Positions 1-64,000 of a DNA stretch of 64,000 nt are shown here, piece after piece. A model generated the notes under the pieces. That model worked only from the letters and a program-made list of their open reading frames with translations, had not been told where the DNA came from and ran no database searches. The position numbers were made by a program, and so were the translations under genes. Numbering within the stretch: the stretch's first letter is position 1; the number at the start of each line of letters is the position of its first letter. This DNA is from Myxococcales bacterium. Its GTDB lineage: Bacteria; Myxococcota; UBA727; VGSZ01. Where the stretch lies: positions 8,419 through 72,418 of the forward strand of contig JAHFED010000014.1 of NCBI GenBank assembly GCA_023248635.1. Direction: 5' to 3'.

Positions 1-3000
1 AGTTCGGCTTCAACGGCGCCACGCCGGCTGTGCCGCGCAATGGAGAGGAACTCGTCGCTCTGCGCCGATTCCGCGGCGACGCTCCCGTGTTGCTGGGCGC
101 CTCCGACGAAGCCGCCGAAGGCGTCGTCGTCGACGACGACGGCCTTCCTCTTTCGCCCGCGCTGCTCTTTGAGCCCGGGGACTCCAGCAGCGCCGCCGAG
201 GATTGCGTCTTGCTCAGCAACGGCGTGCTCTCAGATGTCGACTGCTTGGCGGTCCGCGCGGAGATCCTGTGTGCCCACGACTTCGCCACTGCGGCAATTT
301 GTGGCAACGGCGTCAAAGAGGGCGGCGAGGAGTGCGATGGCGGCGGTCTCGACGGGGCCGGCTGCTTGGGCAGCTGCACCCTGCCGTGCGGCGGCTTCAG
401 CGGTGGCGTTCACGCGTCGGCCCTGATCGGCAAGCGCTGCCTGGGGATCTCCTTGCTCCCCACGTCGGGCGGCGGCGCTGCTTGTGACCTCGTCACGCCG
501 CGGAGTGCCGGCGAAGATGTGGCGCTTGGCGTGCTCTTGGGCAGCACGCAGCGGCTGTTGATCGGCGCCAACGATCGCATTCGCGAAGGCGCGATCGTCG
601 ACGAAAATGGCAACCGCATCGGCTTTTCGCTCTTTGCAGCGGGAGCGACCGTCGACGCCGATGGCAGCGCGGATTGCGCGACCACTGGGCCCGGCGGCTG
701 GGTGGTCAACGGCTGTTCTCTCTTTGCCCAAGCGGCGTGCCTCGTCGACGACGACCTCGGCTCGCCCTGGGTCGCCGACGCCCGTGAGGACGCCTTTTCC
801 AGCGGAACCACCGTCGCCCACGTCGCCGCTTTGTCCCCGCCCAGCGGCGGCCAGGTGTTGGCGGTGGTGCCGGCGGCGTTCTCCAACGCTCTGGGCCTCT
901 TTGGCTCCGACGGCGTCTCCTGCGCGTTGCTGCTCGACGGCGACGCCAGCCCTGGCGGCCACCAGCTGCTGGGCGTCCTCGACGAAAACGGCGTCTGCCA
1001 GCGAGCGATCTCCTTGCAGGCCGGCGTCTCGGGCGGCGCTACGGCCTCGGTGCAGATCGACGCCATCGTAAGCGCCAGTGACGGCGCGGTCTGGTTGGCG
1101 GGGTCCACGCAGGGCGGCGCCCGCTTGAAGATGCCCAGCGGCGACGTCGAGTTCGGCGTCGTCGGGGTCGTCGAGCACCTCTTCGTCATCCGTCTCGATG
1201 AGGCGCTGGAGAGCGCCACCATCTTTTCGAACGCGGGCGGCGACTTCACGCAGGGTCCCCTCTTCCTCGACGTCAGCGATGACGGCACCGCAGCGTTCCT
1301 GGTGGCGGCCTACACCGGCGGCTACGACGTCGGCGGCGTCACGGTGCCCGATCCGGGATCGGAGGGACCGCGCGACATTGGCGTCGTCGGCTTCGATTTC
1401 GACGGCGCAGCGATCACGCCCAGCATCGCCAGCTTTTTCGACACCGATCCCGGCGCCAGCCTCTCTGACCTCCGCGTGGTGGGCATCGACGTCGACGGCA
1501 GCCGGCTCGCGGTATTGGGCTCTTTCGACGCCGACAACGGCGGGCTCTTTGCTCGCACCTTCGTCACTGCCAGCGGCGCCGGCTTTTTGGCGGTGCTGAA
1601 CAGCGACACCTTGCTCAAGGACTTCGTGACCGCCGTCGGCAACGACGAGAGCTTGGAGCTCGGCCGCTTCGTCGCCGATCTGCGCGGCGTCGCCATCATC
1701 GGCGACGAGCTCGTCGTCGCCGGGGCCACCACCGAGAGCCAGCGCTTCTTCTCCGCCGCCGACGCCCTCGCCGATCGAGAGTCCGCTGCCCCGGCGCGCA
1801 CGCTCGTGAACGAGGACTCAACCCCCCTGGTGTTCGTGGCGGTCTACGACGACGTCGGCGCCGTCGAGGGCGCGCTGTCGATGCGCGCCGGCCCCAGCGG
1901 TGCCCTGCAGATCACCGTCGTTGCCAAGGATCAGAACACCTTGTTGCTGGCCGGAACGGTGCGCGAGGGGCTGAGCGCGGGTCCTGCGGACGGTCTGGCC
2001 GTCGACACCGTGCAGGATCGCGAGCTCGACCCGAACCGCGACGACGCCGCGAGCGTCTTCGGGCTGCGCCTGGCCCGGTCCGCCGACGGCTTCAACATCG
2101 TGCAGCGAGCGCGCAGCCGTGGTCTCGGCAACAACACGACCCAGGCCTTGGCGACCAGCGTCGCCGTCGACGGCGGCGGCGGGCTCGTCGTGGCCGGGGC
2201 CATCGGGGGCTACCACGTCTTCGGCGGGGATCAGATCATCGGCGAAGAATTCAACGACGGCACCGGTGGACGCGGCTTTGTCTGGAGGCTCCGCGGCGAC
2301 GACGTCGTCGACCTCGGCGGCTGCAGCGAGCTCGACGGCGACGCTGCCTGTCTGGTCAGTGAGGTCTGCGACCCTGCCTCGCGCACCTGTGTGCCCCGCT
2401 GCGCGGCCGGCGACTGCGGCCTCGACGTCTGCGATGGAGCGACCGGCTTGTGCCTGGCCGCGTGCGACCCGGCCGTCGACAGCTGCGGGCCCACCGACGT
2501 GTGTGTGGTCGTCGATCCGCGCGCGATCCCAGTGGTCGCCGTCTGCCGCCCTTCGTGCCTGGGTCTGCCCCCCGGGGCCCTGTGCGATGCCGAGAGCGAG
2601 TGTTGCAACGGCGACGGCGTCTGCTTCGCCCCCAGTCCCGATCAATTGCTCAACGCCGAGGCTTGGACCTTCGCCGAAAACGGCGCGGGCGGCACTTGGA
2701 CCGAGCCTTTCTTTGGCACCCCACCCAGCGCGAGCGCTGGGGCGGTGTTCGGGCAAATCGGCACTTTTCCCATCCTGGCCTTTGGGCGCGGCCCCCCCAG
2801 CCTCGAGGTCTTTCAGCTCGACGAGGTGAGCACCGGTTGGCGGCAGCTCGCTGTGGGCGGGCCCCCCTCGTGCGACCTGCTCGACGGCGCGGCGTCAGCT
2901 GAGCTGCCGGGCCAAATCTTCGTCGTCGGCGGCGCCCGGCGCGATGGCACCGTGAACGAATCCCTGTGCGTGCTCAGCGACGACGGCCTTGGCGGCGTCG

Positions 3001-3641
3001 CTCTCACCGAGCTGCAGACCGTGCCGCCCCTGCCCATCCTCGACGCCGCCTTTGCCGCCGTCTCGGGGCAGCTCGTCGTCTTTGGCGGCCGCGACGACGC
3101 CGGCACTGCGACCGACGCCGCCCTTCGGCTTTCCGATCCCACGGTCAACCCCGCCCTTTGGGACAGCGTGGGGGTTGCTCCGGGCCCGGCTGCGCGCTTT
3201 GGCCACGCCTTCGTTGCCGATCCCGCCAACCTCGACGCGGCCCTGCTCTTTGGTGGCATCGTCGATGGCTTGCCCTCGTCTGAAGTCTGGCGGCTCGAGG
3301 GCGCCACGAGCACACCGCTGTGGACCCAACTGGCGGACCTCCCGCACCCCATCGCCAACGCCGGCGCCGTCTCGTTTTCAGCGACCCAGGTGGTGTACCT
3401 GGTCGGCGGCGACGACGGCGACGACGCCACCCGTGAGGTGCTCCGCTTCGATGCTTCGACGGGGAGCAGCAGCATCGTCCCCGACGTCGGCAGCGGCGGA
3501 CGCCCCTCGCGACGTGTGCAGCCGGCGATCCTCGCGCGGCCCGGGGCCGACGACGTCGTCTTGATCTTCGGGGGCCAGGATCTGCTGACCGAAGGGTTCT
3601 GTCCCATCCCGGTGCCCGTCGCCGGCGGCGGCGGCGCCTGA
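1..3641 (+). CDS. Secreted Cys-rich repeat plus Kelch-type beta-propeller protein. It is 5'-partial, because the frame is open to the window start.
   Basis: Myxococcus-type cysteine-rich repeat 'CGNGVKEGGEECDGGGLDGAGC'. C-terminal Kelch-like repeats (VFGGRDDAG, LFGGIVDG, VYLVGGDDG). The frame is open upstream of the GTG at position 30, back to position 3. Confidence 0.6.
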   Translation, partial: FGFNGATPAVPRNGEELVALRRFRGDAPVLLGASDEAAEGVVVDDDGLPLSPALLFEPGDSSSAAEDCVLLSNGVLSDVDCLAVRAEILCAHDFATAAICGNGVKEGGEECDGGGLDGAGCLGSCTLPCGGFSGGVHASALIGKRCLGISLLPTSGGGAACDLVTPRSAGEDVALGVLLGSTQRLLIGANDRIREGAIVDENGNRIGFSLFAAGATVDADGSADCATTGPGGWVVNGCSLFAQAACLVDDDLGSPWVADAREDAFSSGTTVAHVAALSPPSGGQVLAVVPAAFSNALGLFGSDGVSCALLLDGDASPGGHQLLGVLDENGVCQRAISLQAGVSGGATASVQIDAIVSASDGAVWLAGSTQGGARLKMPSGDVEFGVVGVVEHLFVIRLDEALESATIFSNAGGDFTQGPLFLDVSDDGTAAFLVAAYTGGYDVGGVTVPDPGSEGPRDIGVVGFDFDGAAITPSIASFFDTDPGASLSDLRVVGIDVDGSRLAVLGSFDADNGGLFARTFVTASGAGFLAVLNSDTLLKDFVTAVGNDESLELGRFVADLRGVAIIGDELVVAGATTESQRFFSAADALADRESAAPARTLVNEDSTPLVFVAVYDDVGAVEGALSMRAGPSGALQITVVAKDQNTLLLAGTVREGLSAGPADGLAVDTVQDRELDPNRDDAASVFGLRLARSADGFNIVQRARSRGLGNNTTQALATSVAVDGGGGLVVAGAIGGYHVFGGDQIIGEEFNDGTGGRGFVWRLRGDDVVDLGGCSELDGDAACLVSEVCDPASRTCVPRCAAGDCGLDVCDGATGLCLAACDPAVDSCGPTDVCVVVDPRAIPVVAVCRPSCLGLPPGALCDAESECCNGDGVCFAPSPDQLLNAEAWTFAENGAGGTWTEPFFGTPPSASAGAVFGQIGTFPILAFGRGPPSLEVFQLDEVSTGWRQLAVGGPPSCDLLDGAASAELPGQIFVVGGARRDGTVNESLCVLSDDGLGGVALTELQTVPPLPILDAAFAAVSGQLVVFGGRDDAGTATDAALRLSDPTVNPALWDSVGVAPGPAARFGHAFVADPANLDAALLFGGIVDGLPSSEVWRLEGATSTPLWTQLADLPHPIANAGAVSFSATQVVYLVGGDDGDDATREVLRFDASTGSSSIVPDVGSGGRPSRRVQPAILARPGADDVVLIFGGQDLLTEGFCPIPVPVAGGGGA

Positions 3642-3645
3642 GGGC

Positions 3646-4570
3646 TCAGGGGGTGGGATCGGGCCAGGGCGCGCCCTGATCGATCCACCGCTTCAGCGTC
3701 TCGATCTCCGACAGCGACAAGAGCTTGCCCTTGGAAGGCATGATGTCTTCGTCGTCGGGGGGCTTGCCGGCCATGGTGAAGATCAGTGATTTGTCGGCGT
3801 CACCCGGCACCAGCGCCAGGGGTCCGCTCTCGCCGCCCTTGAGGGCGAAGCGCTTCTCGTCGAGCCGCAGGCCACTCTTGCGCTTCTCGGGTCCGTGGCA
3901 CTTCACGCAGCTGCGCCGAAAGATGGGTTGGATGTCTTTGCGGTAGTCGGGCTTGCCGGGGATGGGACCTTCGGCGTAGCGCTGCCGGGCATCGCCAACG
4001 CCGTCGCCGTCGTCGTAGGAGAAGGTCGGCCCCTCGTCGCCGGCGTTGGCGCGCCGCTCGCCCTCGCTGCGCAAGGGACGTGTGTAGAAGCCCTGCCCGT
4101 GCACCAGCTCGCCGCCCAGATGGCCCGCGACAGAGACGCTGCCCACGCCGAGCAAGAGCAGCGGCACATAGGCCCTGGCCAGCCGTGCGCTGCGCCGCAC
4201 CAAGACCAGGAGCACGCTGACGACGGCGACGACGATGCCGAGGGCGCGGTGCCAGAAGAAAGTGTCGGCGGAAGCGCCGTTGAATTCCTCGCCGACCGCG
4301 TAGGCAAGACCCGCGAGCACGGTGACGACGGCGAATCCGGCGCAAAGTCCCAAGAGGCGACCGGTAACTTCTTGGCGCAGCTCCTCCCGCGAGCGCAAAG
4401 CCACCTCGAGGAAGAGCACCACGAACAGGAGAGCCAGGGGGAAATGCAGCAAGGGAAAATGCAGCCGCCCAAAGAGGGCGACGGGCACTGGGACGGCGTC
4501 GGCGGCCAAAGCGGGAGCGCTGCCCAGCAGGGCGAGGCCGGCAACAAGCTGCCTCAGCCCAGGGCCCCCT
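3646..4570 (-). CDS. Membrane protein with a C-terminal Planctomycete-type cytochrome c domain (PSCyt1-like). The start codon is unresolved.
   Basis: C-terminal 'CVKCHGPEKRKSGLRLDEK...GGESGPLALVPGDADKSLIFTMAGKPPDDEDIMPSKGKLLSLSEIETLKRWIDQGAPWP' matches the CxxCH...gLRLd signature. Hydrophobic helices lie upstream, preceded by a signal-like 'LVAGLALLGSAPALA|ADA'. No ATG, GTG or TTG lies between the upstream stop and the signal peptide, so the 5' end is approximate. Confidence 0.5.
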
Positions 4571-4648
4571 TGTTGAGGGGTCGGGGGGCCGAGCGACGAC
4601 GACGGTGGTGGTGTCTGTACACGAGCGCTGGACAGTCGCACGGAGGCC

Positions 4649-5992
4649 TCAGGCAAGCAGGGCAACGATGGGTTCTTGGCCCAAGAGGGGGCCGGGGTCG
4701 ATGCCGCCCAGGGCGAGCACGGTCGCCAAGCCATGGGACATGTCGAGGAGATCGACGCCCTTCTTGGTGCTGCCGTTGTGGGGATTGACGGCCTGGGCGA
4801 CGAGGTTGTCGTCGACGACGCCGAAGACGTTGGGCTGGCCGCTCGGATTGCGCCGCACCCCTTTGCCGATGAAGAGCATGGAGTTGGTGGGCCAGTGGTG
4901 TTTGCCGCCGAGCTCGTTGCGCGAGGGCGTGCGCGAAAACTCGCTCGTGACGATGATGGTGGTGAGGTCGAGCAGGGTGCGTCCGTCACCAGTGCTGATG
5001 GCGTCGAGGCCGTGGGCAATGTCGGCGACGGAGGCGATCCCCTTCATGCAGGCCGCGGGGTGCGATGCATATTCGCCGCGGCTGTGGGAATCGAATTCAC
5101 CGGTGCCGACCGTGATCACGGGTGCGAGGTCCTGGTGCACAGCCTCGACGGCGAGTTTCACTTGGCGTTGGGTGCGGTCGACGGTCTTGCCCAGAGCGCG
5201 GTTCGCCTCCTCGACCACCGTCGACGACGCTGCCACCCGCTTGCGGTAGTCCGACTGCGAGAGATCGCGCTCGAGATCGGCGAAGGCCCCAAAGCGCTCA
5301 GCCAGATCCGACGACGACGACGTTTGCCATCGCTTTGCGGTCAGGGCGTCTTTGGCGCGCAGCGTCTCTTCGATCTCCCGGCGGGATTTGGCGACGTCGC
5401 CTTTGATGTTGGTGAGGGCCTGCAGTTGTTCGATGGATGAGACCCGCACGGGCTCGAGCCGCAAATCGCTGACGTCGCCGCGGAAGGTGGCGGGGCGCAG
5501 CTGATCCGACGACAGGTTGGGCAGCTGGTAGGCGGCTCCCCTCGCCTGCGCGATCAGGGTCTGCACCGACGGCGCCGTCACGTGATTGCCGGGCGGCTTG
5601 AATTTGCCGGTGACCATGCGGAAGCGGGCTTGGGGATGGTTGAGGGCGTCGACGTAGATGCCCTTGAGGATCCCCATCTTGTGTTGAAAGGGAAGCAGGG
5701 CTTTCATCGCCGGACCCAAGCGCAAGTCGCCGGCCATGACGATGTCGTCGTCGTCGTAGGGCCGGTAGAAGCCCTCTTTGTTGTTCACCGGATCGGTGGT
5801 GAACATCAGGTCCCAGCCGCCGACCATCAGGTAGAAAATGAAGTAGTGGTCGGTGCGCCGCGACGTCGACGCGCAGCCACTGCCCCCCACCAGGGTGAAC
5901 AGACCGGTGGGCAAGACCAAGGCACCTGAGGCGAGTGCTGCCCGCGACAGAAAGCCCCGGCGGGAGGTTCCCGGTGGTGGCGAAGCGCTCAT
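4649..5992 (-). CDS. DUF1501 family protein (sulfatase-like) with a Tat signal
   Basis: ATG at 5992 gives 'MSASPPPGTSRRGFLSRAALASGALVLP' (twin-arginine signal). The gene pairs with the downstream PSCyt1-type protein, as is typical of Planctomycetes. Confidence 0.7.
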   Translation of the reverse strand: MSASPPPGTSRRGFLSRAALASGALVLPTGLFTLVGGSGCASTSRRTDHYFIFYLMVGGWDLMFTTDPVNNKEGFYRPYDDDDIVMAGDLRLGPAMKALLPFQHKMGILKGIYVDALNHPQARFRMVTGKFKPPGNHVTAPSVQTLIAQARGAAYQLPNLSSDQLRPATFRGDVSDLRLEPVRVSSIEQLQALTNIKGDVAKSRREIEETLRAKDALTAKRWQTSSSSDLAERFGAFADLERDLSQSDYRKRVAASSTVVEEANRALGKTVDRTQRQVKLAVEAVHQDLAPVITVGTGEFDSHSRGEYASHPAACMKGIASVADIAHGLDAISTGDGRTLLDLTTIIVTSEFSRTPSRNELGGKHHWPTNSMLFIGKGVRRNPSGQPNVFGVVDDNLVAQAVNPHNGSTKKGVDLLDMSHGLATVLALGGIDPGPLLGQEPIVALLA

Positions 5993-6065
5993 TGGTCGTC
6001 GACCTACCATCTTTGGGTGCAGCGGTCGCCTCCTCGAAGGCGGCGCTTTCATCCCGTGCGGCCGA

Positions 6066-6491
6066 TCAGGCCAAGCGGGAGACCAACATGAAGTTTGGCT
6101 GTTCAAGACGCTGGCGCGTCTTGAAGAGGGCGCCGAGGGCGACGAAGTAGACGACGCTGCGCAAAGCGAGGGTTTCGATCGCGAACCAATAGAATACTGC
6201 ATGCAGCATGCGGGAGACGACGTAAACCATACTTGTGGCCGCGGTGACGTCGTCGTGCTTTCCAGTCACGTGTAGAATGAGCACAATGATCGCAAACATC
6301 GGCAGGTTTTCTTTGTGATTGTTCGAAGCCCGTTCAGCGCGGCCCATCCAGGGCTCCATCGGGGGTTCGACCTCGCGGCTGCTGATGCCCCAGCCGACGC
6401 CGACACGACGCATCTTGCCGATCGGCGCCGCATAAAAGAGGGGGATGGTCCACAGCGTGAGGACCACCAAGCACCACAGGTCCGTCGTCAT
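6066..6491 (-). CDS. MAPEG family membrane protein
   Basis: ATG at 6491. 'MTTDLWCLVVLTLWTIPLFYAAPIG...ENLPMFAIIVLILHV...YVVSRMLHAVFYWFA' with four TM segments. The 3' end reads through a copy of palindromic repeat A (6102-6125). Confidence 0.6.
   Translation of the reverse strand: MTTDLWCLVVLTLWTIPLFYAAPIGKMRRVGVGWGISSREVEPPMEPWMGRAERASNNHKENLPMFAIIVLILHVTGKHDDVTAATSMVYVVSRMLHAVFYWFAIETLALRSVVYFVALGALFKTRQRLEQPNFMLVSRLA
6102..6125. repeat. Repeat A copy: 24-bp perfect palindrome TTCAAGACGCTGGCGCGTCTTGAA
   Basis: Read directly in the sequence. It lies inside the 3' end of the MAPEG ORF. Confidence 0.8.
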
Positions 6492-7048
6492 CCGACTCCT
6501 GAATCCGGCGTGCGCTCGCGAGGCCCGCGGTTGAGCTTGCCGACCAACAAGAAGGCCTCGATGACGCCGACAGGAATGCGCTGGGGACGGTGGTTGGCGA
6601 TGGCGACGAAGACCCACTCGGTGCGGGCGCGCAAGATCTCTGCGTTGTCGCTCAAGCGCACCACACGGGTGCGCCGCCAGGCCGAGGCCAAGCGACAGTC
6701 TTCGATGACGGTGGTGACGACGACGTTGTCGCCGGCGTGGCAGCCGCGTTTGTAGTCGACCTCGTGCCGCTTGACGATGAAGGTGCCACCAGCGCGCTCG
6801 TAGGCCGCGCGGTCCCAGCCCACGCACTCGGTGTGGGCCCGGGCGGCATCTTGGATCCAGCGCACGTAGGAGACGTTCGAGATGTGACCGTTTTCGTCTT
6901 CTTCGTCGACGCGGGCGGTGTGCAGCCAGTCGAAGAAGGAGAGCACCGGGCCGCTGTCTTCGACGCAGGTGGGGCGCGAGCGGTCTCCCTGGCGCTGCGG
7001 GCTGGTGGCGTCGGTGGCGACGTGGTGCGCGCGGCCCAGGGAGCTCAT
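6488..7048 (-). CDS. 4HBT/hotdog-fold acyl-CoA thioesterase (YbgC-like)
   Basis: ATG at 7048. 'FFDWLHTARVDEEDENGHISNVSYVRWIQDAA'. A 4-bp overlap with the MAPEG start indicates an operon. Confidence 0.65.
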   Translation of the reverse strand: MSSLGRAHHVATDATSPQRQGDRSRPTCVEDSGPVLSFFDWLHTARVDEEDENGHISNVSYVRWIQDAARAHTECVGWDRAAYERAGGTFIVKRHEVDYKRGCHAGDNVVVTTVIEDCRLASAWRRTRVVRLSDNAEILRARTEWVFVAIANHRPQRIPVGVIEAFLLVGKLNRGPRERTPDSGVG

Positions 7049-7413
7049 GTCAGCAGGCCGCCGATGGTCTTCACCATGTCGAGCTCGTCGCGGTGGATGC
7101 CGTCGACGGCGCCGATGCGCGCGGCCTCTCTCAGGACCTCGCTCCGGTGGGGGATGAGCAGCGCCAAGTTGGGAGCGGGCAGCGGTCCGCCTTCGTCGAG
7201 GCCCCGACGCACCATCTCCACGGCCTGCTCCCCACCGAGCCGCAGTGCGACGGCATCGAGGTAGATCCGCTCGACCGGGGTGACGACGTCGTCGGCGGTG
7301 ACGACCTGCAGCAACAACTTCACGAGCTCGGTGCCGATGTTTTGGTCCACGGTGTCGGCTGCCAGTTCTGCCGGCGGCACGCAAAGGGGCCCGAGCCAGA
7401 TCCGTCTCTTCAA
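7045..7413 (-). CDS. TerB-like (tellurite-resistance/DjlA N-domain-like) protein. The start is uncertain because the TTG lies inside repeat A.
   Basis: 'VDQNIGTELVKLLLQVVTADDVVTPVERIYLDAVALRLGGEQAVEMVRRGLDEG'. It overlaps the thioesterase start by 4 bp. Confidence 0.4.
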   Translation of the reverse strand: MKRRIWLGPLCVPPAELAADTVDQNIGTELVKLLLQVVTADDVVTPVERIYLDAVALRLGGEQAVEMVRRGLDEGGPLPAPNLALLIPHRSEVLREAARIGAVDGIHRDELDMVKTIGGLLT

Positions 7414-7432
7414 GACGCGCCAGCGTCTTGAA
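7409..7432. repeat. Repeat A copy (TTCAAGACGCGCCAGCGTCTTGAA) with a flanking 'CCGACAGAACTTCAT' tail
   Basis: Read directly in the sequence. It overlaps the annotated TerB-like start. Confidence 0.8.
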
Positions 7433-7578
7433 CCGACAGAACTTCATCGCCGACACCATCTCTCTTCCCTTCACCATCGTCCCCTTGATCCCTGGACGCC
7501 CCGCTCGTCGTCGCAGGCGAGGGCGACGGCGAGTGACGCTCCTTTGCCGCCCGGGAGCTGGGACGTTAGCGCTTGCCG

Positions 7579-8985
7579 ATGTTTGCTTCCCTCGTCTTGG
7601 CCAGCGCTCTTTCGTCCTCGCCCTCGGTGCAGATTCCCTTCGAGCGCTACCGGCTCGACAACGGGCTCGAGATCATCCTGGCCGAGGACCACCGGGCCCC
7701 GCTGGTCGCCGTCGACCTCTGGGTGCACGTCGGCAGCGGCGACGAAGCCCCCGGGCGCAGCGGCTTCGCCCATCTCTTCGAGCACATGATGTTTCAAGGG
7801 GCCGAGCACATCGGCGAAGACGTGCACTTCGACGTGCTGCGCAAGCTGGGAGCGACCTCGGTCAACGGCACCACCAACAGCGATCGCACCAACTTCTACG
7901 AGGTGGTCCCGCAAAACCAGCTCGAGACGGCACTCTGGCTCGAGAGCGATCGGCTGGGCTTCCTGCTGCCCGTGCTCAATGAGAAGTCGCTGCAGAACCA
8001 GCGTGACGTCGTCAGAAACGAAAGGCGCCAGCGCTACGACAACGTCGCTTGGGGCAAGGAGCGCTTCGCCGTCAACGCCGCGCTCTATCCCGAAGGACAC
8101 CCCTATCGCTATCTGACCATCGGCAAGCACGAAGACATCGAAGGCGCCTCCGTCGACGACGTCCGGGCTTTTTGGTCCTCGCGCTATGTGCCGAGCAACG
8201 CGACCCTGGCTCTGGTCGGCGATTTTGCATCCCCCAAGGCGAAGGCATTGGTCGAGAAGTGGTTCGGATCCTTGCGCACGGAGCCCGCGCCGAAGAAGAC
8301 CTCGCTGCCGACGCCGCACTTGAAGGCCTCCAGCCGCGTCGACGTCGCCGACCCCTTCGCCAAGCTGGTGCGGGTGCGCTTCGTCTGGCACGGACCGCGG
8401 AATCTCGACGACGACGACCTGGATTTGGGGCTCTTCACTTCGGCCCTATCGGCGCCGGGCTGGGGACGCTTGCAGCGCGCGCTCGTCGTCGAACGGCCCT
8501 TGTGCGAGAGCGTGTTCGCTTTCGAGAGCTCGGCGGGGCTCTCGGGGAGCGTGCAGATCGGCGCCACGCTCAAGCCGGGCACCGACCTCGGGCTGGTCGA
8601 GAAGATCCTCGACGAGGAGTTGACCAGGGCCAAGGAGAGCGAAGGCGTGAACCAGGTGGAGATCAACCGCGCCCAGCGCCGCACCGAGGCCGCCTTCGTC
8701 TTCGAGCTCGATGAGATCTTGGGCAAGGCCGAGCGCCTGCAGTCCTTCAACCACGACGTCGGCGACCCCGGCTACAGCGCGCAGTATCTCGAGCGTCTGC
8801 GCGCACGCACCCCGGCCACTGTGAGAGCCGCCGCGCACAAATGGCTCGACCAGCCTCGTGTGGTCGTCGTGAGCCGCCCCGCTCCGCCGATGCCGCCAAC
8901 GCCAGGAGCGACGGGCCCTGCACCCGCAGCACCGCCCAAAACGAGCGCGACGCCAGCGCCGGCGACGACGGGAGGTGCACCATGA
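7579..8985 (+). CDS. M16 family zinc peptidase (pitrilysin-like, active subunit)
   Basis: Inverted zinc motif 'HLFEHMMFQG' (HxxEH). Signal peptide 'MFASLVLASALSSSPSVQ'. ATG at 7579. Confidence 0.8.
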   Translation: MFASLVLASALSSSPSVQIPFERYRLDNGLEIILAEDHRAPLVAVDLWVHVGSGDEAPGRSGFAHLFEHMMFQGAEHIGEDVHFDVLRKLGATSVNGTTNSDRTNFYEVVPQNQLETALWLESDRLGFLLPVLNEKSLQNQRDVVRNERRQRYDNVAWGKERFAVNAALYPEGHPYRYLTIGKHEDIEGASVDDVRAFWSSRYVPSNATLALVGDFASPKAKALVEKWFGSLRTEPAPKKTSLPTPHLKASSRVDVADPFAKLVRVRFVWHGPRNLDDDDLDLGLFTSALSAPGWGRLQRALVVERPLCESVFAFESSAGLSGSVQIGATLKPGTDLGLVEKILDEELTRAKESEGVNQVEINRAQRRTEAAFVFELDEILGKAERLQSFNHDVGDPGYSAQYLERLRARTPATVRAAAHKWLDQPRVVVVSRPAPPMPPTPGATGPAPAAPPKTSATPAPATTGGAP

Positions 8986-10448
8986 ACGTCGTCGTCCTTG
9001 CCGCTTGGCTCGTCGGCGCCGGCCCGCCTGCTGTGGCCACGGGCCCAGAGCCCGTGCGCACGGTGCAGCCGCCCCCGGCTCCCGAGCGCCCCTTTGTCGT
9101 GCCGGCGATCCAGACCGGTGCGGTGCCCGGCACCAAGCTCGACGTCGTGCTCGTCGAAGACCACAGCCTCCCCGCCGTGCAGTTGCGGCTGGTGTTTCCG
9201 ACGGGAAGCATCGGCGATCCAGGCGACAAGACTGGGCTCTCGGGGCTGTGCGCGCGCCTGGTGAACGAAGGCACCGCGCGCCTCGACAAGGTCGCCTTCG
9301 AAGGAGCACTGGCCGATCTGGCCGCCTCTGTCGACGTCGGTGCCGGCGTCGAGCAGTCCTACCTTTCGTTGCATTCGCTCAAGGAGACTTGGTTGCCCAC
9401 CCTCGATCTCGCCGTCGAGCTCGTCGCCAATCCGGGTTTGCGTGAGGACGATCTGCAGCGGGTGCGCGCGCGTTCCCTGGCCCAACTCCAACAGCAGAGG
9501 GGATCGGCCGCCGGCATCGCCCAACGCCTGCAGGGTCGCTTGACCTGGGGCAGCACTCATCCTTTGGGGGCCCTGGTGACCGAGGCCTCGCTGAGCGCGA
9601 TCGGCACCAAAGACTGCGCTGCGGTGATGGCGGGTTGGCGCCCCGATGGAGCCCGCGTCTTCGTCGCCGGCGACGTCAGCATGGCCGAGGTCACCGCCGC
9701 CTTGGCGAAACGCATCGAGCGCTTTCATTGGCGCGGTCAGACGACGAAGGCACCGTCGGTCCCGGCCGCGCTCTTTGATCCCTTGCTCGACGGAGCCACC
9801 GTGACCCTCGTCGACGTGCCCGGCGCCGAACAGTCCGTCGTCGTCGTCGCCGGCCTGGGACCTGCTCGTCAGGCCAGCGATCACGAGGCCACCGAGGTGA
9901 TGACGGCGATCTTGGGAGGCAGTTTCTCGTCGAGAATCAACATGAACTTGCGCGAAAAGAACGGTTACACCTACGGCGCCCGCGCCGGCATGAGCTACCT
10001 GAAGAAACGCGGATCGTTCACGACGTCGACGTCCGTACGCACCGATGTGACAGGCAAGGCTCTGCAGGAGATCAGCAACGAGCTCCAGGCGCTGCGCACC
10101 GGGCCCGTGAGCGACATCGAGGTGGCCCGCGAGCGCGATGGCAGCCTGCTCGCCTTTCCCGCCTCCTTTTCCACCTCGAGCGCGACCCTCGACAGCTGGA
10201 GCTCCCTCTTCTTCTACGACCTGCCCAAGGACACGCTGAAGAAGACTCCCGCGCGCTTGAAGGCCTTGACCAAGGCCGACGTCGAACGCGCCGCCCGCGG
10301 GCACGTGCCCAAGAGCTTCCGCCTCCTCGTCGTTGGCGACGCCAGCCGCATCCGCGCCGAAGTCGCCGCCCACGCTGCCGCCGGCACCTTCGGCAAGCCC
10401 GGCCCCGTCGTCGTCGTCGACGCTGACGGCCAGCCCCGCCTGCCCTGA
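8982..10448 (+). CDS. M16 family peptidase, second (probably non-catalytic) subunit
   Basis: ATGA overlap with the upstream M16 gene. Signal 'MNVVVLAAWLVGAGPPAVA'. The M16 fold motif region lacks HxxEH. Confidence 0.75.
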   Translation: MNVVVLAAWLVGAGPPAVATGPEPVRTVQPPPAPERPFVVPAIQTGAVPGTKLDVVLVEDHSLPAVQLRLVFPTGSIGDPGDKTGLSGLCARLVNEGTARLDKVAFEGALADLAASVDVGAGVEQSYLSLHSLKETWLPTLDLAVELVANPGLREDDLQRVRARSLAQLQQQRGSAAGIAQRLQGRLTWGSTHPLGALVTEASLSAIGTKDCAAVMAGWRPDGARVFVAGDVSMAEVTAALAKRIERFHWRGQTTKAPSVPAALFDPLLDGATVTLVDVPGAEQSVVVVAGLGPARQASDHEATEVMTAILGGSFSSRINMNLREKNGYTYGARAGMSYLKKRGSFTTSTSVRTDVTGKALQEISNELQALRTGPVSDIEVARERDGSLLAFPASFSTSSATLDSWSSLFFYDLPKDTLKKTPARLKALTKADVERAARGHVPKSFRLLVVGDASRIRAEVAAHAAAGTFGKPGPVVVVDADGQPRLP

Positions 10449-10605
10449 TCCTCTGGGAGGTCTGGTGCAGACCTCCCAGAGCGCCGGCAGAGCCGGACGC
10501 GGGCCCCCCCACCAACTCCGCGTTCCGCGGGCGCGCTTCACGCGCACCATCCCGCATCTTTCCCATCTCGGAACGCGGTCGAACATCAAGCGGACGCGGG
10601 ATCAG
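10447..10605 (+). repeat. Repeat B copy 1 (MITE-like structured element, 5'-truncated form)
   Basis: It begins TGATCC at the M16B stop codon, contains the GGAGGTCTG-gtg-CAGACCTCC hairpin, and ends GGGATCAG. Confidence 0.8.
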
Positions 10606-10625
10606 CTGCCCGCGCTGAGGGCAGA

Positions 10626-10750
10626 GAATTCATCGCCGCCAGGCGATGAACCTGTAGACAATTCACCGACACGCGAAGCGCTGTCGGTGAATTCATCCAC
10701 ACGCGAAGCGCTGTCGGTGATTCACGACAGCGCGGGTGTCGGTGAATTCA
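10626..10750 (+). repeat. Repeat C copy 1 (two-hairpin element, with the second hairpin duplicated)
   Basis: TTCATCGCC-gccag-GCGATGAA and GAATTCACCGACA-cgcgaagcgc-TGTCGGTGAATTC. Confidence 0.75.
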
Positions 10751-11551
10751 TGGGGCCCCTGCGAACCTGGCGAGCTCGGCATTGAACGCCACCATCTTTC
10801 GCTCGAGATAGGCAAGCGCGGCGTCGGAGCGCGCGAGCGTTCCTGCCCGGGCCATGAGCTCGAGCTCGTGGGCTGCGGACATCATCTCTTCAGCACCAAA
10901 GACGCTGGCGGAGCCTCTGAGGCTGTGGGCCACGTGTTCCAATGTCTTGGCCTCGCGCAGCGCGACGGCTCGTCGCAGATCGATCATTTTCCTCGGCGCT
11001 TCGTCTAGAAAAAGGCGCGCGACTTCCGCCAAGAGCTGTCGATCCCCATCCACCCTCTGCAGAGCCTCATCCCAGTCAATCGACAGACCCTCGTCGACGT
11101 TGGCGGGCTGCGCCGCGAGCTCAGGCAGCACGCGCTCGAAGGCGTCGAGCAGCTCGTTCAAGGCGAGCGGCTTGGTAACGTAGGCGTCCATTCCCGCGTC
11201 GATACAGCGCTCGCGATCGCCCTTCATCGCCGACGCCGTCAGCGCGATGATGGGCGTGTGCATGCCAGTCGCCGCATCGAGGGCGCGAAGGGCAGCGGTG
11301 GCCTCGAAGCCATCCATCTCGGGCATTTGCACATCGAGCAGCACCAGGTCGAAGGCTCCGGCGCGATAGGCGGCCACAGCTTCCTTGCCATTGTTGACGA
11401 CGTCGACGGAGCTGTGACCTTGGTTGCGCAGCAGCGCTACGGCCAGCTTCTGATTGACGATGTTGTCCTCGGCCAAGAGGATGCGCAGCGCGCGATGGCC
11501 CCGCGTTTTTCCGGGCGACGGGCGGCGCACCGTTGGAGCTCCGGTTTGCAC
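10748..11551 (-). CDS. Response regulator with a C-terminal Hpt domain
   Basis: 'RILLAEDNIVNQKLAVALLR...FDLVLLDVQMPEMDGFEATAALR...TPIIALTASAMKGDRERCIDAGMDAYVTKP' (REC domain). C-terminal 'HSLRGSASVFGAEEM' (Hpt domain). Start is a GTG. Confidence 0.7.
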   Translation of the reverse strand: MQTGAPTVRRPSPGKTRGHRALRILLAEDNIVNQKLAVALLRNQGHSSVDVVNNGKEAVAAYRAGAFDLVLLDVQMPEMDGFEATAALRALDAATGMHTPIIALTASAMKGDRERCIDAGMDAYVTKPLALNELLDAFERVLPELAAQPANVDEGLSIDWDEALQRVDGDRQLLAEVARLFLDEAPRKMIDLRRAVALREAKTLEHVAHSLRGSASVFGAEEMMSAAHELELMARAGTLARSDAALAYLERKMVAFNAELARFAGAP

Positions 11552-11824
11552 CGCGGCACAGACGGCTCCGAAGAGGTCGGACTCTGATTTCGACGGCGAC
11601 GCGAATGGACTTCAACCTCCGGCCGCCGGCGGCTTCGTGCATGAGCTTCTCGAGCTCTCGCAGGACCTCGCCGATGTGCTCGCCTTCGATCTCGACGTCC
11701 GTGATGTCCTGACGTGCTGGCATCTCCAGGACTCCTCCAATCTGCAAACACCATCGGCCATGGCACTGTGACCTGGATACCTGCCCAAACGGACAGGTTG
11801 GCCAGGGCGCATGGTGTGACGACG

Positions 11825-11995
11825 TCAGGTGAAGACGCGGAGCAGCTCCATGCGCGAGTCGGCGCCGAGCTTCTGCAGCAGATTGGCCTGGTGAAACTTG
11901 GCGGTCCGTTCCGTGATGCCGAGAGCGGTGCCGACCTCCTGCAGCCTGCGACCCAAGCCGATGATCTCGAGAATGGAGACCGAGACCGACGTCAT
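11825..11995 (-). CDS. Small LuxR/GerE-type HTH protein (56 aa)
   Basis: The ATG at 11995 and TGA at 11825 were hand-translated: 'MTSVSVSILEIIGLGRRLQEVGTALGITERTAKFHQANLLQKLGADSRMELLRVFT'. This ORF is absent from the track. Confidence 0.5.
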   Translation of the reverse strand: MTSVSVSILEIIGLGRRLQEVGTALGITERTAKFHQANLLQKLGADSRMELLRVFT

Positions 11996-12052
11996 CCTGG
12001 TCGAACTCGCCGTCGACGACGCGCCCCAGTCCCGCCAGTAGCAGGCCCGACC

Positions 12053-12553
12053 TCAAGCCTGCGACGACGTGTTCGCCTGCCAGATGCCATGGGTCCAAAA
12101 CGCCGCATACACCGACCAGAATCCATATACTGCGGCGAGCGCTGCAGCCGTGGCATCAAACGAAAGCAATACAGTGACTAACGCCGTAATCACCGCTGTG
12201 TAACCCATACTCTGATACACGGCCAGTTTGAATCTGTTCAGCTTCAAGAGCAGCGCATTCCACAGAATGTTCGAGATCATGATGACGGCGAGCAGGCCCA
12301 CCGCGGCGCTCCAGGCTTCGACGTGCTCGGTGCGCGCAGTGCTGACCATCAAGCGGTAGCCGAGCACCAACAGGAGCAGGGCATAGTAGACGCCAGCGAT
12401 GGCCAGCAGCCATACCGGCGCGGCAAATCTCGGCTGGCGCAGCTGGGGCCAACGGGTCTTCATGGCATCACCAACGCTCAGCGCTTCGACGACGTGTGCG
12501 ACGACGACCATCGAGAGAGCCCAGCCGAGACAAGGCCAATTGAGGTTGGGCAT
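12053..12553 (-). CDS. tspO: TspO/MBR (tryptophan-rich sensory protein) family membrane protein
   Basis: A Trp-rich membrane protein of about 166 aa with five TM segments: 'NILWNALLLKLNRF...VYGFWSVYAAFWTHGIW'. Confidence 0.55.
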   Translation of the reverse strand: MPNLNWPCLGWALSMVVVAHVVEALSVGDAMKTRWPQLRQPRFAAPVWLLAIAGVYYALLLLVLGYRLMVSTARTEHVEAWSAAVGLLAVIMISNILWNALLLKLNRFKLAVYQSMGYTAVITALVTVLLSFDATAAALAAVYGFWSVYAAFWTHGIWQANTSSQA

Positions 12554-12687
12554 CAGACCTTATCGTTGTGTATAAATTCCGCATTGTTCATGGCATATAA
12601 ACATCCGCACTTCATCCGCGTGTGGCGGGTTTTATATGCATCCGGTCCTGCCAATCGAAGCCGTCGATTGCGGGAACGATTGCCTCC
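12554..12687 (-). promoter_or_regulatory. AT-rich putative promoter region upstream of tspO
   Basis: 'TGTGTATAAATTCCGCATTGTTCATGGCATATAAACATCC...TTTTATATGCAT' in an otherwise 70% GC context. Confidence 0.3.
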
Positions 12688-13179
12688 TCAGCGCGCACGG
12701 GCGGCCAGGCGATCGGCACGGCGCCGCTCGGCATCAGAGTGTCGACGACGGTCTTCATCGCTGAGCAGCAGCAGCGGCGGAACGGCTTTGGGTCGGCCGG
12801 CGTCGTCGAGGGCGACGAAGGTGGCGTAGGCCTTCATGGTTTTCTTGATCTCGCCGGTGAGCGGGTTCTCGCTCCAGATGCTGACGCCGCACTCCATCGA
12901 GGTCTTGAAGGTCGCGTTGACCTGCCCCCGCAGGATCACGATGTGCCCGAGCTTGATGGGCAAGAGGAACTGCACAGCGTCGATGGCGGCGGTGACGACG
13001 ACGGATCGGCAGTGTCGCTGAGCGGCGATGGCCGCACAGATGTCGATCCACGAGACCACTTGGCCGCCGAAGACGTTGCCGAGGGAGTTGGCAAACTCGG
13101 GCAAGACGTGGTGGGTCATCTCGACGTGCGAACGCGCCACCGAAAAGAGCGGCGCGTCGGTCAACAGCTCGGTGCTCAT
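12688..13179 (-). CDS. Acyl-CoA thioesterase (hotdog fold, YciA-like)
   Basis: 'VLPEFANSLGNVFGGQVVSWIDICAAIAAQRH'. Confidence 0.7.
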   Translation of the reverse strand: MSTELLTDAPLFSVARSHVEMTHHVLPEFANSLGNVFGGQVVSWIDICAAIAAQRHCRSVVVTAAIDAVQFLLPIKLGHIVILRGQVNATFKTSMECGVSIWSENPLTGEIKKTMKAYATFVALDDAGRPKAVPPLLLLSDEDRRRHSDAERRRADRLAARAR

Positions 13180-13200
13180 AGGCCCCCTGTCAGCCTCCGA

Positions 13201-14352
13201 TCACTTCGGCGGGAAGGGCGGCGGTCCACCACCGGGCAGTGGAGGAGGTCCGGCCGGCGCGAAGAACTGAGCCAAAGCAGGAATGGTCGCTGCCGCCGTC
13301 CAGGCTGCTTGACCATTGGTCCAGGCCAAGGTGTCGGGCTTGATCTGACCCATGGTCACGAACTGCTTGACGACGTCCATCGCCAGCGGTCCGACGTTTT
13401 GGCCGTTGATGCCGAAGTACCACTGCGCTGCCGTCGGCATCGGGGGTGGGGCCACCATCGCCGGCTGCTGTTGGGCCTGGTTCATCATTTGGCCGGCCAT
13501 CGCCAGTCCCATGCCCATGTTCATGCCCGCGCCGGCGCCGCTGCCAGCGTTGCCCATGGCGTTGCCCATTTGCAGCTGTTGGTAGGCGCCCAGGTTCGGC
13601 GCCGGTCCCAGGCTCGCGCTGCCCAGAGCACCCATCGCCGAACGCTGATCCATTGCCTTCTGAACGCTCTCAGGAACGTTGATGTTCACGATCTGTACGG
13701 ACACCAAGCTGAGACCGTATTCGTCGTCGATCTGGGTCTTGACCTTCTCTTTGATTTCATCGGCGATTTTGCCGTAGCTCGCCAGCAGGTCGAGGGCGGG
13801 AATCTTGGCGGCGCCGATGACTTCGGCGACGGCCTGCTGCATGAGGCTGCGCATGACCTGGGCGAGCTCCTCGGTGTCGAAGACGCCGTCGGTGCCGACC
13901 AGCTCCTTCATCAGCGCCTTGCAGTCGACGCAGCGGATCGAATAGGTGCCGAAGGCGCCAACGCGGATCACCCCGAAGTCGGCGTCGCGCATCATCAGGG
14001 GCTGGGGCGTGCCCCACTTCATCGCCGGAATCACCTTCGTCGAGACGAAGTAGACCTCGGATTTAAAGGGAGAGTTGAAGCCGTGCTTCCAACCTTTCAG
14101 TGTCGAAAGAATCGGGATGTTCGCGGTCGTGAGCTCGTACATGCCTTCGGTGAAGACGTCGGCGATCTTGCCCTGGTCGACGAAGACAGCGGACTGGCCG
14201 GGGCGGACGGTGAGGCGCGCGCCGTTCTTGATCTCGTTTTGCCAGCGCGGGAAGCGCCACACGAGGGTGGAGCCGTTGGTGTCGTCCATCCATTCGATGA
14301 TGTCGACGAGCTCCGCCTTCATCTTGTCGCCCAACTTGTCGAAGAACCCCAT
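13201..14352 (-). CDS. SPFH/band-7 domain protein with a C-terminal GYF-like DUF4339 domain
   Basis: The N-terminal region resembles SPFH proteins. C-terminal 'WYFGINGQNVGPLAMDVVKQFVTMGQIKPDTLAWTNGQAAW'. Confidence 0.65.
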   Translation of the reverse strand: MGFFDKLGDKMKAELVDIIEWMDDTNGSTLVWRFPRWQNEIKNGARLTVRPGQSAVFVDQGKIADVFTEGMYELTTANIPILSTLKGWKHGFNSPFKSEVYFVSTKVIPAMKWGTPQPLMMRDADFGVIRVGAFGTYSIRCVDCKALMKELVGTDGVFDTEELAQVMRSLMQQAVAEVIGAAKIPALDLLASYGKIADEIKEKVKTQIDDEYGLSLVSVQIVNINVPESVQKAMDQRSAMGALGSASLGPAPNLGAYQQLQMGNAMGNAGSGAGAGMNMGMGLAMAGQMMNQAQQQPAMVAPPPMPTAAQWYFGINGQNVGPLAMDVVKQFVTMGQIKPDTLAWTNGQAAWTAAATIPALAQFFAPAGPPPLPGGGPPPFPPK

Positions 14353-14475
14353 CGCATACCTCCGCCCAGCCGACGCAGCTGTTGCAGGCCAGCATTAGCA
14401 GGGAACCCGGGGCCCGTGGGCGGCGTCTCAGGGTTCGACGCTGCTGTCGACGTCGAGCTTGGGTGCGGCAGTCGC

Positions 14476-16446
14476 TCAGGATCGTTGGAGGATGCGACGG
14501 CGGGCGGCCTCGGCGGCGGCGGCGTCGAGGCGCCCGGTGGCTTTGGCCTCGTCGATGGCGCGCAGGCGGGCGGCCACCGGTCGGTTGACATCGTCGACGA
14601 AGGCGCTGGGATCCTTGGCGACGACGACGTCGGCCGCAGATCCAGCGGGGCGCACGCGGGTGCGGGGCGCGGGGCGCGGGGCGTCCGGCGCACTCGGTGC
14701 GCGCACCGGGGGAGTCGGCGGCTCGCTGGCGGGCGGAGGTGCGGGGCCCGCCAAGAGCACCTGGGCCCGGGCCTTGACCTCTTGGTCGGGGTCGCCGTCG
14801 GCGACCGCTTGCAGGGCCGCGCGGGCCAGGGGGGTGGCGTGGCGGTGCAGGGCATCTAGCACGAGCAACGACACGCCGCGCTCGCCCCGATCGAGCACGT
14901 CTTCGAGGCGGGTGACGGCGTCGGCGAAGCCGGGCTCCAGGAAGCGGGCGACGAAGCTGGCGGCGACCAGGCGGGTGTCGGGCGAAGGATCGGCGGTGCG
15001 ATCGAGCACGTCTTCGATGACCCACAGCGGCGGCGGATCGTCCTCGCTGTAGCAGCGATCGAGCACGCAGATCGCCAAGCGACGTTGGGAGGCCGTGACC
15101 CCAAAGACCAGCGGACGCACGCGGTGACGGATGCGCACCTTGAGAGCGACCTGCGTGACCTCGATGCGCGAAAGGGCGATCAAGATGGCCTCTTGGCCCT
15201 CGGGAGGCGGGCGCGGTACCGCCGTCAACGTCGCCAGCAGGGGCGCCACCAGGTCTTCGTGGTCTTCGCGCACCGACTCCGAGACGGCGATGGCGGCGGC
15301 CTTGCGCACTTCTTCGTGGGGATCCGAAGCCAGCAACAGCGTCGCCGCGCGGGCGCCGACTCGATCGGCCAGGCGTCCCAAGCACACCACCGCCCCTGCG
15401 CGCACGAAGGGATCGGGGCTGCGCAAGAGGGGGAGCAGGGGTTGAGCGACGCCTTCTTCGGTGCCGGTCAAGCAGTTCGCGAGGGCTTTGAGCGCCACGG
15501 CCTGCACGTCGCGCTCGGCGGAGGTGCGGGCTTCGCTCGTCGCCACCATCAACAACGCCGACGCCGCCTCGGTGGCCTGCAGCTGGGCCAGGGCCAGGCA
15601 GATGCCCATGCGCGCGGGCACATCCGAGCCCACGCGCTCGACGAGCAAAGGCACCATCTCCTGGCCGCGGGCGACGACGTCCTCGATGGCCTTAGCTCTC
15701 TCCCCCCAGCGCGGGTCGCGCAGGCGTTGCATCAGAGCTTCTTTGGGATCCAAGGGTGCCGGAGCAGCGGGCGCCTGCTGCTTCACCATCGCTTCGAAAT
15801 CGAAAGCCAGAGCACCTTCGGGCAGGCCCACAGCAGGCGCCGCCGACGACGACAGGAGCGCTGCGAAGTCCACGGCCATGGCACCCGCGGGCAGCCCGTC
15901 GGCGCCAGCCCCAGCCGGGCTCGACGTCGTCGCTGACGATTGGGCCAAGGGCCGGCGGCTGCGCAACTCGATGAGGGCCGCACGGGCGCGGCGTTTCACT
16001 TCGTCGTCGTCGTCAACGGCGGCCATGATCATCAGGCGCTCGTCGCAGCCTTCGTCACCGATGTGGCGCAACACCGGGATCACAGCCGCCCGCGTGGCTG
16101 CCACGAGCTCCGCCGACAAGGTCAAAGCGTGACGTCGCAGCCGGCTGTCTTTGGCGTGGCGGTCTTCGACGAGATCACCCAGGGCCCGCGCGATGGCCCC
16201 GCGCTCGTCGTAGCCCAGGGTGCCGCGGTCGAGCAGATCGAGCAGCACCGGCACGCCCTCTTTGGCTTCGAAGGCGGCCAGCAGCAGCACCATGCGCGCC
16301 ATCGCCTTCGACGCCATCGGGCCCTTGAGCGCAGCGACCAGCGCGTGGACGGCGGCGCGTTTGTCGCCCATCAAGGCCGCCAAGGCCCGATCGCGCTCGG
16401 CTTCGTCGTCGTGGGAGAGCTTTTGGACGGCTTCGGTGACGTTCAT
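14476..16446 (-). CDS. HEAT-repeat protein
   Basis: ATG at 16446 (MNVTEAVQKL...). Repeated 'AR/VRxxAAxALG' HEAT-like units throughout. Confidence 0.55.
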   Translation of the reverse strand: MNVTEAVQKLSHDDEAERDRALAALMGDKRAAVHALVAALKGPMASKAMARMVLLLAAFEAKEGVPVLLDLLDRGTLGYDERGAIARALGDLVEDRHAKDSRLRRHALTLSAELVAATRAAVIPVLRHIGDEGCDERLMIMAAVDDDDEVKRRARAALIELRSRRPLAQSSATTSSPAGAGADGLPAGAMAVDFAALLSSSAAPAVGLPEGALAFDFEAMVKQQAPAAPAPLDPKEALMQRLRDPRWGERAKAIEDVVARGQEMVPLLVERVGSDVPARMGICLALAQLQATEAASALLMVATSEARTSAERDVQAVALKALANCLTGTEEGVAQPLLPLLRSPDPFVRAGAVVCLGRLADRVGARAATLLLASDPHEEVRKAAAIAVSESVREDHEDLVAPLLATLTAVPRPPPEGQEAILIALSRIEVTQVALKVRIRHRVRPLVFGVTASQRRLAICVLDRCYSEDDPPPLWVIEDVLDRTADPSPDTRLVAASFVARFLEPGFADAVTRLEDVLDRGERGVSLLVLDALHRHATPLARAALQAVADGDPDQEVKARAQVLLAGPAPPPASEPPTPPVRAPSAPDAPRPAPRTRVRPAGSAADVVVAKDPSAFVDDVNRPVAARLRAIDEAKATGRLDAAAAEAARRRILQRS

Positions 16447-16526
16447 GTCTTCGGCAGCATCCAGACAAGGGAGGCTTGAGCGCAAGCGGTGTTTCTCTCC
16501 TTCGAACGGACCCCTACACTGGTCCG

Positions 16527-16916
16527 ATGGCGATCCTCGACAAGCTGGCGGGACTGGGCGGCGCGGTGAAGAGCACCTTCGATCGCACCTTCGGCGAGGC
16601 CACCAAAGTCGACGACGACGACGACGTTGCTGCGCTGCCGGTGGGCCTCGATCTGGCGCAGGCCTGGGGGGTGCTCGGGCTGACGGCCTCGGCCACCCTC
16701 GACGACGTCCGCGCCGCCTCCCGCACCCTCGCCCGCCTGCACCACCCGGGATCGGTGCGCAAAGACGCCGCCGCCGCCGTCGCCCTGGCCCGGGTGGCCG
16801 AGGCGTCGGCGCTGCTCGAAGAGCATTTGCTGCCCCTGGTGCCCTCCAAGGTCCCTGGTCCCGCTGCCGCATTGACGTCGAAGCGCACCCGGGCCACGGC
16901 CCGCACCCCACGCTGA
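16527..16916 (+). CDS. Small J-domain-like protein with HPD degenerated to HPG
   Basis: 'LDLAQAWGVLGLTASATLDDVRAASRTLARLHHPG'. It is divergent from the HEAT gene. Confidence 0.35.
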   Translation: MAILDKLAGLGGAVKSTFDRTFGEATKVDDDDDVAALPVGLDLAQAWGVLGLTASATLDDVRAASRTLARLHHPGSVRKDAAAAVALARVAEASALLEEHLLPLVPSKVPGPAAALTSKRTRATARTPR

Positions 16917-17050
16917 CTCATCCGGGAAGATCTCGCGATTTCGGGGCGTCACGCGAGCGCAGCGCAGCCGAAGAATTGGGCCCGCAAGCGCAGACATATG
17001 CCCGAGCCGGGTGAAGCAGTTGGCGCAGCCGAAAATCAGCCGGATTCGGA

Positions 17051-17270
17051 ATCATCCCCGATCTCTCTGAACTTCGACCGCGGAGCGGTCTCGTTCAGAG
17101 CCGTCGGGGATGCTCTTCTGGGAGGTCTGGTACAGACCTCCCCCCGCGCCGGCGGAGCCGGACGCGGGGCCCCCCACCAACTCCGCGTTCCGCGGGCGCG
17201 CTCCACGCGCATCATCCCGCGTCTTTCCCATCTCAGAACGTGGTCGAACATCAATCGGACGCGGGATCAG
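17051..17270 (+). repeat. Repeat B copy 2 (full length)
   Basis: TGATCCCCGATCTC...GGAGGTCTGgtaCAGACCTCC...GGGATCAG. The PEBP stop codon lies in the terminal GATCA. Confidence 0.85.
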
Positions 17271-17746
17271 GTGCGTCGGGCCTCATCGCGTGAGCTGAGC
17301 TGCAGCTCATAGGTCCCCACCAATTGCGCCCCGCCCAGCACATGACCGCGCATGGCGAGCTCGAGCTGGGGCTTGGTCGGCGCCCCGATGTCGGGCAGCT
17401 GGGTGTCGAGGGCGAAGAGGGTGAACACGTAACGATGACGGCCCTTGGGCGGACAGGGTCCACTCCAGCCCACGCTGTTCCAACTGTTGGTTCCCTGCCG
17501 AGCACCGGTGGGCAGCGGCCCCGTCAAACCCTGTGGCAACGTCGTCGTCGTCGGTGGCAGGTTGTAGACGATCCAGTGCACCCACGAGCCATCTTGGGCA
17601 TCGAGGTCGTCGACGATGAGCGCCAGGCTTTTGACCCCGCTGATGTCGACGTCGATGAGCAGGGGCGGCGAGACGTTGCCGCCTTCGCAAGTGAAGCGTT
17701 GGGGAATCTCGCCCTGAGAGCGAAAAGCCGGTGAGGTGATGCGCAT
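17267..17746 (-). CDS. YbhB/YbcL family PEBP (Raf-kinase-inhibitor-like) protein
   Basis: ATG at 17746. 'MRITSPAFRSQGEIPQRFTCEGGNVSPPL...DGSWVHWIVYNLP...GWSGPCPPKGRHRYVFTLFALD'. Confidence 0.75.
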   Translation of the reverse strand: MRITSPAFRSQGEIPQRFTCEGGNVSPPLLIDVDISGVKSLALIVDDLDAQDGSWVHWIVYNLPPTTTTLPQGLTGPLPTGARQGTNSWNSVGWSGPCPPKGRHRYVFTLFALDTQLPDIGAPTKPQLELAMRGHVLGGAQLVGTYELQLSSRDEARRT

Positions 17747-17823
17747 GGCGAGCTCCTTTGTCGTCGGTGCTGGGGGCAACGAGAGAGACCCATCGAGACG
17801 CGCCAACGTGTCGAAGTTGATGG

Positions 17824-17949
17824 TTCAAGACGCTGACGCGTCTTGAAGTTCTGTTGGTTCAAGACGCTGGCGCGTCTTGAAGTTCTGCTGGTTCAAGACG
17901 CTGGCGCGTCTTGAAGTTCTCCTGGTTCAAGACGCTGGCGCGTCTTGAA
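17824..17949. repeat. Tandem array of four repeat A palindromes (34-bp period)
   Basis: 4x TTCAAGACGCTG(G/A)CGCGTCTTGAA separated by GTTCTGNTGG. Confidence 0.85.
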
Positions 17950-18136
17950 CATTCATCCCTCTTGTCAGCAAGCCGCCTGCCACCCGCATTCCTGGGGCGC
18001 CTCGGGTGGCTTCGGCTGACGCGCTCTTGGCGGTCCCGCCGCGATCTCGTGGCGGTCTTCAGCAAGGCGTCGACGACCTCGCCATGTTCAACCCCGGGCG
18101 CGACGGCGGTGAAGGCGACGACGTAGAACGTGCTCG

Positions 18137-21136
18137 TCAGTGGGCCGCCACCTTGAACGCCGGTCTGCGCCACACCCAGACATCGGCGTCCACCTGCTGG
18201 TGCGGAGCTTGGGGCCACTCGGCCATGCTCACCGCGTCGACGATGCAACGCACGCTGTCGGCGTCGGCGCGCGCGAGGGCCTGTACCCTGCCCTTGGCCT
18301 GGCGCAAGACCAGGTGGAGCTTGACGCGATCGCTGCCGTCGTCGGGACAGGCTTCGATTTCGGCGCGTTGAGCAACGACGGCGGCCTCGATGGCCCGCAA
18401 CAAGGCATCGTCGAGCAGCACCGACGACGGCGGAGACGACGGCATCGCGCTTCGGCCCGGCGGGTCCTTCTTGCTCGGGGGCACAGGCGGGGACACCGCT
18501 TCGATCCGGGGGCTGGCGACGGCGAGCTTGCGCAAGCGCACGTTCAGCGTCGTGGGTCCGTTGACGACGACGGTATCCTCGGTGGTCTGGTAACCCGCGC
18601 GAACCACCCGCACGTTGTGGGGTCCGGCGTTGGCGTCGATGTGGTGCTCACGCTCTACATGGTCGATGAACACCGTGGCGTCAGCCGGGTCCGTCGTCAC
18701 CGTCAGCGCATCGGCCGCCCGCGGGCGCTCGGCGGGTGTGCTCGATCCGTTGAGCACGACGGCGATACCCACGGCGGCGACGACGAGAGCTGCGACGGCG
18801 GCAATAGGCCGCCCGGCTTGAGGGCAGAGAATTCCGGCGGCGGCGCGGCGCAGGGATCCTGGTCGTGCTCTGCGCGCTGCTGGTGGTCCTTTTTCCGGCT
18901 GTTCGTCGTGGAGGCGACCCGGCCACCAATTCCAGCGACCCAACAACTTCATCGTCGCCGGTACCAACACCGCGCGCACGACGGTGGCGTCGAGGGCCAC
19001 CGACACTGCGATGCCGAGGCCGAGCATTTTCATGCTCAACACCTGTGAAAAACCGAAGGCGCCGACAACGACCATCAACAACAACGCCGCCGACGTGATG
19101 GTGCGCCCGGTCTTCATCAAGCCGATGGCGACGGCGTCTTCGGTGTCGCCGTCCTTGCCGGCTCGCACGGCCTCTTCGCGGATGCGGCCGAGCAGCAGCA
19201 CCTCGTAATCCATGCTCAAGCCAAAAACCAAACAGAACATCACCAGCGGCGTCGTCGCGTCGGTGAAGCCCATCGATTCGTAGTGCAGCAAATTCTGGAA
19301 GCGGCCGTCTTGGAACACCCACACCAGCGCGCCGAAGCTGGCCGTCATCGACAAGCAGTTCATCACGATGGCCTTCAGCGGCACCACGATCGAACCGAAG
19401 GCCAAGAACAATACGAGGAACATCGCCACCCCCACCAGCGCCAACGCAAAGGGCGCGCGGGCCTCGAGGCGGTCGAGCAAGTCCACCAAGATGGCGGGTG
19501 CGCCGGCGACTTTGACGACGAGATTGGGGTCTGAAACCGAGCCGCCGCCACTGTCGTTCAGCACGCGCAACAACCGCACTTGTGTCGCCGTCACCGGGCT
19601 GTTGTAGCCGCCCTCCGACAACACCACGAAGCGCGCGTAGTGCCCATTGAGGAAACGCGCGAGCAGACTGCGCATCGACGGATCGAGGGCGTCGCGCCGG
19701 GTGGCCAGCAGGTCGGCGACGCTCGCGGGCGACACGCCCTCTTGCGCGGTGAACGCCGACTGAACCGCGATGACACCGGGGATGGCCTCCATGCGCTTTT
19801 GCACGTCGAGCAGACGCTGCAGATTCTTGCGGTCGAAGATATCGCCGTCGACGACGACGACGACATCGTGTGGGGTCATCTGGTTTGGCAGGAAGTTGTG
19901 GTTGAAGGCCTCGGTGGCCGCGCGCACGGGTGCGTCGTGGGGCAGCGCGCGGTAGTCGGGGATCGAGGGCACCATGCGCAAGAACGGCGCGGCCAACACC
20001 ACCAACCCGCCGCCCACGACGACGACGACAACGACGGGGTGCTTCATCACCTTCTTGGCCAAGGCGAAGAAGAAGGTGCCGTCGTCTTGCCCCGCTCCCG
20101 TCAGTGGCAAGCGCAAGGCCTCGACTTTGTGGCCCAGCAGCGACAGCACCGCCGGCAACAGGAAGATCATCAGGCCCATGGTCGAAACGACGACGACGAC
20201 GCCGGCGTAGCCCAAGCTGCGGATCATCATTTGCGGCATGGCCATCATCGCCATCATCGACAGCCCGACGACGACGCCGGAGAAGAACACCGCTCGCCCC
20301 GCCGAGCCCATCGAACGCGACACCGCGCCGGGTACGTCGTCGGGATGGGCGCGCAGCTCCTCGCGAAAACGCGTGACCACAAAGAGCGAGCAATCGATGG
20401 CCAACCCCAGCGCCAAGAGCGTGACGATGTTGGCGGCGAAGATGCTGACGTCGGTGACGAGGGTGAGCCCGCGCAAGGCCGCGAAGGCCACCAGGTTGGC
20501 GCAGATGCCCATCAGCAGCGGCAGGCCGGCGGCGACGACGCCCCGAAAGACCCACAACAGGACCAGCAACGTGATCGGCAACGCGAACAGCTCGCCCTGC
20601 ACGAGGTCATCGGCCATCGCCGTCGCGACGGCTTCGTTGACGAGAATGATGCCGGTGAATTGCACGACGATCCCCGACGACGGATCCGGCGTCAGCGCCG
20701 TCTTCAAGCGCAACAGCGCCTTTTGCTTTTCGTGCTCGGCTCCTTTGAGGGTCACCGTGACGGCGGTGTTGTGGCGGTCCTTCGAAACCAGCCACGGCGC
20801 ACCGGTCGTGTAGAGCGAGTCGACGCTCTCGGTGAGCGGATCGGCTTCGACGTGGGCGACGGCCGCCAGCACTTCGCCGAGGACTTCGACGTCGTCGACG
20901 CTGCTGCCATCGGGGGCCCGGTACAAAGCAACGATGTCCGCGGCGCCCTGGCCGAGCTCGCGTTCGATGAGGTCCTTGGTCTGCCAGCTTTCGGCGCCGT
21001 CGTCTTCGAAGCCGCCGCCTTTGAGGTGCGGCATGACCTCGGAGATCACCGGCACGCACAGCAGCACCAACACCAAGTGCCCAACGACAAAGCGCCAAGG
21101 CCGGTTGGCAACGAAGAGACCAAGGGTGGACAACAC
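18137..21136 (-). CDS. MMPL/RND-superfamily transporter fused to a C-terminal TM segment, a PEGA domain and an extra domain
   Basis: Twelve TM segments with two large loops (MMPL architecture). C-terminal 'TVTTDPADATVFIDHVEREHHIDANAGPHNVRVVRAGYQTTEDTVVVNGPTTLNVRL' (PEGA-like). Confidence 0.65.
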   Translation of the reverse strand: MLSTLGLFVANRPWRFVVGHLVLVLLCVPVISEVMPHLKGGGFEDDGAESWQTKDLIERELGQGAADIVALYRAPDGSSVDDVEVLGEVLAAVAHVEADPLTESVDSLYTTGAPWLVSKDRHNTAVTVTLKGAEHEKQKALLRLKTALTPDPSSGIVVQFTGIILVNEAVATAMADDLVQGELFALPITLLVLLWVFRGVVAAGLPLLMGICANLVAFAALRGLTLVTDVSIFAANIVTLLALGLAIDCSLFVVTRFREELRAHPDDVPGAVSRSMGSAGRAVFFSGVVVGLSMMAMMAMPQMMIRSLGYAGVVVVVSTMGLMIFLLPAVLSLLGHKVEALRLPLTGAGQDDGTFFFALAKKVMKHPVVVVVVVGGGLVVLAAPFLRMVPSIPDYRALPHDAPVRAATEAFNHNFLPNQMTPHDVVVVVDGDIFDRKNLQRLLDVQKRMEAIPGVIAVQSAFTAQEGVSPASVADLLATRRDALDPSMRSLLARFLNGHYARFVVLSEGGYNSPVTATQVRLLRVLNDSGGGSVSDPNLVVKVAGAPAILVDLLDRLEARAPFALALVGVAMFLVLFLAFGSIVVPLKAIVMNCLSMTASFGALVWVFQDGRFQNLLHYESMGFTDATTPLVMFCLVFGLSMDYEVLLLGRIREEAVRAGKDGDTEDAVAIGLMKTGRTITSAALLLMVVVGAFGFSQVLSMKMLGLGIAVSVALDATVVRAVLVPATMKLLGRWNWWPGRLHDEQPEKGPPAARRARPGSLRRAAAGILCPQAGRPIAAVAALVVAAVGIAVVLNGSSTPAERPRAADALTVTTDPADATVFIDHVEREHHIDANAGPHNVRVVRAGYQTTEDTVVVNGPTTLNVRLRKLAVASPRIEAVSPPVPPSKKDPPGRSAMPSSPPSSVLLDDALLRAIEAAVVAQRAEIEACPDDGSDRVKLHLVLRQAKGRVQALARADADSVRCIVDAVSMAEWPQAPHQQVDADVWVWRRPAFKVAAH

Positions 21137-21175
21137 GGTCTCACCATACGTCTCGTCGTGACCGGCCGGGAATTC

Positions 21176-21250
21176 ACGGGCAGCGCTTCGCGTGTCGGTG
21201 AATTGTCCACAGGTTCAGCACCTGGCGGCGGTGAATCCTCGGCATTCCGC
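21176..21250 (-). repeat. Repeat C copy 3 (degenerate)
   Basis: Reverse complement of 'GAATGCCGAGGATTCACCGCCGCCAGG...CAATTCACCGACACGCGAAGCGCTGCCCGTGAATTC'. Confidence 0.6.
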
Positions 21251-21302
21251 TTCGTCGTCGAAGCTTCGGCCGCCCGTCTGACCACGCTCGGCCAGCGCGA
21301 GC

Positions 21303-23009
21303 TCAGAACGTCTTCAGCAACTCCAAGACGTCGGCCTTCTCCGCCTCGCTCATGGCATCGAAAGGCACCACGTGGCCCACGTTCGTACGGCCCGGCGACG
21401 TGGCGTCGTAGACCGCGGGCAACATCCAGGGAACGTAGTCGGGAGGAAAGCGCCACATGCCGTCGTCGTCGACGAAGCCCTTGATCCCGACCTTGTCGAA
21501 GTCGAGGGCATGGCCGCCTTGCTGAAAGCGGCGGGGTCGCGTGTCGGGATGCATGAGATGCCACAAGGTTGGCACCGAACCATTGTGCAGATAGGGGGCG
21601 GTGGCCCAGATGCCACTCAAGGTCGGGGCCACGTAGCCGCCGCGCGGCGCCGCATCGATGGCCGCGCCGACCGGGTAGTCGATCAAGTGCTCGAGCAGCT
21701 TTGCGGTCGCCGCATTGGCGCGCGCAGGGTCGGTGCCGATCTCCTCGAGCGATGACAGATGATTGGGGAATTCGACGACGTGGCTGCGTTGGCCCACCAA
21801 TTCGATGCTGCCGTGGCACGCCTGACAGCGCGCCGTCCACACACTCAGGCCACGCCGAGCTGCATCGATAGCGACCACGCCAGGAAAAGGCGGCGTGTCG
21901 GCGTCGGCGAAGAAGGCCATGACTTCACGCACGGCGGGCAGGTTTTCCTGGGCGGTCTTTGGAGCAACGCCAAGGGTGCTCACCGTGAAGAGCGTGCCAA
22001 TGGCGCCCACCTCTTGGGCGTGCGCGAGGCGATCGGGAGCGTCTCGGCGGTGGGGCGTGAAGGGCGCGTGTCCCTTGGGCGCATAGATGCCGTCGCACAA
22101 CAAGCTGCTGCGCACCTGCACCGAGATGACGTCGGGGATCTGGGTGAAGGCGATTTCGGCGGGGCCCAGCGTGGGGTTCAGCAGCCCGAAGTGGTTCTTG
22201 ATGTGGCCGACGGCGTTGCTGAGACCAGGGCCGCCGTTGTCGAAAGGCACCGGCTCAGCCGGGGCGTCGACGCCGCCGATGCGATGCAGAAACGCCGGCA
22301 ACATGATGTCGATGATCGTGCCGCGCTCGACGGGATCGAGTTGGGGGTAGATGCGGTCGAGCATCGCCACCACCGGTTGCGGGTCCCGCGCCGCCGCCTG
22401 GAGCGCCGCATAGACCTCGCTCGAATAGCGTCCAAGGTCGATCGACGTCGACGGCAACCCCAGCCAGACGTCGTGGGTCGGCAAGCCGCGCGCGTCCCAC
22501 AAGTTGCTGGCATGGCAGGTGGCGCAGCCGTGGTTGTTGGCCTCAAAGCGCACACGCGGAACCGCGCGGCGAATGTCGCCGCTGATGACGCCCAGGTTGC
22601 GCGACAGCGCGGGCGACGACGCCCCCGGCCAGTTGGCCACCGCGGACGCCCGGACGAAGCCATAGCGTTGCTCCAGCAGCGTCAGCCATCCTTCTTCCGA
22701 TGGCGCCACCTCGCCACCATCGAGGTGCGGCGCCGCCACCCCGTCGTGGCGGGTGAACATCGCCGCCACCGTCAGCTTCCAGGGCAACGCGTTGGTCTGC
22801 AGGGCATCGGTGTTGAGACTGCGAAAATCATCGAAGAGAAAACGTGCGGCGCCGAGCTCGCGGGCATCGGCAGGCGGGTGTTGTCCCCACCACGACAGCA
22901 ACGTCGACGACGGACCCTCGGCGTAGCCCCGCAGAAAGTCGCAGCCGGGGCCGAGCACCAACGTGCCCAGGAGCAACGCCGCGCGGATCACCAGAAAACT
23001 GCGATTCAT
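21303..23009 (-). CDS. Di-haem cytochrome c peroxidase (CCP/MauG) family lipoprotein
   Basis: Two CxxCH motifs (CATCH, CQACH). 'APTLSGIWATAPYLHNGSVPTLWHLM' (CCP signature). Lipoprotein signal 'LLGTLVLGPGC'. The start overlaps the upstream gene in an ATGA. Confidence 0.7.
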   Translation of the reverse strand: MNRSFLVIRAALLLGTLVLGPGCDFLRGYAEGPSSTLLSWWGQHPPADARELGAARFLFDDFRSLNTDALQTNALPWKLTVAAMFTRHDGVAAPHLDGGEVAPSEEGWLTLLEQRYGFVRASAVANWPGASSPALSRNLGVISGDIRRAVPRVRFEANNHGCATCHASNLWDARGLPTHDVWLGLPSTSIDLGRYSSEVYAALQAAARDPQPVVAMLDRIYPQLDPVERGTIIDIMLPAFLHRIGGVDAPAEPVPFDNGGPGLSNAVGHIKNHFGLLNPTLGPAEIAFTQIPDVISVQVRSSLLCDGIYAPKGHAPFTPHRRDAPDRLAHAQEVGAIGTLFTVSTLGVAPKTAQENLPAVREVMAFFADADTPPFPGVVAIDAARRGLSVWTARCQACHGSIELVGQRSHVVEFPNHLSSLEEIGTDPARANAATAKLLEHLIDYPVGAAIDAAPRGGYVAPTLSGIWATAPYLHNGSVPTLWHLMHPDTRPRRFQQGGHALDFDKVGIKGFVDDDGMWRFPPDYVPWMLPAVYDATSPGRTNVGHVVPFDAMSEAEKADVLELLKTF

Positions 23010-25045
23010 GAGATGACCTTTTCAAAGAGAGCCAGGCGATGAAGTTTCATGAGACCAGCCAGTTTCGCCTGCTTCAAACTAGGCTTGTTGGTATCACTGA
23101 TCCAGGTTCCGCCGACTTCGGTGTAGCCACCGTCCTGCAGTGCTTTCATCAGATCGTGGTTCAGCACGCCGATGACGCCCTGCCCGTGGTATTCCCGGCG
23201 CACCAGCATGATGATGACACTGGCGCGCCGCAGCCGTCGTCGACCCCACAAGAATGTCAGCAAAGACAACGGCGTGATGCGGCTCTTCATCCGGCGCAGC
23301 AGCGGGTTGGGATCGGGGATACAGATCGTCACGCCAATGGGCTGGCCATTGTGTTCAGCAATGCGCGTAAGAGCTGGATCCATGACGGTCTTCATAGAAC
23401 CCATCTGAAAGCGGGCTTCATCAGCTGTCATCGGCACAAATAGCGGATTCTTATCCATCGAATCATTGAGCAGCTGCCGGACGATTTCGATGTCGTCGTC
23501 GTAGCGCTTCATGTTGAACGTGCGCCACGTGTAGCTCGGGTCGGCGAGCAGGGCGCGGTGCTTGTCGGTGACCATGGTGTTCAGGTCCATGCTGGCGAGG
23601 TCGCGTTTGATGAAGGTCGTCATCGGCATCGACGCCGTGTAGCCCAGCTCTCCCAGCAGGCGGCCAATGTGACGGGGCTGGAACATCTGGGCCACGAAGG
23701 GCTGCAGCTCCTCGCCCTCGGTGAGGGCACCGATCTCCTGGTTGGCGGTGAGGTTCATGTTGCCGCGCATCAGGTTGCAGCCATGGGCGCGGGCAAAGGC
23801 CTCGGCCTTGTCGAGCAGCGCCTGTGCGACCTCTTTGTCGTCGGCGCAGTCGAAGAAGCCGAAGCTGGCCGCCTTTTCCCCGAAGCGCTCGTTGGCCGCG
23901 TGGTGCACGTGGGCGACGATGCGCCCGGCGGGCACGCCGTTTCGGAGCGCCGTGAAATAGGTCCCTTCGGCCCGTTGCCAGTGCGGGTTCTTGCGCTCGT
24001 CCAACAAGGCCTCGAGGTCGCCGCGCATCATTGAGACCCAGGGAATCTCGCGGGGGTAGACATGAAAGGGCACTTCGAAGAAGGAGGCGAAGTCGCGCTC
24101 CCGCAGCTCCAGGGTCGGCGCAGCCGTGGACGCCGCCGCCGTCGACGACGACTGATGGCCTGGGGTCGCGTTGATGTCGTTCAGGAAGCGGCGAACGAAG
24201 AAGCGCCGCACGGCGGCCACGGGCCAGCTCTTGTTGCGCTCGGCCTGCCCCGTCCAGGGATTGAAGAACACCCCACCGGGACCCGGGCCGCCCGACTTGC
24301 GCAACACCACGCGCACAGCCTCGTAGGCCATGAGGCAGCCCGTCATCCACACCATCGGCGCGAAGCTGATGCGCTTGCGTTTGCCAGTGATCATCTCGGC
24401 GGCGCGCGCCATCACCACATGATCGGCCGTCGACGATTGCGTCATGACCCACTCGATCTCTTTGCGGGCGCAGCCTCTCACGACGTCGTCGTCGAGCCGA
24501 TCGAGAGCCAATCGGGCCGAGGGATAGTCGAAGAGTTGCTCGGGCCGTGGATCGCCGGGACGCACGACGTAGACATTGGGCAGCGTGGACGCGAAGGCGT
24601 CGATGACGGTCTTGCCCAGGTCCCGGGCCTTGCGCATCAGCGCGATGGTGGCCCGCACGTCGTCGCAGCCATTGATGACGACGTCGACGCGGCCGAGGAT
24701 CTCCTCCAGCTGGCCGGGCCAGGTGTGACCATGGTGAACGATGACCTCGCAGGTCGGGTTGATGCGCTCGATCGCCGACTTCGTGGCCGCCGTCTTTTCG
24801 ACGCCGACTGTGTCGAGGTTCGCGAAGATCTGGCGGTTGAGATTCGAGACTTCAAAGACGTCCATGTCGGCGATTTCGACGTGGCCGACGCCGCAGCGCA
24901 CCAAGCAAGCAACGGCGGCGCCGCCCATGCCGCCAACGCCGGCGACGAAGACACGCGCGCCGCGCAAACGCTGCTGTTCTTCTTCGGTGATGAAACCGAT
25001 GTTGCGCGTGGTGAAGTCGCCGTAGTCAAAGGGAACCGTGCTCAT
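23006..25045 (-). CDS. ThiF/MoeB E1-like adenylyltransferase fused to a C-terminal tandem GNAT-like acyltransferase module
   Basis: N-terminal 'VFVAGVGGMGGAAVACLVRCGVGHVEIADMDVFEVSNLNRQ' (E1 nucleotide-binding motif). A Ser/Ala linker follows. C-terminal about 360 aa includes 'RREYHGQGVIGVL' (GNAT R/Q-xx-G-x-G/A-like motif). Confidence 0.65.
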   Translation of the reverse strand: MSTVPFDYGDFTTRNIGFITEEEQQRLRGARVFVAGVGGMGGAAVACLVRCGVGHVEIADMDVFEVSNLNRQIFANLDTVGVEKTAATKSAIERINPTCEVIVHHGHTWPGQLEEILGRVDVVINGCDDVRATIALMRKARDLGKTVIDAFASTLPNVYVVRPGDPRPEQLFDYPSARLALDRLDDDVVRGCARKEIEWVMTQSSTADHVVMARAAEMITGKRKRISFAPMVWMTGCLMAYEAVRVVLRKSGGPGPGGVFFNPWTGQAERNKSWPVAAVRRFFVRRFLNDINATPGHQSSSTAAASTAAPTLELRERDFASFFEVPFHVYPREIPWVSMMRGDLEALLDERKNPHWQRAEGTYFTALRNGVPAGRIVAHVHHAANERFGEKAASFGFFDCADDKEVAQALLDKAEAFARAHGCNLMRGNMNLTANQEIGALTEGEELQPFVAQMFQPRHIGRLLGELGYTASMPMTTFIKRDLASMDLNTMVTDKHRALLADPSYTWRTFNMKRYDDDIEIVRQLLNDSMDKNPLFVPMTADEARFQMGSMKTVMDPALTRIAEHNGQPIGVTICIPDPNPLLRRMKSRITPLSLLTFLWGRRRLRRASVIIMLVRREYHGQGVIGVLNHDLMKALQDGGYTEVGGTWISDTNKPSLKQAKLAGLMKLHRLALFEKVIS

Positions 25046-26034
25046 CGCACCACCTCAAGGTCGTCGGAGGCATGCAGCGGACGCCCGCGCACGTCATGAT
25101 CAGGAGCCACCAACCAGCGCGCCAGGGGCGAGAGCACACCCAGGACGACGATCAAAAATGCGCGCCAAGCGATTTGGACAGGCGCGCTCTTGGGCAGCTT
25201 CGAGCGGAACAAGCGCCAAACGACCATGATGCTGCAGCGTCCGATCTGCAGCACGTCGTCGCCGCGCTCGTAGTCCAACATCGTGCGGCACATCTCGTTG
25301 ATCGCCGGGTCGCGGTGCTTCGGCGCGCTCTCCCAGGTTTTTTTCAATTCGTCGCTGCCGCCGGTGTAGGCGTTGGTGATGATCTGCCGAGCCTCGTCGA
25401 AGCCGGCTTCGGCGCCGACCCCGAAGGCGGGCCGGTGGTTTTGCACAATGGCCCGGGCCAACAGCAGGTGCATGAAGCTCTGGCGCGCGCGCGGATCAGG
25501 CCGGGGATAGACGTCCTGGTAGTGGTGGGCGGTGAGGCCGACGGCAGCGGGTACCTGCGAGACGTTCGAAATCCAAAACCCGCGCAGCCCGCCTTTCATC
25601 AGCAGCAACAGCGTCGACGCGCCATACAAGAGGTTCGAGAGGTGCCGGTGCTGGTGGTCGGGGGTCACATAGAGCAGGCCCAGGTGCACGACGCTCACCA
25701 TGCGCACACCAAAGGGGATGTCGAAGTAGGCGAGCGCACAAAAGGCGATGGGCTCGCCCGTGCGCTTCAACGACACCTGCGTCAAGCAACGTCGGGCGAG
25801 GTCCGCGCGGTCGCCGAGCAGGGCACCATACAGAGGCACAGGCTTGCCGCGTTGTCCGGCTTTGGCGACGATGCGCATGTTGCTGACGAGGGCGGCGAGC
25901 ACCTCGTCAGACACCCAGGCGCCGGGTCGATCCCACATCTCGACCAGCAGGCCGCCATCCGACGACGGGATGGTGAACCCCGTGTGAAAGCGGTCTTGGC
26001 CCAGCACCAATGCCGAGAGGGCACCCGTCATCCG
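25042..26034 (-). CDS. Hypothetical GNAT-like protein, paralogous to the C-terminal module of the E1 fusion
   Basis: ATG at 26034 (MTGALSALVLG...). 'MVSVVHLGLLYVTPDHQHRHLSNLL'. ATGA overlap with the downstream gene. Confidence 0.45.
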   Translation of the reverse strand, partial: RMTGALSALVLGQDRFHTGFTIPSSDGGLLVEMWDRPGAWVSDEVLAALVSNMRIVAKAGQRGKPVPLYGALLGDRADLARRCLTQVSLKRTGEPIAFCALAYFDIPFGVRMVSVVHLGLLYVTPDHQHRHLSNLLYGASTLLLLMKGGLRGFWISNVSQVPAAVGLTAHHYQDVYPRPDPRARQSFMHLLLARAIVQNHRPAFGVGAEAGFDEARQIITNAYTGGSDELKKTWESAPKHRDPAINEMCRTMLDYERGDDVLQIGRCSIMVVWRLFRSKLPKSAPVQIAWRAFLIVVLGVLSPLARWLVAPDHDVRGRPLHASDDLEVVR

Positions 26035-27296
26035 GGCTCCTTCGCCGACGCCGGTGCGATTGCCGGGGCGGTCGTCGACGATGGCCCGATCAACAGCAGG
26101 CGCACCATGGCGCCGGCCACCACCATGGCCTGGCGGTGAGTGCTGCCAGGCACCAAGGCCGTGAAGCCGAGTCCGAAGGCGGCGCCGTCGTCGGACACGC
26201 ACAGGATGGCATCGAGCTCGTGGGTTGCCAGCAGGTGCGAGGCCTGCTCGGCGCCGCGCAGCACCAGGGGATCGGTGGCAGCAGCCCGCAAGAAGCGCAG
26301 GTCGGCGGGTTCGACGACGCCCGTGAGCACGTTGCCGCGGGCAAGCAAGCGCGGGAGAAGATCCAAGCGCAGCGCGAGCAACCCGGCGGCGTCAACGACG
26401 ACCGCCGTGCGAATTTCTGGCCATCCGCGCAGGGACGTCAGAAACGCTTCGAGCGAGGTCACGGGGAGCGCGGCCAGGCGCAGCAACAGGGTGTCGACGT
26501 CGCGGGTGCGCGCATGGGCGACAGCCGATCCCACCGGCAACCAAGCCACCGCCAGGAAGAACACCACCACCGCCGTTGGAACGCCGGCCGTCGCGGGTTT
26601 GGCTTCCACCAAAGCCACGAGGCCGCCGGCGGTGAGGCTGCCGATGAGCAGCGCTGCCAGCGTGCCCAAGGTCCGGCGGAGCCGAAAGCGTGCCTCGGCG
26701 AACAAGGCCTCGCCGACGATGAACAACAACAAGAGCAGCAAGACCGCGCCGAAGCGCTTACTGGGGGCGCCGAAGCTCACGGCCCAATCGTTGGCGATGG
26801 CCAATACGGCGAGCAGCGTGCCCACGAGCAGCGCACCCGCGGTGGCCCGCCGGGCAGCATCGTCGGTGACGGCGGCGCTCCAGCCGAGGAAGGCCAGCAA
26901 GCCGACGAACACCAGCACCTGCCACGCCCCGACGACGCTGAGGAACTCCGGCGTGTGCACGACGCCGGGGACCGCGGCCGCCGCCGGGACACCGACAACG
27001 CCCGCCAACAACAGGAGCTTCAACGGCAATGGCAACGACGCGGGCAAGGCGCTTTCGACGAACAAGGCCGCCAACAGCGGAAAAACGGCGAAGGCCACGA
27101 ACGTCAGCCAGGTCAGCGGCGCCCAGGGCGAGACTGCGTCGAGCGCCCGCAAGATGAGCGCCGAGCCGAGCGCCAACAAGAGCGCAGCGAAGCGTGTCTG
27201 GATGCGCCGTCGATCGTGCTGCGCCAACATAACGATGGCCGTGACGACGACGGCGACGGCGACGCCGATGCTGGCAACCCATTCGATTCGTTCCAC
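26028..27296 (-). CDS. Polytopic membrane protein (about 8 TM) with a cytoplasmic domain of about 150 aa. First gene of the operon.
   Basis: GTG at 27296. Multiple hydrophobic helices. It overlaps the next gene. Confidence 0.45.
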   Translation of the reverse strand: MERIEWVASIGVAVAVVVTAIVMLAQHDRRRIQTRFAALLLALGSALILRALDAVSPWAPLTWLTFVAFAVFPLLAALFVESALPASLPLPLKLLLLAGVVGVPAAAAVPGVVHTPEFLSVVGAWQVLVFVGLLAFLGWSAAVTDDAARRATAGALLVGTLLAVLAIANDWAVSFGAPSKRFGAVLLLLLLFIVGEALFAEARFRLRRTLGTLAALLIGSLTAGGLVALVEAKPATAGVPTAVVVFFLAVAWLPVGSAVAHARTRDVDTLLLRLAALPVTSLEAFLTSLRGWPEIRTAVVVDAAGLLALRLDLLPRLLARGNVLTGVVEPADLRFLRAAATDPLVLRGAEQASHLLATHELDAILCVSDDGAAFGLGFTALVPGSTHRQAMVVAGAMVRLLLIGPSSTTAPAIAPASAKEPG

Positions 27297-27525
27297 GTCG
27301 CGGCACCCTACTGCACCTGACGGGGCGCGACCCAACCCCGGGCCGCCGGCACCTTCGTCGTCCTCAGGCGCAGCTGCTGGAGTCACCGGGGCACGTTCAT
27401 CGTGACCGTCCGCCGAATCGGTCCCGATCACGGCGTCATACGAGCCGTCGGAGCAGAGGAACGCGCCACCCGCGCGTGAACGTCCATGGGCCCACCGTTG
27501 CGAGGCGCGTGGTATCTGATCGGTC

Positions 27526-28281
27526 GTGAGCAAGAGGACGTTCGCCGTCGGCGACATCCACGGTGACCTCGATGCGCTCGAGCGCTTGCTCGAGCGGCTG
27601 CCCCGCCTGGGCACGAACGACACCCTGGTGTTCCTCGGCGACTACGTCGACCGCGGCCCCGCTTCCGCTGACGTCGTGGCGCGCGTGCGCGAGCTACAGG
27701 CCCACTGCCCGGCCACGGTGGTCGCGTTGCGCGGCAACCACGAAGACGCCTGGCTGCGCGTCGTCGACGAGGGCTGGCCCAACTTCATCCTGCCGCGCGG
27801 CAACGGTTGCCTGGAGACGCTGCGCTCCTTCGCGGGCAAGCCTCAGCCCGCGGTCGACGAAACCGCCGACGAAGACGAATTTGCTGCCTTGTTGCGGGGC
27901 ACGTTCTTCCCGGTCGACGTCGTCGAGTGGATGCGCGCGCTGCCATTCTTCTTCGAAGATGAGCACGCCCTCTACGTGCACGCGGGCCTCATGCGCAAAG
28001 ACGGCGCCTTTCCGCACCCGTCGCAGGTGACGCCGTCGTCGTTGCTGCTGTGGGTACGCGATCGCGATTTCTTCGCCACCTACGACGGCAAGCTCGTGGT
28101 GTTCGGCCACACCGTGACATCCGACCTGCCGGCAGAGCTTTCCAGCTTCACCCCCGACGACCCCGACGATCTGTGGGCGGGCAAGGCCTGTGCTGGCCTC
28201 GACACCGGCGCCGGCAAGGGCGGGTATCTGACCGCACTCGAGCTGCCCAACCGCTACGTGTACACGTCGAAGATCGGCTGA
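27526..28281 (+). CDS. PPP-family Ser/Thr phosphatase / metallophosphoesterase
   Basis: 'GDIHGDLDAL...GDYVDRG...GNHE' metallophosphatase motifs. Confidence 0.75.
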   Translation: MSKRTFAVGDIHGDLDALERLLERLPRLGTNDTLVFLGDYVDRGPASADVVARVRELQAHCPATVVALRGNHEDAWLRVVDEGWPNFILPRGNGCLETLRSFAGKPQPAVDETADEDEFAALLRGTFFPVDVVEWMRALPFFFEDEHALYVHAGLMRKDGAFPHPSQVTPSSLLLWVRDRDFFATYDGKLVVFGHTVTSDLPAELSSFTPDDPDDLWAGKACAGLDTGAGKGGYLTALELPNRYVYTSKIG

Positions 28282-28336
28282 CGACGTCGTCTGTCTGCCA
28301 ACCTCACGTCGTCGACTGGTGCGGTCAAAACGCTCG

Positions 28337-29224
28337 TCAGCGTTCGAGGGCCTCGCGAAAACCCGGTCCGTGCATCTCGCCCGCCACGGCCAAAAGCGCC
28401 TGGCGTCGTTCCGCCGGCAGCGTGGCCCAGGCCTCATGCAACAGACGCACGGCGGTCGGGGTCGTGCCCATGGCGTCGAGCGCCAGGGTGGGAATGGTGT
28501 CGCTCGCCATCACCATCCCGCTGATCACGGCCAACCAGCCGAGCACTTCGACGTCGGTGCTGTTCTTGGCGCCCGTGACAGCCTGCAAGAGCTCCATGGC
28601 GTCGACGCTGACTCCGGTGGCGGCGTTTTTCAGCACCGTGCGCGGTGGCGTCACCGGGCGCTCGACCACCAGCGATCGGCGCTGCACGACGAGGGGACCG
28701 CGGGGGCCAACTTCGAGGCTCAGCTCTTCGACCTCGTCGCCGCTGAGGGGCTCGGCCCGGCGGATGGTGGCCTTGAGCACGCCGCCCGCAAGGACGACGA
28801 CGGGGTCCACGCGCATGGCCATCATGCCTTCGTAGGCGGCAGCGCTGAGGACGAGAGCAAGGGTGCGCTGCGCCGGGGCCTTGGTGAGCCAGGCGCAGGC
28901 CCGAGCGAAGTCGGCGACGTCGTGGTCCCCGTGCTGGCCGTAGCTGCGCCCGTCCTCGCCGACGACGACGGTCCGCACGCCGCTGCCCGGATACAGGGGC
29001 GGATCAAACGACGCCCGCACGACCGCGCCGCAGCCCAGGTCCTCGACGACGGACACGATCTTGTGCCCCGGCACGTCGCTGGCGTGCTCGCGGGCCAGCA
29101 ACGCGATGAGCTTTTCGCTTGCGCGGGCCACGCCGGCCTCACGCTGGGCCGGATTTGCGCCTGCGGCGCCGCTGACGAGCGCGCTGCTCAGGGCGACGGC
29201 GACGACGGCGGATCGAGTGGCCAT
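28337..29224 (-). CDS. Secreted hypothetical protein
   Basis: Signal peptide 'MATRSAVVAVALSSALVSGAAGA'. No recognisable domain. Confidence 0.4.
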   Translation of the reverse strand: MATRSAVVAVALSSALVSGAAGANPAQREAGVARASEKLIALLAREHASDVPGHKIVSVVEDLGCGAVVRASFDPPLYPGSGVRTVVVGEDGRSYGQHGDHDVADFARACAWLTKAPAQRTLALVLSAAAYEGMMAMRVDPVVVLAGGVLKATIRRAEPLSGDEVEELSLEVGPRGPLVVQRRSLVVERPVTPPRTVLKNAATGVSVDAMELLQAVTGAKNSTDVEVLGWLAVISGMVMASDTIPTLALDAMGTTPTAVRLLHEAWATLPAERRQALLAVAGEMHGPGFREALER

Positions 29225-29266
29225 GGGTCTGGTGTACGCCCTTGCTTCGTCGTCGTCGACCGACCC

Positions 29267-30640
29267 TCAGCGCCTCAGGCTGCCGGTCAACAGCGCATCG
29301 TTCAGCGCGCGCGCCGCCCCCACCTTGTCGGCGCCCAACCTGTCTTTCCCCGACGTCGCCAACAGCGGGCCGAGCACCTTGGGCGACAGAGAGACCACCA
29401 CCGTGCGGCCACGGGCCAGGGCCGTGAGACCTGCCTCGATGTGCTGGCTGCCCGCGCGGCTCAAGACCCAATCGCCCACCCGCAACGCCGCGACCTCTTT
29501 GAGCTGGCCCTCGACCTCGCCTTCGTCGCCGACGACGGCGGCACCGTCGACCACCATCCACAGACCGTCGCTGTCGTGAAAAGCATTGAAGAGCTCGTCG
29601 CCATCGGCCAGCTCGCGTTCGTTGAGGCTGGCGGGCAGCTGCTCTTTGTCGGCCTTGGGGAGGGCCGCAAAGAGAGGCACCTCGAGCAACAGGGCAGCGA
29701 TGAGGCGATCGCGCATGAAGCCCACCAGGGCCGCACGTGCGGTGGGGTGCTGCTGCAGCAGGCTGGAGATCGCGAGCCGGTCGATCTCGAAGTACTCAAG
29801 CTCCGTCTCGGCGGTGAGCGTGGCCTGGCGGACCTCGGCAGCGACGAGGGCGAAGATGCCCGCGAGGTCGCCGGGGCGCAGCCGATCGACCTCGACCTCG
29901 ACGCCGTCGACCAGTCGGCTCACGCGCGCGACGCCTTTGGTGATCACCAGACAGGAGTCGCCCGCATCGCCCCGCGAGAACACGACGGCGCCGGCGTCGG
30001 CGCGCTGCCGCATCATCGCGTGGCCCAAGGACACGAAGGCCTGGGGATCGAGAGAGGCAAACAGGGGAACCCGGGTCAGCACGCCGTCGTTGAGGCTCTG
30101 GCTGTCGTCGAGGGCCGAGATGAGGTCGTCGTCGACTTCCTCGGGCTCGATTTCGGCACCCACTTCGTCGGCCTCGCGCACCACCTGCAGCTCGCTGGTG
30201 GGCTCGGGACGGATGGCGCGCCAGATGCCGGTGACGGTCTGGGGCAGTCCTTCGGCCAGGACCTCGACGGCTCCCGGTGACGGCGGAGATGGGTCGTGGA
30301 TGGGCACAGCGACGCGCCCGCGGTTGCTGACGTCGGCGGCACGGGTGCGCGCGTAGAGCTTGGCGAGGAAAAGCAGGGACTCTTCGTGCTTGGAGTTGAC
30401 CTGCAGCAGCTCCTTCAAAACGGCGATGGCCTGCAGAGGGTGCCCCGCCAGCGAGAGGTAGCGAGCGACGGCGCCGTAGTGGGCCACGGCGTCGTCGCCG
30501 GCATTGAGCAGTCGATAGGTGCGAGCGATGCGCATGCGGGCATCGAGATCCATGGGCCGATCCTCCAGCCGCTCCTTGAGCAGCCTGAGGTTCTTTTTCA
30601 GCTCGGCCTTCGACGGCATCGTCGACATGAGCGCATCCAT
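29267..30640 (-). CDS. Tandem cyclic-nucleotide-binding (cNMP) domain protein with an N-terminal TPR-like region
   Basis: Two cNMP-binding folds ('VVFSRGDAGDSCLVITKGVARV', 'ELFNAFHDSDGLWMVVDGAAVV'). The ATG at 30640 lies next to repeat C. Confidence 0.6.
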   Translation of the reverse strand: MDALMSTMPSKAELKKNLRLLKERLEDRPMDLDARMRIARTYRLLNAGDDAVAHYGAVARYLSLAGHPLQAIAVLKELLQVNSKHEESLLFLAKLYARTRAADVSNRGRVAVPIHDPSPPSPGAVEVLAEGLPQTVTGIWRAIRPEPTSELQVVREADEVGAEIEPEEVDDDLISALDDSQSLNDGVLTRVPLFASLDPQAFVSLGHAMMRQRADAGAVVFSRGDAGDSCLVITKGVARVSRLVDGVEVEVDRLRPGDLAGIFALVAAEVRQATLTAETELEYFEIDRLAISSLLQQHPTARAALVGFMRDRLIAALLLEVPLFAALPKADKEQLPASLNERELADGDELFNAFHDSDGLWMVVDGAAVVGDEGEVEGQLKEVAALRVGDWVLSRAGSQHIEAGLTALARGRTVVVSLSPKVLGPLLATSGKDRLGADKVGAARALNDALLTGSLRR

Positions 30641-30644
30641 ACAG

Positions 30645-30735
30645 GAATTCATCGCCGCCAGGCGATGAACCTGTAGACAATTCACCGACACGCGCAGCGC
30701 GTCGGTGAATTCACCGAGCGCGCTTCGCGTCGGTG
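30645..30735 (+). repeat. Repeat C copy 2
   Basis: 'GAATTCATCGCCGCCAGGCGATGAACCTGTAGACAATTCACCGACACGCGCAGCGCGTCGGTGAATTC'. Confidence 0.75.
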
Positions 30736-30746
30736 CCCAGGGGTGG

Positions 30747-33719
30747 CTACAGGGCCTCCCAGAGGAAGATGCCCTGCACGTTGTAGACGGGGGCGCCGGG
30801 GGGCTGCTTCTCGGGGACGTCGAGATGGAAATCGTAGCCCTCGTCGCGGCCTGGGGCGTTGAAGCCATAGCGCTTGGGGGAGCCGTCGCCGGTGCCGTTG
30901 GTGCCGGCGGCTTCGTAGACAGAAGCAAAGCCCGCGACCATAGAGCCAAAGTAATGGGAAGGGACGTCGCCGCTGCTGTTTTGCCACTGTTCATTGTACT
31001 TCATGAAATTCTCAATGCCGTCGTCATGAAATCCGGTCGAGGCCTCAGATTGCAGCCATCCTGAAAAGACCTCGAAATTGTGGATGGTCTCGAGGGCGAC
31101 GTGGCCGAAGATCGGATAGGGGACGCCCCAGCGCGCATTGAGGTCGTCGAAGCCTTTGGACTGGCGGATGACGCGGTCGCCGGCGATCAAGACGGGCACG
31201 AAATAGTCACCGGTCGGCAAGGTGGCGGGATCGACTTGAGGCGTGGTCTCGATGTTGACGTCGCCCAGCACGTAGACGGGCAGATTGCTGGCGATGGTGA
31301 GGCCGTGGGGCAACACGCCGGCGGCGATGGTGAGGGCCCCCGCGGCCGTCGTGCGGTTGGCGACGGGGTTGATGCGCTCGGCGTTGATGACGCGAACGGC
31401 GTTGGGATAGGCAGCGATGGCGCCGCCGGCGGCGCGATAGGTCGAGCAAGCCGGAATGCGGAAGCGCTGGCCGCCTTGTCGATCGTAGACTCGATTGATG
31501 ACAGTGACGTCGCTTGCACACAGCTGAGACGGCAGAGCCTCGTTGATCTGCTGCTCTGCGGGCTGCTGAACACCGACGGAATTATTGTACTGTGCTAAGC
31601 CCGTGAAGACGTCGGGCTGGGCAGCATCGTTGGTCACCGACGTGCCTTGGAAAGGCCAGGAGCGGGGGACGTTGGAGCTGGTCGCGGTGTCGCCCAAGCC
31701 GTCCAACGAGCCGCCGGCGGGATCGCGCCAGGTCGCGGTGACATAGACGATGCCGTTGAACTCGCGCCCCGAGGCGCCGCTGCAGGTCTTGGGAAAATAG
31801 CTGCCGAGCTCACCGACCGCGCAGTCTTTGAGGGCGGCCTGCAGGGCAGCGAGGTCGATGTTGATGGGCAGGATGCGCGAGCGGTCGCGCTCGTTGTCGG
31901 TGACGCCGTCACCCATGTTGGTGCCGGCCAGGGCCTTGCCGACGTTGTCGGGTCGCAGCGCCAGCTCCCCAGACGACGACGACGACGGAATGCTGCGGAC
32001 CTCGATCCAACCGCTGCGAAAGCCGCTGCGCGTGGCGTTGAGCAAAGCGGAGTGGTGGTTGGCTCCGCAGGCGCTGAAGTTGTCGGCGCGGCGCAGGCAG
32101 CCGTATTCGCTGAGGGTGATGTTGGCGCTGCCGTCGTTGGTCTTGCCGACGTTGGGGATGGTGACGCCGGTGGTGACGCAGGTGCTGACCGACGTGGCCA
32201 GACAGATGGACTTGGCGTTGCCGGCCGGCAGCGCCGCGCCACCCGTGCTCGTGCCTTGCCAAGACCCCGGGTACCAATAGGGCCGGGTGCCGCCGACGCC
32301 GTCGTCGGGGTCGCGAAACAGAGCGCCGTAGGAGAGCACCGCGGGGGGGTCGGTAGCCGCGCGGGTCATGAGGCCGAGGCCGCCGTCGCCCGCAGCGAAG
32401 TAGCCGTAGTAGCTGAAGCGCCGGGGGGTGGTGGTCCAGGAGCGCTGGGTGCGGAGGTGCTCTTGGCCCACAGACAACGTCGGCGCTGGCAGCTCGGTGG
32501 GCTCTTCGCTGGCGATGGTGTGCAAGCCGGGGTGGTCCGACCAGATGGGCGTGCCGGGCTTGTCGGGGTCGTTGTCGTCGCGCAGGTACCAGGTGCCATT
32601 GATGATGCGCAGATCGGCCTTCCAGGCGAGCTTCTGCTCGCGCACGTCCTGGGGCTCGGTGATGAGCACGGGGTCGACGACGAAGCGCTGGTTGTCGAGG
32701 TTGGATTCTTCGTAGGTCGCCGCCGGCTGACCGAATTGAGTGACGGCGAGGTTGTAACCGGTCTGCACCCGGGGTTGCCCGGTGATCGGCAGCTTGAGCT
32801 TGGTAACCCCATGGACGCTGTCGAGCACCCGCCCATTGAAGGTGGTTTCGGCGAAGGTCCGCCAATCGGAGGCAGTGTGATCCTTGGTGAGGGTGCCAAA
32901 GGTGGTGAAGCTGCTGCTGTTGGCGAAGCGCACGTTGCTGGCGGTGCTGGGCTGAGAGGCCCGGCAGGGTTTGCCGACGCCGACGTTGGCGGACACCCAC
33001 GATTGGTAGATGCCGCCGGCGGAGGTCACGCGATCGCCCTTGAGGCCACTGGTCGTGCCCGCGGCGCCAGCGATGCAGATGTTCTGGTTGCCGTGCACGC
33101 GCCCCCGCACCGTCATCAAGGGCACGGGATCCCAATCGAGGTAGACGTCGGAGAAAATGAAAAACTGAAAAGCCGACACCGTGCCCAGCACGACCTTTTG
33201 GTGGCAGGCCGCGGATGCCAGGCCGGCGATGTGTTGCACCCGTACCTTCATGTCGAGGGGAGATTGGGCGGCGATCATGCCCTCGAAGGGTCCGCTGGGG
33301 AGCGGCTTGGTTTGTCGGGCGCCGAGGTTGAGGACGTCGAAGCCCGGCACCGACGTCGGCGATCCCTTGGTCTCGTAGTTTGCCGGCGTGATGAGGGGCA
33401 GCCCGCTGCCGCCGCCGTTGGTGGAGACGTAGGACTCCATGCCCGTCGCCGTCGGCAGCGGGGTCACCGCGAGATAGTTCTGCGCGAGCACGGCAGTGAT
33501 GCGGCACATGTCGTCGGCGGCGTAGAAGGCCTGACGTTCCTTGAGCGCGGCACCAGTGGCCCTCGATCCCGCCGACACGGAAGAAATGAAGCTGAAGATG
33601 CCCACCGTCAGGAGCAAGAGCAGAAAGAGCACGAAGGGAATGGCGTAGCCGCGGGGCCGCGCCTTCCCCGCTCGAGCACATCTCGGCTCAACATCGCGCT
33701 GCATCGAAGGGCTCCTCAA
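30747..33719 (-). CDS. Large PilX-like type IV pilus assembly/tip protein (990 aa)
   Basis: PilX-like N-terminal hydrophobic segment 'GYAIPFVLFLLLLLTVGIFSF'. It is the last gene of a FimU-PilV-PilW-PilX-type operon and overlaps the upstream gene in an ATGA. Confidence 0.55.
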   Translation of the reverse strand: MRSPSMQRDVEPRCARAGKARPRGYAIPFVLFLLLLLTVGIFSFISSVSAGSRATGAALKERQAFYAADDMCRITAVLAQNYLAVTPLPTATGMESYVSTNGGGSGLPLITPANYETKGSPTSVPGFDVLNLGARQTKPLPSGPFEGMIAAQSPLDMKVRVQHIAGLASAACHQKVVLGTVSAFQFFIFSDVYLDWDPVPLMTVRGRVHGNQNICIAGAAGTTSGLKGDRVTSAGGIYQSWVSANVGVGKPCRASQPSTASNVRFANSSSFTTFGTLTKDHTASDWRTFAETTFNGRVLDSVHGVTKLKLPITGQPRVQTGYNLAVTQFGQPAATYEESNLDNQRFVVDPVLITEPQDVREQKLAWKADLRIINGTWYLRDDNDPDKPGTPIWSDHPGLHTIASEEPTELPAPTLSVGQEHLRTQRSWTTTPRRFSYYGYFAAGDGGLGLMTRAATDPPAVLSYGALFRDPDDGVGGTRPYWYPGSWQGTSTGGAALPAGNAKSICLATSVSTCVTTGVTIPNVGKTNDGSANITLSEYGCLRRADNFSACGANHHSALLNATRSGFRSGWIEVRSIPSSSSSGELALRPDNVGKALAGTNMGDGVTDNERDRSRILPINIDLAALQAALKDCAVGELGSYFPKTCSGASGREFNGIVYVTATWRDPAGGSLDGLGDTATSSNVPRSWPFQGTSVTNDAAQPDVFTGLAQYNNSVGVQQPAEQQINEALPSQLCASDVTVINRVYDRQGGQRFRIPACSTYRAAGGAIAAYPNAVRVINAERINPVANRTTAAGALTIAAGVLPHGLTIASNLPVYVLGDVNIETTPQVDPATLPTGDYFVPVLIAGDRVIRQSKGFDDLNARWGVPYPIFGHVALETIHNFEVFSGWLQSEASTGFHDDGIENFMKYNEQWQNSSGDVPSHYFGSMVAGFASVYEAAGTNGTGDGSPKRYGFNAPGRDEGYDFHLDVPEKQPPGAPVYNVQGIFLWEAL

Positions 33720-34828
33720 TCAAACACGAAGATGTTGCGCAAGAACGCGCGGGTGATGGTGGCTCGCAGGTGAGCGTTGGTGCCGGTGCGCAGGGGTCCA
33801 TCAAACACCCGGGCTGATGTCGACGTCGCCCCCGGTGGCAGCGGCACCGAGACGATGACGCCGACGGCGAGCATGCGCAGGGTGTCGGCGGGCACCGTGG
33901 GAGCCGGGACGTCGCCGGTGGCGTTGAGGTGCCATTCATCGGTGGTCGAGCTGGTCTCGACGACGCGGCCGTCGGCGTCGGCGTCGTAGCCGAGGGCGAT
34001 CTGCAGGTCCGACACGTTGTCGGCGATCACCCGCAGCTCGCCGGCATCAAAGAGATTGTCGAAGTCCAGGTCCTTGAACTCGTAGAGCGTGTTCTTCTTC
34101 AACCCTCGCGTGTTGTCGTCGGCCGGCGCGCGAAAATAAAGGGTCTGCTGGCCGAGGATGAGCGTGCCGCCGGGAATGTTTTCGTTGAGCAGTCCGGCGG
34201 GGAAGCCGCCCGGCACATTGATGGAACAGCCGTCGCCGCCCGCGCTGGTCTTGTTGTGCAACTTCACCGGAAAGGCAGCACGGTTCTTGTCGAGGGCGAT
34301 GGCGTTGCGATCTTCCCACAGCGAGGTCGACACCACCGCGCCGTTGACCACCATCAGGCAGCAGGCGTCGTCGTTTTTATCCAGCAGACCGTTGCCGTTG
34401 CCCAGCGGCGGTGCGTCTTCGAGGCGCACGTTGAAGTTCACGCCGTTGTTGCCGGTCAAGCCACAGGACCCGAGGCTGCTGTCGACGAAGGTGACGATCA
34501 GGCGATCGCTGCCGTCACAGGCCGGCAGGTCCCCACGGGCCGCGCAGGCGGTGCTGTCGGCGCCGCTGTTGACGGTGATGCCCTCCCAGGGGCGGATCTC
34601 GTCGCCGCCGATGCCGCGCAGCTGAAAGACCAACCACTCAGACAAGAGCTTGGCTTCTTCGTCGGCGGCAATCTTGGCCTGGTAGATCGTCACCGCCTTG
34701 TTGATCGAGACGATCAGCGTGGAAGCGACGGAGACGACGATGCCGATGAGGGCCATCGACACGGCAAGCTCGGCGAGGGTGAAGGCGCGGCGCTCGGTGC
34801 GGGGAGTGGACTTGAGCATGGCCTTCAC
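33716..34828 (-). CDS. PilW-like minor pilin (prepilin-type N-terminal domain)
   Basis: 'RRAFTLAELAVSMALIGIVVSVA' prepilin cleavage/methylation motif. Confidence 0.55.
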   Translation of the reverse strand: MKAMLKSTPRTERRAFTLAELAVSMALIGIVVSVASTLIVSINKAVTIYQAKIAADEEAKLLSEWLVFQLRGIGGDEIRPWEGITVNSGADSTACAARGDLPACDGSDRLIVTFVDSSLGSCGLTGNNGVNFNVRLEDAPPLGNGNGLLDKNDDACCLMVVNGAVVSTSLWEDRNAIALDKNRAAFPVKLHNKTSAGGDGCSINVPGGFPAGLLNENIPGGTLILGQQTLYFRAPADDNTRGLKKNTLYEFKDLDFDNLFDAGELRVIADNVSDLQIALGYDADADGRVVETSSTTDEWHLNATGDVPAPTVPADTLRMLAVGVIVSVPLPPGATSTSARVFDGPLRTGTNAHLRATITRAFLRNIFVFD

Positions 34829-35262
34829 CTGCGGTGGATGACGAAGCCCGTGGTGCCGCTGCTGCCAGCGACGTTCCAGGCGACGGTGATGGTGATGCGG
34901 CGGATGGTGTCGATGGGCACGTTGGCCTGAACGTTCCAGGTCGCGCTGTAGACGCCCTTGGGATCGGTTGGGGCGACCTCCTCGCCGACGGAATTGAAGA
35001 CGTGCGGCGTTGACGTATGGGCGCCGGCGTCGAGCTGGTCGTCGGACTGGTCCAGCACCAAGAACTGTTCGGCGACGCTCTCGGCGACGTTGATGGACTG
35101 GGTCATGTGCCGGTTGTGGGTCGCCACCTTGCGGGCGGTGTCGAAGCCGGCCAAGGACGCGGTCACCCCCACGGCCAGCAGGGTTCCCGCGACCATGACC
35201 TCGACGAGCGAAAAACCGCGCACCTGTCGCGGCCGTCGTCGTCGGCGGGCTGGGTTGGTCAC
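34825..35262 (-). CDS. PilV-like minor pilin
   Basis: 'RGFSLVEVMVAGTLLAVG' canonical G|FSLxE prepilin motif. Start is a GTG. Confidence 0.6.
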   Translation of the reverse strand: MTNPARRRRRPRQVRGFSLVEVMVAGTLLAVGVTASLAGFDTARKVATHNRHMTQSINVAESVAEQFLVLDQSDDQLDAGAHTSTPHVFNSVGEEVAPTDPKGVYSATWNVQANVPIDTIRRITITVAWNVAGSSGTTGFVIHRR

Positions 35263-35272
35263 GCTGACACCC

Positions 35273-35755
35273 TCACCGCTCGCGCCGAACCACGCCGGTG
35301 GCGGGCAACACGAAGAAAGTGCGGGTCACGATGCTCGAAATGGGCGTGATGCCCTTGATCTTCGTCGGCGAGCCGGTCTTGAGGCTGCCCCGGCTGTCGA
35401 AGGTGATGCCCTCGGCGCCGACGGCGTCGGGGAACTGCACGAGGCCGATGGTGACGCCGGTGCGCACCTGATCCCCTGACTCGACGTAGCTGCCGTCGCA
35501 GGCCAGGTCGACGGCGACGCGCAGCTTCTTGCCCTGACCCGACACCAGGTCTGGCGAGGCGACGTTGACGCAGGCCCGACGGATGCGGGCCTCGTTGCGC
35601 GCATCGGTCAGCATCTCGGGGATCTTGTTGAGGTCGTTGATCTGCCGTTGGCGGATGACGGTGTTGCTGATCGCAGGCAAGGCCAGGCTGCCGATGATGC
35701 CCAGCACGGCGGCCACCGCTGTCAGCTCAAGCACCGAGAAGGCCCGCGCACCCAT
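35273..35755 (-). CDS. FimU/GspH-like pseudopilin
   Basis: ATG at 35755. 'MGARAFSVLELTAVAAVLGIIG'. Confidence 0.55.
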   Translation of the reverse strand: MGARAFSVLELTAVAAVLGIIGSLALPAISNTVIRQRQINDLNKIPEMLTDARNEARIRRACVNVASPDLVSGQGKKLRVAVDLACDGSYVESGDQVRTGVTIGLVQFPDAVGAEGITFDSRGSLKTGSPTKIKGITPISSIVTRTFFVLPATGVVRRER

Positions 35756-35865
35756 GACAGCGACTGTAAAGCCGACCCCGCGCGGCCGCAGATTTTTCTG
35801 GGGCGGACGACGTTCGTTGGGCACAGGTGTGTCGGTTTTTGTGGGACCAACGCTCTGCGAAGCCA

Positions 35866-36219
35866 TCATTCCGCGAAGACGACGCCCTTGGCAGCCGCGC
35901 GCGAGCAGATCGATTCACAGGGGCGATCGTCCGCGAGGCAGGCGACGTCGACGACGACCTCGCTGGCCCCACCGATGGAGTCGGCGGCGTCGGCGGCGCA
36001 TTGGTCCTGCTCGACCTTCTGCGACCGGCCCTGGGAAAGGTCGTCGGGAAGACAATTATCGCTGGACGGGCGGAGAACATCGGCGCCCGCTTCGTCGCCG
36101 TCGGCATTGCTCTCCGCCAAGCAGGCGCAGCAGTCGGCGGCTTCGGCAATCCCAAGCTGGGGCGCGCAGTCCGCGCCGCCGATCAGCAGCCCGAATGCTG
36201 GGAGGCAGACGCGAGACAT
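35866..36219 (-). CDS. Small secreted Cys-rich protein (117 aa), first gene of the minor-pilin operon
   Basis: ATG at 36219. Signal 'MSRVCLPAFGLLIGGA'. Eleven Cys residues, including 'CCAC'. Confidence 0.4.
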   Translation of the reverse strand: MSRVCLPAFGLLIGGADCAPQLGIAEAADCCACLAESNADGDEAGADVLRPSSDNCLPDDLSQGRSQKVEQDQCAADAADSIGGASEVVVDVACLADDRPCESICSRAAAKGVVFAE

Positions 36220-36357
36220 CGCCCTGCGACCCGGCCCCCCACGCCCCCAATTGGCCGCCTGGCCTGACGCCGGAGAAGTTGGGGGGCCTGGGGGACTGAG
36301 CCACCACGCGGTCGCCGACGCTGGCGTTCTCAGCGCGCGAACAAAAGAGATCATGAA

Positions 36358-38391
36358 TCAGCCGCCGCCGGGCAAGCCAGACGTCGTCAAATCGGGATCG
36401 CTGGTCGGGCTGCGCTCGAAGACGACCTGCTTCAGGCTCCCTGTCCCTCGACGAGAGAGCAGCTCCTGCTGCACCAGGCCCGACTGCACATTGTAATGCC
36501 AGTAGCCGATGGATTTTCCAAACCCGCCTTTGATGCCCGATAACGTCTGTAACACCAGGCTTTTTTCATCGAATGGCAGCGCAAGCACATTCTTTTTGTA
36601 CTGCTCGGTCCAGGGCCAACACTCGGGAGCATTGCTCGGATAGTAGATGCGAATGGTTACACCCATCGCCCGCGCGGCAGCACCAATCCCCTGCATAGAA
36701 TCTTTAGCGAGCATGTCACCCTTCAAGATGTGAATGCGACCCTGCTGAAAGAGCGTACGGATGTATTGATACGCCGGCTCGGTTCCCAACCAGCCAAAGG
36801 AGGGATCTTCGGATTGGTCGCCGACCTTGACCCCCGCTTTTCGCACGGGGGCGTCGGCAGCGGCGGTGGGCGCCTTGACGATATCGGGGACGCTGACTTC
36901 GCCGTCGGCCTGGTGTTCATAATATTGCAAAAGGCTGGCGCGGCTGACGCTGTAGAGCTCGCGGAAGGCAGCGAGCTCGGGGTCTGCTTTGTAGGTCTCG
37001 GCCAAGACGGCGAGCACGCGATCCTTGGCTTCGGGGCGGAAGTGATCGATGAAGGCCTTGCGGTCGGCGGCGTCGACGATCACCGCGCGCAGCACCTTGT
37101 GCAGCCGCACAACGGTCGGGTCGTAGTCAAAGAGCCAGGCCCAATCCGAGTGCGCGTGGGCGATGAATGAGTAGTTCTGATCGATGCCGACGCCGACGTA
37201 GCCGCCGCCGATGTTGTCGACGTAGGGACGCCAAACGTGTTGGCGCGGCTCGTTCGATTTAATATAGTGATTCGGATCTCTGCAGTCTATAAAACTCCGA
37301 CCTTTTTCGGCACAGACTTGCTTCGCCAGTACGTCTTCTTTGATCGAGGTCGCGAGCTTCAACTGCTGGGCCGAAGGCGGCGTCGGCGCCGGCGGCACCG
37401 GGCGCTTCTCGGTGAGCACGCGGGGCGGTGAGGTGGTCAGCGTCGTCGACGTCGACGCGCAGCGCACGCTGAGGCGGTGGTGGCTGGTGAGCAACACTTC
37501 GCCGCGGCGGAAGAAGGGTGTGGCTTGGTTTTTCGGCCAGTACCAGGAGCCACCCTTGAGCACTTTGCGCACGTCCTGGCCGGTGCAGGGGTAGTTGCCG
37601 TCGCAGGGGCCGCGGGGATCGCGGCCGTTGCAGCGAGGTCCGCAGGATCCGGTCCCGGAAGCGCGGGTGTCTGCGAGGAACCACGTCGACGTCCACTCGA
37701 AGCCGTTGCCGGCCATGTCGAAGATGCCGTAGTGGCCGGCCGGGTAGCTGCCGACGGGCTTGGTGGCGTGCTCGACGCAGTCCCACTCCTCTTTCTTGCC
37801 GGGATAGGGCTTGCAGCCTTTGGGGGCGCAGTCGCGCACTTGGGCTTTGTCACAGCTGAAGGGATCGTTGCCCCAGGGCCAGGCGTCGCCGTTGGGACCG
37901 CGGGCGGCTTTCTCCCACTCCCACTCGGTGGGCAGGCGCTTGCCGGCCCAGACGCAGAAGGCTTGGGCACGGGGCCAATCCAGCGGCATGGCGGGGTTGT
38001 CGGGGCCCACGAAGGGCTGCATGATTTTCTCGTTGAAGCTCGGGATGTCGAGGGCGGTGCAGGCTTTGGCGGCGACGCACTCCTGGTAGGCGGCCTGGGT
38101 GACCTCTTTTTGATCGATGTAGAAAGTCGAGAGCTCGACCACGCGTTTGGGCGAGCCTTTTTCGCTGTCGTCGCCGACGATGGCGGGCCCCCCTGGCACG
38201 CAGCTCATGCCCGCCGGCGCCTTGGCACAAGCCGCAAAGCCCGCCGCCGCCGCGGTCTCTGACTGCTTGGGCAGCGTCTTCCAGTCTGACGCGGTCCCGC
38301 TGTTGCTGTCGGGGGCGGTGGCCGATCCTGTGGTGATCGGAGTCGCAGTGGCAGTGAGGGCGAAGGTGAGGGCGACGACGACGAAACGCAT
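36358..38391 (-). CDS. Secreted FGE-sulfatase (SUMF1/formylglycine-generating-enzyme fold) domain protein with an extra C-terminal domain
   Basis: 'WPRAQAFCVWAGKRLPTEWEWEKAARG...GIFDMAGNGFEWTSTWF...RKVLKGGSWYW'. Confidence 0.75.
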   Translation of the reverse strand: MRFVVVALTFALTATATPITTGSATAPDSNSGTASDWKTLPKQSETAAAAGFAACAKAPAGMSCVPGGPAIVGDDSEKGSPKRVVELSTFYIDQKEVTQAAYQECVAAKACTALDIPSFNEKIMQPFVGPDNPAMPLDWPRAQAFCVWAGKRLPTEWEWEKAARGPNGDAWPWGNDPFSCDKAQVRDCAPKGCKPYPGKKEEWDCVEHATKPVGSYPAGHYGIFDMAGNGFEWTSTWFLADTRASGTGSCGPRCNGRDPRGPCDGNYPCTGQDVRKVLKGGSWYWPKNQATPFFRRGEVLLTSHHRLSVRCASTSTTLTTSPPRVLTEKRPVPPAPTPPSAQQLKLATSIKEDVLAKQVCAEKGRSFIDCRDPNHYIKSNEPRQHVWRPYVDNIGGGYVGVGIDQNYSFIAHAHSDWAWLFDYDPTVVRLHKVLRAVIVDAADRKAFIDHFRPEAKDRVLAVLAETYKADPELAAFRELYSVSRASLLQYYEHQADGEVSVPDIVKAPTAAADAPVRKAGVKVGDQSEDPSFGWLGTEPAYQYIRTLFQQGRIHILKGDMLAKDSMQGIGAAARAMGVTIRIYYPSNAPECWPWTEQYKKNVLALPFDEKSLVLQTLSGIKGGFGKSIGYWHYNVQSGLVQQELLSRRGTGSLKQVVFERSPTSDPDLTTSGLPGGG

Positions 38392-38583
38392 GGCGCTCCC
38401 TTAGCGCGGGGGCGGTTTGAAGGCCACTTCCTTTGAGAGGCGCCGACGGCCCAGCAGGATGCACGACACCCGCACGAACAACGAGGGACGACCCGGAGCG
38501 GGCATGGAACCGGTCACAGCGGGAGTGTCTGCGCCCGTAGAAGCGTTGACGGAGCCGGCCGCACCGACGACTGAAGGAGGGCC

Positions 38584-39297
38584 ATGACGCTGATCGAGCT
38601 CACCAAGATTGAAAAGACCTACCACCTCGGTGAGAGCGTGGTGCATGCCCTGCACGGGGCCTCGCTCTCCGTCGACACCGGCGAAATGGTGGCGATCATG
38701 GGCGCCTCTGGCTCGGGCAAGAGCACCATGCTCAACGTCATCGGCACCCTCGACCGCCCCGACGCCGGCACCTACGTCCTCGACGGCGAAGCCGTGGAGA
38801 CTTGGGACGAGGTGCAGCTGTCCGAGCTGCGCAACAAGAAGATCGGCTTCGTCTTTCAATCCTTCCACTTGCTGGCGCGCGACACGGCCCTCGAAAACGT
38901 CGAGCTGCCCATGGTCTACGCCGGCGAGCGCGGAGCCATTCGTCGTCGACGGGCAGCGGAAGCGTTGGCTCGCGTCGGTCTCGGCGATCGCCTGCACCAC
39001 TTGCCCACCCAACTCTCCGGGGGACAACAACAGCGCGTGAGCATTGCCCGCGCCCTGGTCAACAACCCGCTGCTGCTGCTCGCCGACGAACCCACCGGCG
39101 CCCTCGACTCCGCTACGACGGCGCAGGTGATGCAGCTCTTTGGCGAGCTGCACCAACAGGGGATGACCATCGTGCTCGTGACCCACGATCCCAACATCGC
39201 CCGCTACGCCGAGCGCGTGGTCACCTTCAAAGACGGCCTCGTGATCGCCGACGAGAAGAAGCAATCTGTGTCGTCGTCGTCGAGGACGGCATCGTGA
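38584..39297 (+). CDS. ABC transporter ATP-binding protein (MacB/LolD-type, stand-alone ATPase)
   Basis: SD GAAGGAGG then ATG. Walker A 'GASGSGKST', signature 'LSGGQQQRVSIARAL', Walker B 'LLLADEPTGALD'. Confidence 0.85.
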   Translation: MTLIELTKIEKTYHLGESVVHALHGASLSVDTGEMVAIMGASGSGKSTMLNVIGTLDRPDAGTYVLDGEAVETWDEVQLSELRNKKIGFVFQSFHLLARDTALENVELPMVYAGERGAIRRRRAAEALARVGLGDRLHHLPTQLSGGQQQRVSIARALVNNPLLLLADEPTGALDSATTAQVMQLFGELHQQGMTIVLVTHDPNIARYAERVVTFKDGLVIADEKKQSVSSSSRTAS

Positions 39298-39313
39298 CCC
39301 TCGCTTGCCGACC

Positions 39314-39453
39314 TGGAGTCCCCTCACCCCGCCGAAACGGCGACCCTCTCCCGCAACGGGAGAGGGTGAGAAAAGCGGGCGTTGACGTCGAGAAACGTCG
39401 TTTGTCTCCTCCCCTCTCCCGTTTCGGGAGAGGGGCTGGGGGTGAGGGGACTC
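39314..39453. other. Nested inverted-repeat element: 15-bp outer IR enclosing two GC-rich hairpins
   Basis: GAGTCCCCTCACCCC...GGGGTGAGGGGACTC flanking CCCTCTCCCG-caac-GGGAGAGGG and CCCCTCTCCCG-tttc-GGGAGAGGGG. Confidence 0.7.
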
Positions 39454-39517
39454 TTCGATCGCGCAGAGGTGCCGGGGGAGATGGCGGCCGAGACCGAGCA
39501 GTGTTGGGGGCACGCGC

Positions 39518-40846
39518 ATGATGGCCCTCGTCGTCGTCATCGCGCTGCTGCCGGCGCGCCCGCTCTCGTTGCGCGAGGCTGTCGACATCGCCGTCGCCGC
39601 CGACCCCGGTGTGAGCCAACGGACCATCGACGAAGAACGCGCGCGCTTGCAATTGCTGCGGGCCAACCTCGAGCGCATCCACGCCTCCGTCGACGTCACC
39701 GTGCAGGAACTCTACGCCAAGCCCAACCTCTTTGGACCCCTGGCCCCAGGCTGCGAAAAGGCCAGCGACGTCGGCTGCGATCCTTCGCCCAACGTCATCC
39801 TCGGGCTCAGCAACGTCGAAGCGCGCGTCGATGCTCCCCTGTTCAGTGGCTGGCGCGTCGAGGCCGACATCGCGCGGGCTGAGCACCTCGGCGCCGCCGC
39901 CCGCCTCGACATCGACGTCGAACGCGCCGCCGTCGCCGTCGCCGTCGCCCGCGCTTATTGGGGCGAGCGGCGCCTCGCCCTGCTGCAAGACGCCCAGGTG
40001 GCGTCGGTGGAGCGGCTGGCCGAGAGTGAGCGCATCGTGCAAGCCCGCGTGAAAGCCGGCCTCGCACCCGGCATCGACACCAACCGTGCCGCCGCCCGAC
40101 GGGTGCAGCTCGACGTCGACCGCTTGGCTCTGCACAGCCAGCAACGCGAGGCCCATGTGCGCCTGGTGTCGCTGCTGGGCATCGATGGGCCCGTCGAGCT
40201 CAGCGATGCCGCCTCGCCCTTGGCAGCCCCCGAGGACGAACAAGTGCTGATCACGCGCGCGCTCGAAGCGCGGCCCGAGCTGCGCGCTGCCCAACTGCGC
40301 ATTTCGGCGCTTGACGAGGAGAAACGCTCGGCGGAGTCGGCGTTTTGGCCGCAGCTGGGGGCCGGGTTGTTGGTGCAGCTGGGCAACAATCCGTCGGTGG
40401 CTGGTGCAGGCAACCGCGCGGTGGGCGCGGATGCTTTTCCCTTCAGCGGTCTGGTCGGCGACGTGCAGGCTGGCGTGTCTGTGAGCATGAATCTCTTCGA
40501 CACTTGGGCCACCTCCCAAGCCGTCGACGACGTCGGCCACCGCCAGCGCCGGGCCGCTGCCGATGTTCGTGCCTTGGTGCGGGAGCTCGAGACCAATGTG
40601 CGCCTGGCGCGCGCCGAGGTCGTGAGCCTGCAAGAGCAGCGTGAGGGACTCGAGCGGGCCCGCGCCCTCGTCGGCGACAACGCCACCATTTTGCAGCGGG
40701 CCTACGAGCGGGGTGAAGTCGTCGTGACTGAGTTGCTCGATGCGCAGCTTGAGCTCTTCGACGCTGACCGGCGCCTCGTCGACGTCGATGCCCGCTTGGC
40801 CTTGGCCCGCATCGAGCTTGCGCGTGCAGTGGGGGAGGAACGATGA
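39518..40846 (+). CDS. TolC-like outer-membrane efflux protein
   Basis: OMF architecture. Signal 'MMALVVVIALLPA'. Two repeat halves, each with a coiled-coil. Confidence 0.8.
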   Translation: MMALVVVIALLPARPLSLREAVDIAVAADPGVSQRTIDEERARLQLLRANLERIHASVDVTVQELYAKPNLFGPLAPGCEKASDVGCDPSPNVILGLSNVEARVDAPLFSGWRVEADIARAEHLGAAARLDIDVERAAVAVAVARAYWGERRLALLQDAQVASVERLAESERIVQARVKAGLAPGIDTNRAAARRVQLDVDRLALHSQQREAHVRLVSLLGIDGPVELSDAASPLAAPEDEQVLITRALEARPELRAAQLRISALDEEKRSAESAFWPQLGAGLLVQLGNNPSVAGAGNRAVGADAFPFSGLVGDVQAGVSVSMNLFDTWATSQAVDDVGHRQRRAAADVRALVRELETNVRLARAEVVSLQEQREGLERARALVGDNATILQRAYERGEVVVTELLDAQLELFDADRRLVDVDARLALARIELARAVGEER

Positions 40847-42003
40847 GCGCACCAGTGGTGGTGGTGGAGACGAGCCCCGTGGTCCGAGCGGTGCCCCGCA
40901 AATGGGTGCGGCGGGTGCTGGTGCTGGTGCTGCTGTTCTCAGCGGCAGCGCTGGGCGTAAGCAGGCTTGGCGGCGACAAGGAGATCCCCATCGACGAAGC
41001 CCTGGTGGCCCGGGTCAAGAGGAAGGACCTCGCCGTCGAAGTCATCGATACCGGCAAGATCCAGCCGCGCGAGAAGGTCGACATCAAGTCCAAGGTCGCC
41101 GGACAGGTGCTCGAAGTGCTCGTCGACGAAGGCCAGGTCGTGACCAAGGGTCAAGTGCTGCTGCGCATCGACCCCATGGACTACGGCCGCGAAGCCGCCC
41201 GCGCCGACGCCGAATTGGCCCAGGCCCAACAAGCCCTGGCCTTTGCCGAACAAGGATTGGCCCGCAAGACGGCCGCCGTCGCCGAGCGCGCGGTGGCCCA
41301 GGCCGACGTCGACCTCTCGAAGAACGAGGTCGACATGCGCAAAGCCGCGACCCGCATCGCCGACGTCGCCGTGGGCGCTGCCAAAGATCGCTTACGGGCT
41401 TGCGAGGTGCGCTCTCCTTTGACGGGCACCATCATCGAGCGCGGCATCGAGCCAGGCGAGGTTGTGAGCCCCGGGGTCCAGGCCACCTTCGAGGGCAAGC
41501 CCCTGCTCACGGTCGCCGACCTCTCGACGTTGATCGCTCGCGTCGAGCTCAACCAAATCGATGTCGCTCGCGTGGCGCTGGGGCAGACGGCGAAGCTCGC
41601 CCTCGACGCCCTGCCCGAGAAAACCTGGGGTGGCACGGTGACGAAGATCGCGCCGGCGGCAGTCAAAGCCGAAGGACGCGACGCCGAAGTCTTCCCCGTC
41701 GAAGTCACCCTGGTTGCTGCCGATCTCTCCATCAAGTCGGGCATGACCGCCGACGTCCGCATCCTCGTCGAGACTCGCCCGTTGGTGTTGCTGGTGCCCA
41801 TCGAGGCCATCCTGAAAGAAAGCGGCAAGAGCTTCGCCAAGAAGGTCAAGGACGACGTCGACGGCAACAAGAGCAGCGAGAAGATCGAGGTCAAGACCGG
41901 GAAGAGCAACGATCGCGAGATCGAGATCCTCGAAGGACTCAAGGAGGGCGACGACGTCGTCATCGATCCCGCGTCTTCCAAAGACAACGAAGCCAAGCTG
42001 TAG
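40843..42003 (+). CDS. Periplasmic adaptor (HlyD/MacA-type MFP)
   Basis: 'VRSPLTGTIIERGIEPGEVVSPG'. N-terminal TM anchor. SD GGAGGAA. Confidence 0.8.
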   Translation: MSAPVVVVETSPVVRAVPRKWVRRVLVLVLLFSAAALGVSRLGGDKEIPIDEALVARVKRKDLAVEVIDTGKIQPREKVDIKSKVAGQVLEVLVDEGQVVTKGQVLLRIDPMDYGREAARADAELAQAQQALAFAEQGLARKTAAVAERAVAQADVDLSKNEVDMRKAATRIADVAVGAAKDRLRACEVRSPLTGTIIERGIEPGEVVSPGVQATFEGKPLLTVADLSTLIARVELNQIDVARVALGQTAKLALDALPEKTWGGTVTKIAPAAVKAEGRDAEVFPVEVTLVAADLSIKSGMTADVRILVETRPLVLLVPIEAILKESGKSFAKKVKDDVDGNKSSEKIEVKTGKSNDREIEILEGLKEGDDVVIDPASSKDNEAKL

Positions 42004-42006
42004 CGG

Positions 42007-43245
42007 ATGCGGCGGCTTTCCCTGCTCTGGGCCTATGTGAAGATCGCTGCGCGCGTGCTGCGAGCGAACAAGCTGCGCTCGTTGCTCACCGTCGTCAGCA
42101 TCACCATCGGCGCCTTTTCGATCGTTTTGATGACGTCGCTGGCCGAAAGTGGGCTTCGGACCATCGGCAAGGGCATCGAAGACCTCGGCGGCGCGCGCCT
42201 CTTGTTGATCACGCCCGACGAGCCGGAGCGCATGAAGGAGAAGGCGGCGTTGGCGCCGGGTTATTTCACCAAGGCCGATCAAGGGGCGTTGGGTCTCTCG
42301 CTGCCGCACGTCGCCGAAAAGACCTTCTATGCCAGCCTCGACGAAAAGGACGTCGTCACCGACACGGGCCGCAGCGCGATGATCGACCTGCTCGCCGCAG
42401 ACACGGGTTTCCTGCCGGCCTTCAAGATGGTGATCGAAAAAGGCCGCGCCTTCACCGACGACGAAGACCACTCGCGTGTCTCGGTGTGCGTGGTGGGTCC
42501 GGGCGTCGCGCGGGACCTGTTTGAGGGCAACGCCGTCGGGCAGCGTGTCAGCGTCATGGGAACACGTTGTTTGATCATCGGCCAGACCGCGACGCTGCAC
42601 AGAGCGGGCATGGGCTTCGGCTTCTCGTGGGATCATTTCATCCTGATGCCGCTGCAGACCTTGAGCGACGTCGATCGCAAGTCGTCGTACCAGACCATCC
42701 TCCTGGTGAAGTCCGACGCCGTCGCGCACAACGACATCATCAAGCGCGTCGCCAACGCCGTCATGGCCCACCGCCACCACGGCGTCGACGACTACGAGAT
42801 CTGGGACTTCGCGAGCGTGATGACGCAGTTTCAGATGATCTTCTTGATCCTCGAGCTCATCGTCGGCTTCGTCGCCAGCATCTCGCTCGTCGTCGGCGGC
42901 GTCGGCGTGATGAACATGATGTTCGTCTCGGTTTCGGAGCGCACCAAAGAGATCGGCATCCGCAAAGCCATCGGTGCATCCCCGCGGGCCATCGGGGCCC
43001 AGTTCTTGTTCGAGGCGATGTTTCTGTCGTCCATTGGTGGCGTCGTCGGCGTCACGCTCGGCACGCTTGGCGCCGTCGCCGCGAACGCCTTGGTGCTCAG
43101 CCTCGAAGCCGGCTGGGTCGGCACCATCAGCATGCCGGCGGTTGTCATCGCACTGCTGGTGTCGCTCGGCGTCGGGGTTGGGTTTGGCTTCGTGCCCGCC
43201 CGCCGCGCCGCGGCCCTCGACGCCGTCGTCGCGATGAGGCGGTGA
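42007..43245 (+). CDS. ABC transporter permease (FtsX/MacB-type)
   Basis: N-terminal TM, large periplasmic domain, three C-terminal TM segments. Confidence 0.8.
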   Translation: MRRLSLLWAYVKIAARVLRANKLRSLLTVVSITIGAFSIVLMTSLAESGLRTIGKGIEDLGGARLLLITPDEPERMKEKAALAPGYFTKADQGALGLSLPHVAEKTFYASLDEKDVVTDTGRSAMIDLLAADTGFLPAFKMVIEKGRAFTDDEDHSRVSVCVVGPGVARDLFEGNAVGQRVSVMGTRCLIIGQTATLHRAGMGFGFSWDHFILMPLQTLSDVDRKSSYQTILLVKSDAVAHNDIIKRVANAVMAHRHHGVDDYEIWDFASVMTQFQMIFLILELIVGFVASISLVVGGVGVMNMMFVSVSERTKEIGIRKAIGASPRAIGAQFLFEAMFLSSIGGVVGVTLGTLGAVAANALVLSLEAGWVGTISMPAVVIALLVSLGVGVGFGFVPARRAAALDAVVAMRR

Positions 43246-43323
43246 CGACGTGGGTCTTTTCCGCAGCCAAGCGTTCTGGGAGGGCCACGCGGAGCAGGGG
43301 CAACGCTTGGCGAGGACACGATC

Positions 43324-44598
43324 ATGATGCGCAGCACCGATCTGTTGAAGTCCGTGCGCCACACCTTTGCGATCAGTCGTTTGCGCGTCGGCCTGACCTT
43401 GCTCGGCATCATGATCGGCAGCGGCGCCATGGTGCTGTTGCCCGGCTTGCTCGTCGCCGGCGAAGAAGCGCTGATCCGCTTGGCCCAAAACGCCAACGAG
43501 TCCGACATGATCGAGATCCACGACAACGACCCACCCCGGCAGCAGGCCCACAAGACCACCCGACCCTTGTCGATGTGGGACGCCGAAGCACTGCGCGACA
43601 GTCCGCTCCTTGGCGTGGTCGATCCTCCGCGACTTGAACCACCCAAGGTGCAGATCAACGCCGCCGCCCGCCGCCGCGTCACGGCCCATGCCGGGGCCAG
43701 AGAGAAGGCGACCTCGCTGACCAGCGCCGAGCCCGACTCCCTGAGCCTCTTTCGCGTGAGCATCGAGAAGGGTCGCTACTTCGGCGACGAAGACTTCTTG
43801 CAACGTCGTCGGGTCTGCGTGGTCGGCAACGAGATGTGGGTCGAGCTCCTCGACCAGCGGCCCGTCGCCGACGGACTGAGCCTGACCATCGACGGCATCG
43901 TCTTTCAGGTCATCGGCGTCCTCGCCCACAAGCCGACCATGAACCATGGCAATGGCACGGGTCGCTGGGACCGCCGCGTGCTGGTGCCGTCGACGACCTA
44001 CAACGCGACCGTCGAGCCGGGCCGCAAGGTCGGCAGCATCTATGTCCGCTTGAAGAAAGACGCGAGCCTGGTGGGCAAGATGCGCCAGCTCACCGACGTC
44101 GTCGAGCAGACCATCTTGCGCCGCCACCACGGCGTGCAGAACTTCGAGACCGAAAGCGACGCCCGCGGCGCCGACGAAGAAGAGCTCATCTTGAAGATCA
44201 TCGAGATCCTGCTCTTTGCCACCGGCGTCGTCGCCCTCTTCGTCGGCGGCATCAACGTCATGAACATCATGTTGGTGACCGTCACCGAAAGGACCAAGGA
44301 GATCGGGCTGCGCCGGGCGCTGGGTGCTGCGCCATCGGAGATTGCGGCGCAGTTCATCCTCGAAGCTGGGCTCCTGGCAGGAGCCGGCGGGTTGCTCGGC
44401 GTCATCGGCGGCGTCGGCGTTACCTTGCTCTTGTCGGTGGTGCTGACGAAGGTCCTGGCGCCCTGGCGCTTCGTCGTCGAACCGTGGGCCATCGCGCTGG
44501 CCCTGGGTATGGCGGTTTTCACCGGTGTTCTCTTTGGGCTCTTCCCCGCCCTGCGCGCGTCGCGGATGAACCCGGTCAGCGCGCTGCGCTCGGAGTGA
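43324..44598 (+). CDS. ABC transporter permease (FtsX/MacB-type), second copy
   Basis: Same architecture as the preceding permease. Confidence 0.8.
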   Translation: MMRSTDLLKSVRHTFAISRLRVGLTLLGIMIGSGAMVLLPGLLVAGEEALIRLAQNANESDMIEIHDNDPPRQQAHKTTRPLSMWDAEALRDSPLLGVVDPPRLEPPKVQINAAARRRVTAHAGAREKATSLTSAEPDSLSLFRVSIEKGRYFGDEDFLQRRRVCVVGNEMWVELLDQRPVADGLSLTIDGIVFQVIGVLAHKPTMNHGNGTGRWDRRVLVPSTTYNATVEPGRKVGSIYVRLKKDASLVGKMRQLTDVVEQTILRRHHGVQNFETESDARGADEEELILKIIEILLFATGVVALFVGGINVMNIMLVTVTERTKEIGLRRALGAAPSEIAAQFILEAGLLAGAGGLLGVIGGVGVTLLLSVVLTKVLAPWRFVVEPWAIALALGMAVFTGVLFGLFPALRASRMNPVSALRSE

Positions 44599-44653
44599 AG
44601 GCGAGGAACATCGTTGTCGCTGAGCATCTTGGGTTCGGGGCCTCTGACCGCAG

Positions 44654-44769
44654 GCCCGTACTGTGCGACAGGGTGCCGGACAGTGCAGCGGCCGTACTGT
44701 GCGACAGGGGTGCCGGACAGTGCAGCGGCCGCACTGTGCGACAGGGGTGCCGGACAGTGCAGCGGCCGC
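44654..44769. repeat. Three tandem 38-bp direct repeats upstream of cysK
   Basis: Unit GCCG(T/C)ACTGTGCGACAGGGGTGCCGGACAGTGCAGCG x3. Confidence 0.8.
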
Positions 44770-44868
44770 AGGCCAGCATCCGTAGAAGCAGACGACGACG
44801 ACCGCCTTGTCTCCTTGCCGGGGATGTAAAATCTGTTATCACGGATGAGATTCCACCCCGGAGGACCC

Positions 44869-45837
44869 ATGGCGCGCATCTACGAAGACAACAGCAAGAG
44901 CATTGGCCACACGCCCCTGGTGCGGCTCAACCACCTGAGCAAGGGGCTGCCGGGTCGGGTTCTTTGCAAGATCGAAGGGCGCAACCCCGCCTACTCCGTG
45001 AAGTGCCGCATCGGCGCCGCCATGATCTGGGACGCCGAAGAAAAGGGGGTCCTCAAGCCTGGCTCGAAGGAGGTCACCATCGTCGAACCCACCTCCGGCA
45101 ACACCGGCATCGCCTTGGCCTACGTCGCCGCCGCCCGGGGCTACCCGCTGCTGCTCACCATGCCCGAGACGATGAGCCTGGAGCGACGTCGCCTGCTCAA
45201 GGCTTTCGGCGCCGAGCTCGTGCTGACCGAGGGAGCCAAGGGCATGAAGGGCGCCATCGCCAAGGCCGCCGAAATTCGCGATTCCGATCCCAAGAAATAT
45301 TGGATGCCTCAGCAGTTCGACAATCCAGCAAATCCAAGAATCCACCGCGAAACGACCGGACCCGAAATCTGGAACGACACCGATGGTGTCATCGACTACT
45401 TCGTCGCCGGCGTCGGTACTGGCGGCACAATCACCGGCGTTTCACAGTACATCAAAAAAGATAAGGGACATGCAATCAAGAGCATCGCGGTCGAGCCCAC
45501 GACGTCGTCGGTGCTGAAGAACATCAAGGAGGGCAAAGAGCCGGCGCCGGGTCCGCACAAGATCCAAGGCTTGGCGGCAGGGTTCAAGCCTTCGATCCTC
45601 GACCTTGATCTCGTCGACGAAGTGGTGCAGGTCTCCTCCGAAGACGCCGTCGCCTTCGCCCGCCGTTTGCACCTCGAGGAGGGCATCACCGGTGGCATCT
45701 CCTGCGGGGCAGCGGTGGCGGCGGCGTTGCAGGTGGCGGCCCGGCCGGAGGCCGCTGGCAAGACCATCGTGGTGATCCTTCCCGATGCCGGCGACCGCTA
45801 TCACTCGTCGATCTTGTTCGAGGGCATCGCGGTCTGA
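44869..45837 (+). CDS. cysK: Cysteine synthase A (O-acetylserine sulfhydrylase)
   Basis: SD GGAGGA then ATG at 44869. '[15 protein letters not shown]...[10 protein letters not shown]' PLP-binding region. Confidence 0.9.
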
Positions 45838-45871
45838 GTTGCGACTCTCTCGACGTCGAGAAGCCCCCGGG

Positions 45872-46087
45872 CTCATCCCGGGTCCGCTTGATGTTCGACC
45901 GCGTTTCGAGCTGGGAAGGACGCGGGATGATGCGCGTGAAGCGCGCCCGCGGAACGCGGAGTTGGTGGGGGGGCCCGCGTCCGGCTCCGCCGGCGTGGGG
46001 GGTCTGCATCAGACCTCCCAGAAGAGCATCCCCGACGGAGCTGAACGAGACCGCTCCACGATCGAAGTTCAGCGAGATCGGGGATCA
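45872..46087 (-). repeat. Repeat B copy 3
   Basis: Reverse orientation. The rsmI stop codon lies in the terminal GGGATCAG. Confidence 0.85.
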
Positions 46088-47176
46088 GTCTTCGATGGCC
46101 TCGAGGAGAGCGTCCATCGTCGACAGCGCCGCCAGCAGGGCCTTGGCTGCTTCGCCCACCTCGACCGGCGCGGGCAGGCTGGCGGGGCGGGCGAGCAAAC
46201 GCAGCAGGGCGTCGGCGCCGGCGATGTCGGTGCCAGCGGGAGCGCTGTCGTCGACGCTGCCGCCCCGCTGGGCCCGGGCCAGCTCGTCGCCGCGCAGCAG
46301 CGCGTGGGCGGCCTCGGCGAGCAGGCGGCCGGCGCGCTGCACCTCCCCTTTGCCCGACGTCGACGTGCTGGCCTGCAGCCGGGCGTAGGCCTCGCGCACC
46401 GAGATGCCCTGGGCGTGGGCCAACTGGCGCGCCTTCTCCTTGGGCGTGAGGGTGGGGTCACCGACCAGGGTGGCCAGATCGATGGACGCCGAGGTCTCTT
46501 GGCGGGGGGCGCCGGCTTCGACGACGACGACGACCTCGCCTTTTTCCACCAGCGCGGGCCTGAGCTCTTGCCCGAGCAGGCCGCGGTGGAAGGTCTCGTG
46601 CAGCTTGGTGAGCTCGCGGGCGACGACGACGCGGCGGGGTCCGCACAGCTCGAAGAGATCCGCCAACAGATCGCCAGTGCGGTTGGCGGCTTCGTAGACG
46701 ACGACGCCGAAGCCGGCCTGCAGGGCTCCTTTCACCAGCGTCTCGCGCTCTTTGCCCTTGCGCGGCAGGAAGCCCAAAAAAGCAAAGCGCGCGACGTCGA
46801 CGCCGGCCCCCATCAGGGCGGTGGTCAGCGCTGAGGCTCCGGGCAGCACCTCGACGTCGAGGCCGGCTTCGACCAGCGCTTCGACCAACCTCGAGCCCGG
46901 ATCGCTCACGCCCGGGCAGCCGGCGTCAGAGACGAAGCAGACGCGTTTCCCCTGTTCGAGCAGGGCCACGATCTCTGGAGCACGCTCGCGCTCGTTGTGG
47001 GCGTGCACGCTGAGCATCCGAGCCCCAGTGGCGCCGATGCGATCGAGCAGCGGGCGGGTGTGACGGGTGTCTTCGGCGCAAACGACGTCGGCTTCGCGCA
47101 GCGCAAGCTTGGCGCGCTCGGAGAGATCCCCCAGGTTGCCGATGGGAGTGGCGACGACGAGGAGCTTGGTCGTCAT
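46085..47176 (-). CDS. rsmI: 16S rRNA (cytidine1402-2'-O)-methyltransferase RsmI, with a C-terminal extension
   Basis: 'LLVVATPIGNLGDLSERAKLALREADVVCAEDTRHT'. Confidence 0.8.
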   Translation of the reverse strand: MTTKLLVVATPIGNLGDLSERAKLALREADVVCAEDTRHTRPLLDRIGATGARMLSVHAHNERERAPEIVALLEQGKRVCFVSDAGCPGVSDPGSRLVEALVEAGLDVEVLPGASALTTALMGAGVDVARFAFLGFLPRKGKERETLVKGALQAGFGVVVYEAANRTGDLLADLFELCGPRRVVVARELTKLHETFHRGLLGQELRPALVEKGEVVVVVEAGAPRQETSASIDLATLVGDPTLTPKEKARQLAHAQGISVREAYARLQASTSTSGKGEVQRAGRLLAEAAHALLRGDELARAQRGGSVDDSAPAGTDIAGADALLRLLARPASLPAPVEVGEAAKALLAALSTMDALLEAIED

Positions 47177-47259
47177 GCCTTCAACCTTGGAGAGGAAGCG
47201 CGTGGTTCAGGAGGCGCGCGCAGCACGGAATCGGCCGCCCGGCCGGAGGCCATAGAAGC

Positions 47260-47476
47260 CATCCCGGGTCCGCTTGATGTTCGACCGCGTTCCGAGTTGG
47301 GAAGGACGCGGGATGATGCGCGTGAAGCGCGCCCGCGGAACGCGGAGTTGGTCGGGGGGCCCGCGTCCGGCTCCGCCGGCGTGGGGGGAGGTCTGCATCA
47401 GACCTCCCTGAAGAGCATCCCCGACGGAGCTGAACGAGACCGTTCCGCGGTCGAAGTTCAGCGAGATCGGGGATCA
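47260..47476 (-). repeat. Repeat B copy 4
   Basis: Reverse orientation. The anti-sigma stop codon lies in the terminal GATCAC. Confidence 0.85.
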
Positions 47477-49240
47477 CTGTTCAGCGTCGACGCTGGCCGC
47501 CGCCGCCGCCGCCTTGGCCGGGGCCGTCGCCTCCGCCGCCGCCCGATCGCGAAGGGCCGTGGCCTTCAACCCATCCAAGCGCCGCTGGGCCTGCCCCCGA
47601 CGAGCGGCATCCTTGTTGGCCGGCGCCAGCGCATGCACCAAGAGTCGCTCGGCCAAGCGTCGATCACCGATGGCGAGGGCGGCGTCGGCGCCGGCGAGCA
47701 TCCCGTCGACGAGAACCGGGTCGGCGGCGTTGGCTTGCAAGAGTCGCGAGCCCACGCGGGCCGCGTCGCCGAAGCGCTTGGCCAACAGGAACGCCCGCGT
47801 TTGGGTCGACGCCGGCACCAGTCCGACGGCGCTGCCCCCGAGGGCTTCGGCGCGCCCAGCCAGGTCCGCGGCCTCCAGCGCTCGGCCCGCAGCAAGCTCC
47901 CGCTCGGCCGTCGTCACCAGCTCGCTGGCTTGATCGAGGCGTTTGCGGCGCTCGAGATCGTCGCGGGCCTCGGTCGGGGTCAAGAGGGGCTCACTGCTGT
48001 TCCCTTTGGGGGCCATCGACGACGCCGCCTTCTTCTTGGCCTCGGCCTTCTCCTTGTCGATTTGGGCCTGCTTGCGGCTCTTCATTTGCTCCAGAAAGGA
48101 GCGCGTGGAGTCGTCGGCGCTGCGGTAGCTGCCGCCGCCCGACACGCTGGTCGGCGGCGATGCCGGAGGTGCAACGACGGCCGGAACGGGCGGTGCCGTT
48201 GCAGCGGCGGCGGGAACAGCGGCGGGCGGTCCGCGCTGGGCCAGCGCACCGTCTGTGGGGCGAGCGACGGCCTTGGGTGCAGCATCGCTGTCGTCGTGGG
48301 CGGACGCTGGCGCGGCTTTGGGCGGCGGCGGCGCGGCATCTTTGGGACCCGGCTCCTTGGACGGCGCCAAGGGCCCGGCCGGCGGCAGGGGGGAGGGTGC
48401 TGGGCTCGTCGCCTCCGTCTCTGCACGCGCACCTTCGGCGGCCGAAGCGTGCAGGGGCGCTTTGGCGTCGGGTCGAGCCCCGGGCGCCTCGGCTTTCTTT
48501 GGCTTGGCCAGCTCTTCTTTCGGCTTGGCCACCTCTTCGCTCGCAGCGGGCACGATGAGACGATCGGCCTTGCCGCCGGCAGCCTCGCCCTCCCGCCGGG
48601 CGGCATCGGCGATCTTGGCGTCGGCGATCGGGGCGTCGGCGATCTGGGCGCTGCGGCTGGGCGGGACGGGTGCAGGAGGCGGGAGCGTCGGCGCGGCGGC
48701 AAAGGTCGTCGGCTGCAGATGGGAGCTGGCACTGGGCGGCACCAGGTCGGCGTTGCCCTGGTTGACGACCAGCAGCACAGCTGCCGCAGCGCCGACGAGG
48801 ACGCCGCCGCCCACCAACCACGACGAGAGGCGGGCCCACAGGGGGCGTGCTGTCTCTGGGGTCGCTTGGGGCTCGGCGGGGGAGGCGGCGACGGAGTGAC
48901 GGACGCGCCGGAACAGGGCGACGGCCTGCCGAATCTCGTTGGGCCGAGCAATCGTCTCGGCGTGCAAAATCGCTTCGAGCAGGTGGGGAGGCGGCACATC
49001 GAGCAGCTCGTCCCGCCCGAAACGAGCATCTTGGTCGAGGAACCCTCGCACCGCCTGCAGCCCCTCGACCTCGGCGAGCAGCGCCGGATCGCCGCGCATC
49101 CGCGTCTCGAACTCCGCCCGCAGGTGGGCGTCCAAGGTGCCGTCGACGTAAGCGAGCACCAAGGGCGACGCTTCCTCGTGCGCGGCAGAGATCTGGTCCG
49201 GCGGGCCAGTCTCGGTGTCAGGAGGGGAGCGGTCGGTCAC
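47474..49240 (-). CDS. Anti-sigma factor (zinc-finger-like N-domain, TM, Ala/Pro-rich linker, TPR-like C-terminus)
   Basis: 'LVLAYVDGTLDAHLRAEFETRM'. A TM helix at about residue 135. Downstream of an ECF sigma gene. Confidence 0.55.
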   Translation of the reverse strand: MTDRSPPDTETGPPDQISAAHEEASPLVLAYVDGTLDAHLRAEFETRMRGDPALLAEVEGLQAVRGFLDQDARFGRDELLDVPPPHLLEAILHAETIARPNEIRQAVALFRRVRHSVAASPAEPQATPETARPLWARLSSWLVGGGVLVGAAAAVLLVVNQGNADLVPPSASSHLQPTTFAAAPTLPPPAPVPPSRSAQIADAPIADAKIADAARREGEAAGGKADRLIVPAASEEVAKPKEELAKPKKAEAPGARPDAKAPLHASAAEGARAETEATSPAPSPLPPAGPLAPSKEPGPKDAAPPPPKAAPASAHDDSDAAPKAVARPTDGALAQRGPPAAVPAAAATAPPVPAVVAPPASPPTSVSGGGSYRSADDSTRSFLEQMKSRKQAQIDKEKAEAKKKAASSMAPKGNSSEPLLTPTEARDDLERRKRLDQASELVTTAERELAAGRALEAADLAGRAEALGGSAVGLVPASTQTRAFLLAKRFGDAARVGSRLLQANAADPVLVDGMLAGADAALAIGDRRLAERLLVHALAPANKDAARRGQAQRRLDGLKATALRDRAAAEATAPAKAAAAAASVDAEQ

Positions 49241-49326
49241 GTCGGAATGATCTCGGTCACAAGGAAGTTTGGGTCTCTGGGGCGGCCTACATCAATACTT
49301 TGCCGTGTTTGCCTACGGCATCGGTG

Positions 49327-49350
49327 GGGGTGCAAGACGCGCCAGCGTCG
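49327..49350. repeat. Degenerate repeat A copy
   Basis: TGCAAGACGCGCCAGCGTCGTGAA. Confidence 0.5.
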
Positions 49351-49410
49351 TGAACATCAAGACGTGGAAACGGGCGGTGGCCGGTGACGATCTAGCGATC
49401 GCCCCCGGCC

Positions 49411-50091
49411 TCATCCGGCTGTGGGCGGGCCCGTTCCCGGGTCGGGCCCAGGTCGATGAAAGCCTGCCGCCTGCAGCTGCTTCTGCAAGGCCGCCAACGC
49501 GTAGCGCATCCGTGATTTCACGGTGTTTTCGCCAACGCCGGTCAATTCCGCGATGTCTTTGAACTGCAGCCCGCTCATCTCGCGCAGCAGGAAGACCTCA
49601 CGCTGCTCGTCGGGAAGATCTTTGACGGCGTCGTCGATGGCCCGACGCAAGCGCGTGTTGTCGGCGAGGCGATCCTGCTGGGGAACCTCAGAGACCACCC
49701 GGTCCAGGCGTTCGTCGCCGCCGTCGTCGTCTTTGTTGGCCTTCTCGTTGAGGGACTCGGTCTTGCGGAAGCGACCCTTGCGCGCCTCGTCGATGCAGAA
49801 GTTGCGGGCCATGGTGTAGAGCCAGGTCGTGAACTTGGCCTTGCGCTCCCAGGTGGGTGCGTGCTTGACGACGCGCAAGAAGACCTCCTGCACGGCGTCG
49901 GCGGCGGCTTCGGGCGAGCGCAGGGCCCGCAAGCAGAAGCGGTAGACGGGGCCGTGGTGGCGTTCGACCAACACGCGGTAGGCACCGACGTCGCCGCCTT
50001 TGTAGGCAGCCATCAGCTCTTCGTCGGCTCTGACGTCCTTGCTCACGCCGGGACCTTCTACCTCTTCCTCGTCGATGACGGCAGGGCGCAA
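49411..50091 (-). CDS. ECF-family RNA polymerase sigma-70 factor
   Basis: Region 2 'VYRFCLRALRSPEAAADAVQEVFLRVVKH'. Region 4 'LPDEQREVFLLREMSGLQFKDIAELTGVGENTVKSRM'. The track start is a TTG; an alternative ATG lies at 50013. Confidence 0.8.
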   Translation of the reverse strand: MRPAVIDEEEVEGPGVSKDVRADEELMAAYKGGDVGAYRVLVERHHGPVYRFCLRALRSPEAAADAVQEVFLRVVKHAPTWERKAKFTTWLYTMARNFCIDEARKGRFRKTESLNEKANKDDDGGDERLDRVVSEVPQQDRLADNTRLRRAIDDAVKDLPDEQREVFLLREMSGLQFKDIAELTGVGENTVKSRMRYALAALQKQLQAAGFHRPGPDPGTGPPTAG

Positions 50092-50292
50092 TCGTTGCCT
50101 CGGTTCCGCCCCCGCCCGCAGCAGCCCCGGGGTCCTGCGCGCCTGACGACGTCAACGGTGCCCATGGAAGGCGGGGGTCTCGGGACCTGGCGGCCACGGC
50201 GGCGGCGTTGCACGCTCCGCCTTGGCGCCCGCGACCGGGAGGCCAGAACAACCTCGTTGCCTTTGACGGCCGTCTTTGCTCACTGTCCGCCC

Positions 50293-52377
50293 ATGACGAC
50301 GACGAGCGCGGAAAAGACTGCTGCCCCGGCCCCCGCCAAGCCCGAGGCACCTGCCCCAGCGCCGTCGCCAGCGCCGCCTTCGGACGTCGTGACCCTCACC
50401 ATCGATGGCCAAAAACTGACGGTGAAGAAGGGCACTCTCCTCGTCGAAGCCGCCAAGCAGCTGCAGCAGGACATTCCGGTTTTTTGCTACCACCCCAAGC
50501 TCAAGCCCGTCGGCGCCTGCCGCATGTGTCTGGTCGAGATCGAAAAGATGCCGCGTCTGCAGACGGCCTGCACCACGCCCGTCGCCGAAGGCATGGTGGT
50601 CAAGACCAAGAGCGAGGCGGCGACCGGCGGCCAAAACGCCGTCATCTCGATGCTGCTCGCCAACCATCCCCTCGATTGCCCTGTCTGCGACAAGGGCGGC
50701 GAGTGTCCGCTGCAAGACAATACATTTGCACACGGTGTCGGCGTCTCCAAATTTCAGGAAGAAAAGCGTCACAAAGACAAAGCGTTCGAGCTGTCGTCGA
50801 AGATCGTGCTCGATCGCGAGCGCTGCATCCTCTGCTACCGCTGTGTGCGCTTCCACGACGAAGTCCCGGGGGATCGGGCCTTGGCGGTCATCGATCGGGG
50901 CAGCCGCGGCGAGATCGGGGTGCTCGACGGGGAGGCCTACACTTCACCCTTTCAGGGCAACACCATTGACATTTGTCCGGTCGGGGCTCTGACGAGTCGC
51001 CAATATCGTTTCCGCTCGCGCCCCTGGGACCTCAAGCAAACCCGCAGCATCGCCGCCGACGACCCTGTGGGCAGCAACGTCTGGGTCGACACCCGCGATG
51101 GGCGCGTGCTGCGTCTGCGGCCCCGCGAAAACGCCGACATCAACGGCGCGTGGATCGGCGATGGCACCCGCTTCGACACCATCCCCGTGGAGCGCTCCGA
51201 GCGCTTGGGCACGCCGTTGGTGCGAAAGACCGTCGGCGGCAAACTCGAGCCGTCGACGTGGTTCGAGGCCCTGCGCAAGGCCGGCGCGATGATGCGCAAC
51301 CACAAGGTCGGCGCCCTGGTGTCACCGGCCTTGTCCAACGAGGCCCTCGCCGTCGTGGCCCACGCCCATCCCACCGCCAACGTGTGGCCTCAGCTCAGCG
51401 CCTGGCCCGTGCAAGGCACCCTAAAAAACCTGGGAGCCTCCAAGGCCGTCGTCGTCGTCGGCTGCGATCCTTTTGTAGATCTGCCGATGCTCGCCCTGTG
51501 GATCCGCAAGGCCCTCGTGCCCACCACCGACTGCGGCATCACCCGCGGCGGCGGCGAGGGCAACCTGGTCGTCGTCGGCGCTGAAAACGGCTTGTTCAGA
51601 GATACCGCGGTGTGGCTCAAGGCCTCGCCTGCAGAGACTGTGGCCCAGCTCGAAGACCTCGTCGCCGCCCTCGAAGGCAAGGGATGCGAGCAAGCCAAGA
51701 AGGCAGCGTCGTCGTTGTCGGCGCGTCCGGCTTCGATCGTCGCTGGTCCCGCGGTGGCGTCGACGGCAGCGGGGCTGGCGGCGCTGCAGAAGTTGGCGAC
51801 CTTGCTGGGCTGCACGCCCGAGAGCTCGTTTTTTGGCGCCGTCGACCCCTGGGCCAACGCCCGCGGTGCGCGCACCATCCTCGCCGAAGCAGGCCGGCCC
51901 GACGATGCCTGGCTCAGCGGCGACCACCGGTCCAACGGCGTCGTCCACCACGTCCTGGTGGGCCTCCTCGACGTACTCGTAGTGGCCGGAGACGTACCTG
52001 GTCATTCGGGCTTCCCCGTGACCGAGCCCGCCGACGAGGTACGGGCCATCTGGCTCACAGGCAGCCTCCCGAAAGACGGCGGCGGCGTCCCTGACGTCGT
52101 CGATGTGGTCTTGCCCCTGGCCTCGAGCTACGAGCAGGGCGGCAGCTTCACCAACCTCGAGGGTGTGCACCAAGGCTTCGACGCCGCCGGCATTCCTCCA
52201 GGTGACAAGGAAAGGGCCAAGGCCGACTTCGAAGTCCTCGCCCTCTTGGCCACCGAGCTCGGCAACAGCCTGCCCAAAGACCTCAAGGGCCTGCGGGCGG
52301 TGTTTGCGGCGCAGCACGCGTTTGCCAGAATCCCTCAAAACCGCAATTCGGCGCGTGCGGAGTTAAATGTTGTCTGA
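50293..52377 (+). CDS. nuoG: NADH-quinone oxidoreductase subunit G (NuoG, 75-kDa-subunit-like)
   Basis: ATG at 50293. 2Fe-2S 'CYHPKLKPVGACRMC'. 4Fe-4S 'CPVCDKGGECPLQD' and 'CILCYRCVRF'. 'ICPVGALT'. Confidence 0.8.
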   Translation: MTTTSAEKTAAPAPAKPEAPAPAPSPAPPSDVVTLTIDGQKLTVKKGTLLVEAAKQLQQDIPVFCYHPKLKPVGACRMCLVEIEKMPRLQTACTTPVAEGMVVKTKSEAATGGQNAVISMLLANHPLDCPVCDKGGECPLQDNTFAHGVGVSKFQEEKRHKDKAFELSSKIVLDRERCILCYRCVRFHDEVPGDRALAVIDRGSRGEIGVLDGEAYTSPFQGNTIDICPVGALTSRQYRFRSRPWDLKQTRSIAADDPVGSNVWVDTRDGRVLRLRPRENADINGAWIGDGTRFDTIPVERSERLGTPLVRKTVGGKLEPSTWFEALRKAGAMMRNHKVGALVSPALSNEALAVVAHAHPTANVWPQLSAWPVQGTLKNLGASKAVVVVGCDPFVDLPMLALWIRKALVPTTDCGITRGGGEGNLVVVGAENGLFRDTAVWLKASPAETVAQLEDLVAALEGKGCEQAKKAASSLSARPASIVAGPAVASTAAGLAALQKLATLLGCTPESSFFGAVDPWANARGARTILAEAGRPDDAWLSGDHRSNGVVHHVLVGLLDVLVVAGDVPGHSGFPVTEPADEVRAIWLTGSLPKDGGGVPDVVDVVLPLASSYEQGGSFTNLEGVHQGFDAAGIPPGDKERAKADFEVLALLATELGNSLPKDLKGLRAVFAAQHAFARIPQNRNSARAELNVV

Positions 52378-53428
52378 CCTGAATGCAACGCTAAGTCAGT
52401 ACACTGTTTTCGGCTGGACCCTGCCGAACATCGTCTACCTCGTCGTGTTGTGCCTGGTGGTGTGCCTGGGCGGCATGGGAGGCATGGCGGCCGGCACCTG
52501 GTTCGAGCGTCGCTTCATCGCCCTGCTGCAGGTGCGCAAGGGGCCGAACCGTGTCGGACCCCTGGGGCTCTTCCAGCCCGTCGCCGACGGCATCAAGACT
52601 TTCTTCAAAGAAGATCTAATCCCCGCCACCGCCGACCGGCCTCTCAACCGCCTCGCCCCGGGCATCGCCCTCTTCGCCGCGCTCATGAGCCTGTGCGTGC
52701 TGCCCTTTGGACCCTCCTACGACATCGAAGGCTGGGGCAAGCTCACTTTGTATGTTTCCGACCTGAACGTCGGCGTCTTGTTTCTCTTGGGTGTGGGATC
52801 TCTGCATGTCTACGGCGTCATCTTGGCCGGCTGGTCGAGCGGCAATAAGTATAGCCTATTGGGCGCCCTGCGGGGAGCAGCCCAGCTGGTGTCCTACGAG
52901 ATCGTGCTGGGCATGAGCCTGGTCGGTGTCGTGATGATCACCGGTGAGATGAGCCTGGGCGGCATCGTGCGCTGGCAACACGAGCACCATCTGCCGCTGG
53001 TGCTGCTGCAGCCCATCGCCTTCGGCCTCTTTTTCGTCTGCATGTTCGCCGAGACCAACCGCCCGCCCTTTGACCTCGTCGAAGCAGACACCGAGCTCGT
53101 GGCGGGGTTTCACACCGAGTACTCGGGCTTTCGCTACGCCTTGTTCATGATCTCCGAGTACGTCGCGATGATCACGGTCTCGGTGGTTGCGACGTCGCTG
53201 TTCTTCGGCGGCTGGGGCGGACCGTTCGGCTTGTTGCCCGGCATCTGGTGGACCTTCATCGGCATCGCTTTCTTCTTCTTCATGTTCGTCTGGGTGCGGG
53301 CCACCATCCCCCGCCTTCGTTATGACCAGCTCATGAGGCTCTCTTGGAGCTACCTCATCCCCATCGGACTGGTGAACCTCGCCCTCACCGCTGTCGCTGT
53401 TGTCGCCTTCGGCGGCGACAAACCGTGA
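52367..53428 (+). CDS. nuoH: NADH-quinone oxidoreductase subunit H (NuoH)
   Basis: 'GWSSGNKYSLLGALRGAAQLVSYEI...FAETNRPPFDLVEADTELVAGFHTEYSG'. It overlaps the nuoG end. Confidence 0.85.
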   Translation: MLSDLNATLSQYTVFGWTLPNIVYLVVLCLVVCLGGMGGMAAGTWFERRFIALLQVRKGPNRVGPLGLFQPVADGIKTFFKEDLIPATADRPLNRLAPGIALFAALMSLCVLPFGPSYDIEGWGKLTLYVSDLNVGVLFLLGVGSLHVYGVILAGWSSGNKYSLLGALRGAAQLVSYEIVLGMSLVGVVMITGEMSLGGIVRWQHEHHLPLVLLQPIAFGLFFVCMFAETNRPPFDLVEADTELVAGFHTEYSGFRYALFMISEYVAMITVSVVATSLFFGGWGGPFGLLPGIWWTFIGIAFFFFMFVWVRATIPRLRYDQLMRLSWSYLIPIGLVNLALTAVAVVAFGGDKP

Positions 53429-53436
53429 GGTCGCAG

Positions 53437-54155
53437 TGACCGCCACCGCCGCCCCCGCCTCGACCAAGCCCCGCATCTTGATCGTCGAAGACGACGCCGC
53501 CATCGCTGCCGGCCTGCGGCTCAACCTCAAGCACGAGGGCTACGTCGTCAGCGTCGAGCACGATGGCGAGACGGGCTTGAAGCGCGCCCTCGACGACGTC
53601 CCCGATCTGGTGGTGCTCGACGTCATGTTGCCCACCATGAACGGCTTCGAGATCTTGCGTGAGCTGCGCCGGCGCGGGTCGACGTCGGGCGTGATCCTGC
53701 TGACCGCCAAAGGCCTAGAAGAAGACAAAGTCATGGGCCTCGACCTCGGCGCCGACGACTACGTGCAAAAGCCCTTCGGCCTCAGCGAGCTGATTGCTCG
53801 CATCAACGCCGTGCTGCGTCGTCGACAGGCCCAGCAGCCCTCGCTCGTGCTCTTCTCCGACGTCCGGGTCGATCGGCGCGCCCGCACCGTGACCCGCGCC
53901 GATCAGCTGGTGTCGCTGTCGCCGCGCGAGATGTCGCTCCTGCTCTACCTCATCGATCACCCCGGCCGCGCCCATACCCGCGATGCCCTGCTCGAGGGAG
54001 CCTGGGGCCTCGACTACGAAGGCACCGAGCGCACTGTCGACAACTTCGTCGTCTCTCTGCGCAAGAAGCTCGAGGTCAACCCCGACGAGCCTCAGCATTT
54101 CGTCACCGTCCGCGGCGTCGGCTACCGCTTCGATCCCCTGCCTGCCAGAGGCTGA
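53437..54155 (+). CDS. OmpR-family response regulator (REC plus winged-helix)
   Basis: 'RILIVEDDAAIAAGLRLNL...LVVLDVMLPTMNGFEILRELRR...ILLTAKGLEEDKVMGLDLGADDYVQKPF'. C-terminal '...VRGVGYRFDP'. A GTG start lies 9 nt after the nuoH stop. Confidence 0.8.
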
Positions 54156-54188
54156 TCGGCCCCCCGGCCTGGGCAAAGAACTGGGCGG

Positions 54189-54644
54189 TCAGTGCCGAAC
54201 CAAACGAATGCCAAACTCGGCGCGAATCTGAGCCAGCGGAATATTCATATACTGATCATGTTCATGAAAAGGCCATTTCTTCGACATGCGGAAAACGCGC
54301 CAAAGAACAGTGATCAAGCGAGGCACCGCCCGCACGGTGGCGGCGATCACGGATCCGAAACCAACCTCCAGAAAAACCGCCCTGGTTTCGGGCAACTGGG
54401 TGTAGCGCAGGTACTCTCGGAACGGGACGTCGGTACCGAACATCTGCCAGGTGTCGGCCAGCGGCTCGCCGTTCAAGGTGGTGTCGCAGCCGAAGACCAC
54501 ATGGCCCACGTCGTGCTTGAGCATGAGCGCGGCTACTTCTTTTGATGCGTTGGCCTCGGTGAGTAGGCCTGGAATGGATGCAAAATATTCGGTAAGCCCC
54601 TCTTTCAGAGTTTGTTGAGTATCTTGATCCAGATAACGCAACAT
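54189..54644 (-). CDS. Coq4-like protein (ubiquinone biosynthesis COQ4 family core, 151 aa)
   Basis: 'SKEVAALMLKHDVGHVVFGCDTTLNGE' matches the COQ4 HDxxH-x11-E zinc motif and its flanks. The 3' part of the gene is AT-richer than its surroundings. Confidence 0.5.
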   Translation of the reverse strand: MLRYLDQDTQQTLKEGLTEYFASIPGLLTEANASKEVAALMLKHDVGHVVFGCDTTLNGEPLADTWQMFGTDVPFREYLRYTQLPETRAVFLEVGFGSVIAATVRAVPRLITVLWRVFRMSKKWPFHEHDQYMNIPLAQIRAEFGIRLVRH

Positions 54645-54742
54645 CGTATTCCACCTTTCACGCAGCGATCTTCGCCGATCCAGAACCCAAGGTGCAAGGT
54701 CGTCGTCGTTGTTGCGGGCTTTCTCGGGCTATCGTCGACGTC

Positions 54743-55321
54743 ATGGCCCGTCTGTTGTGCATCTGTGGCAAGCGCTTCGCCGGCAAAGACACCTTCGCAG
54801 CGCTGCTGAAAGAACAGGCCCGGGCTCGCGGCGTCGTCCTCGAGCTGTACGCTTTCGCCGGCGAGAGCAAGCGGCTGTTCGCGCAACAAGAGAAAGCCCG
54901 CGGCGTCGACGTCGAACTCCACCGGCTGCTGCACGATCGGGCCTACAAAGAGGGGCTGCGGCCCCAGCTCACGCGCTTCACCGTCGACGCCATCGACCGA
55001 GATCCTCTGGTGTTTTGCCGCGCCGTCGCCGATCGCATTGCCGCCGCCGACGACGCCGTCGCTGTGGTCACCGATTTGCGCCTCATCCTCGAGGTTGAGC
55101 ACCTGCGGACGCGCTTCGGCTTGGTGGTGGTGCGCTTGCGACGCTCGGACCAAGACCGGGCCGCCAGCGGATGGCGTTTCGATGCCGCCATCGACGGCCA
55201 CCACACTGAAACCGAGCTCGATGATCCCAAGTGGTGGACAGCGGTCGTCGACAACGACGGCAGCGTTGAAGCGCTGGCTCCCCGAGCCGCCGAGCTGCTC
55301 GACGCCGTGCTGGTGCGATGA
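54743..55321 (+). CDS. Animal-type phosphomevalonate kinase (PMVK, P-loop)
   Basis: ATG at 54743. 'LLCICGKRFAGKDTF' (compare metazoan 'LLFSGKRKSGKDF'). 'LLHDRAYKEGLR', 'DPLVFCRAVADR', 'VVTDLRLILEVEHLRTRFGLVVVRLRRSDQDRAASGWRF' align block-by-block with metazoan PMVK. Confidence 0.7.
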   Translation: MARLLCICGKRFAGKDTFAALLKEQARARGVVLELYAFAGESKRLFAQQEKARGVDVELHRLLHDRAYKEGLRPQLTRFTVDAIDRDPLVFCRAVADRIAAADDAVAVVTDLRLILEVEHLRTRFGLVVVRLRRSDQDRAASGWRFDAAIDGHHTETELDDPKWWTAVVDNDGSVEALAPRAAELLDAVLVR

Positions 55322-55387
55322 CGCTTTGGCGCGTTGCTGTTCCAGACGCCGATGCGGGGATGCCCGCTCATTGTCGTCGTCGTCGTC

Positions 55388-56356
55388 TCAAAAAATCCGC
55401 GGCCACACCGGCAGGGCGGCAAGCCCGCTGGCGTCTTCGAAGGTACAATCCAGCCGCAAGAGGGGGAGGTCGGGGAGAAAGCCTTTGACGTGCTTGAGAT
55501 CGGCGACGCCCTCGGTGACAAAAAAACCCAACTCCGACGACGCCGACCAAGCCTTCAGGTGAATCTCCTTGAAGGCCGGCGTCGAAGGTCCGTCCTTGGG
55601 CTTGCAGACCAGATCCTTGGGGTCGACGTCGAGCCCGGCTTTTTTCAGGCCCAGCATGGTGTCGTCGTGGAAGCTCTCCCAGCGTCCGGTGAGAAACTTC
55701 ACCGTGGCGCCGGCGGCCTGGGAGCGCTTCACCAGATCGACCATCTCTTGCATCGGCACGTCGTGGGCCAGGTTGGCGGGGGTCCAAAACGATTGCTCCC
55801 AGAAAGCAGCGAAGGCCTCGACGACGGCGCCGGGCAACCTCAGCTTGGTCGCGGTGGAACGTCCGTCGACGGCGATGTCAGCGAGGTCGCGGCCGGCGAA
55901 GTAACTCGTTCCGTTGGCGGCGTCGAAGGCGCGAGCGGCGTGCAGGGTGCGTCCACGGGTGTCAAAGACCGTGTTGTCCAGGTCGAAGACGACGGTCACC
56001 GGCATCTTGATCTTCTTGGTGAGCTGCTCGATCTCCTGGAGTCGTGCCGCCACCCACTTGCGTCCATCGATGGGTGGACGCACGCGCGCGCTGGCGATGT
56101 TCAGGACTGGCAGGTCGGATCGCGGGGGCGCGCGGCGGCTGATCTCTGCGCCCGACGGGACCCAGTTGGCATCGAGAGCTCGCGTTCGGAGCGCCGGCTG
56201 CTCGTTGGCCGCGGACCCGATCGCAACACCCGTCGTCGCCGGCGTGGGTTTCGGGCCTGGAGCAGCGGGCCCTGTCCCGCCCGTTTTTTGACCAGCGGTT
56301 TTCAACGTCGACGAAGGCCCTTCCGGCGTCGGTTTCAGCGGGGTCTTGAGGTCCAC
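55388..56356 (-). CDS. HAD-superfamily phosphatase (class-B acid phosphatase-like). The N-terminal Pro-rich extension is uncertain; an alternative ATG lies at 56005.
   Basis: 'MPVTVVFDLDNTVFDT' (DxDxT motif I). The GTG at 56356 lies 9 nt after the meaB stop. Confidence 0.55.
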   Translation of the reverse strand: MDLKTPLKPTPEGPSSTLKTAGQKTGGTGPAAPGPKPTPATTGVAIGSAANEQPALRTRALDANWVPSGAEISRRAPPRSDLPVLNIASARVRPPIDGRKWVAARLQEIEQLTKKIKMPVTVVFDLDNTVFDTRGRTLHAARAFDAANGTSYFAGRDLADIAVDGRSTATKLRLPGAVVEAFAAFWEQSFWTPANLAHDVPMQEMVDLVKRSQAAGATVKFLTGRWESFHDDTMLGLKKAGLDVDPKDLVCKPKDGPSTPAFKEIHLKAWSASSELGFFVTEGVADLKHVKGFLPDLPLLRLDCTFEDASGLAALPVWPRIF

Positions 56357-56364
56357 GGCCCAAT

Positions 56365-57366
56365 CTAGCGCGGCGCAGCTGCCTTTGGCCCCCCCTGAGG
56401 CATCGCGATCTCAGCCAGGGCCGCTGCCGCCCGACTGGGGGAGCGGCGTCCGGATCGAACGTCGGCGACGACGCCGGCGACGGCGGCCCTGAGCTCGGGG
56501 TGTTGGAGCCCCCGGCGCACCAGCTCGGTCTCGAAGCAGCGCCAGAGCCACTGCTCGGCCTGTTGGGCTCGCCGCTGGGCCAGGGCGTCGCCCAGAGAGG
56601 CCCGGTGGGTTTCGATGGCGCTCCAGACCTCGACGACGCCGCGGTTTTCGATCGACGAGCAGAGCAGCACCGGCGGCACCCAGCTCTTGCCGTGGTGCAG
56701 CAGCTGGCCGGCGTTGCGGTAGTGCGCGGCGGTCTCTTGGGCTTCGATCGCCCGGCTGCCATCGGCCTTGTTGACGACGACGACGTCGACGAGGTCGAGG
56801 ATCCCGCGCTTTTGGCCCTGCAGGTCGTCGCCAGCACCGGGCGCCACCAGCAAGACGAAGGTGTCGGTGAGGGATTGCACCGCGTGCTCGCTCTGGCCCA
56901 CACCCACGGTTTCGACGACGACGACGTCGAAGCCGGCGGCCTCGCACAACAACAAGGCTTCCCGGGTGTGGGCGGCCACACCGCCCAGGGCTCCCGACGA
57001 GGGCGAGGGGCGAATGAAGGCCCGGGGATTCTGCGACAGCTGCTCCATGCGGGTTTTGTCGCCGAGAATCGATCCGCCCGTGGTGGGCGACGAAGGATCG
57101 ATGGCCAACACCGCCAGGCTCTTGCCTGCCGCCGTGAGGTGCGCGCCCAGGGTCTCGATGAAAGTGGATTTGCCGACGCCCGGCGTGCCCGAAAGCCCCA
57201 CCCGCACCGCGCCACCGGTGTGCCCGGCGACGGCGTCGAGCAGGGCTTGGGCGCGGGCCTGGTCATCGTCGCGGGTGCTCTCGGCCAGGGTGATGCCCCG
57301 CGCCAGCGCCAGCCGTTCGCCGTCGATGATGCGTCGTCCCAGGTCGTCGACGTCGATCCTGCTCAA
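56365..57366 (-). CDS. meaB: Methylmalonyl-CoA-mutase-associated GTPase MeaB/ArgK
   Basis: 'GLSGTPGVGKSTFIE', 'LAIDPSSPTTGGSILGDKTRM', 'VVVETVGVGQSE', 'NKAD'. Confidence 0.8.
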   Translation of the reverse strand: MSRIDVDDLGRRIIDGERLALARGITLAESTRDDDQARAQALLDAVAGHTGGAVRVGLSGTPGVGKSTFIETLGAHLTAAGKSLAVLAIDPSSPTTGGSILGDKTRMEQLSQNPRAFIRPSPSSGALGGVAAHTREALLLCEAAGFDVVVVETVGVGQSEHAVQSLTDTFVLLVAPGAGDDLQGQKRGILDLVDVVVVNKADGSRAIEAQETAAHYRNAGQLLHHGKSWVPPVLLCSSIENRGVVEVWSAIETHRASLGDALAQRRAQQAEQWLWRCFETELVRRGLQHPELRAAVAGVVADVRSGRRSPSRAAAALAEIAMPQGGPKAAAPR

Positions 57367-58778
57367 CGCAGCAGCTCACCCGCTCGGGCGCGCTTGACGA
57401 AGTGCCCACCGCCCTGAAGCGCCAGGTTGCCTTTGTCGACGACGACGCGGCCGCGGGACAGCACGATCTCGGTGAAGCCCGTGACTTCGACGCCTTCGAA
57501 GGTGTTGTAGTCGACCCGCATGTGATGGGTCGCTTTATTGTGGATTGAAATGCGCTCTTTTCGCTCGGGATCGAAGACGACGATGTCGGCGTCGGAGCCC
57601 GGCGCGATGGTCCCCTTCTTGGGCCACAAGCCAAAGGTGCGGGCGGCGTTGGTCGAGGTGATCTCCACGAAGCGCTGCACGGAGATCTTCTTGCCGACGA
57701 CGCCGGCGCTGTAGATGAGGCTAAAGCGGTTCTCGACGCCAGGAGCGCCGTTGGGGATCTTTCTGAAGTCGTCTTTGCCGAGCTCTTTTTGGCCCTTGAA
57801 GCAGAAGGGACAGTGGTCGGTGGCGACGGAGCTCAGGTCGTTGAACTTCAGGCCGCGCCACAGCGAGTCCTGGTTCCACTTCTCGCGCAGCGCCGGCGTC
57901 ATGACATATTTTGCGCCTTCGAAGTCCGGCAACTCATAATACGACTGATCGAGCAAGAGATACTGCGGACAGGTTTCGGCGCAGACGTCGACGCCGCGGC
58001 CGCGGGCCCTCTTCACTTCTTCGAGGGCGTCGTGGCTCGAGAGGTGAACGATGTAGAGCGGCACTTGCGCGCATTCGGCGATGGCAATGGCCCGGTGCAC
58101 ACCTTCGGCTTCCATGCGGGTCGGGCGCGTGAGGGCATGGTAGATCGGCGCCGTTTTGCCGTCTTTGATTGCGCCCTTGATGATCTCGTCAATGACGATA
58201 CCGTTTTCGGCGTGCATGCAGATGCGGGTGCCGTTTTCGCCGGCCTGCCGAAACGCGCGATACAAAGTAGCGTCGTCGACGTAGAGCACCCCGGGATAGG
58301 CCATGAAAAGCTTATAAGAGGTGACGCCTTCGGTGGCCAAGCGTTCCATCTCTGAAAGTCGCTCATCTGGCATGTCCGTAACAATCATGTGAAAGGCGTA
58401 GTCGATGGTGGCTTTGCTAAAGGCCTTCTTGTGCCAGGTCTCGAGGCCCTTGAGCGTGCTCTCGCCTTTGCTCTGGATGGCGAAGTCGATGAGCGTCGTG
58501 GTGCCGCCAAAGGCCGCCGCGATGGTGCCGCTTTCGAAGTCGTCCGCTGACGTGGTTCCGCCGAAGGGCATGTCGAGGTGGGTGTGGGGATCGATGCCGC
58601 CCGGCAGCACCAGCTTGTTGCGCGCATCGATGACGCGGTCGGCGGCTGCGGCGGCGGGCAGCGACTTTGCGAGGTCTTTGCCCAACGCGGCGACGCTCTC
58701 GCCCACGATGAAGACATCGCCGACGAAGTCGCTGTCGGCGGTGACGATGCGGCCACCCTGAATCAACACGCTGCCCAT
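57363..58778 (-). CDS. Dihydropyrimidinase / D-hydantoinase (cyclic amidohydrolase)
   Basis: 'LVLPGGIDPHTHLDMPFGGTTSADDFESGTIAAAFGGTTTLIDFA'. It overlaps the meaB start. Confidence 0.8.
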   Translation of the reverse strand: MGSVLIQGGRIVTADSDFVGDVFIVGESVAALGKDLAKSLPAAAAADRVIDARNKLVLPGGIDPHTHLDMPFGGTTSADDFESGTIAAAFGGTTTLIDFAIQSKGESTLKGLETWHKKAFSKATIDYAFHMIVTDMPDERLSEMERLATEGVTSYKLFMAYPGVLYVDDATLYRAFRQAGENGTRICMHAENGIVIDEIIKGAIKDGKTAPIYHALTRPTRMEAEGVHRAIAIAECAQVPLYIVHLSSHDALEEVKRARGRGVDVCAETCPQYLLLDQSYYELPDFEGAKYVMTPALREKWNQDSLWRGLKFNDLSSVATDHCPFCFKGQKELGKDDFRKIPNGAPGVENRFSLIYSAGVVGKKISVQRFVEITSTNAARTFGLWPKKGTIAPGSDADIVVFDPERKERISIHNKATHHMRVDYNTFEGVEVTGFTEIVLSRGRVVVDKGNLALQGGGHFVKRARAGELLR

Positions 58779-58857
58779 GGGACCTCCGGTTCGGGGGCCG
58801 GTAGAAGACGCGTTTTCGACGCCGGCTGCAAGCTACAGCGGGTGCAACCCGGGCTGC

Positions 58858-59078
58858 GGATCATCCCCGATCTCGTTGAACTTCGACCGCGGACCGGTCT
58901 CGTTCATCTCCGTCGGGGATGCCCTTCTGGGAGGTCTGGTGCAGACCTCCCCCCGCGCCGGCGGAGCCGGACGCGGGGCCCCCCACCAACTCCGCGTTCC
59001 GCCGGCGCGCTTCACGCGCATCATCCCGCGTCTTCCATCTCGGAACGCGGTCGAACATCAAGCGGACGCGGGATCAGA
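58858..59078 (+). repeat. Repeat B copy 5
   Basis: Full-length copy. Its terminal GATCAG holds the stop codon of the downstream minus-strand gene. Confidence 0.85.
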
Positions 59079-61017
59079 GCAGGCGCAAGAAGCGCAGCAG
59101 CCACGTTTGCTCCTCCGCCGTCAACGCGCGGCCCTCAGTGCCTTCGTGGGTCAACTGGGCAAGGCCGCCGACGTCGACGATGCGCACTTGTTCCAGCAGC
59201 TCGGGCAGGTTGCGGGCCCGACCGCTGGTGAGCAGCGGGGTCTTTCTCCCGATCCCCCGCAGCGAGGACGGGCGGGCGCCGTCGGGGTGCACCCTGGGCC
59301 GCACGCCGGTGTCTTCGCGCCCCGCGCGGCCAAAGACCAAAGCCCCGTGAAACAAAGCGGGAACGACGTCGACGTCGGCGACGCTGGCCTTGTCATCGGC
59401 AAAGACCCGGGCCGCGTGGCACGACACGCAATAGCGGTTGAAATCCGCCAAACCCAGGGCTTCGTCGTCGTCGAGCTTGGTGCGGCCCCAGGCCCGCGCG
59501 TTCGGCGGCGGATCGAAGCTGGCGAAGAAGGCAATCATCGCGCGCCGCAGGTCGAGGGGAGCGATGTCGACGACACCATTGCCCTTGCTGCTGAACCAGG
59601 GCGACTGCGGGCTACGGGCATTGGCCACCCTGAACTCGGCGTGCACCATGACTGCGACGCTGCGATCGAGGGCCCGGGTGAACAGAGGAGGGTTCTGAAA
59701 GAGGCCCCAAAGTGGCTTCGTCGTCGCCGTCACCGCCCGACCTTCGGCGTCGACGCGACCGGTGTTGTGAATGCGCCCGTCGATCCCACCCCCCAGGTGA
59801 CAGCTCTCGCAGGTGAAGCGGGAGAGCGCGCCCTCGGAGCTCTGCTGGGGCGCCATCATCGTCGTGAACACCAGGCGCTCGCCCACCCGCTCCGGGCCCG
59901 GAGGTGCGGCGCCGAGGTCGATGCGCGTGCCGCCGACGTCGACGGCGTCTTCGAGGGCGCTGGCCACCACGCGCCTGCCGTTGTTGGTCACGGCGGCATT
60001 CACCCCAAACGAGGAGTCCCCGGTCGAGATCAGGCTCCCGGTGGCGGCGTCGACGACGGCGAAGCGCCCCGAGCCTGCCCCCCAGACGACGACGTTGGCG
60101 CCTTCGCGCAGCAGGGCTTTGCCGTTGACGACGCCGCGCTCGGAGAGGTTGAGCCGCCAGCCGACTTCGACGCCAGCAGCCTCGAAGCGCAGGCCAAACA
60201 AGAACGAGTCGATGTTTCCAAAGGATCCTCCCGATCGATCGAGGGGATGGTCCTCGATGCCCGACACCACGACGTCGACGCCGTCGGCACCCTCGGTGGC
60301 CACCTGCGCAAAGAGCAGTCCATCGAACTGCTGCTGCTGGGCCGAAGAACAGACCGGCAGGCCCTGGTCGTCGAGCGGGAAGACGACGACGCGGTGCTCC
60401 AGCGACGACAAGGCCACGAGGTGGTGCGGCAGGCGCTGCAGCGACGAAATGCCGAGCCCCACGCGACAGCGGCGGTCTTCGGCCTTGCCGTGCCCCCAGT
60501 CCTTCAGGACGACGACGTCGCCATCGAGGGTGCCGACGTCGACAAGCGTTCCATCGGTCGCCAGCGCGCTCACGCCCCAAAAGAAACCGGGTTGTCGACG
60601 GGGGAGGAGGTCACGGGACACTGTGCCGCCGACGACGGAGAAGTACTGCAGGCGGCCCGCCACCGCGCTGCCGACGACGATGTGGTCGCCGTGCATGGCC
60701 AATGCGCTCGGAAAGGGCTCCGTCTGAGCGCTTGCGCCCCCGACCAACTGCAGGCGATCTCGTCCCTGCAGCAACACGACCACTTGCTCGCCAGCCAACC
60801 CCAGCGCCACGGGGTCGGCCCCGTGATCGGCGCGGCCCCCAGCGAGCAGCCGCGCGCGCACCGCCGGACGCAGCGACTGCTCGTAGGACTCCAATCCCGC
60901 CGCCTCCGCGTCGTGCTCGTCCACGGCCACGACAGGGCCGCTGGTGGGTGCAGGCACACAGGCGCCCACCAGAGCGACGACGACGGCCACGAGGGCAGGG
61001 GCGCTTGTCCGGATCAC
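59074..61017 (-). CDS. Lipoprotein with an N-terminal beta-propeller-like region and a C-terminal di-haem cytochrome c peroxidase-family domain
   Basis: SD AAGGAG then GTG at 61017. Lipobox 'VVALVGAC'. CESCH and CVSCH. 'PSSLRGIGRKTPLLTSGRARNLPELLEQV' (CCP signature). Confidence 0.6.
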   Translation of the reverse strand: MIRTSAPALVAVVVALVGACVPAPTSGPVVAVDEHDAEAAGLESYEQSLRPAVRARLLAGGRADHGADPVALGLAGEQVVVLLQGRDRLQLVGGASAQTEPFPSALAMHGDHIVVGSAVAGRLQYFSVVGGTVSRDLLPRRQPGFFWGVSALATDGTLVDVGTLDGDVVVLKDWGHGKAEDRRCRVGLGISSLQRLPHHLVALSSLEHRVVVFPLDDQGLPVCSSAQQQQFDGLLFAQVATEGADGVDVVVSGIEDHPLDRSGGSFGNIDSFLFGLRFEAAGVEVGWRLNLSERGVVNGKALLREGANVVVWGAGSGRFAVVDAATGSLISTGDSSFGVNAAVTNNGRRVVASALEDAVDVGGTRIDLGAAPPGPERVGERLVFTTMMAPQQSSEGALSRFTCESCHLGGGIDGRIHNTGRVDAEGRAVTATTKPLWGLFQNPPLFTRALDRSVAVMVHAEFRVANARSPQSPWFSSKGNGVVDIAPLDLRRAMIAFFASFDPPPNARAWGRTKLDDDEALGLADFNRYCVSCHAARVFADDKASVADVDVVPALFHGALVFGRAGREDTGVRPRVHPDGARPSSLRGIGRKTPLLTSGRARNLPELLEQVRIVDVGGLAQLTHEGTEGRALTAEEQTWLLRFLRLL

Positions 61018-61121
61018 GAGGGGTGACTCCTTTTCCTTCAGTCGTCTCCGAGGCCGTGCCCGGAGATTCAACCAACCCCCCGTCGCCCGGCCCAGCTGGA
61101 ACGACGAGAAGGAGCAGAGAC

Positions 61122-61622
61122 ATGTACCCAGGATTCTTCCACTGGTGGAAAGAAGCACAACGCCACGCCAGCGAACACCACGGAGCCCACGCCTCCTGCG
61201 GACCAGCCGCCTGCGGACCAGGCGGACGTCGACAACGGCACCGCGGTCCCGACGATCACGAAGCAGCAGGCGAAGACGGCGGCGGCTTCGGCGTCCGACG
61301 ACCCTTGCGCTTCATGGCCTGGAAGCTTGAGCTCGACGAAAACCAGGTCGACAAGCTCGCAGCCATCCTCGCCGATCTGAAAACCGAAAGAGCCCAGGCC
61401 GCCGTCGACCACCAACGCTCGGTGGGCACTTTCGCCGATGTGCTCTCCCCCGAAACCTTCGACAAAGACGCTGCCAGAGCCGCCGCCAACGCCCGCGTCG
61501 TCACCGCCGAACGCCTGCGCGACGCCGTCGTCAAAGCCCTCGAGAAGACCCACGCCCTTCTGACCCCCGACCAGCGCAAGCAGCTGGCCTACCTGCTGCG
61601 CTCCGGCCAACTGACGATTTGA
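61122..61622 (+). CDS. Spy/CpxP/ZraP-family (LTxxQ motif) protein with a His-rich N-terminus. The start is uncertain; an alternative ATG lies at 61314.
   Basis: SD AAGGAG then ATG at 61122. 'LDENQVDKLAAIL' and 'LLTPDQRKQLAYLL' (two LTxxQ-type motifs). 'HWWKEAQRHASEHHGAH'. Confidence 0.45.
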   Translation: MYPGFFHWWKEAQRHASEHHGAHASCGPAACGPGGRRQRHRGPDDHEAAGEDGGGFGVRRPLRFMAWKLELDENQVDKLAAILADLKTERAQAAVDHQRSVGTFADVLSPETFDKDAARAAANARVVTAERLRDAVVKALEKTHALLTPDQRKQLAYLLRSGQLTI

Positions 61623-61870
61623 TCCCCGATCTCGCTGAACTTCGACCGCGGAGCGGTCTCGTTCATCGCCGTCGGGGATGCTCTTCTGGGAGGTCTGGTG
61701 CAGACCTCCCCCCGCGCCGGCGGAGCCGGACGCGGGGCCCCCACCAACTCCGCGTTTCGCGGGCGCGCTTCACGCGCATCATCCCGCGTCTTTCCCATTG
61801 GCGTCTTCGACGCCGTCGTCGATGTCGTCGCTCTCGGAACGCGGTCGAACATCAAGCGGACGCGGGATGA
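61619..61870 (+). repeat. Repeat B copy 6, with a roughly 35-bp internal insertion carrying an extra hairpin
   Basis: It begins TGATCCCCGATC, forming the stop codon of the preceding gene, and ends GGGATGAG. The insertion is GGCGTC-ttcg-GACGCC. Confidence 0.85.
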
Positions 61871-61988
61871 GGCTTGGGCTGGTGGTATTTGATTCTGCGA
61901 ATCACCACCGATTCATCCTTTGGAAGAGACGAAAAAGCGCCTCGACCCCAACCGCCCCAGCCCCGATGGCACGAGGACGCCAGCAAGA

Positions 61989-62441
61989 TCAGACGCCGTC
62001 GACGAGGCGATCGAACATGGGTCCGGTCTCCTGCAGCCGCTGGGCGAGGCGCTCGGTCACGTTCATCAACAACTTGATGCAGGCCTGCGGCCGCTGTTTC
62101 TGCAGGTTCAAAAAGTCACGGCGTGGGATTTCAATGACGCCGACCGCCGTCTTGGCACGGGCCGTGACACGCCGCGGACCGGGTTGCAGCAGAGAGAGCT
62201 CGCCGAAAACGTCGGGGGCAGAGAGGGCGCTCAGCTCGCGCAAGGTGCCGTCGCGCTCGACGGAGATGGAGACCTGCCCCGCCACGAGCAAGAAGGCGCT
62301 TTCGCCGTGCATCTTCTCGACGAAGATCGGGTTTCCGACGTCGACCTGCCGGGCGATGCACACCGTCTCGATGATCCGGATGCCATCCGGGGAAAAGCCG
62401 GCGAGCAGCGGGCTCTGCTCAAGGTAGGGAAACAGATCCAT
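61989..62441 (-). CDS. Single cNMP-binding-domain protein (150 aa)
   Basis: ATG at 62441. 'GESAFLLVAGQVSISVERDGTLRELSALSAPDVFGELSLL'. Confidence 0.6.
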   Translation of the reverse strand: MDLFPYLEQSPLLAGFSPDGIRIIETVCIARQVDVGNPIFVEKMHGESAFLLVAGQVSISVERDGTLRELSALSAPDVFGELSLLQPGPRRVTARAKTAVGVIEIPRRDFLNLQKQRPQACIKLLMNVTERLAQRLQETGPMFDRLVDGV

Positions 62442-62597
62442 CGCGCTCCCACCCAGCCACGGCCACGGACGGGCCACGGGCACCGACACGACAGGCGCAG
62501 CCCCGGAAGCAAGGCACACTACCGGCTCGCCAAGGCCGAGGGCAAATAAGACTGCAGCCACCATGGCGTCGAAGTCCAGCGTCGGTGGCACAGCGAC

Positions 62598-62632
62598 CGG
62601 GCGGCGGTCGAACATCAAGCGGACGCGGGATA
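62598..62632 (+). repeat. Repeat B fragment (3' end only)
   Basis: GGCGGTCGAACATCAAGCGGACGCGGGATAAG. Confidence 0.6.
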
Positions 62633-62642
62633 AGGTCGAACC

Positions 62643-63845
62643 ATGGTGCGCCTTCTCGCTGTCGCTGCCTTTCTTGCCGCTTTCGCCACCGCGTGTCCCG
62701 CCGACCTGCCCCCGGGTGAAGGAGAGGGCGAGGGAGAAGGCGAAGGAGAGGGTGAGGGAGAAAGCAGCGAGGGCGAAGGCCAAGGAGAGGGCGAGGGCGA
62801 AGGAGAAGGCGAAGGAGAGGGCGAAGGAGAGGGCGAAGGAGAGGGCGAAGGAGAGGGCGAAGGAGAAGGTGAAGGTGAAGGTGAAGGTGAGCCAGTACTG
62901 CTCGGCACTTCGCTGTCCTGGCGGCTGCACCCCAGCAACACCGACGACTTTGTGACCTTCTTGCAGGATCACGGGCCTTATGGATCGATCATCGCCTTCC
63001 ACACCTCCTGGCGCGACAGCCGTGCGACGGCTGGACAGGCTCCGAACCTCGCGGTGGTGGGTGCGGGCTTGGCCGAGCAGTTTGATTACACCCCGGTCAT
63101 CGGCTTGGGCTTCACCAGCGGCCTGGGCGTTCCCGATCTCACGAGCGAGGAACATCCCGACGACAACTCGCTGCAAAACGCCGACACCCGCGAGGACATG
63201 CTTGCCATGGTCGCCGCCTACTTCGACGCCAACAGGCCGCCCTTTTTCTTCTTCGGCAACGAGATGAATTTCTACGAGCAGGCCGTCGACGACGCTGAGT
63301 GGAACCGCTGGCTGGCACTGCTCGCCGATGTCTACGCCATCGTGAAGGCGCGGAGCCCGGACACCTTCGTCTATACGACCTTCCAGTGGGAGGCGATGGC
63401 GGGCGTGGGCCAACATGTGGGCTTCGCTTTTCCAGAGCACATCGACGTGCTCGAGGACTTCGTCGTCGGCACCCACGTCGACGGCATCGCGCTGACGACC
63501 TATCCCTTCTTCGAATTCGACGACCCCGCTGACATGCCGCCCGACTACTACACGCGGGTGACGGCGGGCTTCAGCGGACCGATCGCTTTTTCGGAGTTGG
63601 GATGGCCGGCGGTGGCGTCGGCTCCTTTGCCTGGCAGCGAGGCCCAGCAGGCGGCCTTCATCACGCGCTTCTTCGAGCTGACCGCCGACCTCGACGTCAG
63701 AACTGCGGTGCAGCTCTTCCGCTACGACCCCGATGCTGCTTCGGCGGAGCCCACCTTCGCAACTGTGGGCCTCCTGAACAACGACGGCAGCACCGTGCGC
63801 GCCGCCGACGCCACCTGGAAGGCCGAGGTCGCCGCCCGCGAGTGA
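62643..63845 (+). CDS. Lipoprotein with a (Gly-Glu)n linker and a GH-A-clan-like TIM-barrel glycoside hydrolase domain
   Basis: Lipobox 'LAAFATAC'. About 50 residues of GEGE repeats. '[13 protein letters not shown]' (candidate acid/base NE) and 'AFSELGWP' (candidate nucleophile E). Confidence 0.55.
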
Positions 63846-63851
63846 GCGCTC

Positions 63852-64000
63852 AGGGCTCGTCGCTGCCGAGGCCTGTGCCGCCTTCGGACACGATGGCCAA
63901 AGCCCCACGCCGCACCAGCGGCGTCGACGTCGCCACCACTGCACCGGTCAGGCGTCGGGGTCCGGCGTCTTTGACGGCTTTGGGCTGCACCTCGGCCGAG
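63852..64000 (-). CDS. 3' end of a minus-strand gene that continues beyond the window (function unknown)
   Basis: The frame is open to the window edge and ends '...AIVSEGGTGLGSDEP*' with its stop at 63852. It converges on the previous gene. Confidence 0.3.

Follow-up and report, generated by a model that had tools for sequence, protein, structure and literature searches.

Hairpin-ended intergenic repeats abutting stop codons in a Myxococcota-like genome: a probable TNA-targeting MITE family

Several kinds of small dispersed repeats provide terms of comparison for the family described here, referred to as family B. Bacterial MITEs, such as Correia/NEMIS, ERIC, Chunjie and the Coxiella QMITE1/2 elements, are, like family B, small, non-coding, bounded by terminal inverted repeats (TIRs) and flanked by a short duplication; they likewise occur as dozens of dispersed intergenic copies, with transcripts predicted to be strongly folded, which nest into each other and often lie in 3' UTRs (PMC10969869, PMC5896051). 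Family B differs from them in being GC-rich rather than AT-rich, in apparently duplicating TNA rather than TA, and in having each TIR backed by an internal inverted copy, which results in hairpin termini. A 3-bp duplication with outer T and A likens it to IS5 elements of the IS1031/IS427 type, to PIF/Harbinger-PHIS elements and to Tourist-type MITEs: 3-bp target site duplications are typical of IS5-related PHIS elements (C-TNA-G for NuwaII, TWA for PIF/Harbinger; PMC4482050), and a 3-nt target has been described for the IS1031 group of IS5 elements (PMC2516522). REP, BIME and REPIN sequences, associated with RAYTs, are also hairpin-rich extragenic repeats, found just past stop codons in both orientations, but family B consists of a fixed, collinear unit of 212 bp that has 28-bp TIRs and duplicated flanking triplets but no conserved head tetranucleotide, and its membership in the RAYT-mobilized REP/REPIN group was rejected on these grounds. 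Mycobacterial MIRUs, too, are located between genes and overlap, with their ends, the stop codon of a neighboring gene; they are, however, direct tandem units of 40–100 bp that follow the orientation of the operon and contain small ORFs coupling translation, whereas family B consists of single elements with inverted repeats, which occur in both orientations and lack a conserved reading frame.

The window, i.e. the whole 64-kb stretch of DNA analyzed, contains five full copies (c2 to c6), a truncated one (c1) and a 30-nt right-end fragment (f7). A search by nhmmer with the family profile retrieved these seven copies and no others from the 64 kb; pattern counts agree, with 7 matches to the 3'-end 19-mer (0.12 expected), 6 to the central stem pattern and 5 to the left-end 30-mer (0 expected for both). 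All seven locations given in the original prediction are thus borne out, but its count of six full copies and one fragment has to be amended, c1 being devoid of the whole 60-nt 5' hairpin. Four further copies (L026, L027, L028A and L028B) were found in other contigs of the same organism, and spurious ORFs point to the existence of at least 7 more. Copies are 90–97% identical and fall into three subfamilies, {c2, L026}, {c3, c4} and {c5, c6, L027, L028B}.

Each of the six long copies in the window abuts the TGA stop codon of a gene supported by GC3 or Pfam, as originally claimed. The 5'-truncated c1 (10446..10604, plus strand), which lacks the left TIR along with the left hairpin, begins with TGA (10446-10448), the stop of a M16 peptidase gene (8841..10448), and ends with TCA (10602-10604). 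In c2 (17052..17269, plus), the body (17055-17266, with TIRs at 17055-17082 and 17239-17266) lies between two TCA triplets, and the right one (17267-17269) is the TGA stop of a PEBP gene on the minus strand (17267..17806). The next two copies, both on the minus strand, surround rsmI: c3 (45873..46087), marked by a 3-nt deletion in the central stem, is flanked by TGA/TGA, its left TGA (46085-46087, plus-strand numbering) being the stop of rsmI (46085..47176, minus), while c4 (47259..47476), flanked by TGA/TGG, lies 83 nt upstream of the rsmI start, and its left TGA (47474-47476) is the stop of a minus-strand gene (47474..49240) downstream of an ECF sigma gene. The flanks of c5 (58861..59076, plus) are TCA/TCA, the right one (59074-59076) being the stop of another minus-strand gene (59074..61158). 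Finally, c6 (61620..61870, plus), which carries a private 34-nt insertion (61798-61831), is flanked by TGA/TGA, and its left TGA (61620-61622) is the stop of a LTXXQ/Spy-like gene. Fragment f7 (62604..62633, plus) consists of the right TIR only, with one mismatch, followed by TAA, within the 75 nt that separate two divergently oriented genes, 61989..62567 (minus) and 62643..63845 (plus). The abutted stop is met by the left end in four of the window copies and by the right end in two. Pfam supports, among others, the M16 peptidase, PEBP, TP_methylase/RsmI and LTXXQ assignments; the labels 'anti-sigma factor' and 'propeller-CCP', previously attached to two of the neighbors, find no Pfam match, although the gene given the former does adjoin the ECF sigma gene.

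The body of the element measures about 212 bp (209–212 bp, and 245 bp in c6), below the size of about 500 bp expected of a MITE; with the duplicated triplets, the element is about 216–218 bp long. Its true ends are a 28-bp imperfect TIR, TCCCNNNTCNNNNTGANNTTCGACCGCG, a pattern matched 11 times, at either end of the copies, with 0 matches expected. The 7-bp TIR initially described, TGATCCC/GGGATCA, mixes these ends with the flanking triplet: the TGA/TCA part varies as a direct, not as an inverted, repeat, and is therefore a target site duplication rather than part of the TIR. Since each end pairs with an inverted copy of itself located internally, both termini are hairpins (consensus positions 4-61 and 164-217). 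A sub-terminal block, TTCGACCGCG, is common to both ends, and every occurrence of it in the window sits in a copy end; it is probably a transposase-binding site. All the hairpins originally pointed out are present in the minimum-free-energy fold, which includes the 60-nt hairpin, GGGAGGTCTG-NNN-CAGACCTCCC, CCGGC-GGA-GCCGG and GCGCG-CTTCA-CGCGC. The view of family B as a MITE-like, non-coding repeat, dispersed in both orientations, is upheld, as is the dismissal of the six-frame ORFs overlapping it as artefacts: indels of 1, 2, 3 and 34 nt shift and break the reading frames between copies. Decay is also evident outside the window, L027 having internal deletions, L028B being truncated at its 3' end and L028A being interrupted by another MITE. 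This nested second family shares the left-end hairpin design of family B. Other REP-like palindromes are found in the same spacers, at 17818-17949 of the window and at 1350-1385 of L026.

The flanks of the seven full copies (c2 to c6, L026 and L027) constitute the small sample on which target duplication could be assessed. Besides the four perfect pairs reported above, L026 is flanked by TGA/TGA, while L027 features TAA/TCA; the duplication is therefore perfect in 5 of 7 copies, with one third-base mismatch (c4) and one middle-base difference (L027). In 6 of the 7, the left and right triplets share their middle base, an agreement for which we estimate p ~ 0.02. The triplet is followed by G in 7 out of 9 copies, and is not preceded by C. 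As the matching triplet at the gene-distal end cannot be the stop codon of any gene, only a duplication explains it. These features, read from the sequence, make family B in all likelihood a non-autonomous DNA transposon, a MITE, which would insert into T-N-A, usually before G, and duplicate the triplet. A transposase encoded elsewhere in the genome would move it, and from the 3-bp TNA duplication we infer that this may be a DDE enzyme of the IS5 / PIF-Harbinger (PHIS) type. Some features of these elements are not shared: the base preceding TNA is not C, and the target is not the palindromic CTNAG; moreover, the ends of IS5-family elements start with GA or GG, while those of family B start with TCCC. 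Pfam and neighbor-gene checks revealed no transposase domain among about 50 genes in the window, nor at the loci examined in other contigs, and no autonomous partner carrying family B TIRs was found in the window or in the contigs examined.

The hairpin termini could also suggest that the repeats are a REP/REPIN-like mosaic, or a palindrome-associated element derived from IS200/IS605, moved by a Y1 transposase (RAYT or TnpA), a single-strand enzyme which would recognize the terminal hairpins and insert beside a short conserved TNA. Hairpins at both termini are indeed a feature of Y1 elements of the IS200/IS605 type, copies, like REPs, are located just 3' of genes, their left end follows a constant short motif, and the recurrence of the same left-end design in the family nested in L028 may be counted in favor. 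Y1 transposition, however, proceeds without target duplication, while the middle base of the flanks co-varies in 6 of 7 copies, across subfamilies; over 28 bp the two ends form genuine inverted repeats, no GTAG-type REP head is present and the window holds no Y1 transposase gene. We regard this origin as improbable.

A preference for TGA-containing target sites, the first of the two options originally put forward for the association with stop codons, turns out to be the best explanation, in the sharper form of a 3-bp TNA duplication. Every TNA reads TGA or TAA on one of the strands, and stop codons would thus be legitimate targets; a duplication rebuilds the stop codon, and the gene would remain unharmed, while insertions at the approximately 1,300 coding TNA sites would be purged by selection; in addition, short spacers in DNA with 66.5% GC would be very poor in other TNA sites. 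In the window, TNA is found at 1285 coding, 157 intergenic non-stop and 46 stop sites, and is scarce in the GC-rich spacers hosting the copies, where stop codons contribute 2/11, 2/6, 2/2, 1/3, 1/1 and 2/5 of the TNA sites, respectively, with a product of 0.008, which approximates the probability that all six copies would meet a stop by chance in these spacers. The location of the copies would accordingly be mainly a consequence of insertion into, and duplication of, TNA. Still, six copies out of six at stop codons exceed what is expected of a random choice among the available TNA sites (0.008 to 0.0001), an excess that would call for some extra targeting or selection. Furthermore, the two 5'-truncated copies, c1 and L028A, terminate precisely at a stop codon, an outcome that simple cut-and-paste transposition would not lead one to expect.

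This excess leaves some room, though little in our estimation, for a true homing of family B to stop sites, where the transposase could, for example, read a wider stop-codon context, or for a preferential retention of the copies at gene ends, where the hairpin array could benefit the upstream mRNA. The number of stops met (6 of 6 in the window, about 8 of 9 in total), the truncated copies ending on stops and the bias of the left end, which faces TGA rather than TCA in about 10 to 3 of all known copies, fit either variant. Imperfect palindromes directly after stop codons might also be taken as site-specific recombination sites, attC-like (integron cassettes) or dif-like (Xer), marking the 3' ends of cassettes, and GCTGAAC/GTTCAGC faintly resembles an attC core and inverse core. 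The attC consensus is RYYYAAC/GTTRRRY, and both motifs deviate from it at the same position; neighbors such as nuoG, nuoH, rsmI and ABC transporters are housekeeping genes rather than cassettes, no integrase is present and both orientations occur. Recombination sites are extremely improbable, and this explanation can be considered effectively excluded.

Copies of family B might be functional RNA modules, instead of, or besides, selfish DNA: as 3'-UTR hairpins folding right after the stop codon they would stabilize the mRNA, block exonucleases or attenuate read-through, as is the case with REP/BIME elements in E. coli, or they might be a source of small RNAs. The family folds far better than shuffled sequences on both strands (z = -7.4 and -6.2), and each long copy of the window, starting or ending at a stop codon, would be co-transcribed; the left-end preference for TGA over TCA, about 10 to 3, points in the same direction, and one pair, G16-C49, is changed on both sides to U-A in c2 and L026. 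In Coxiella, MITE-derived sRNAs and MITEs located in 3' UTRs have been documented (PMC5896051, PMC10969869). Orientation relative to the abutted gene is, on the other hand, mixed in the window (4 co-directional, 2 opposite), the covariation penalty given by RNAalifold is positive, with 0 compensatory pairs, and changes on both sides affect 1 of 76 pairs, no better than in shuffles (73/500 and 186/500), both pairing tests having low power, since the copies are 90–97% identical. Given this identity and these pair counts, the conservation of the stems, noted originally, does not testify to selection; stems are in fact commonly broken, as by the 3-nt deletion in c3, a GG>TT change in L026 and the deletions in L027, and the family is absent from the rsmI locus of close relatives. 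The terminator function originally proposed fails, because no U-tract is present and the sequence after each stem is rich in C or G; no terminator-like site was found on family B hairpins in the region searched (45–64 kb). The further suggestion of a small ncRNA finds no support: the family lacks Rfam membership, its orientation is mixed and its copies decay through deletion and nested insertion. The sole weak Rfam match, to the BjrC80 sRNA (RF02354), reaches 22.6 bits in c2 and 14.7 bits in c5 against a gathering threshold of 80 bits; it rests on generic GC hairpins and was discarded. Overall, we consider a role as RNA modules unlikely.

The reading of family B as a MITE leads to the question of its distribution. 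Two relatives, whose RsmI is 90% and 85% identical, carry no family B element at the rsmI locus: the spacers corresponding to the c4 site are 14 nt and 54 nt long, respectively, and do not contain it. In the closer relative (L029), unrelated DNA follows the rsmI stop and no copy occurs in 21 kb. Flanks at orthologous loci are too diverged or non-syntenic, and no base-precise empty site was found among them. The same insertions are present in other samples of this strain. No sequence similarity to family B was detected in plasmids, Rfam, JGI metagenomes or viral contigs.

Family B is a new family, yet an ordinary member of an already known class of mobile DNA; it would reveal a new mechanism only if homing to stop sites or a function at the RNA level were demonstrated. 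Its practical effects are on annotation and assembly. It creates spurious ORF calls, at least 8 of which are already present as 'proteins' in public databases, and it breaks short-read assemblies of the lineage: the 1262-nt Logan contig L035 extends no further than 113 nt upstream of rsmI and 57 nt downstream of it and, judging from the coordinates, ends inside c4 and c3. The family illustrates how a 3-bp TNA duplication may allow the insertion of a transposon at a stop codon while leaving the gene unharmed, and how the impression that an element 'supplies' stop codons can be misleading. In addition, it is a record of several small repeat families having undergone a lineage-restricted burst in an uncultured Myxococcota-like genome.

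Family B proved to be a genuine repeat at all the places originally proposed for it in the window: ungapped repeat finding linked these loci to one another, and three independent motifs agree with a profile HMM on their position. The 3'-end 19-mer of the family gave 7 matches in the window versus 0.12 expected, a central stem pattern 6 versus 0 and a left-end motif 5 versus 0; the HMM, built from ten copies, identified in the 64 kb exactly the seven family-B places and no others. The consensus defined by multiple alignments measures about 219 nt. Of the six copies first described as full, five were indeed found to be full length, namely c2 (17052-17269, + strand), c3 (45873-46087, - strand), c4 (47259-47476, - strand), c5 (58861-59076, + strand) and c6 (61620-61870, + strand), while in the sixth, c1 (10446-10604), all of the 60-nt 5' hairpin is missing. 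The fragment f7 (62604-62633) consists of the last 30 nt of the element only. A private 34-nt insertion in c6 (61798-61831, TTGGCGTCTTCGACGCCGTCGTCGATGTCGTCGC) contains a small palindrome of its own, GGCGTC-TTCG-ACGCC.

The f7 fragment lies in a 75-nt divergent spacer (62567-62643). A lipoprotein-like gene (62643..63845) starts with its ATG 9 nt downstream of the fragment, which provides, on the other strand, an in-frame ATG (MFDR...) upstream of a cNMP-binding gene (61989..62567) and could be a source of promoter or 5'-UTR sequence. Right behind its lipobox cysteine, the product of the lipoprotein-like gene features a long Gly-Glu repeat, encoded by a 12-nt-periodic (GAGGGCGAAGGA)n tract at 62700-62900, within which the short-read contig L025 stops. 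The window, with a GC content of 66.5%, contains otherwise ordinary chromosomal genes, such as nuoG, nuoH, rsmI, an ECF sigma factor, MacB-type ABC transporters, M16 peptidases and MeaB. The ENA metagenome assemblies ERZ27276474 and ERZ27280021 contain this DNA at 99.9-100% identity, as does the Logan run SRR14366783.

Protein databases, queried with two family-B translations, returned eleven spurious ORFs predicted on the element, a very small number among 15 billion sequences, which indicates that the family is lineage-restricted. Where these proteins were mapped to DNA, four further copies came to light in other contigs of this organism: L026 1397-1614; L027 9947-10125, with two internal deletions; L028 9780-9830 plus 9992-10139, a single copy (L028A) split by a nested element; and L028 19214-19335 (L028B), truncated at its 3' end. 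At least seven more copies are indicated by protein translations (P0002, P0003, P0004, P0006, P0129, P0130 and P0131), and P0008 is c4 once more. P0129, a spurious 237-aa ORF, begins inside a family-B copy and continues through two stretches resembling translated tRNAs (GIRTLE... and GIRTPD...FESGAFSHSA), so that this copy appears, from the translation, to adjoin a pair of tRNA genes. Outside the organism, an 18-specified-base 3' motif gave 24 chance matches in genome contigs of unrelated phyla, none of which contains the element. In JGI metagenomes, the 24-base 3' end gave no matches and the degenerate 28-bp terminal inverted repeat (TIR) gave 16, all by chance in coding DNA. Nothing was found in the viral contigs scanned, nor in plasmids searched by blastn.

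The three bases outside TCCCC...GGGA were compared in each full copy: they are TCA on both sides of c2 and c5, TGA on both sides of c3, c6 and the L026 copy, TGA on the left and TGG on the right of c4, and TAA on the left and TCA on the right of the L027 copy. The middle base differs among copies, and even within subfamilies, the sisters c2 and L026 carrying TCA and TGA, respectively, and is equal on both sides in 6 of 7. The triplets are thus a direct repeat, which marks a target-site duplication; in an inverted repeat, a left-hand TCA would be matched by TGA at the other end. Since a reading frame would have to cross the element to reach it, the triplet away from the gene cannot be a stop codon, and its match to the other is explained by duplication only. 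The 7-bp TIR TGATCCC/GGGATCA of the original prediction has therefore to be redrawn, its outer triplet being duplicated target and the true TIR lying inside. The two ends inside the triplets are inverted repeats over 28 bp (TCCCCGATCTCGCTGAACTTCGACCGCG on the left; TCCCGCGTCCGCTTGATGTTCGACCGCG, reverse complement, on the right). A degenerate pattern of this TIR, TCCCNNNTCNNNNTGANNTTCGACCGCG, gave 11 matches versus 0 expected, at both copy ends, and each window occurrence of TTCGACCGCG is part of a copy end. In 7 of 9 copies, a G follows the right-hand triplet.

These features are best read, at the sequence level, as those of a MITE, a non-autonomous small DDE transposon mobilised in trans. Three-bp duplications with outer T and A mark the IS5-related PHIS superfamily, in which PIF/Harbinger elements duplicate TWA and NuwaII targets C|TNA|G (PMC4482050), and IS1031-group IS5 elements also use a 3-nt target (PMC2516522). 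Family B similarly duplicates TNA, and a DDE transposase of the IS5-related PHIS type would move it, a class suggested by the duplication, no gene of the window carrying a transposase domain. The family-B flanks do not agree with an IS630-type 2-bp TA duplication. Internal inverted copies pair with both termini (consensus 4-22 with 43-61, and 164-174 with 207-217), resulting in hairpins at both ends, as might be expected of a REPIN or IS200/IS605-like element moved by a Y1 transposase; the target duplication and the long TIRs, however, disfavour this origin.

As originally observed, the terminal triplet coincides with the stop codon of the adjacent gene: each of the six long copies in the window adjoins the TGA stop codon of a gene backed by third-codon-position GC content (GC3) or Pfam, c1, c3, c4 and c6 doing so with the left end, c2 and c5 with the right. 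A radical-SAM gene has its stop at the right end of the L027 copy, and L028A coincides at its truncated left edge with a TAA stop; the L026 copy lies 11 nt beyond a stop, in a different frame. TGA and TAA being stops, and TCA and TTA their complements, any TNA is a stop codon on one strand. Duplication of the triplet would restore the stop after insertion, and selection would purge insertions from coding sequence. Excluding the copies, the window contains 1285 coding and 157 non-coding TNA sites and 46 at stop codons, so that stops make up about 23% of the tolerable sites. Within the six occupied spacers, the fractions of TNA sites that are stops are 2/11, 2/6, 2/2, 1/3, 1/1 and 2/5; their product, 0.008, indicates that a TNA target and short GC-rich spacers account for much, not all, of the coincidence. 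The proposed preference for TGA-containing sites is borne out in that the coincidence is largely a by-product of the target, and some further preference or selection is likely, within the limits of a small sample. Genuine homing to stops, or an exapted 3'-UTR function, we regard as improbable. Nothing specific on TNA-duplicating bacterial MITEs at stop codons was found in the literature. In both 5'-truncated copies, c1 (10446) and L028A (L028 9780), the truncated end coincides exactly with the stop codon of the gene upstream, which simple random deletion does not predict; L028A retains TAA/TAA flanks despite the loss of its first 20 nt.

In the consensus, the frame behind the TGA stop is open throughout. 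Indels in c3, c5 and c6 break it, and a coding or read-through role was rejected, in agreement with the earlier view that the ORFs over the element are not genes. Every hairpin originally listed is present in the minimum-free-energy fold, and family B folds far better than shuffled sequences on both strands (z = -7.4 and -6.2); such a fold is expected of any element made of inverted repeats. The conservation of the stems noted at first is not, on the pair data, a sign of selection: RNAalifold reports a positive covariation term and not one compensatory pair, the full fold contains one both-sides change (G16-C49 to U-A, common to the sisters c2 and L026), all pair measures are within shuffle range (73/500 and 186/500), and many of the changes between copies break stems. 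The suggested terminator lacks a U-tract after any hairpin, and against the suggested small ncRNA stand the mixed orientation relative to the abutted gene and the 0 matches to Rfam at gathering thresholds. At a permissive E-value only weak matches to snoZ206 and BjrC80, a Bradyrhizobiaceae sRNA, were obtained. The former was rejected, and so was the latter, whose full-length matches (58851-59003 and 17043-17194; 14.7-22.6 bits versus a gathering threshold of 80) were judged generic GC-rich hairpins. Readings of family B as an attC site or a retron were also considered and rejected.

Other small repeats were also recognised. The element nested in L028A (L028 9833-9990, about 160 bp) is a second, unrelated MITE-like sequence, with ends ATCCCTGGATTCAGTTGA... 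and ...TCAACTGATCTCTGGGAT (ATCCC...GGGAT) and a near-perfect 19-bp left-end hairpin, an architecture as in family B; its flanks best fit an IS630-like TA duplication in CTAG, and no copy is found in the window. A third family, of about 70 nt, is located at 10614-10711, directly next to c1 within one convergent spacer, at 21170-21250 (inverted) and at 30645-30700, and features the hairpins GAATTCATCGCC-GCCA-GGCGATGAAC and AATTCACCGACA-CGCGAAGCGC-TGTCGGTGAATT. A REP-like palindromic unit, GGTTCAAGACGCTGGCGCGTCTTGAAGTTCT, forms four tandem 34-nt units at 17818-17949 and recurs at 7408-7446 (inverted) and, singly, at L026 1350-1385, adjoining the family-B copy of that contig.

The MAGs with the closest named RsmI relatives carry the labels Deltaproteobacteria, Myxococcota or Myxococcales, and GCA_030685175.1 is the nearest, at 90% identity. 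At its rsmI locus, a 14-nt spacer takes the place of c4 and the adjoining 83 nt of the window, and unrelated DNA follows the rsmI TGA where the window has c3; the family-B profile detected no copy over 21 kb of this genome. An 85% relative has a 54-nt spacer at the rsmI locus and no copy. These absences are lineage-level, not base-precise empty sites. Copies decay by deletion and truncation, and their grouping into subfamilies suggests that copying took place in successive rounds. In kind, family B is a standard bacterial MITE, with a sequence devoid of detectable relatives in any collection searched; by analogy with REP sequences, it may possibly exert a secondary stabilising effect on upstream mRNAs.

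Follow-up and report, generated by a model that had tools for sequence, protein, structure and literature searches.

What a ThiF-like adenylating enzyme, two kinds of GNAT-fold protein, a polytopic membrane protein and a di-haem peroxidase-like protein might produce together is the question raised by an operon of four genes on the minus strand of the window (the whole 64-kb stretch of myxobacterial DNA analysed here). In order of transcription, these genes encode a polytopic membrane protein (TM; positions 26028..27296, 422 aa, GTG start), a GNAT-fold protein that we call X (25042..26031, 329 aa, where a preliminary description of the locus had given 331 aa), a fusion of a ThiF domain with a tandem GNAT (23006..25045, 679 aa), and, last, a CCP-like di-haem protein, exported or membrane-anchored, from the bCCP/MauG/RoxA superfamily (21303..23009, 568 aa). 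The same description had reported 4-bp ATGA/GTGA overlaps at every junction; the overlaps and the coupling hold, but all three are ATGA and none is GTGA. As set out below, we regard five points as established: how the genes are arranged, which folds their products have, that their linkage is conserved, that the adenylation site is intact and how the fusion arose.

The fused protein consists of a ThiF/E1-like adenylating domain (aa 1-289; 24179..25045, minus strand), a Ser/Thr/Ala-rich linker (DINATPGHQSSSTAAASTAA; 24119..24178) and a tandem-GNAT domain, hereafter GNAT2 (aa 310-679; 23006..24118 with the stop codon). That it combines an E1-type with a double GNAT module, as had been proposed, is borne out by a Pfam ThiF match at aa 14-250 (E 2e-37), an Acetyltransf_1 match to the C-terminal GNAT repeat at aa 557-658 (E 8e-7) and the tandem-GNAT fold that AlphaFold predicts for aa 306-679 (pLDDT 88). 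The architecture does not, on the other hand, define a family: it is a singleton, one sequence among 5.8 billion clusters, and every relative encodes ThiF and the tandem GNAT in two distinct, tightly linked genes. DNA alignment with the unfused loci L001 and L002 indicates a single recent event, in which a deletion of ~31 nt took out the ThiF stop codon and the linker arose by read-through of the former ThiF-GNAT2 spacer. An occurrence in one sequence only, and in a metagenome-assembled genome at that, could be taken as the mark of an assembly or frameshift artefact, or of a chance juxtaposition without functional meaning, which we consider extremely improbable: two assemblies made independently, the 112-kb MAG contig and a Logan assembly of run SRR14366783, contain the identical 679-aa frame, a clean in-frame deletion of the stop codon accounts for the joint, the 4-bp coupling downstream of the fusion is intact, and ThiF and GNAT2, although unfused, are adjacent or near-adjacent in ~30 other genomes from several phyla. 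While of minor interest by itself, the fusion acted as a Rosetta stone for a larger cassette.

This cassette is best traced through X, which occurs at no fewer than 581 loci in the representative genomes of GTDB species; the linkage counts given here come from 59 fully flanked loci found in this way. The TM gene adjoins X in every one of them (59/59), as it does in loci L031 and L035, and 30 of the 59 also carry ThiF, accompanied by GNAT2 (28/30), by an Acg/TyzC-type flavin oxidase of the nitroreductase fold, or FDO (26/30), and by the CCP-like protein (8/30). In the long loci genes overlap by 1-4 bp and in most genomes the TM gene sits between ThiF and GNAT2. The FDO of the Halomonas locus matches the Acg-family FMN oxidoreductases (E 4e-44) and, in addition, the portion of the models Rv1355c (TrzS) and PRK14851 that covers the FDO; no FDO is found in the 64-kb window or in six related Myxococcota loci (L008-L013). 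The operon is a Myxococcota variant of a widespread, unannotated cassette with a core of X and TM; an optional tailoring set consists of the ThiF-like enzyme and the tandem GNAT, to which most often an FDO and in some loci a periplasmic di-haem enzyme are added. Since about half of the loci comprise X and TM only, the primary function of the cassette does not depend on ThiF. Synteny conserved in dozens of genomes, together with a second Rosetta-stone fusion, the ThiF::TM-helix::CCP protein P0012, bears out a functional link between ThiF, both GNAT proteins, the membrane protein and the CCP. The cassette adds three protein families without any annotation and occurs in Bradyrhizobium, Bosea, Ensifer, Rhizobium, Ruegeria and Halomonas, and in Myxococcota, Bdellovibrionota, Bacteroidota and Verrucomicrobiota; several of these hosts are cultivable and genetically tractable (Ensifer adhaerens, Bosea, Bradyrhizobium), so that its product and function are directly testable.

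The ThiF domain is predicted from its sequence to be an ATP-dependent carboxylate activator or cyclase. Across 46 members of its family, which have neither a conserved Cys nor a Zn-binding CxxC, the motifs GVGGMGG (GxGxxG), DMD, SNLNRQ, K and NGCDD do not vary; the domain therefore combines an intact adenylation site, including the Asp equivalent to D217 of TrzS, with the lack of an E1 catalytic Cys that characterises oxazolone cyclases. Its best NCBIfam matches are the ThiF-NTR models PRK08223 and PRK14851/14852, and full-length alignments are obtained with ThiF-PlsC fusions (E 7e-37), with ThiF-NTR di-domain proteins (E 3e-30) and with proteins in which FeeM, the N-acyl amino acid synthase, is joined to ThiF (E 3e-30). 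In a single-sequence search, its C-terminal half had no significant similarity to the ThiF-NTR fusions. MoeB, ThiF and TcdA align over the Rossmann half only (E 1e-14 to 1e-16), TcdA being the closest homologue of solved structure (E 9e-15, aa 21-141), and bona fide proteins of the Rv1355c (TrzS) family are, at 1e-12, more distant than MoeB. The domain belongs to a tight, separate branch with 37 representatives at E<=1e-30. TcdA (CsdL), the tRNA t6A cyclodehydratase, is likewise E1-like, works without a Ubl partner and cyclises the carboxylate of an N-acylated (carbamoylated) amino acid with ATP; it differs in that its substrate is a tRNA, that its similarity to our domain is confined to aa 21-141, and that it has no linked GNATs, FDO or membrane proteins.

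Most characterised ThiF/E1 enzymes act on the C-termini of proteins or peptides, and the di-haem enzymes MauG and MbnH modify protein residues. One could hence imagine that ThiF adenylates the C-terminus of a ribosomal peptide (an MccB/PaaA-like RiPP) or of a Ubl or sulfur-carrier protein, with the GNATs and the di-haem enzyme modifying it further, an idea that also draws on a weak PADLOC match to Cap2 E1-E2 models, limited to the generic Rossmann region. We consider this very unlikely. All conserved small ORFs in and around the locus are shadows inside genes, no GG-terminated ORF lies there, and neither X nor TM has a conserved C-terminus. Searches of the operon and the adjoining genes with Pfam, NCBIfam and PADLOC turned up no E2 or JAB domain, in keeping with the preliminary description, and no rhodanese; beta-grasp and YcaO genes are likewise absent. 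Partner, Cys or CxxC, and E2, JAB or rhodanese, the hallmarks of canonical E1/Ubl/sulfur-carrier systems (MoeB, ThiF, Cap2/Bil), are all absent.

As to the donor used by GNAT2, the fold had been described as typical of FemAB and the MprF synthase domain. The double GNAT fold stands, but the closest structural matches lie elsewhere: in Foldseek searches the tandem GNATs that use acyl-CoA rank first (5kf1, 2wpw, 7q3a and MshD; E 4e-14 to 4e-9, TM-score 0.5-0.7), with E-values 5-6 orders of magnitude better than the group of FemX, FemA, A-PGS, MprF and other aminoacyl-tRNA transferases (E about 1e-8, TM-score 0.36-0.45), and neither Pfam nor NCBIfam gives a FemAB or DUF2156 match; at family level, GNAT2 belongs to neither group by sequence or structure. 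Of the top matches, 5kf1 is a GlcN N-acetyltransferase, 2wpw the clavulanate CBG, 7q3a MAB_4324 and MshD mycothiol synthase. These enzymes share the two-GNAT-repeat architecture but are only 11-15% identical to GNAT2, for which Acetyltransf_1 is the sole HMM match, and none of them is known to be linked or fused to an E1-like enzyme. Standalone GNAT2 homologues (~374 aa) are 40-72% identical to it. Within the C-terminal GNAT repeat, an HGQGVIG stretch resembles, in the alignment, the CoA pyrophosphate-loop motif Q/RxxGxG/A, albeit with an inexact fit. GNAT2 is predicted to be an acyl-CoA-dependent N-acyltransferase.

X had been regarded as a divergent paralogue of this tandem module, which its model (pLDDT 86) does not support: it shows a single GNAT fold, extended by a strongly conserved stretch (NAYTGGSD..LKK, APKHR, LDYxRGDD) and, C-terminally, by a hydrophobic helix at aa about 282-311, and the hhalign probability of a relationship to the tandem module is 1.5%. 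FeeM is a mid-ranking structural match. From the model, X is probably a membrane-anchored N-acyltransferase using acyl-CoA or acyl-ACP.

Hydropathy gives TM about 8-9 hydrophobic segments, which agrees with its description as a polytopic membrane protein, followed by a soluble C-terminal domain of about 160 aa. It is 40% identical to its L001 orthologue, and the TM proteins of all clades can be aligned, with P73, E81, K93, G99, D170 and E350 invariant. No Pfam or NCBIfam model matches it, which by sequence places it outside every known family, and it has no similarity to the flippase domain of MprF.

This bears on the model put forward in the preliminary description, a tRNA-independent analogue of MprF/FemABX in which ThiF would supply the adenylate of a fatty or amino acid to GNAT2 and/or X for transfer to a membrane lipid or cell-wall precursor, with TM as the flippase. 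The physical fusion of ThiF to GNAT2 does suggest channelling in one direction or the other, a double GNAT fold is shared, at lower rank, with FemX, MprF and the aminoacyl-tRNA-dependent peptide synthases, a polytopic membrane partner is always present, much as MprF joins its synthase to a polytopic membrane domain, and an acyl-adenylate or oxazolone would itself be an activated acyl donor, open to capture by a GNAT. Nevertheless, we hold this model to be unlikely. GNAT2 resembles acyl-CoA enzymes most closely and matches Acetyltransf_1 rather than FemAB or DUF2156, we know of no characterised GNAT with an acyl-adenylate donor, and the known Cys-less enzymes of the ThiF family (TcdA, TyzB, TrzS, MccB) resolve the adenylate intramolecularly. 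Further, in most genomes the TM gene separates ThiF from GNAT2 and there is an FDO of the kind found in oxazolone pathways, TM does not resemble the MprF flippase, and MprF/FemABX systems have no role for ThiF or for the FDO. A lipid-type product, by contrast, we consider plausible.

Oxazolone lipids and N-acyl dehydro-amino acids came to light only between 2020 and 2025, and in M. tuberculosis a link to oxidative-stress resistance and to macrophage survival has been made. OxzAB is the system of Pseudoalteromonas rubra, TyzABC is M. tuberculosis Rv2336-Rv2338c and TrzAS is Rv1356c/Rv1355c. In these systems, N-acyl oxazolones are made by an acyltransferase, a ThiF cyclase and an FDO, and adjacency of ThiF and FDO is treated as diagnostic of the pathway (PMC10404671; PMC12856293; bioRxiv 10.1101/2020.06.11.147165; PMC12479983). 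The acyltransferase acts first, and ThiF then activates the carboxylate of its product (bioRxiv 10.1101/2020.06.11.147165; PMC10404671; PMC12856293), a flow that runs in reverse of the ThiF-to-GNAT flow of the preliminary description. A ThiF-like cyclase, an N-acyltransferase and a nitroreductase-fold oxidase together constitute the oxazolone pathway (bioRxiv 10.1101/2020.06.11.147165; PMC10404671; PMC12856293), so that the combination, although the preliminary description did not recognise the E1-GNAT architecture as a described family, has been described. The cassette shares with these pathways a Cys-less ThiF-like adenylating enzyme in one operon with GNAT-fold N-acyltransferases, an Acg/TyzC-type FDO in most relatives, a broad distribution across phyla and a recurrence of acyltransferase-ThiF fusions (the FeeM-ThiF proteins P0283 and P0268); related clusters of the oxazolone type are the NasY-ThiF-NTR loci of Stieleria, Thalassotalea and Massilia. 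It departs from them in its acyltransferases, where the new X family and a tandem GNAT stand in for FeeM/TyzA-like enzymes, in its ThiF, a family of its own far from TrzS, in its obligatory protein with 8-9 TM segments and its frequent periplasmic di-haem enzyme, neither of which has a counterpart there, in the absence of FDO from the window and the other Myxococcota loci, and in the half of the loci that carry X and TM only. No relationship of X or GNAT2 to the OxzA/TyzA/NasY acyltransferases (FeeM, Acetyltransf_5) is detectable, and the locus in the window has no neighbouring FeeM/TyzA/OxzA-type synthase of N-acyl amino acids. What is new with respect to the known pathways is thus the acyltransferases, the TM partner, the periplasmic haem enzyme and the FDO-less Myxococcota form.

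By this analogy, and with the departures just listed counting against it, we favour the reading that the cassette builds a small molecule derived from a lipoamino acid, of the oxazolone or N-acyl-(dehydro)amino-acid type, at an estimated probability of about 0.5. If so, ThiF-cyclase chemistry would extend to a much larger and taxonomically broader set of genes. In such a pathway, a GNAT would first acylate an amino acid at its amino group, with acyl-CoA or acyl-ACP as the donor, the ThiF-fused tandem GNAT being the first candidate and X an alternative or the enzyme of a second acylation. The ThiF domain would then adenylate the free carboxylate of the N-acyl amino acid and, because there is neither a catalytic Cys nor a Ubl partner, the adenylate would be resolved by attack of the amide oxygen to give a 5(4H)-oxazolone, in the manner of TyzB, TrzS, OxzB and TcdA. 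The FDO would desaturate this product in most relatives; since the window locus has none, the oxazolone there might stay saturated, and reactive, or undergo extracytoplasmic oxidation by the di-haem enzyme. Finally, the TM partner, and here perhaps also a transporter encoded next to the operon, could handle membrane insertion or export.

This transporter is an RND-type member of the MMPL family with a PEGA domain (18137..21136, minus strand; Pfam MMPL E 1.5e-67), whose gene lies 167 bp downstream of that of the CCP. It is a possible exporter of the cassette product, in analogy to the M. tuberculosis tyz cluster, which mmpL9 adjoins (PMC10404671); no MMPL gene was found beside the cassette in the other loci.

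The CCP-like protein, which shares 36% identity with its counterpart in the Halomonas locus, has two CxxCH motifs (C162 and C395), a RoxA-like_Cyt-c domain that scores above the Pfam cut-off (79 against 26.7 bits) and an N-terminal signal, features it shares with the periplasmic bCCP/MauG/MbnH/RoxA enzymes. Its description as a di-haem CCP lipoprotein is upheld as to the haem motifs, the signal and Cys23, while the lipobox (LGPGC) is atypical. The NCBIfam CytoC_perox score (113 bits) falls below the cut-off of 150, which marks it as a divergent member of the superfamily, and PDB matches (RoxA 4b2n and the di-haem enzyme 6e1c) cover short stretches only. To our knowledge, no other member of this superfamily is linked or fused to a ThiF enzyme. 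A periplasmic haem enzyme in the cassette hints at extracytoplasmic processing.

We therefore also entertain, more tentatively, a broader possibility: that the cassette represents an unrecognised, multi-phylum pathway for an envelope lipid or signal, built on the X and TM core with its optional tailoring set, in which the product would be of a new class and not of the tyrazolone or tryptazolone type, and in which the haem enzyme of Myxococcota might replace the cytoplasmic flavin desaturase. Examples would be a lipoamino acid that is doubly acylated, oxidised or cross-linked, or an azlactone from which activated acyl groups are donated at the membrane.

The four minus-strand genes of the operon belong to a cassette that is best understood as a variant of the ThiF-cyclase/N-acyl-amino-acid (oxazolone) pathways. 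They encode a membrane protein (TM; 26028-27296, 422 aa, with a GTG start at the same position as in its orthologue on the related contig L001), a GNAT-fold protein (X; 25042-26031, 329 aa), a fusion of a ThiF domain with a tandem GNAT (ThiF::GNAT2; 23006-25045, 679 aa) and a di-haem CCP-like protein (CCP; 21303-23009, 568 aa). The ATGA overlaps at all three junctions, the reading frames, the Pfam matches, the CxxCH motifs and the hydropathy profiles confirm the four coupled genes of the preliminary description. By Pfam, residues 14-250 of the fusion form a ThiF domain (E 2e-37), residues 557-658 match a GNAT motif, and CCP has a RoxA-like cytochrome-c domain. CxxCH occurs twice in CCP, whose N-terminal signal contains Cys23. 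TM comprises ~8-9 hydrophobic segments followed by a ~160-aa soluble domain. Neither X nor TM is matched in Pfam or NCBIfam, even when seven homologues of TM were scanned permissively, and a profile search with the TM alignment against a 5.8-billion-sequence database, a tool limited here by low-complexity transmembrane words, returned only unannotated proteins of ~394 aa.

Upstream of the operon lies a divergent Metallophos gene; downstream, 167 bp beyond the CCP gene, is a transporter of the MMPL/RND type that carries a PEGA domain (18137-21136, minus strand), an arrangement that resembles mmpL9 beside the tyz cluster of Mycobacterium tuberculosis. As none of 80 other loci carries an MMPL gene beside the cassette, we rejected it as a conserved component. 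A scan for promoters and terminators in the window (GC ~65-70%) found no promoter-like sites, and terminator-like sites at chance level. The other genes (36358-38391, 29267-30994 and 61989-63944 on the minus strand and 30-3641 on the plus strand, among others) include an FGE-sulfatase and DUF7790 protein, two cNMP-binding proteins, a 1203-aa Kelch-repeat protein and a NuoG-like protein, as well as several large ORFs without a Pfam match (e.g., 30747-33719), and represent a typical Myxococcota chromosomal context unlinked to the cassette.

Among 5.8 billion protein clusters searched, the ThiF::GNAT2 fusion occurs only once, and two assemblies contain the identical 679-aa ORF. Standalone proteins of ~374 aa match its C-terminal half at 40-72% identity, and the closest contigs (L001 and L002) carry TM, X, ThiF (302 aa), a 67-bp spacer and GNAT2 (376 aa), in this order. 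When aligned with these contigs, the window has lost ~31 nt, the ThiF stop codon included, and the Ser/Thr/Ala linker of the fusion is the former ThiF-GNAT2 spacer. That the fusion is an artefact is extremely improbable and would leave the operon-level conclusion unchanged; the linkage of ThiF and GNAT2 is real although the fusion is a singleton. The E1-GNAT architecture, which the preliminary description did not recognise as a described family, is not categorically new, but a lineage-specific fusion in a widespread and uncharacterised cassette, with its halves standing alone elsewhere. A different fusion is found in an 833-aa protein (P0012; metagenome contig from ERR4592245), where ThiF is followed by a signal-peptide-like transmembrane helix (LGLAAVLCATVGFSAAC) and a di-haem CCP, which implies a cytoplasmic ThiF and a periplasmic haem domain; its contig carries GNAT2, a 305-aa protein and ThiF::CCP, in this order.

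The AlphaFold model of residues 306-679 (pLDDT 88, built on 13 homologues) is a tandem GNAT. This bears out the double fold first suggested for this region, but not its affinity to FemAB and MprF, since acyl-CoA-dependent tandem GNATs rank higher in Foldseek searches of the PDB: the top matches (E 4e-14 to 4e-9) are the GlcN N-acetyltransferase 5kf1, the clavulanate tandem GNAT 2wpw, MAB_4324 and MshD, whereas FemX, FemA, MprF and aa-tRNA peptide synthases follow at ~1e-8, with TM-scores of 0.36-0.45. Profile searches of the GNAT2 and X alignments against PDB sequences gave no significant match, and hhalign no meaningful match of X or GNAT2 to a FeeM domain, nor of X to GNAT2; X, initially regarded as a paralogue of the tandem module, therefore shows no detectable paralogy to it. 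Distant GNAT2 homologues (28-29% identity) are standalone genes without ThiF in the plasmid matches H11-H15 (Streptomyces, Nonomuraea and Roseomonas); the label of one from Roseomonas mucosa, 'dATP pyrophosphohydrolase', is probably a mis-annotation.

The family of X is large and lacks annotation: it yielded >985 matches, and at least 581 of its loci were confirmed in GTDB species genomes. We derived locus composition from 80 of these, classing ORFs by phmmer, and counted on the 59 with full flanks. The TM gene adjoins X in 59/59. While 29 of these loci, mostly from Bradyrhizobium, contain X and TM only, ThiF is also present in the other 30, accompanied by GNAT2 (28/30), a nitroreductase-fold gene (NTR; 26/30) and a di-haem gene (8/30). 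Proteobacterial loci typically run X-ThiF-TM-GNAT2-NTR, the genes overlapping by 1-4 bp and the CCP gene being convergent, and those of Myxococcota run (CCP)-TM-X-GNAT2-ThiF(-CCP); no NTR was found in the Myxococcota cassette loci. In Flavobacteriales and Bacteriovoracaceae, a divergent ORF with 9-10 transmembrane segments lies immediately upstream of X. TM proteins of all clades can be aligned, with E81, K93 and D170 invariant. Cultivable rhizobia, which carry full cassettes on large secondary replicons, offer good experimental entry points. These cassettes are found on a plasmid of Rhizobium sp. WL3 (NZ_CP042825.1, 498047-504464), where RefSeq labels the products hypothetical, ThiF family adenylyltransferase, hypothetical, GNAT, hypothetical and c-type cytochrome, and also on Ensifer adhaerens and Shinella replicons. 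In Bradyrhizobium sp. ORS 278 (BRADO6155 region; L003/L004, 6743-10201), X and TM occur without ThiF, GNAT2 or NTR; the pair is preceded on its strand by genes for PspA and YiaAB, a possible sign of a connection with envelope stress. We found no published description of the cassette in the literature on BRADO6155/6156, on oxazolone/ThiF/GNAT or on E1-like/GNAT/nitroreductase combinations, and none of the alphaproteobacterial or myxobacterial taxa looked for is mentioned in the supplement of PMC10404671.

The adenylation residues (GxGxxG, DMD, NLNRQ, Lys and NGCDD) are invariant in 46 members of the ThiF family, whereas no Cys is conserved among them and a zinc-binding CxxC is absent. With Cys, CxxC, a carrier and a rhodanese all missing, we rejected a role in sulfur relay or molybdopterin synthesis; the cassette is not a defence system either, since the only PADLOC matches are to the generic Rossmann region of E1. 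Of the homologues with a solved structure, the ATP-dependent cyclodehydratase TcdA is the closest. HMMER, run exhaustively against 1.84 billion representatives, returned only 37 relatives at E<=1e-30, beyond which ThiF is fused to NTR (seven proteins), to FeeM N-acyl amino acid synthase (P0283 and P0268), to a PlsC acyltransferase, to a glycosyltransferase or to a methyltransferase. In BLAST, the window ThiF aligns over its full length with ThiF-NTR, FeeM-ThiF and ThiF-PlsC proteins (E 1e-24 to 1e-37), with Escherichia coli TcdA, MoeB and ThiF only over the Rossmann half (1e-14 to 1e-16), and with bona fide TrzS-family proteins at 1e-12. Together with a neighbour-joining tree, these scores mark it as a separate family, within a wider group of ThiFs that are linked to acyltransferases for lipids or amino acids; it does not demonstrably belong to the TyzB/OxzB/TrzS cluster.

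The nitroreductase of the Halomonas locus is an Acg-family FMN oxidoreductase (E 4e-44) that also matches the oxidase half of two ThiF-NTR fusion models, PRK14851 and that of the Rv1355c family, Rv1355c being TrzS. In published work, three enzymes form N-acyl oxazolones from aromatic amino acids. OxzA, TyzA and TrzA are the N-acyltransferases; OxzB-N, TyzB and TrzS-N are ThiF-like cyclases that depend on ATP; and OxzB-C, TyzC and TrzS-C are flavin-dependent oxidases from the nitroreductase superfamily. Cyclase and oxidase are typically adjacent in such clusters, and tyz has mmpL9 as a neighbour (bioRxiv 10.1101/2020.06.11.147165; PMC10404671; PMC12856293; PMC12479983). Most likely, a GNAT, with GNAT2, now joined to ThiF, as the prime candidate, would N-acylate an amino acid from acyl-CoA or acyl-ACP, and X, being membrane-anchored and the core enzyme in genomes with X and TM only, may produce the basic lipoamino acid or attach a further acyl group. 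ThiF would adenylate the free carboxylate and the amide oxygen close the oxazolone ring; the flavin oxidase would desaturate the product in most clades, and the di-haem enzyme would work outside the cytoplasm, perhaps as the sole oxidase in Myxococcota. Membrane insertion or export would fall to TM and, here, perhaps also to the MMPL transporter. We give this mechanism a probability of about 0.5. Compared with the recently described ThiF-cyclase pathways, the cassette has an additional periplasmic haem enzyme and three protein families that lack annotation.

The core idea of the preliminary description, an E1, a GNAT, a membrane protein and a haem enzyme functionally coupled on a lipid-like molecule, appears right. 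Its direction, in which a ThiF-made adenylate feeds the GNAT for transfer to a lipid or cell-wall acceptor, is compatible with the fusion, which alone does not tell which enzyme acts first, but we consider it unlikely, and less probable than the oxazolone reading, because GNAT2 matches Pfam Acetyltransf_1 and resembles acyl-CoA enzymes, the usual companion is an oxazolone-type flavin oxidase and, to our knowledge, no characterised GNAT uses an adenylate donor. Modification of a peptide or protein C-terminus, or a ubiquitin-like system, is very improbable, as no conserved small ORF, E2, JAB, beta-grasp gene or Cys was found. The preliminary description had already seen no ubiquitin-like, E2 or JAB partner, and the candidates for a small or GG-terminated ORF are all out-of-frame shadows of real genes.

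Two bona fide Rv1355c/TrzS-family proteins (P0016 and P0017, 973-979 aa) have an extra N-terminal domain of ~240 aa without a Pfam match, whose position matches the upstream trzA acyltransferase gene, so that they may be acyltransferase-ThiF-oxidase triple fusions. A 412-aa representative (P0192) combines the C-terminal half of a cassette-type ThiF with what seems to be a shortened TM-family protein after it; it could represent a fusion of ThiF to TM or a fragment left by a frameshift. On contig L001, the X orthologue (8040-9028) is broken into two overlapping ORFs (188 and 148 aa), probably by a frameshift or sequencing error. In a Myxococcota MAG (L010, 8349-10538), GNAT2 and ThiF, in the reverse of the window order, share one frame with a single stop codon between them, one mutation short of a GNAT2::ThiF fusion.

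Follow-up and report, generated by a model that had tools for sequence, protein, structure and literature searches.

Does a short Coq4-like gene that stands divergent from a PMVK-like kinase gene form part of an isoprenoid and quinone module, or did the two genes become neighbours by accident? We addressed this question for a locus of a Myxococcales bacterium that lies in a 64,000-nucleotide stretch of contig JAHFED010000014.1, which as a whole is referred to here as the window. An earlier note, made from the sequence alone, had described a 151-aa protein with the COQ4 metal signature and COQ4-like flanks, encoded in an AT-richer patch beside a eukaryote-type PMVK. It had pointed to the side-by-side position of two eukaryote-like isoprenoid and quinone genes and had regarded the composition as compatible with horizontal acquisition.

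In coenzyme Q biosynthesis COQ4 acts as the Zn2+-dependent C1 decarboxylase, and its activity requires the four residues of the metal motif (PMC7615680; PMC10680789). In cells the protein is needed for oxidative decarboxylation (PMC10680789). In the cyanobacterial homologue of PDB entry 6E12 a hydrophobic tunnel runs next to a binuclear metal site (PMC10680789). The features of the locus are compiled in Table 1.

Table 1. Features of the locus, with positions in the window.
Feature	Position	Strand	Basis and remarks
OmpR-type response regulator, 239 aa	53436..54155	+	Pfam Response_reg + Trans_reg_C; convergent with the insertion
Segment lacking a counterpart in syntenic relatives, gene plus short flanks, ~589 bp	54159..54747	.	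Comparison with L098
Short-form Coq4-family ORF, 151 aa	54189..54644	-	Maximal ORF in its frame
HDxxH-x11-E divalent-metal motif, HDVGHVVFGCDTTLNGE (H44, D45, H48, E60)	54465..54515	-	Predicted, motif scan
Shine-Dalgarno-like AAGGTGG, 6 nt 5' of the Coq4-like ATG	54651..54657	-	Direct sequence reading
PMVK-family (PF04275) P-loop kinase gene, 192 aa	54743..55321	+	Pfam and 3CH4 match; divergent, 98-bp gap

The short Coq4-like protein and its kinship to Coq4

Both the ORF and its HDxxH-x11-E signature (H44, D45, H48 and E60) are borne out, and the gene is also called in two more assemblies of the same organism (L008, 99.88% DNA identity; L009, 100%). When the window is translated in all six frames, the motif occurs only once. 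As 0.11 matches are expected there by chance, the motif by itself proves nothing. Within a 69-sequence alignment of the family His44, Asp45 and His48 are invariant and Glu60 is at least 90% conserved. The motif region is identical to HDIWHVVTGCDTDKPGE of the cyanobacterial protein Alr8543 (6E12) at 12 of 17 positions.

Searches with the single protein do not reveal its kinship. No PF05019 match is found in Pfam even at E<=1, NCBIfam gives no match, and pairwise BLASTP with primate COQ4 detects no significant similarity, so that the resemblance of the flanks to human COQ4 proposed earlier finds no statistical backing. Comparisons at the level of the family point to Coq4 alone. PF05019 is the sole recurrent Pfam family and gives sub-threshold matches in two sets of family members, with 8 of 14 and with 46 of 69 sequences (best E 1.7e-6). 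These matches score 19.7-21.1 bits, just short of the gathering score of 22.9 bits, and span profile positions 125-218 of 221. A search of the family profile against all PDB sequences returns 3MSQ (E 3.6e-4, query residues 43-148 aligned with chain residues 124-221) and 6E12 (E 1.4e-3), and nothing else. This is further supported by an hhalign comparison of the 69-sequence family alignment with a narrow, vertebrate-only COQ4 alignment of 16 sequences (E 5.2e-5, probability 67%, query 39-149 with human 158-257). The aligned span extends from the metal motif through the terminal helix, which reads LREELGI in COQ4 and IRxEFGI in the short family.

Structure prediction is consistent with these results. 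We obtained two AF2 (AlphaFold) models, with a pLDDT of 84.2 and then with a pLDDT of 95.5 and a pTM of 0.90. In Foldseek searches of the PDB with these models the top three matches are 6E12_A, 6E12_B and 3MSQ_A (probability 0.82-1.00), while all others remain at or below 0.08. The TM-scores to the Coq4 structures amount to 0.50-0.58 with an rmsd of 7-9 Å, indicating that only part of the Coq4 architecture is shared. Judging from the models, the short form may lack part of the substrate tunnel that full-length Coq4 possesses.

In the protein, a family-specific N-terminus of 40 residues is followed by the C-terminal ~110 residues of Coq4. With its 151 aa the protein falls short of the complete Coq4 domain of ~220 residues; about 75-120 N-terminal residues are missing (profile positions 1 to ~124). 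We also considered whether Coq4 might be split, an adjacent gene supplying the N-terminal half, and rejected this idea: an upstream overlapping ORF at a related locus (L004) is dissimilar, and no partner gene is present in the window. Taken together, the sub-threshold Pfam matches, the profile search of the PDB, hhalign and Foldseek identify the protein as Coq4-like at the superfamily level only. Thus, the earlier designation as Coq4-like stands for the superfamily, as seen with family profiles and fold, and does not extend to a canonical Coq4, since the Pfam threshold is missed and the N-terminal half of the domain is absent. On the evidence of sequence profiles and predicted structure the gene falls into a branch of the Coq4 superfamily that consists of short forms and is uncharacterised.

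The short form is widespread. While a word-indexed search recovers 13 relatives with 42-62% identity, an exhaustive profile search yields 570 clusters (at 50% identity) with E<=1e-3, 358 of them with E<=1e-10. Nearly all clusters measure 145-175 aa and are matched over their whole length. A representative is WP_012166799.1, a 'Coq4 family protein' in RefSeq of likewise 151 aa from the conjugative plasmid pREB1 of Acaryochloris marina, which is homologous to the query over its full length (36% identity, E 6e-27, 99% of the query). The hosts comprise Myxococcota, Binatia, several Gammaproteobacteria, Bacteroidota, Nostocales, Acaryochloris and Pyrinomonadaceae in a patchy distribution. Plasmids of Acaryochloris and Nostoc carry homologues, and two of these four plasmids are typed as conjugative. 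The phage collection contains no homologue, the PADLOC defence models give no match, and we found nothing relevant in the literature on a short Coq4-like family. The gene adds a member to a short family that has already been annotated automatically and is uncharacterised.

Base composition and origin of the gene

The AT-richer 3' part of the gene noted previously (about 54195-54340) is real, with 52% GC and a position among the lowest 1.2% of 146-bp windows, yet the deviation covers the whole gene. The complete Coq4-like gene has a GC content of 54.8% compared to 66.6% for the window and ranks among the lowest 0.06% of 456-bp windows. Its GC3 of 0.645 lies far below the value of 0.832±0.028 (z = -6.7) obtained from the 27 genes of the window with Pfam-supported frames, a composition-unbiased reference with a minimum of 0.770. 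By thirds of the gene, GC3 is low in the first (0.52) and the last (0.58) and reaches 0.84 in the middle. Other stretches of 152 codons with an equally low GC3 occur only in a 5' extension, itself unverified, of a single stop-to-stop ORF. Codon usage gives the same picture, with a CAI-like value of 0.47 for the Coq4-like gene compared to 0.62-0.73 for genes of the window. The deviation therefore holds when composition and codon usage are scanned along the window. The PMVK-like gene is typical of the window (GC3 0.80, CAI-like value 0.66).

Two syntenic relatives preserve the ancestral order nuoG/nuoH, response regulator and PMVK-like gene and lack the Coq4-like gene. In L091 (GCA_030685175.1) the DNA identity amounts to 80% for nuoG/nuoH, 91% for the response regulator and 76% for the PMVK-like gene, and 305 unrelated bp lie between the latter two. 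In L098 nuoH and the response regulator align as a single block (bases 1-1312 with window positions 52856-54158, 87% identity), followed by the PMVK-like gene (bases 1317-1828 with 54748-55262, 78%), and only 2 bp separate the stop of the response regulator from the start of the kinase. No remnant of the Coq4-like gene is detected in L091 or L098 by tblastn. The absence of the gene from both syntenic loci indicates that the window carries a single-gene insertion of ~589 bp.

The insertion is flanked by direct or inverted repeats only in the form of short, chance-level matches, with no convincing target duplication, and no integrase, IS or tRNA genes are adjacent. Metagenomic sequences with 55-62% identity are the closest homologues; they lie on GC-rich contigs, and no donor of matching composition was found. 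Acquisition of the Coq4-like gene by horizontal transfer, as a recent ~589-bp insertion, is well supported. The earlier proposal, based on composition, is thus strengthened by a GC3 that is 6.7 SD low and by the absence of the gene from two syntenic relatives.

The PMVK-like neighbour and the significance of the pairing

The neighbouring gene encodes a genuine PF04275 protein (56.6 bits compared to a gathering score of 33.8) that matches human PMVK (3CH4) over its full length with E 8e-14; it also touches PF21448 (dNMP kinase). With TIGR01223 it reaches 68.8 bits, far from the equivalog cut-off of 188.15. The subfamily is Myxococcota-wide (153 matches, 54-75% identity) and retains Lys17, Arg18, Lys22, Asp23, Lys48, Arg73, Arg110, Arg130 and Arg138 of the human enzyme. 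Four basic residues that are conserved in two solved PMVKs are replaced throughout the subfamily (K19 by F, R84 by I or L, R111 by L and R141 by S). From mutagenesis of human PMVK, Arg84 and Arg111 presumably contribute to phosphomevalonate binding. In relatives the usual neighbour of the PMVK-like gene is an FAD-dependent oxidoreductase, in some also a Ham1-like pyrophosphatase, and no mevalonate genes lie beside it in the window and in six contexts from relatives. The PMVK-like gene belongs to a Myxococcota-specific PF04275 subfamily, has been inherited vertically and is native to the lineage. Of the eukaryote-type PMVK reported earlier, the divergent orientation, the 98-bp gap and the PF04275 homology are confirmed, but the equivalog cut-off for the enzyme is missed.

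Is the pairing meaningful? By tblastn, a PMVK-like gene is found within ~6 kb of a family member at none of 87 other loci. Among the ORFs of the window, the 30 largest include no Ubi, Men or MVA genes. The 98-bp gap contains no consensus sigma-70 promoter. As the response regulator and the PMVK-like gene are adjacent in relatives that lack the Coq4-like gene, the divergent 'pair' is a by-product of the single-gene insertion. The link between the two genes is fortuitous, and the idea of a meaningful isoprenoid and quinone pair is not supported; what appears as such a pair at this locus is an accident of the insertion of one gene.

The genomic contexts of the family likewise contain no conserved quinone genes at 82 family loci. 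No gene is widely conserved beside the family members there, the best being an SDR (short-chain dehydrogenase) gene at 16 of these loci, which directly adjoins the family gene in Binatia and also, in the same direction, in Fischerella and Nostochopsis. In Nostocales a divergent TetR regulator is conserved beside the family gene. An NCBIfam scan of 69 family members yields nothing recurrent. Domain fusions within the family (TerB, an MTTB fragment, PEMT/ICMT and GNAT) are all singletons and possibly gene-call artefacts; as singletons they were dropped as clues to function.

Most host phyla of the short family use menaquinone or plastoquinone, not ubiquinone. Myxococcota, Bacteroidota and Cyanobacteria, in which the family is common, are not known to make ubiquinone. 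The spread across such phyla, together with the lack of conserved quinone or isoprenoid neighbours, argues that the Coq4-like protein is probably no dedicated enzyme of the ubiquinone pathway. The JGI and RefSeq pipelines tag some homologues as Coq4 or ubiquinone biosynthesis, and the GO term 'ubiquinone biosynthetic process' of WP_012166799.1 is electronic only. This automated term on the record of a 'Coq4 family protein' is probably wrong for the short branch.

Possible function and relation to known systems

The explanation that we favour, and hold to be reasonably likely, is that the gene encodes a small metalloprotein of the short Coq4 branch, which was acquired as a single-gene insertion and is not coupled to the PMVK-like gene. 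The product is predicted to be a small all-helical metalloprotein with a complete metal site. By analogy with COQ4, a divalent metal such as Zn2+ would most likely be bound via His44, Asp45, His48 and Glu60. The same analogy suggests Lewis-acid chemistry of a decarboxylase or hydrolase type as the most likely activity, with a small, hydrophobic molecule of aromatic or lipid-like nature as the substrate. The gene landed on its own, probably by horizontal transfer, between the response-regulator and PMVK-family kinase genes that adjoin each other in relatives.

Two other accounts concern the locus itself. Least probable of all those considered is a divergent isoprenoid/quinone module made up of a functional Coq4 orthologue and a eukaryote-type PMVK. 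It would accommodate the intact motif, the PF04275 assignment of the neighbour with its match to human PMVK, a 98-bp intergenic region that could house divergent promoters, and the Coq4 or ubiquinone tags that the JGI and RefSeq pipelines attach to some homologues. However, the pairing occurs in this organism only, L091 and L098 have the response regulator and the PMVK-like gene next to each other with the Coq4-like gene absent, and the GC3 of the two genes is dissimilar (0.64 compared to 0.80). Moreover, the N-terminal half of Coq4 is missing, the kinase has Lys19, Arg84, Arg111 and Arg141 replaced and stays below the equivalog cut-off, its neighbours in relatives are the FAD oxidoreductase and in some the Ham1-like gene rather than MVA genes, and Myxococcota, Bacteroidota and Cyanobacteria, where the family is common, are not known to synthesize ubiquinone. 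Such a module is largely refuted by synteny. It is also quite improbable that the gene is native, owes its low GC to local or selective effects and was lost in the relatives. The absence of mobile-element scars would fit such an origin, as would an NJ tree in which the clade nearest to the gene borders on Myxococcota sequences and the fact that family genes lie a few GC points under their surroundings in many genomes. Against it stand the GC3 deviation (z = -6.7), a CAI-like value far from that of native genes, and the patchy distribution of the family and its occurrence on plasmids. In addition, two independent precise deletions would be required, one in L091 and one in L098, the latter leaving a 2-bp junction between the response regulator and the PMVK-like gene.

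As to the protein, we consider it very improbable that the motif is fortuitous and belongs to an unrelated helical protein. The lack of Pfam or NCBIfam matches for the query, the non-significant BLASTP to COQ4, the 0.11 chance matches and the modest TM-scores could be read in this way, but four independent family-level tests indicate Coq4 alone. Furthermore, the alignments continue ~100 residues past the motif to the C-terminal IRxEFGI/LREELGI helix, and 12 of the 17 motif residues are identical in Alr8543. Unlikely, but to be taken seriously, is a member of the Coq4 superfamily that binds lipids or polyprenyl compounds or serves as a sensor rather than as an enzyme, which recalls the older view of Coq4 as a scaffold and the ligands present in the Alr8543 crystals. 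The small size of 151 aa is compatible with such a role, and the pairing with TetR in Nostocales suits a response to small molecules. On the other hand, the metal ligands are invariant or nearly so across very divergent members, which is more typical of catalysis, and COQ4 itself is catalytic (PMC7615680).

Beyond the favoured reading of a horizontally acquired metalloprotein of the short branch, a bolder proposal, which we put forward as a rather unlikely one, is that the ~150-aa family constitutes a minimal, self-sufficient catalytic module of Coq4. In processes other than ubiquinone synthesis, this module would act as a metal-dependent (de)carboxylase on hydrophobic aromatic acids, prenylated or not, and would have spread by horizontal transfer among bacteria using menaquinone or plastoquinone. 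If so, its roles could lie in specialised metabolism or in TetR-controlled detoxification, and the module would separate the chemistry part of COQ4 from the part that serves complex-Q assembly. The interest of the locus rests mainly on the family, in which the Coq4 active site may be present as a minimal module. The catalytic role of COQ4 was assigned only recently, and in vitro the protein is difficult to work with; a bacterial family that is widespread and consists of the metal half only could serve as a small, tractable model of its active site.

A comparison with known systems places the protein as follows. With eukaryotic COQ4 (PF05019) it has in common the HDxxH-x11-E ligand set and the homologous C-terminal ~100 residues including the terminal (I/L)RxE(F/L)GI helix. 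In contrast to the ~220-aa COQ4 domain, the short protein is sub-threshold in Pfam and begins, apart from its own N-terminus, after profile position ~124; no COQ or Ubi partners lie near its gene, and its family is found mostly in ubiquinone-free lineages. The best and sole credible matches by profile and fold are Alr8543 (6E12) and Npun02000094 (3MSQ), which share the HD..HVV.GCDT...GE signature with the short protein and whose hosts also lack ubiquinone. They are longer (~225 aa, with about 75 more N-terminal residues) and only distantly similar, at 15-21% identity and a TM-score of 0.50-0.58. WP_012166799.1 belongs to the same short-form family and differs in host phylum, in its location on a plasmid and in its neighbours, a BBE-domain oxidase and hypothetical genes. 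The adjacent kinase is homologous over its full length to animal-type PMVK (PF04275, TIGR01223, 3CH4), with which it shares the P-loop GKRxxGKD as well as Lys48, Arg73, Arg110, Arg130 and Arg138. The Myxococcota subfamily is set apart from the animal-type enzyme by the replacement of Lys19, Arg84, Arg111 and Arg141 and by a genomic setting in which no mevalonate-pathway genes are adjacent.

The response regulator and PMVK-like pair

In L098, a syntenic relative without the Coq4-like gene, the PMVK-like gene lies 2 bp from the gene for the OmpR-type response regulator, a spacing that is operon-like. In the window genome these two genes are split apart by the Coq4-like insertion. The response-regulator gene is the most conserved of the block, with 91% DNA identity to L091, likewise a relative lacking the Coq4-like gene, versus 80% for nuoG/H.

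The window also harbours a dispersed intergenic repeat, found on both strands in six copies of ~165-220 bp with 90-96% identity, which looks MITE/REP-like. None of the six copies in the window adjoins the Coq4-like insertion. Across the 5' portion of a HEAT-repeat gene's stop-to-stop ORF, GC3 is only 0.54-0.66. Either the actual start of this gene sits further downstream, or the stretch is one more segment of odd composition.

Coordinates of the features discussed, by sequence
Feature	Sequence	Strand	Position
Response-regulator gene	window	+	53436-54155
PMVK-like gene	window	+	54743-55321
Repeat copies	window		17041-17280, 58860-59077, 47261-47474, 45872-46085, 61622-61798, 10446-10609
HEAT-repeat ORF	window	-	14479-16917
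Low-GC3 stretch	window	-	16250-16917
Response regulator and PMVK-like pair	L098		575-1938
Neighbours of short Coq4 gene (Nostocales/Binatia set)	L069		5356-7744
Same set	L086		5304-6522
Same set	L016-L027		~6450-7200
pREB1 locus	L096		5001-7432

Relatives, neighbours and fusions of the short Coq4 gene

The closest genomic homologues of the Coq4-like protein (55-57% identity) lie on the MAG contigs L010 (CAZLMW010000169.1) and L011 (CAZSAT010000127.1). Their GC content is 65-72% and their record titles read 'uncultured Enterobacteriaceae/Enterobacterales', labels that look wrong.

In Nostocales a divergent TetR regulator is conserved beside the short Coq4 gene, which in Fischerella and Nostochopsis is followed by an SDR gene and a small P-loop protein. 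In Binatia a convergent SDR gene directly adjoins the short Coq4 gene. On the Acaryochloris plasmid pREB1 a BBE-domain (berberine-bridge-like FAD oxidase) gene is located just downstream of the gene for a 'Coq4 family protein', with an ISL3 transposase and plasmid ParA/ParB genes nearby.

Among the family profile matches four proteins, each single (P0131, P0022, P0088 and P0113), fuse the short Coq4 module to other domains, the partners being a PEMT/ICMT membrane methyltransferase, TerB, an MTTB fragment and GNAT. Gene-calling errors may lie behind these fusions; the one with ICMT would agree with a prenyl or lipid substrate.

The PMVK-like subfamily

At the relatives' loci the usual convergent neighbour of the PMVK-like gene encodes a ~410-aa FAD oxidoreductase, and in some a Ham1-like NTP pyrophosphatase gene is found near it. 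With human PMVK as the reference, K19F, R84I/L, R111L and R141S are fixed in the PF04275 PMVK-like subfamily of Myxococcota, represented here by the window gene and the relatives L090-L098. Its members also touch PF21448 (dNMP kinase). The substrate of the subfamily may be other than phosphomevalonate.

Follow-up and report, generated by a model that had tools for sequence, protein, structure and literature searches.

Background

The closest described relatives of the gene considered here are the P-loop phosphomevalonate kinases (PMVKs) of animals. A recent review treats the human-type enzyme as largely restricted to animals (PMC13412983), and residue R141 of human PMVK has been assigned to ATP binding (PMC4823745). 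Our reading of the literature turned up no paper on bacterial members of the human-type family. For the human enzyme, Herdendorf and Miziorko (Biochemistry 2007) reportedly found that K48, R73 and R110 matter for catalysis, R84 and R111 for the Km of mevalonate-5-phosphate, and R141 for ATP binding; we take R84 and R111 to be the arginines that bind mevalonate-5-phosphate. A second set of related enzymes are the deoxynucleoside monophosphate (dNMP) kinases of phages and giant viruses (T4 gp1 type), which have the same fold and a P-loop of the type GxKRxGKD. Bacteria also have dedicated nucleoside monophosphate (NMP) kinases of their own.

A kinase gene of PMVK fold

The open reading frame in which a sequence-only reading had seen an animal-type PMVK proved to be exact from start to stop codon (Table 1). 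It lies in a 64-kb window, by which we mean the whole stretch of DNA that was analysed, and its product is identical to a 192-aa kinase present in public assemblies (P0001). The gene is monocistronic, with a divergent neighbor upstream and a convergent neighbor downstream. Its GC3 of 0.80 is typical of genes in the window, which argues against a recent foreign insert. Among the other genes of the window are an efflux ABC/MacB system, PALP, an ECF sigma factor, nuoG/H-like genes, a response regulator, MeaB, and a hydantoinase-like amidohydrolase. The upstream neighbor of the kinase gene, a 151-aa open reading frame, had no match in Pfam, NCBIfam, PHROG, or PADLOC and was seen solely in contigs of the same organism. 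The downstream neighbor, a HAD-IIIB-type gene, occupies the place where most related genomes have a flavoprotein gene (see below), and it was not found adjoining the kinase in other lineages.

Table 1. Features of the kinase gene and its neighbors, in positions of the 64-kb window. Residue numbers are those of the kinase unless marked as human.
Feature	Positions	Strand	Remarks
nuoH-like gene (context only)	52367-53428	+	Upstream synteny common to relative P0005 (locus L003)
OmpR-type response regulator (context only)	53400-54155	+	Upstream synteny common to relative P0005 (locus L003)
Divergent 151-aa ORF (context only)	54189..54644	-	Low GC of 0.548 and GC3 of 0.64, atypical; outside the conserved module
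PMVK-fold P-loop kinase gene, stop codon included	54743..55321	+	ATG..TGA ORF, 192 aa
P-loop G9-K10-R11-F12-A13-G14-K15-D16	54767..54790	+	Human G16-K17-R18-K19-S20-G21-K22-D23; human K19 replaced by F
K43	54869..54871	+	Equivalent of human catalytic K48; invariant (120/120)
R66 and Y68-K69-E70...R73 block	54938..54961	+	R66 is a clade-specific invariant (human S66); the rest equal human Y68, K69, E70, R73
I84	54992..54994	+	Position of human R84; L or I in 120/120 homologs; ungapped, anchored by D87-P88...F91-C92-R93
D111-L112-R113-L114	55073..55084	+	D and R equal human D108 and catalytic R110; invariant L114 replaces human R111
Lid region R131...R134...R139...S142-G143-W144	55133..55174	+	R131 and R139 equal human R130 and R138; S142 replaces human R141
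Convergent 322-aa HAD-IIIB-type phosphatase-like gene (context only)	55388..56356	-	PF03767, 34.4 bits; phrog_415 'polynucleotide kinase', E 6e-10

Homology to the animal P-loop PMVK is genuine and covers the full length of the protein, and the fold is the same. Over residues 7-125 the protein scored 56.9 bits with the Pfam family PF04275 (P-mevalo_kinase), whose gathering cutoff is 33.8, a significant match that reaches well beyond the P-loop. In a phmmer search of PDB sequences, human PMVK (3CH4) was found with an E-value of 8.1e-14 over residues 4-187 and silkworm PMVK (7XND) with 8.1e-12, so the block-by-block alignment with the metazoan enzyme that had been read from the sequence holds over the full length and is far past chance. 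AlphaFold2, given 56 family members, produced a very confident model (pLDDT 96.9, pTM 0.90). When this model was compared with the PDB in Foldseek, 7XND and 3CH4 ranked first and second (E ~1e-10, TM 0.76/0.77, rmsd 2.9), ahead of adenylate-kinase-like and dephospho-CoA kinases by three to four orders of magnitude. The Pfam, PDB, and structure results agree with the earlier view that this fold is not that of the ERG8/GHMP-type PMK. The P-loop had been given as GKRxxGKDF; its GKRxxGKD portion is present, but the phenylalanine does not follow directly, as the sequence is CGKRFAGKDTF (T, then F).

Scores against function-level profiles place the protein differently. TIGR01223 (Pmev_kin_anim, the NCBIfam equivalog for PMVK) gave 69.2 bits, below its cutoff of 188.15 and approximately equal to the 68.8 bits that phrog_139 (phage dNMP kinases) gave over the full length. 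PF21448 (DNMK) reached 28.5 bits against a cutoff of 27.1, but over residues 81-178 only, and PMVK profiles did equally well or better. In the BFVD library of viral structures, the top match of the AlphaFold2 model was a giant-virus 'PMVK', and dozens of phage and giant-virus dNMP kinases also matched, with E-values from 1e-11 to 1e-8. The protein lies in a continuum of PMVKs and dNMP kinases, outside the animal PMVK group.

Conserved and replaced residues

We compared residues in 120 homologs aligned with human PMVK; the human reference was checked over residues 11-186 against the 3CH4 alignment and is ~90% identical to mammalian PMVKs. The kinase and animal PMVK (3CH4, 7XND, PF04275, TIGR01223) have the same length (192 aa), an NMP-kinase-like fold (TM 0.76), and a GKRxxGKD loop, but identity between them is ~24%. 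Residues shared with the human enzyme include, in human numbering, K48, Y68-K69-E70, R73, D108, R110, R130, R138, G142-W143, D150, E155, and D159; in the numbering of the kinase, D87-P88, F91, R93, D111, R113, R131, R139, G143-W144, D151, E156, L159-D160, and N171 are common to both. The G, K, R, G, K, and D of the P-loop are invariant in the 120 homologs, as are the equivalents of human K17, R18, K22, D23, K48, R73, R110, R130, and R138.

Four other human residues are replaced in all of the homologs (120/120), namely R84 by leucine or isoleucine, R111 by leucine, R141 by serine or alanine, and K19 by phenylalanine or tyrosine; in the kinase itself, K19, R84, R111, and R141 have become F, I, L, and S. 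Around these residues the alignment has no gaps and is anchored by the invariant D87-P88, D108-x-R110, and R138...G142-W143. The clade has invariant residues of its own in R66, R98, R134 (human A133), and H153. With the catalytic residues unchanged throughout and R84, R111, R141, and K19 all lost, the machinery for phosphoryl transfer is kept but the known substrate-recognition set is gone.

Distribution and superfamily

A search of 5.8 billion proteins recovered 153 relatives of ~190 aa with 54-75% identity to the kinase. The named relatives all came from Polyangiaceae, Kofleriaceae, or 'Deltaproteobacteria' metagenome-assembled genomes (MAGs), and they are called phosphomevalonate kinase by JGI pipelines and hypothetical by NCBI. 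Scanning 185,579 species-representative genomes for the near-invariant motifs of the clade yielded 12 loci, all of them in MAGs (Polyangiaceae, Kofleriaceae, Haliangiales, Myxococcota, and one 'uncultured Nannocystis', L017, in which the homolog is weak) and none in a cultured species. The gene thus looks sporadic and not core; a presence in 12 GTDB species representatives, all MAGs, suits an accessory gene more than an enzyme of a core pathway. Since every named homolog is from a Polyangiaceae, Kofleriaceae, Haliangiales, or Myxococcota MAG, a myxobacterial (Polyangia-type) origin of the window is plausible. Besides the source genome of the window, assemblies with the gene include GCA_030685175.1, GCA_035762175.1, GCA_038321315.1, and GCA_942492725.1. 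As far as seen, the ortholog group is restricted to uncultured Polyangia-type myxobacteria.

The superfamily is much larger: a profile search of 1.84 billion cluster representatives gave 3,778 relatives at E<=1e-3, of which 511 also reached E<=1e-10. Among 140 full-length representatives, R111 was found in 19, including the arthropod PMVKs P0262 and P0340, and it was present in all animal-type members and in all four members fused to diphosphomevalonate decarboxylase (MDD). These four MDD-PMVK fusions (P0360, P0365, P0375, and P0378), which are environmental and probably from protists, are a direct link to the mevalonate pathway. They have the same PF04275 domain as the kinase, with F or Y at human position 19 and R at 66, but are fused to MDD (and GHMP) domains, retain R84, R111, and R141 in every case, and form a separate clade in a neighbor-joining (NJ) tree. 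The myxobacterial clade stands apart from both the animal and the MDD-fusion clades in this tree, which is rough, star-like, and without support values. Other clades of PF04275 are fused to a 2OG-Fe(II) oxygenase (one including a sequence from a marine-protist transcriptome), to a UDP-glycosyltransferase, to PhyH and a methyltransferase, or to DUF7768, and such varied fusion partners show that the family covers several functions.

A conserved flavoprotein and barrel-protein module

Gene neighborhoods of the orthologs suggest partners from outside the mevalonate pathway. In ~12 independent Polyangia loci, the kinase gene is immediately followed by a convergent gene for a flavoprotein of ~400 aa and then by a gene for a protein of ~224 aa (L004, L005, L007/L020, L008, L009, L010, L011, L012, L013/L022, L018, and L021, as well as the truncated L016 and the locus of P0002, a protein 75% identical to that of the window). 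A gene for a Ham1/ITPase-type NTP pyrophosphatase lies directly 3' of the 224-aa gene in 7 of these ~12 loci. Gene order and orientation are not constant among the loci: most are divergent, L009 and L021 have a single operon on the minus strand, and the flanks further out differ as well, so adjacency is maintained and not merely inherited. Where the kinase gene is convergent to the flavoprotein gene, the two are not co-transcribed.

The only full-length solved relative of the flavoprotein is VP0956 (3NLC), a COG2509-type FAD protein for which we found nothing functional in the literature. The 224-aa protein matched no Pfam family and had no sequence relative in the PDB. It was modelled with confidence (pLDDT 92.9) as a ferredoxin-like alpha+beta barrel in tandem that resembles, with low TM-scores, ABM-type monooxygenases, aldoxime dehydratase, and coproheme decarboxylase/Cld.

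The decisive item for the link between the kinase and these partners is a triple fusion. P0301 (909 aa) contains the flavoprotein (residues 3-430), the 224-aa protein (479-716), and a PF04275 kinase (720-903) in a single polypeptide, with BLASTP E-values of ~1e-27 for each partner domain and profile E-values of 1.4e-48 and 1.3e-34. Its kinase domain has the F19/R66/L111 signature of the myxobacterial clade, but differs in keeping R141 and in falling in another NJ clade, and its partner domains are 30-36% identical to the myxobacterial ones. The contig that carries the fusion (GCA_020049755.1) has 60% GC, ankyrin-repeat arrays, and RNA-ligase genes and resembles a giant virus. A connection with Ham1 is thus seen again in a very distant genome, since a gene fusing an ADP-ribosylglycohydrolase to a Ham1 domain lies 6 kb downstream of P0301.

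The window shows a different arrangement. Here and in the genome of the relative P0005 (GCA_030685175.1, locus L003), the kinase gene lies downstream of nuoG/nuoH and a response regulator. Neither the flavoprotein gene nor the barrel gene was detected in the window by tblastn or profile search, so for the source genome the module link is by orthology, and we infer that the partners are elsewhere in that genome. The kinase shares 54-75% identity and every clade invariant with the kinases that are inside the module. In GCA_030685175.1, the kinase gene (L003) and an adjacent flavoprotein and barrel pair (L023) are ~480 kb apart on the same 1.42-Mb contig, and the presence of an intact pair on the kinase's own contig shows that the kinase gene was translocated, and was neither lost nor orphaned. 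The same would apply to the lineage of the window, in which the kinase gene was probably translocated to its place beside nuoGH and the response regulator.

Proposed function

We consider it probable (roughly 0.6) that the protein is the ATP-dependent kinase of an uncharacterized flavoprotein/barrel module, often with Ham1, and that it acts on an acceptor other than a mevalonate intermediate. A kinase for another substrate is the most likely reading because the residues that bind mevalonate phosphate are missing and the associated gene set is unrelated to the mevalonate pathway. The module would comprise the ~400-aa COG2509/VP0956-type FAD protein, the ~224-aa barrel protein, and the kinase, often joined by the Ham1/ITPase-type pyrophosphatase. 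Mg-ATP is predicted to be bound by K10, R11, K15, and D16 of the P-loop. In-line transfer of the gamma-phosphate is predicted to be stabilized by K43, R73, and three arginines of the lid (R113, R131, and R139). The acceptor would be an anionic and probably already phosphorylated small molecule, such that X-P is converted to X-PP, as in PMVKs and NMP kinases. Its site would have been remodelled through F12, I84, L114, and S142 and through the new R66, R98, R134, and H153, and it most likely accommodates a metabolite that is made or used by the flavoprotein/barrel pair, rather than mevalonate-5-phosphate. Our guess for the leading candidate class, from the relationship to dNMP kinases and the linkage with Ham1, is a non-canonical nucleotide-like monophosphate.

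Several features count against this reading. It is PMVK, and no nucleotide kinase, that supplies the closest solved structures and the best-matching Pfam family; the PMVK-typical Y-K-E...R block is intact; and the kinase is not co-transcribed with the flavoprotein. The invariant R66 and R134 might also, in principle, rebuild a site for mevalonate phosphate.

These features lead to the strongest alternative, that the protein is a true phosphomevalonate kinase (EC 2.7.4.2) that replaces a GHMP-type PMK and in which R66, R134, and R98 would have assumed the roles of R84, R111, and R141. The above-cutoff PF04275 match, the full-length alignment with human PMVK, and the PMVK structures as best fold matches are all consistent with this function, as are the conservation of K48, R73, and R110 and the existence of clade-specific invariant arginines. 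Myxobacteria use the mevalonate pathway, and Nannocystis pusilla is reported to have MVK and MDD with no obvious PMK (PMC10152446), which makes the weak homolog in the Nannocystis MAG (L017) relevant; JGI pipelines already use the name phosphomevalonate kinase. However, the TIGR01223 score is far under the equivalog cutoff, R84, R111, and R141 are lost in 120/120 homologs, and the anticorrelation of R66 and R111 across the superfamily is weak (Fisher p = 0.06). In the MDD-PMVK fusions, by comparison, R84 and R111 are kept in four out of four. Genomic context is no more favorable. No mevalonate or other isoprenoid enzyme was found among 20 Pfam-scanned ORFs of the window and the Pfam-annotated genes flanking the kinase, no GHMP-kinase motif in the window or in 25 loci, and no mevalonate-pathway gene in more than 20 related loci; instead, unrelated oxidoreductase-type proteins and Ham1 are the linked or fused partners of the kinase. 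The clade is also found in 12 species representatives only, all MAGs, and was not detected in cultured Polyangia that use mevalonate. Taken with the non-mevalonate partners and the fusion, these results do not support the PMVK function proposed in the sequence-only reading, and we regard it as unlikely.

A second alternative is that the protein acts on canonical nucleotides, as a (deoxy)nucleoside monophosphate kinase like phage T4 gp1. The phrog_139 score over the full length, the PF21448 match just above its cutoff, and the many viral dNMP kinases among close fold matches all point in this direction, and the nucleotide-sanitizing Ham1 adjoins in orthologous loci. Against this, tblastn of the kinase found no match in 50,697 GenBank phage genomes, and IMG/VR contained two partial, weak loci only. 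The gene is chromosomal and bacterial, in a non-phage context, PMVK-specific blocks including Y-K-E...R are conserved, and PMVK comes first in the PDB fold ranking. The flavoprotein and barrel protein have no obvious role in the phosphorylation of canonical nucleotides, for which bacteria already have dedicated NMP kinases. Such a function is, in our assessment, improbable.

The replacement of R84 by L/I and of R111 by L, in a protein related to PMVK with its phosphoryl-transfer machinery intact, could also create a hydrophobic pocket for a less polar isoprenoid monophosphate, such as isopentenyl, dimethylallyl, or prenyl phosphate. We found no isoprenoid genes in any neighborhood, and a kinase of this kind would leave the Ham1 linkage unexplained, which makes this possibility a distant one. 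Finally, although the score below the equivalog cutoff and the low-GC ORF next door might suggest that a eukaryotic PMVK gene was transferred and has left a remnant that is decaying or no longer catalytic, we give this almost no credence, since host-like GC3 (0.80), a very confident model, conserved synteny, and an invariant P-loop and catalytic residues in more than 120 orthologs at 54-75% identity indicate purifying selection on an active enzyme.

Implications

The fold of PF04275 is widespread in environmental bacteria, protists, and viruses, as the 3,778 representatives at E<=1e-3 indicate, and a family-level match to it over-predicts function. The automatic name 'phosphomevalonate kinase' is, in this light, an over-annotation, and until there is a biochemical test the gene should stay out of any list of eukaryote-like mevalonate enzymes in myxobacteria. 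The contrast between the MDD-fused members, which keep R84 and R111, and the myxobacterial clade, which has lost both, offers a simple sequence criterion by which probable PMVKs can be told from paralogous kinases.

Judged by its altered specificity residues and its new, conserved, and once-fused partner set, the myxobacterial clade appears to be a distinct bacterial subfamily. Together, the triple fusion and the conserved gene neighborhood define a new module that can be put to the test and of which this kinase is a part. As to what that module is, we see about an even chance that uncultured Polyangia and, in fused form, a giant-virus-like genome share an undescribed system in which a PMVK-fold kinase acts on a non-mevalonate, possibly redox-modified nucleotide-like metabolite. 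If this is true, animal PMVK would be one specialized branch of a large and mostly uncharacterized superfamily.

Module break-up and the genes flanking the kinase

The module of kinase, COG2509-type flavoprotein and tandem-barrel partner has broken up in the window's lineage. This is documented on a single contig (GCA_030685175.1, JAUXRK010000039.1), where the kinase gene (L003, ~1.204 Mb) and the flavoprotein and barrel gene pair (L023, ~0.73 Mb) lie 480 kb apart, with no Ham1 gene next to the pair. In the window, the place that the flavoprotein gene takes in most relatives is occupied by a phosphatase-like gene, whose product had phage polynucleotide kinases as top PHROGs matches, over their phosphatase part (phrog_415, E 6e-10). 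The ORF on the other side of the kinase had a GC content of 0.548 (GC3 0.64), clearly lower than that of the remaining window (~0.66). Searches of Pfam, NCBIfam, PHROGs and PADLOC gave no match to it, and it occurred only on contigs of the same organism. This ORF may have been inserted recently at the site of kinase translocation. Elsewhere in the window, two genes encode uncommon domain pairings (see table).

Locations of window genes and of module relatives
Feature	Location	Strand	Description
FGE-sulfatase + DUF7790 gene, 677 aa	window 36358-38391	(-)	
ThiF + GNAT acetyltransferase gene, 679 aa	window 23006-25045	(-)	
151-aa ORF	window 54189-54644	(-)	immediately upstream of kinase, divergent
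HAD-IIIB-type phosphatase-like gene, 322 aa	window 55388-56356	(-)	downstream of kinase, convergent
224-aa module partner gene	L005 11747-12418	(+)	family alignments A2, A4
P0254	L019 10001-10591		JGI 3300000156, 44% GC; closest relative beyond myxobacterial clade
P0301, 909 aa	L026 8001-10730		GCA_020049755.1; COG2509-type flavoprotein + tandem alpha+beta barrel + PF04275 kinase

The barrel partner, which is predicted to fold as a tandem ferredoxin-like barrel, matched two PADLOC models labelled "AbiEi" (PDLC02277 and PDLC02279; 78.8 and 70.2 bits), and no Pfam AbiEi domain was found in it. These models may carry a wrong label or may have been built from a neighbouring gene family.

Relatives beyond the myxobacterial clade

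P0254 shares the F19/R66/L111/H152 signature with the myxobacterial clade. Its contig looks eukaryotic, with Copine, MIX23 and fragmented gene calls, and the gene adjoins a DAO-family gene unrelated to the module flavoprotein. The contig encoding the triple fusion P0301 resembles that of a giant virus. It has 60% GC, four ankyrin-repeat genes in tandem and RNA-ligase genes. Among its other products are an RNA-ligase/exonuclease/R3H/AAA_33 protein of 1588 aa and a fusion of ADP-ribosylglycohydrolase with Ham1.

Heterogeneity of the PF04275 family

Four proteins from short environmental contigs (P0360, P0365, P0375 and P0378) have a PF04275 domain naturally fused to diphosphomevalonate decarboxylase (MDD), with an additional GHMP N-terminal domain in P0360. 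The PF04275 domain retains R84, R111 and R141 in all four, which are probably bifunctional MDD-PMVK enzymes. Further clades have non-MDD fusion partners (P0286, P0334, P0337, P0355; P0342; P0381; P0298, P0307), and one cluster member among the oxygenase fusions comes from a marine-protist transcriptome. Partners as diverse as 2OG-Fe(II) oxygenase, UDP-glycosyltransferase, PhyH with methyltransferase, and DUF7768 show that the Pfam "phosphomevalonate kinase" family is functionally heterogeneous.
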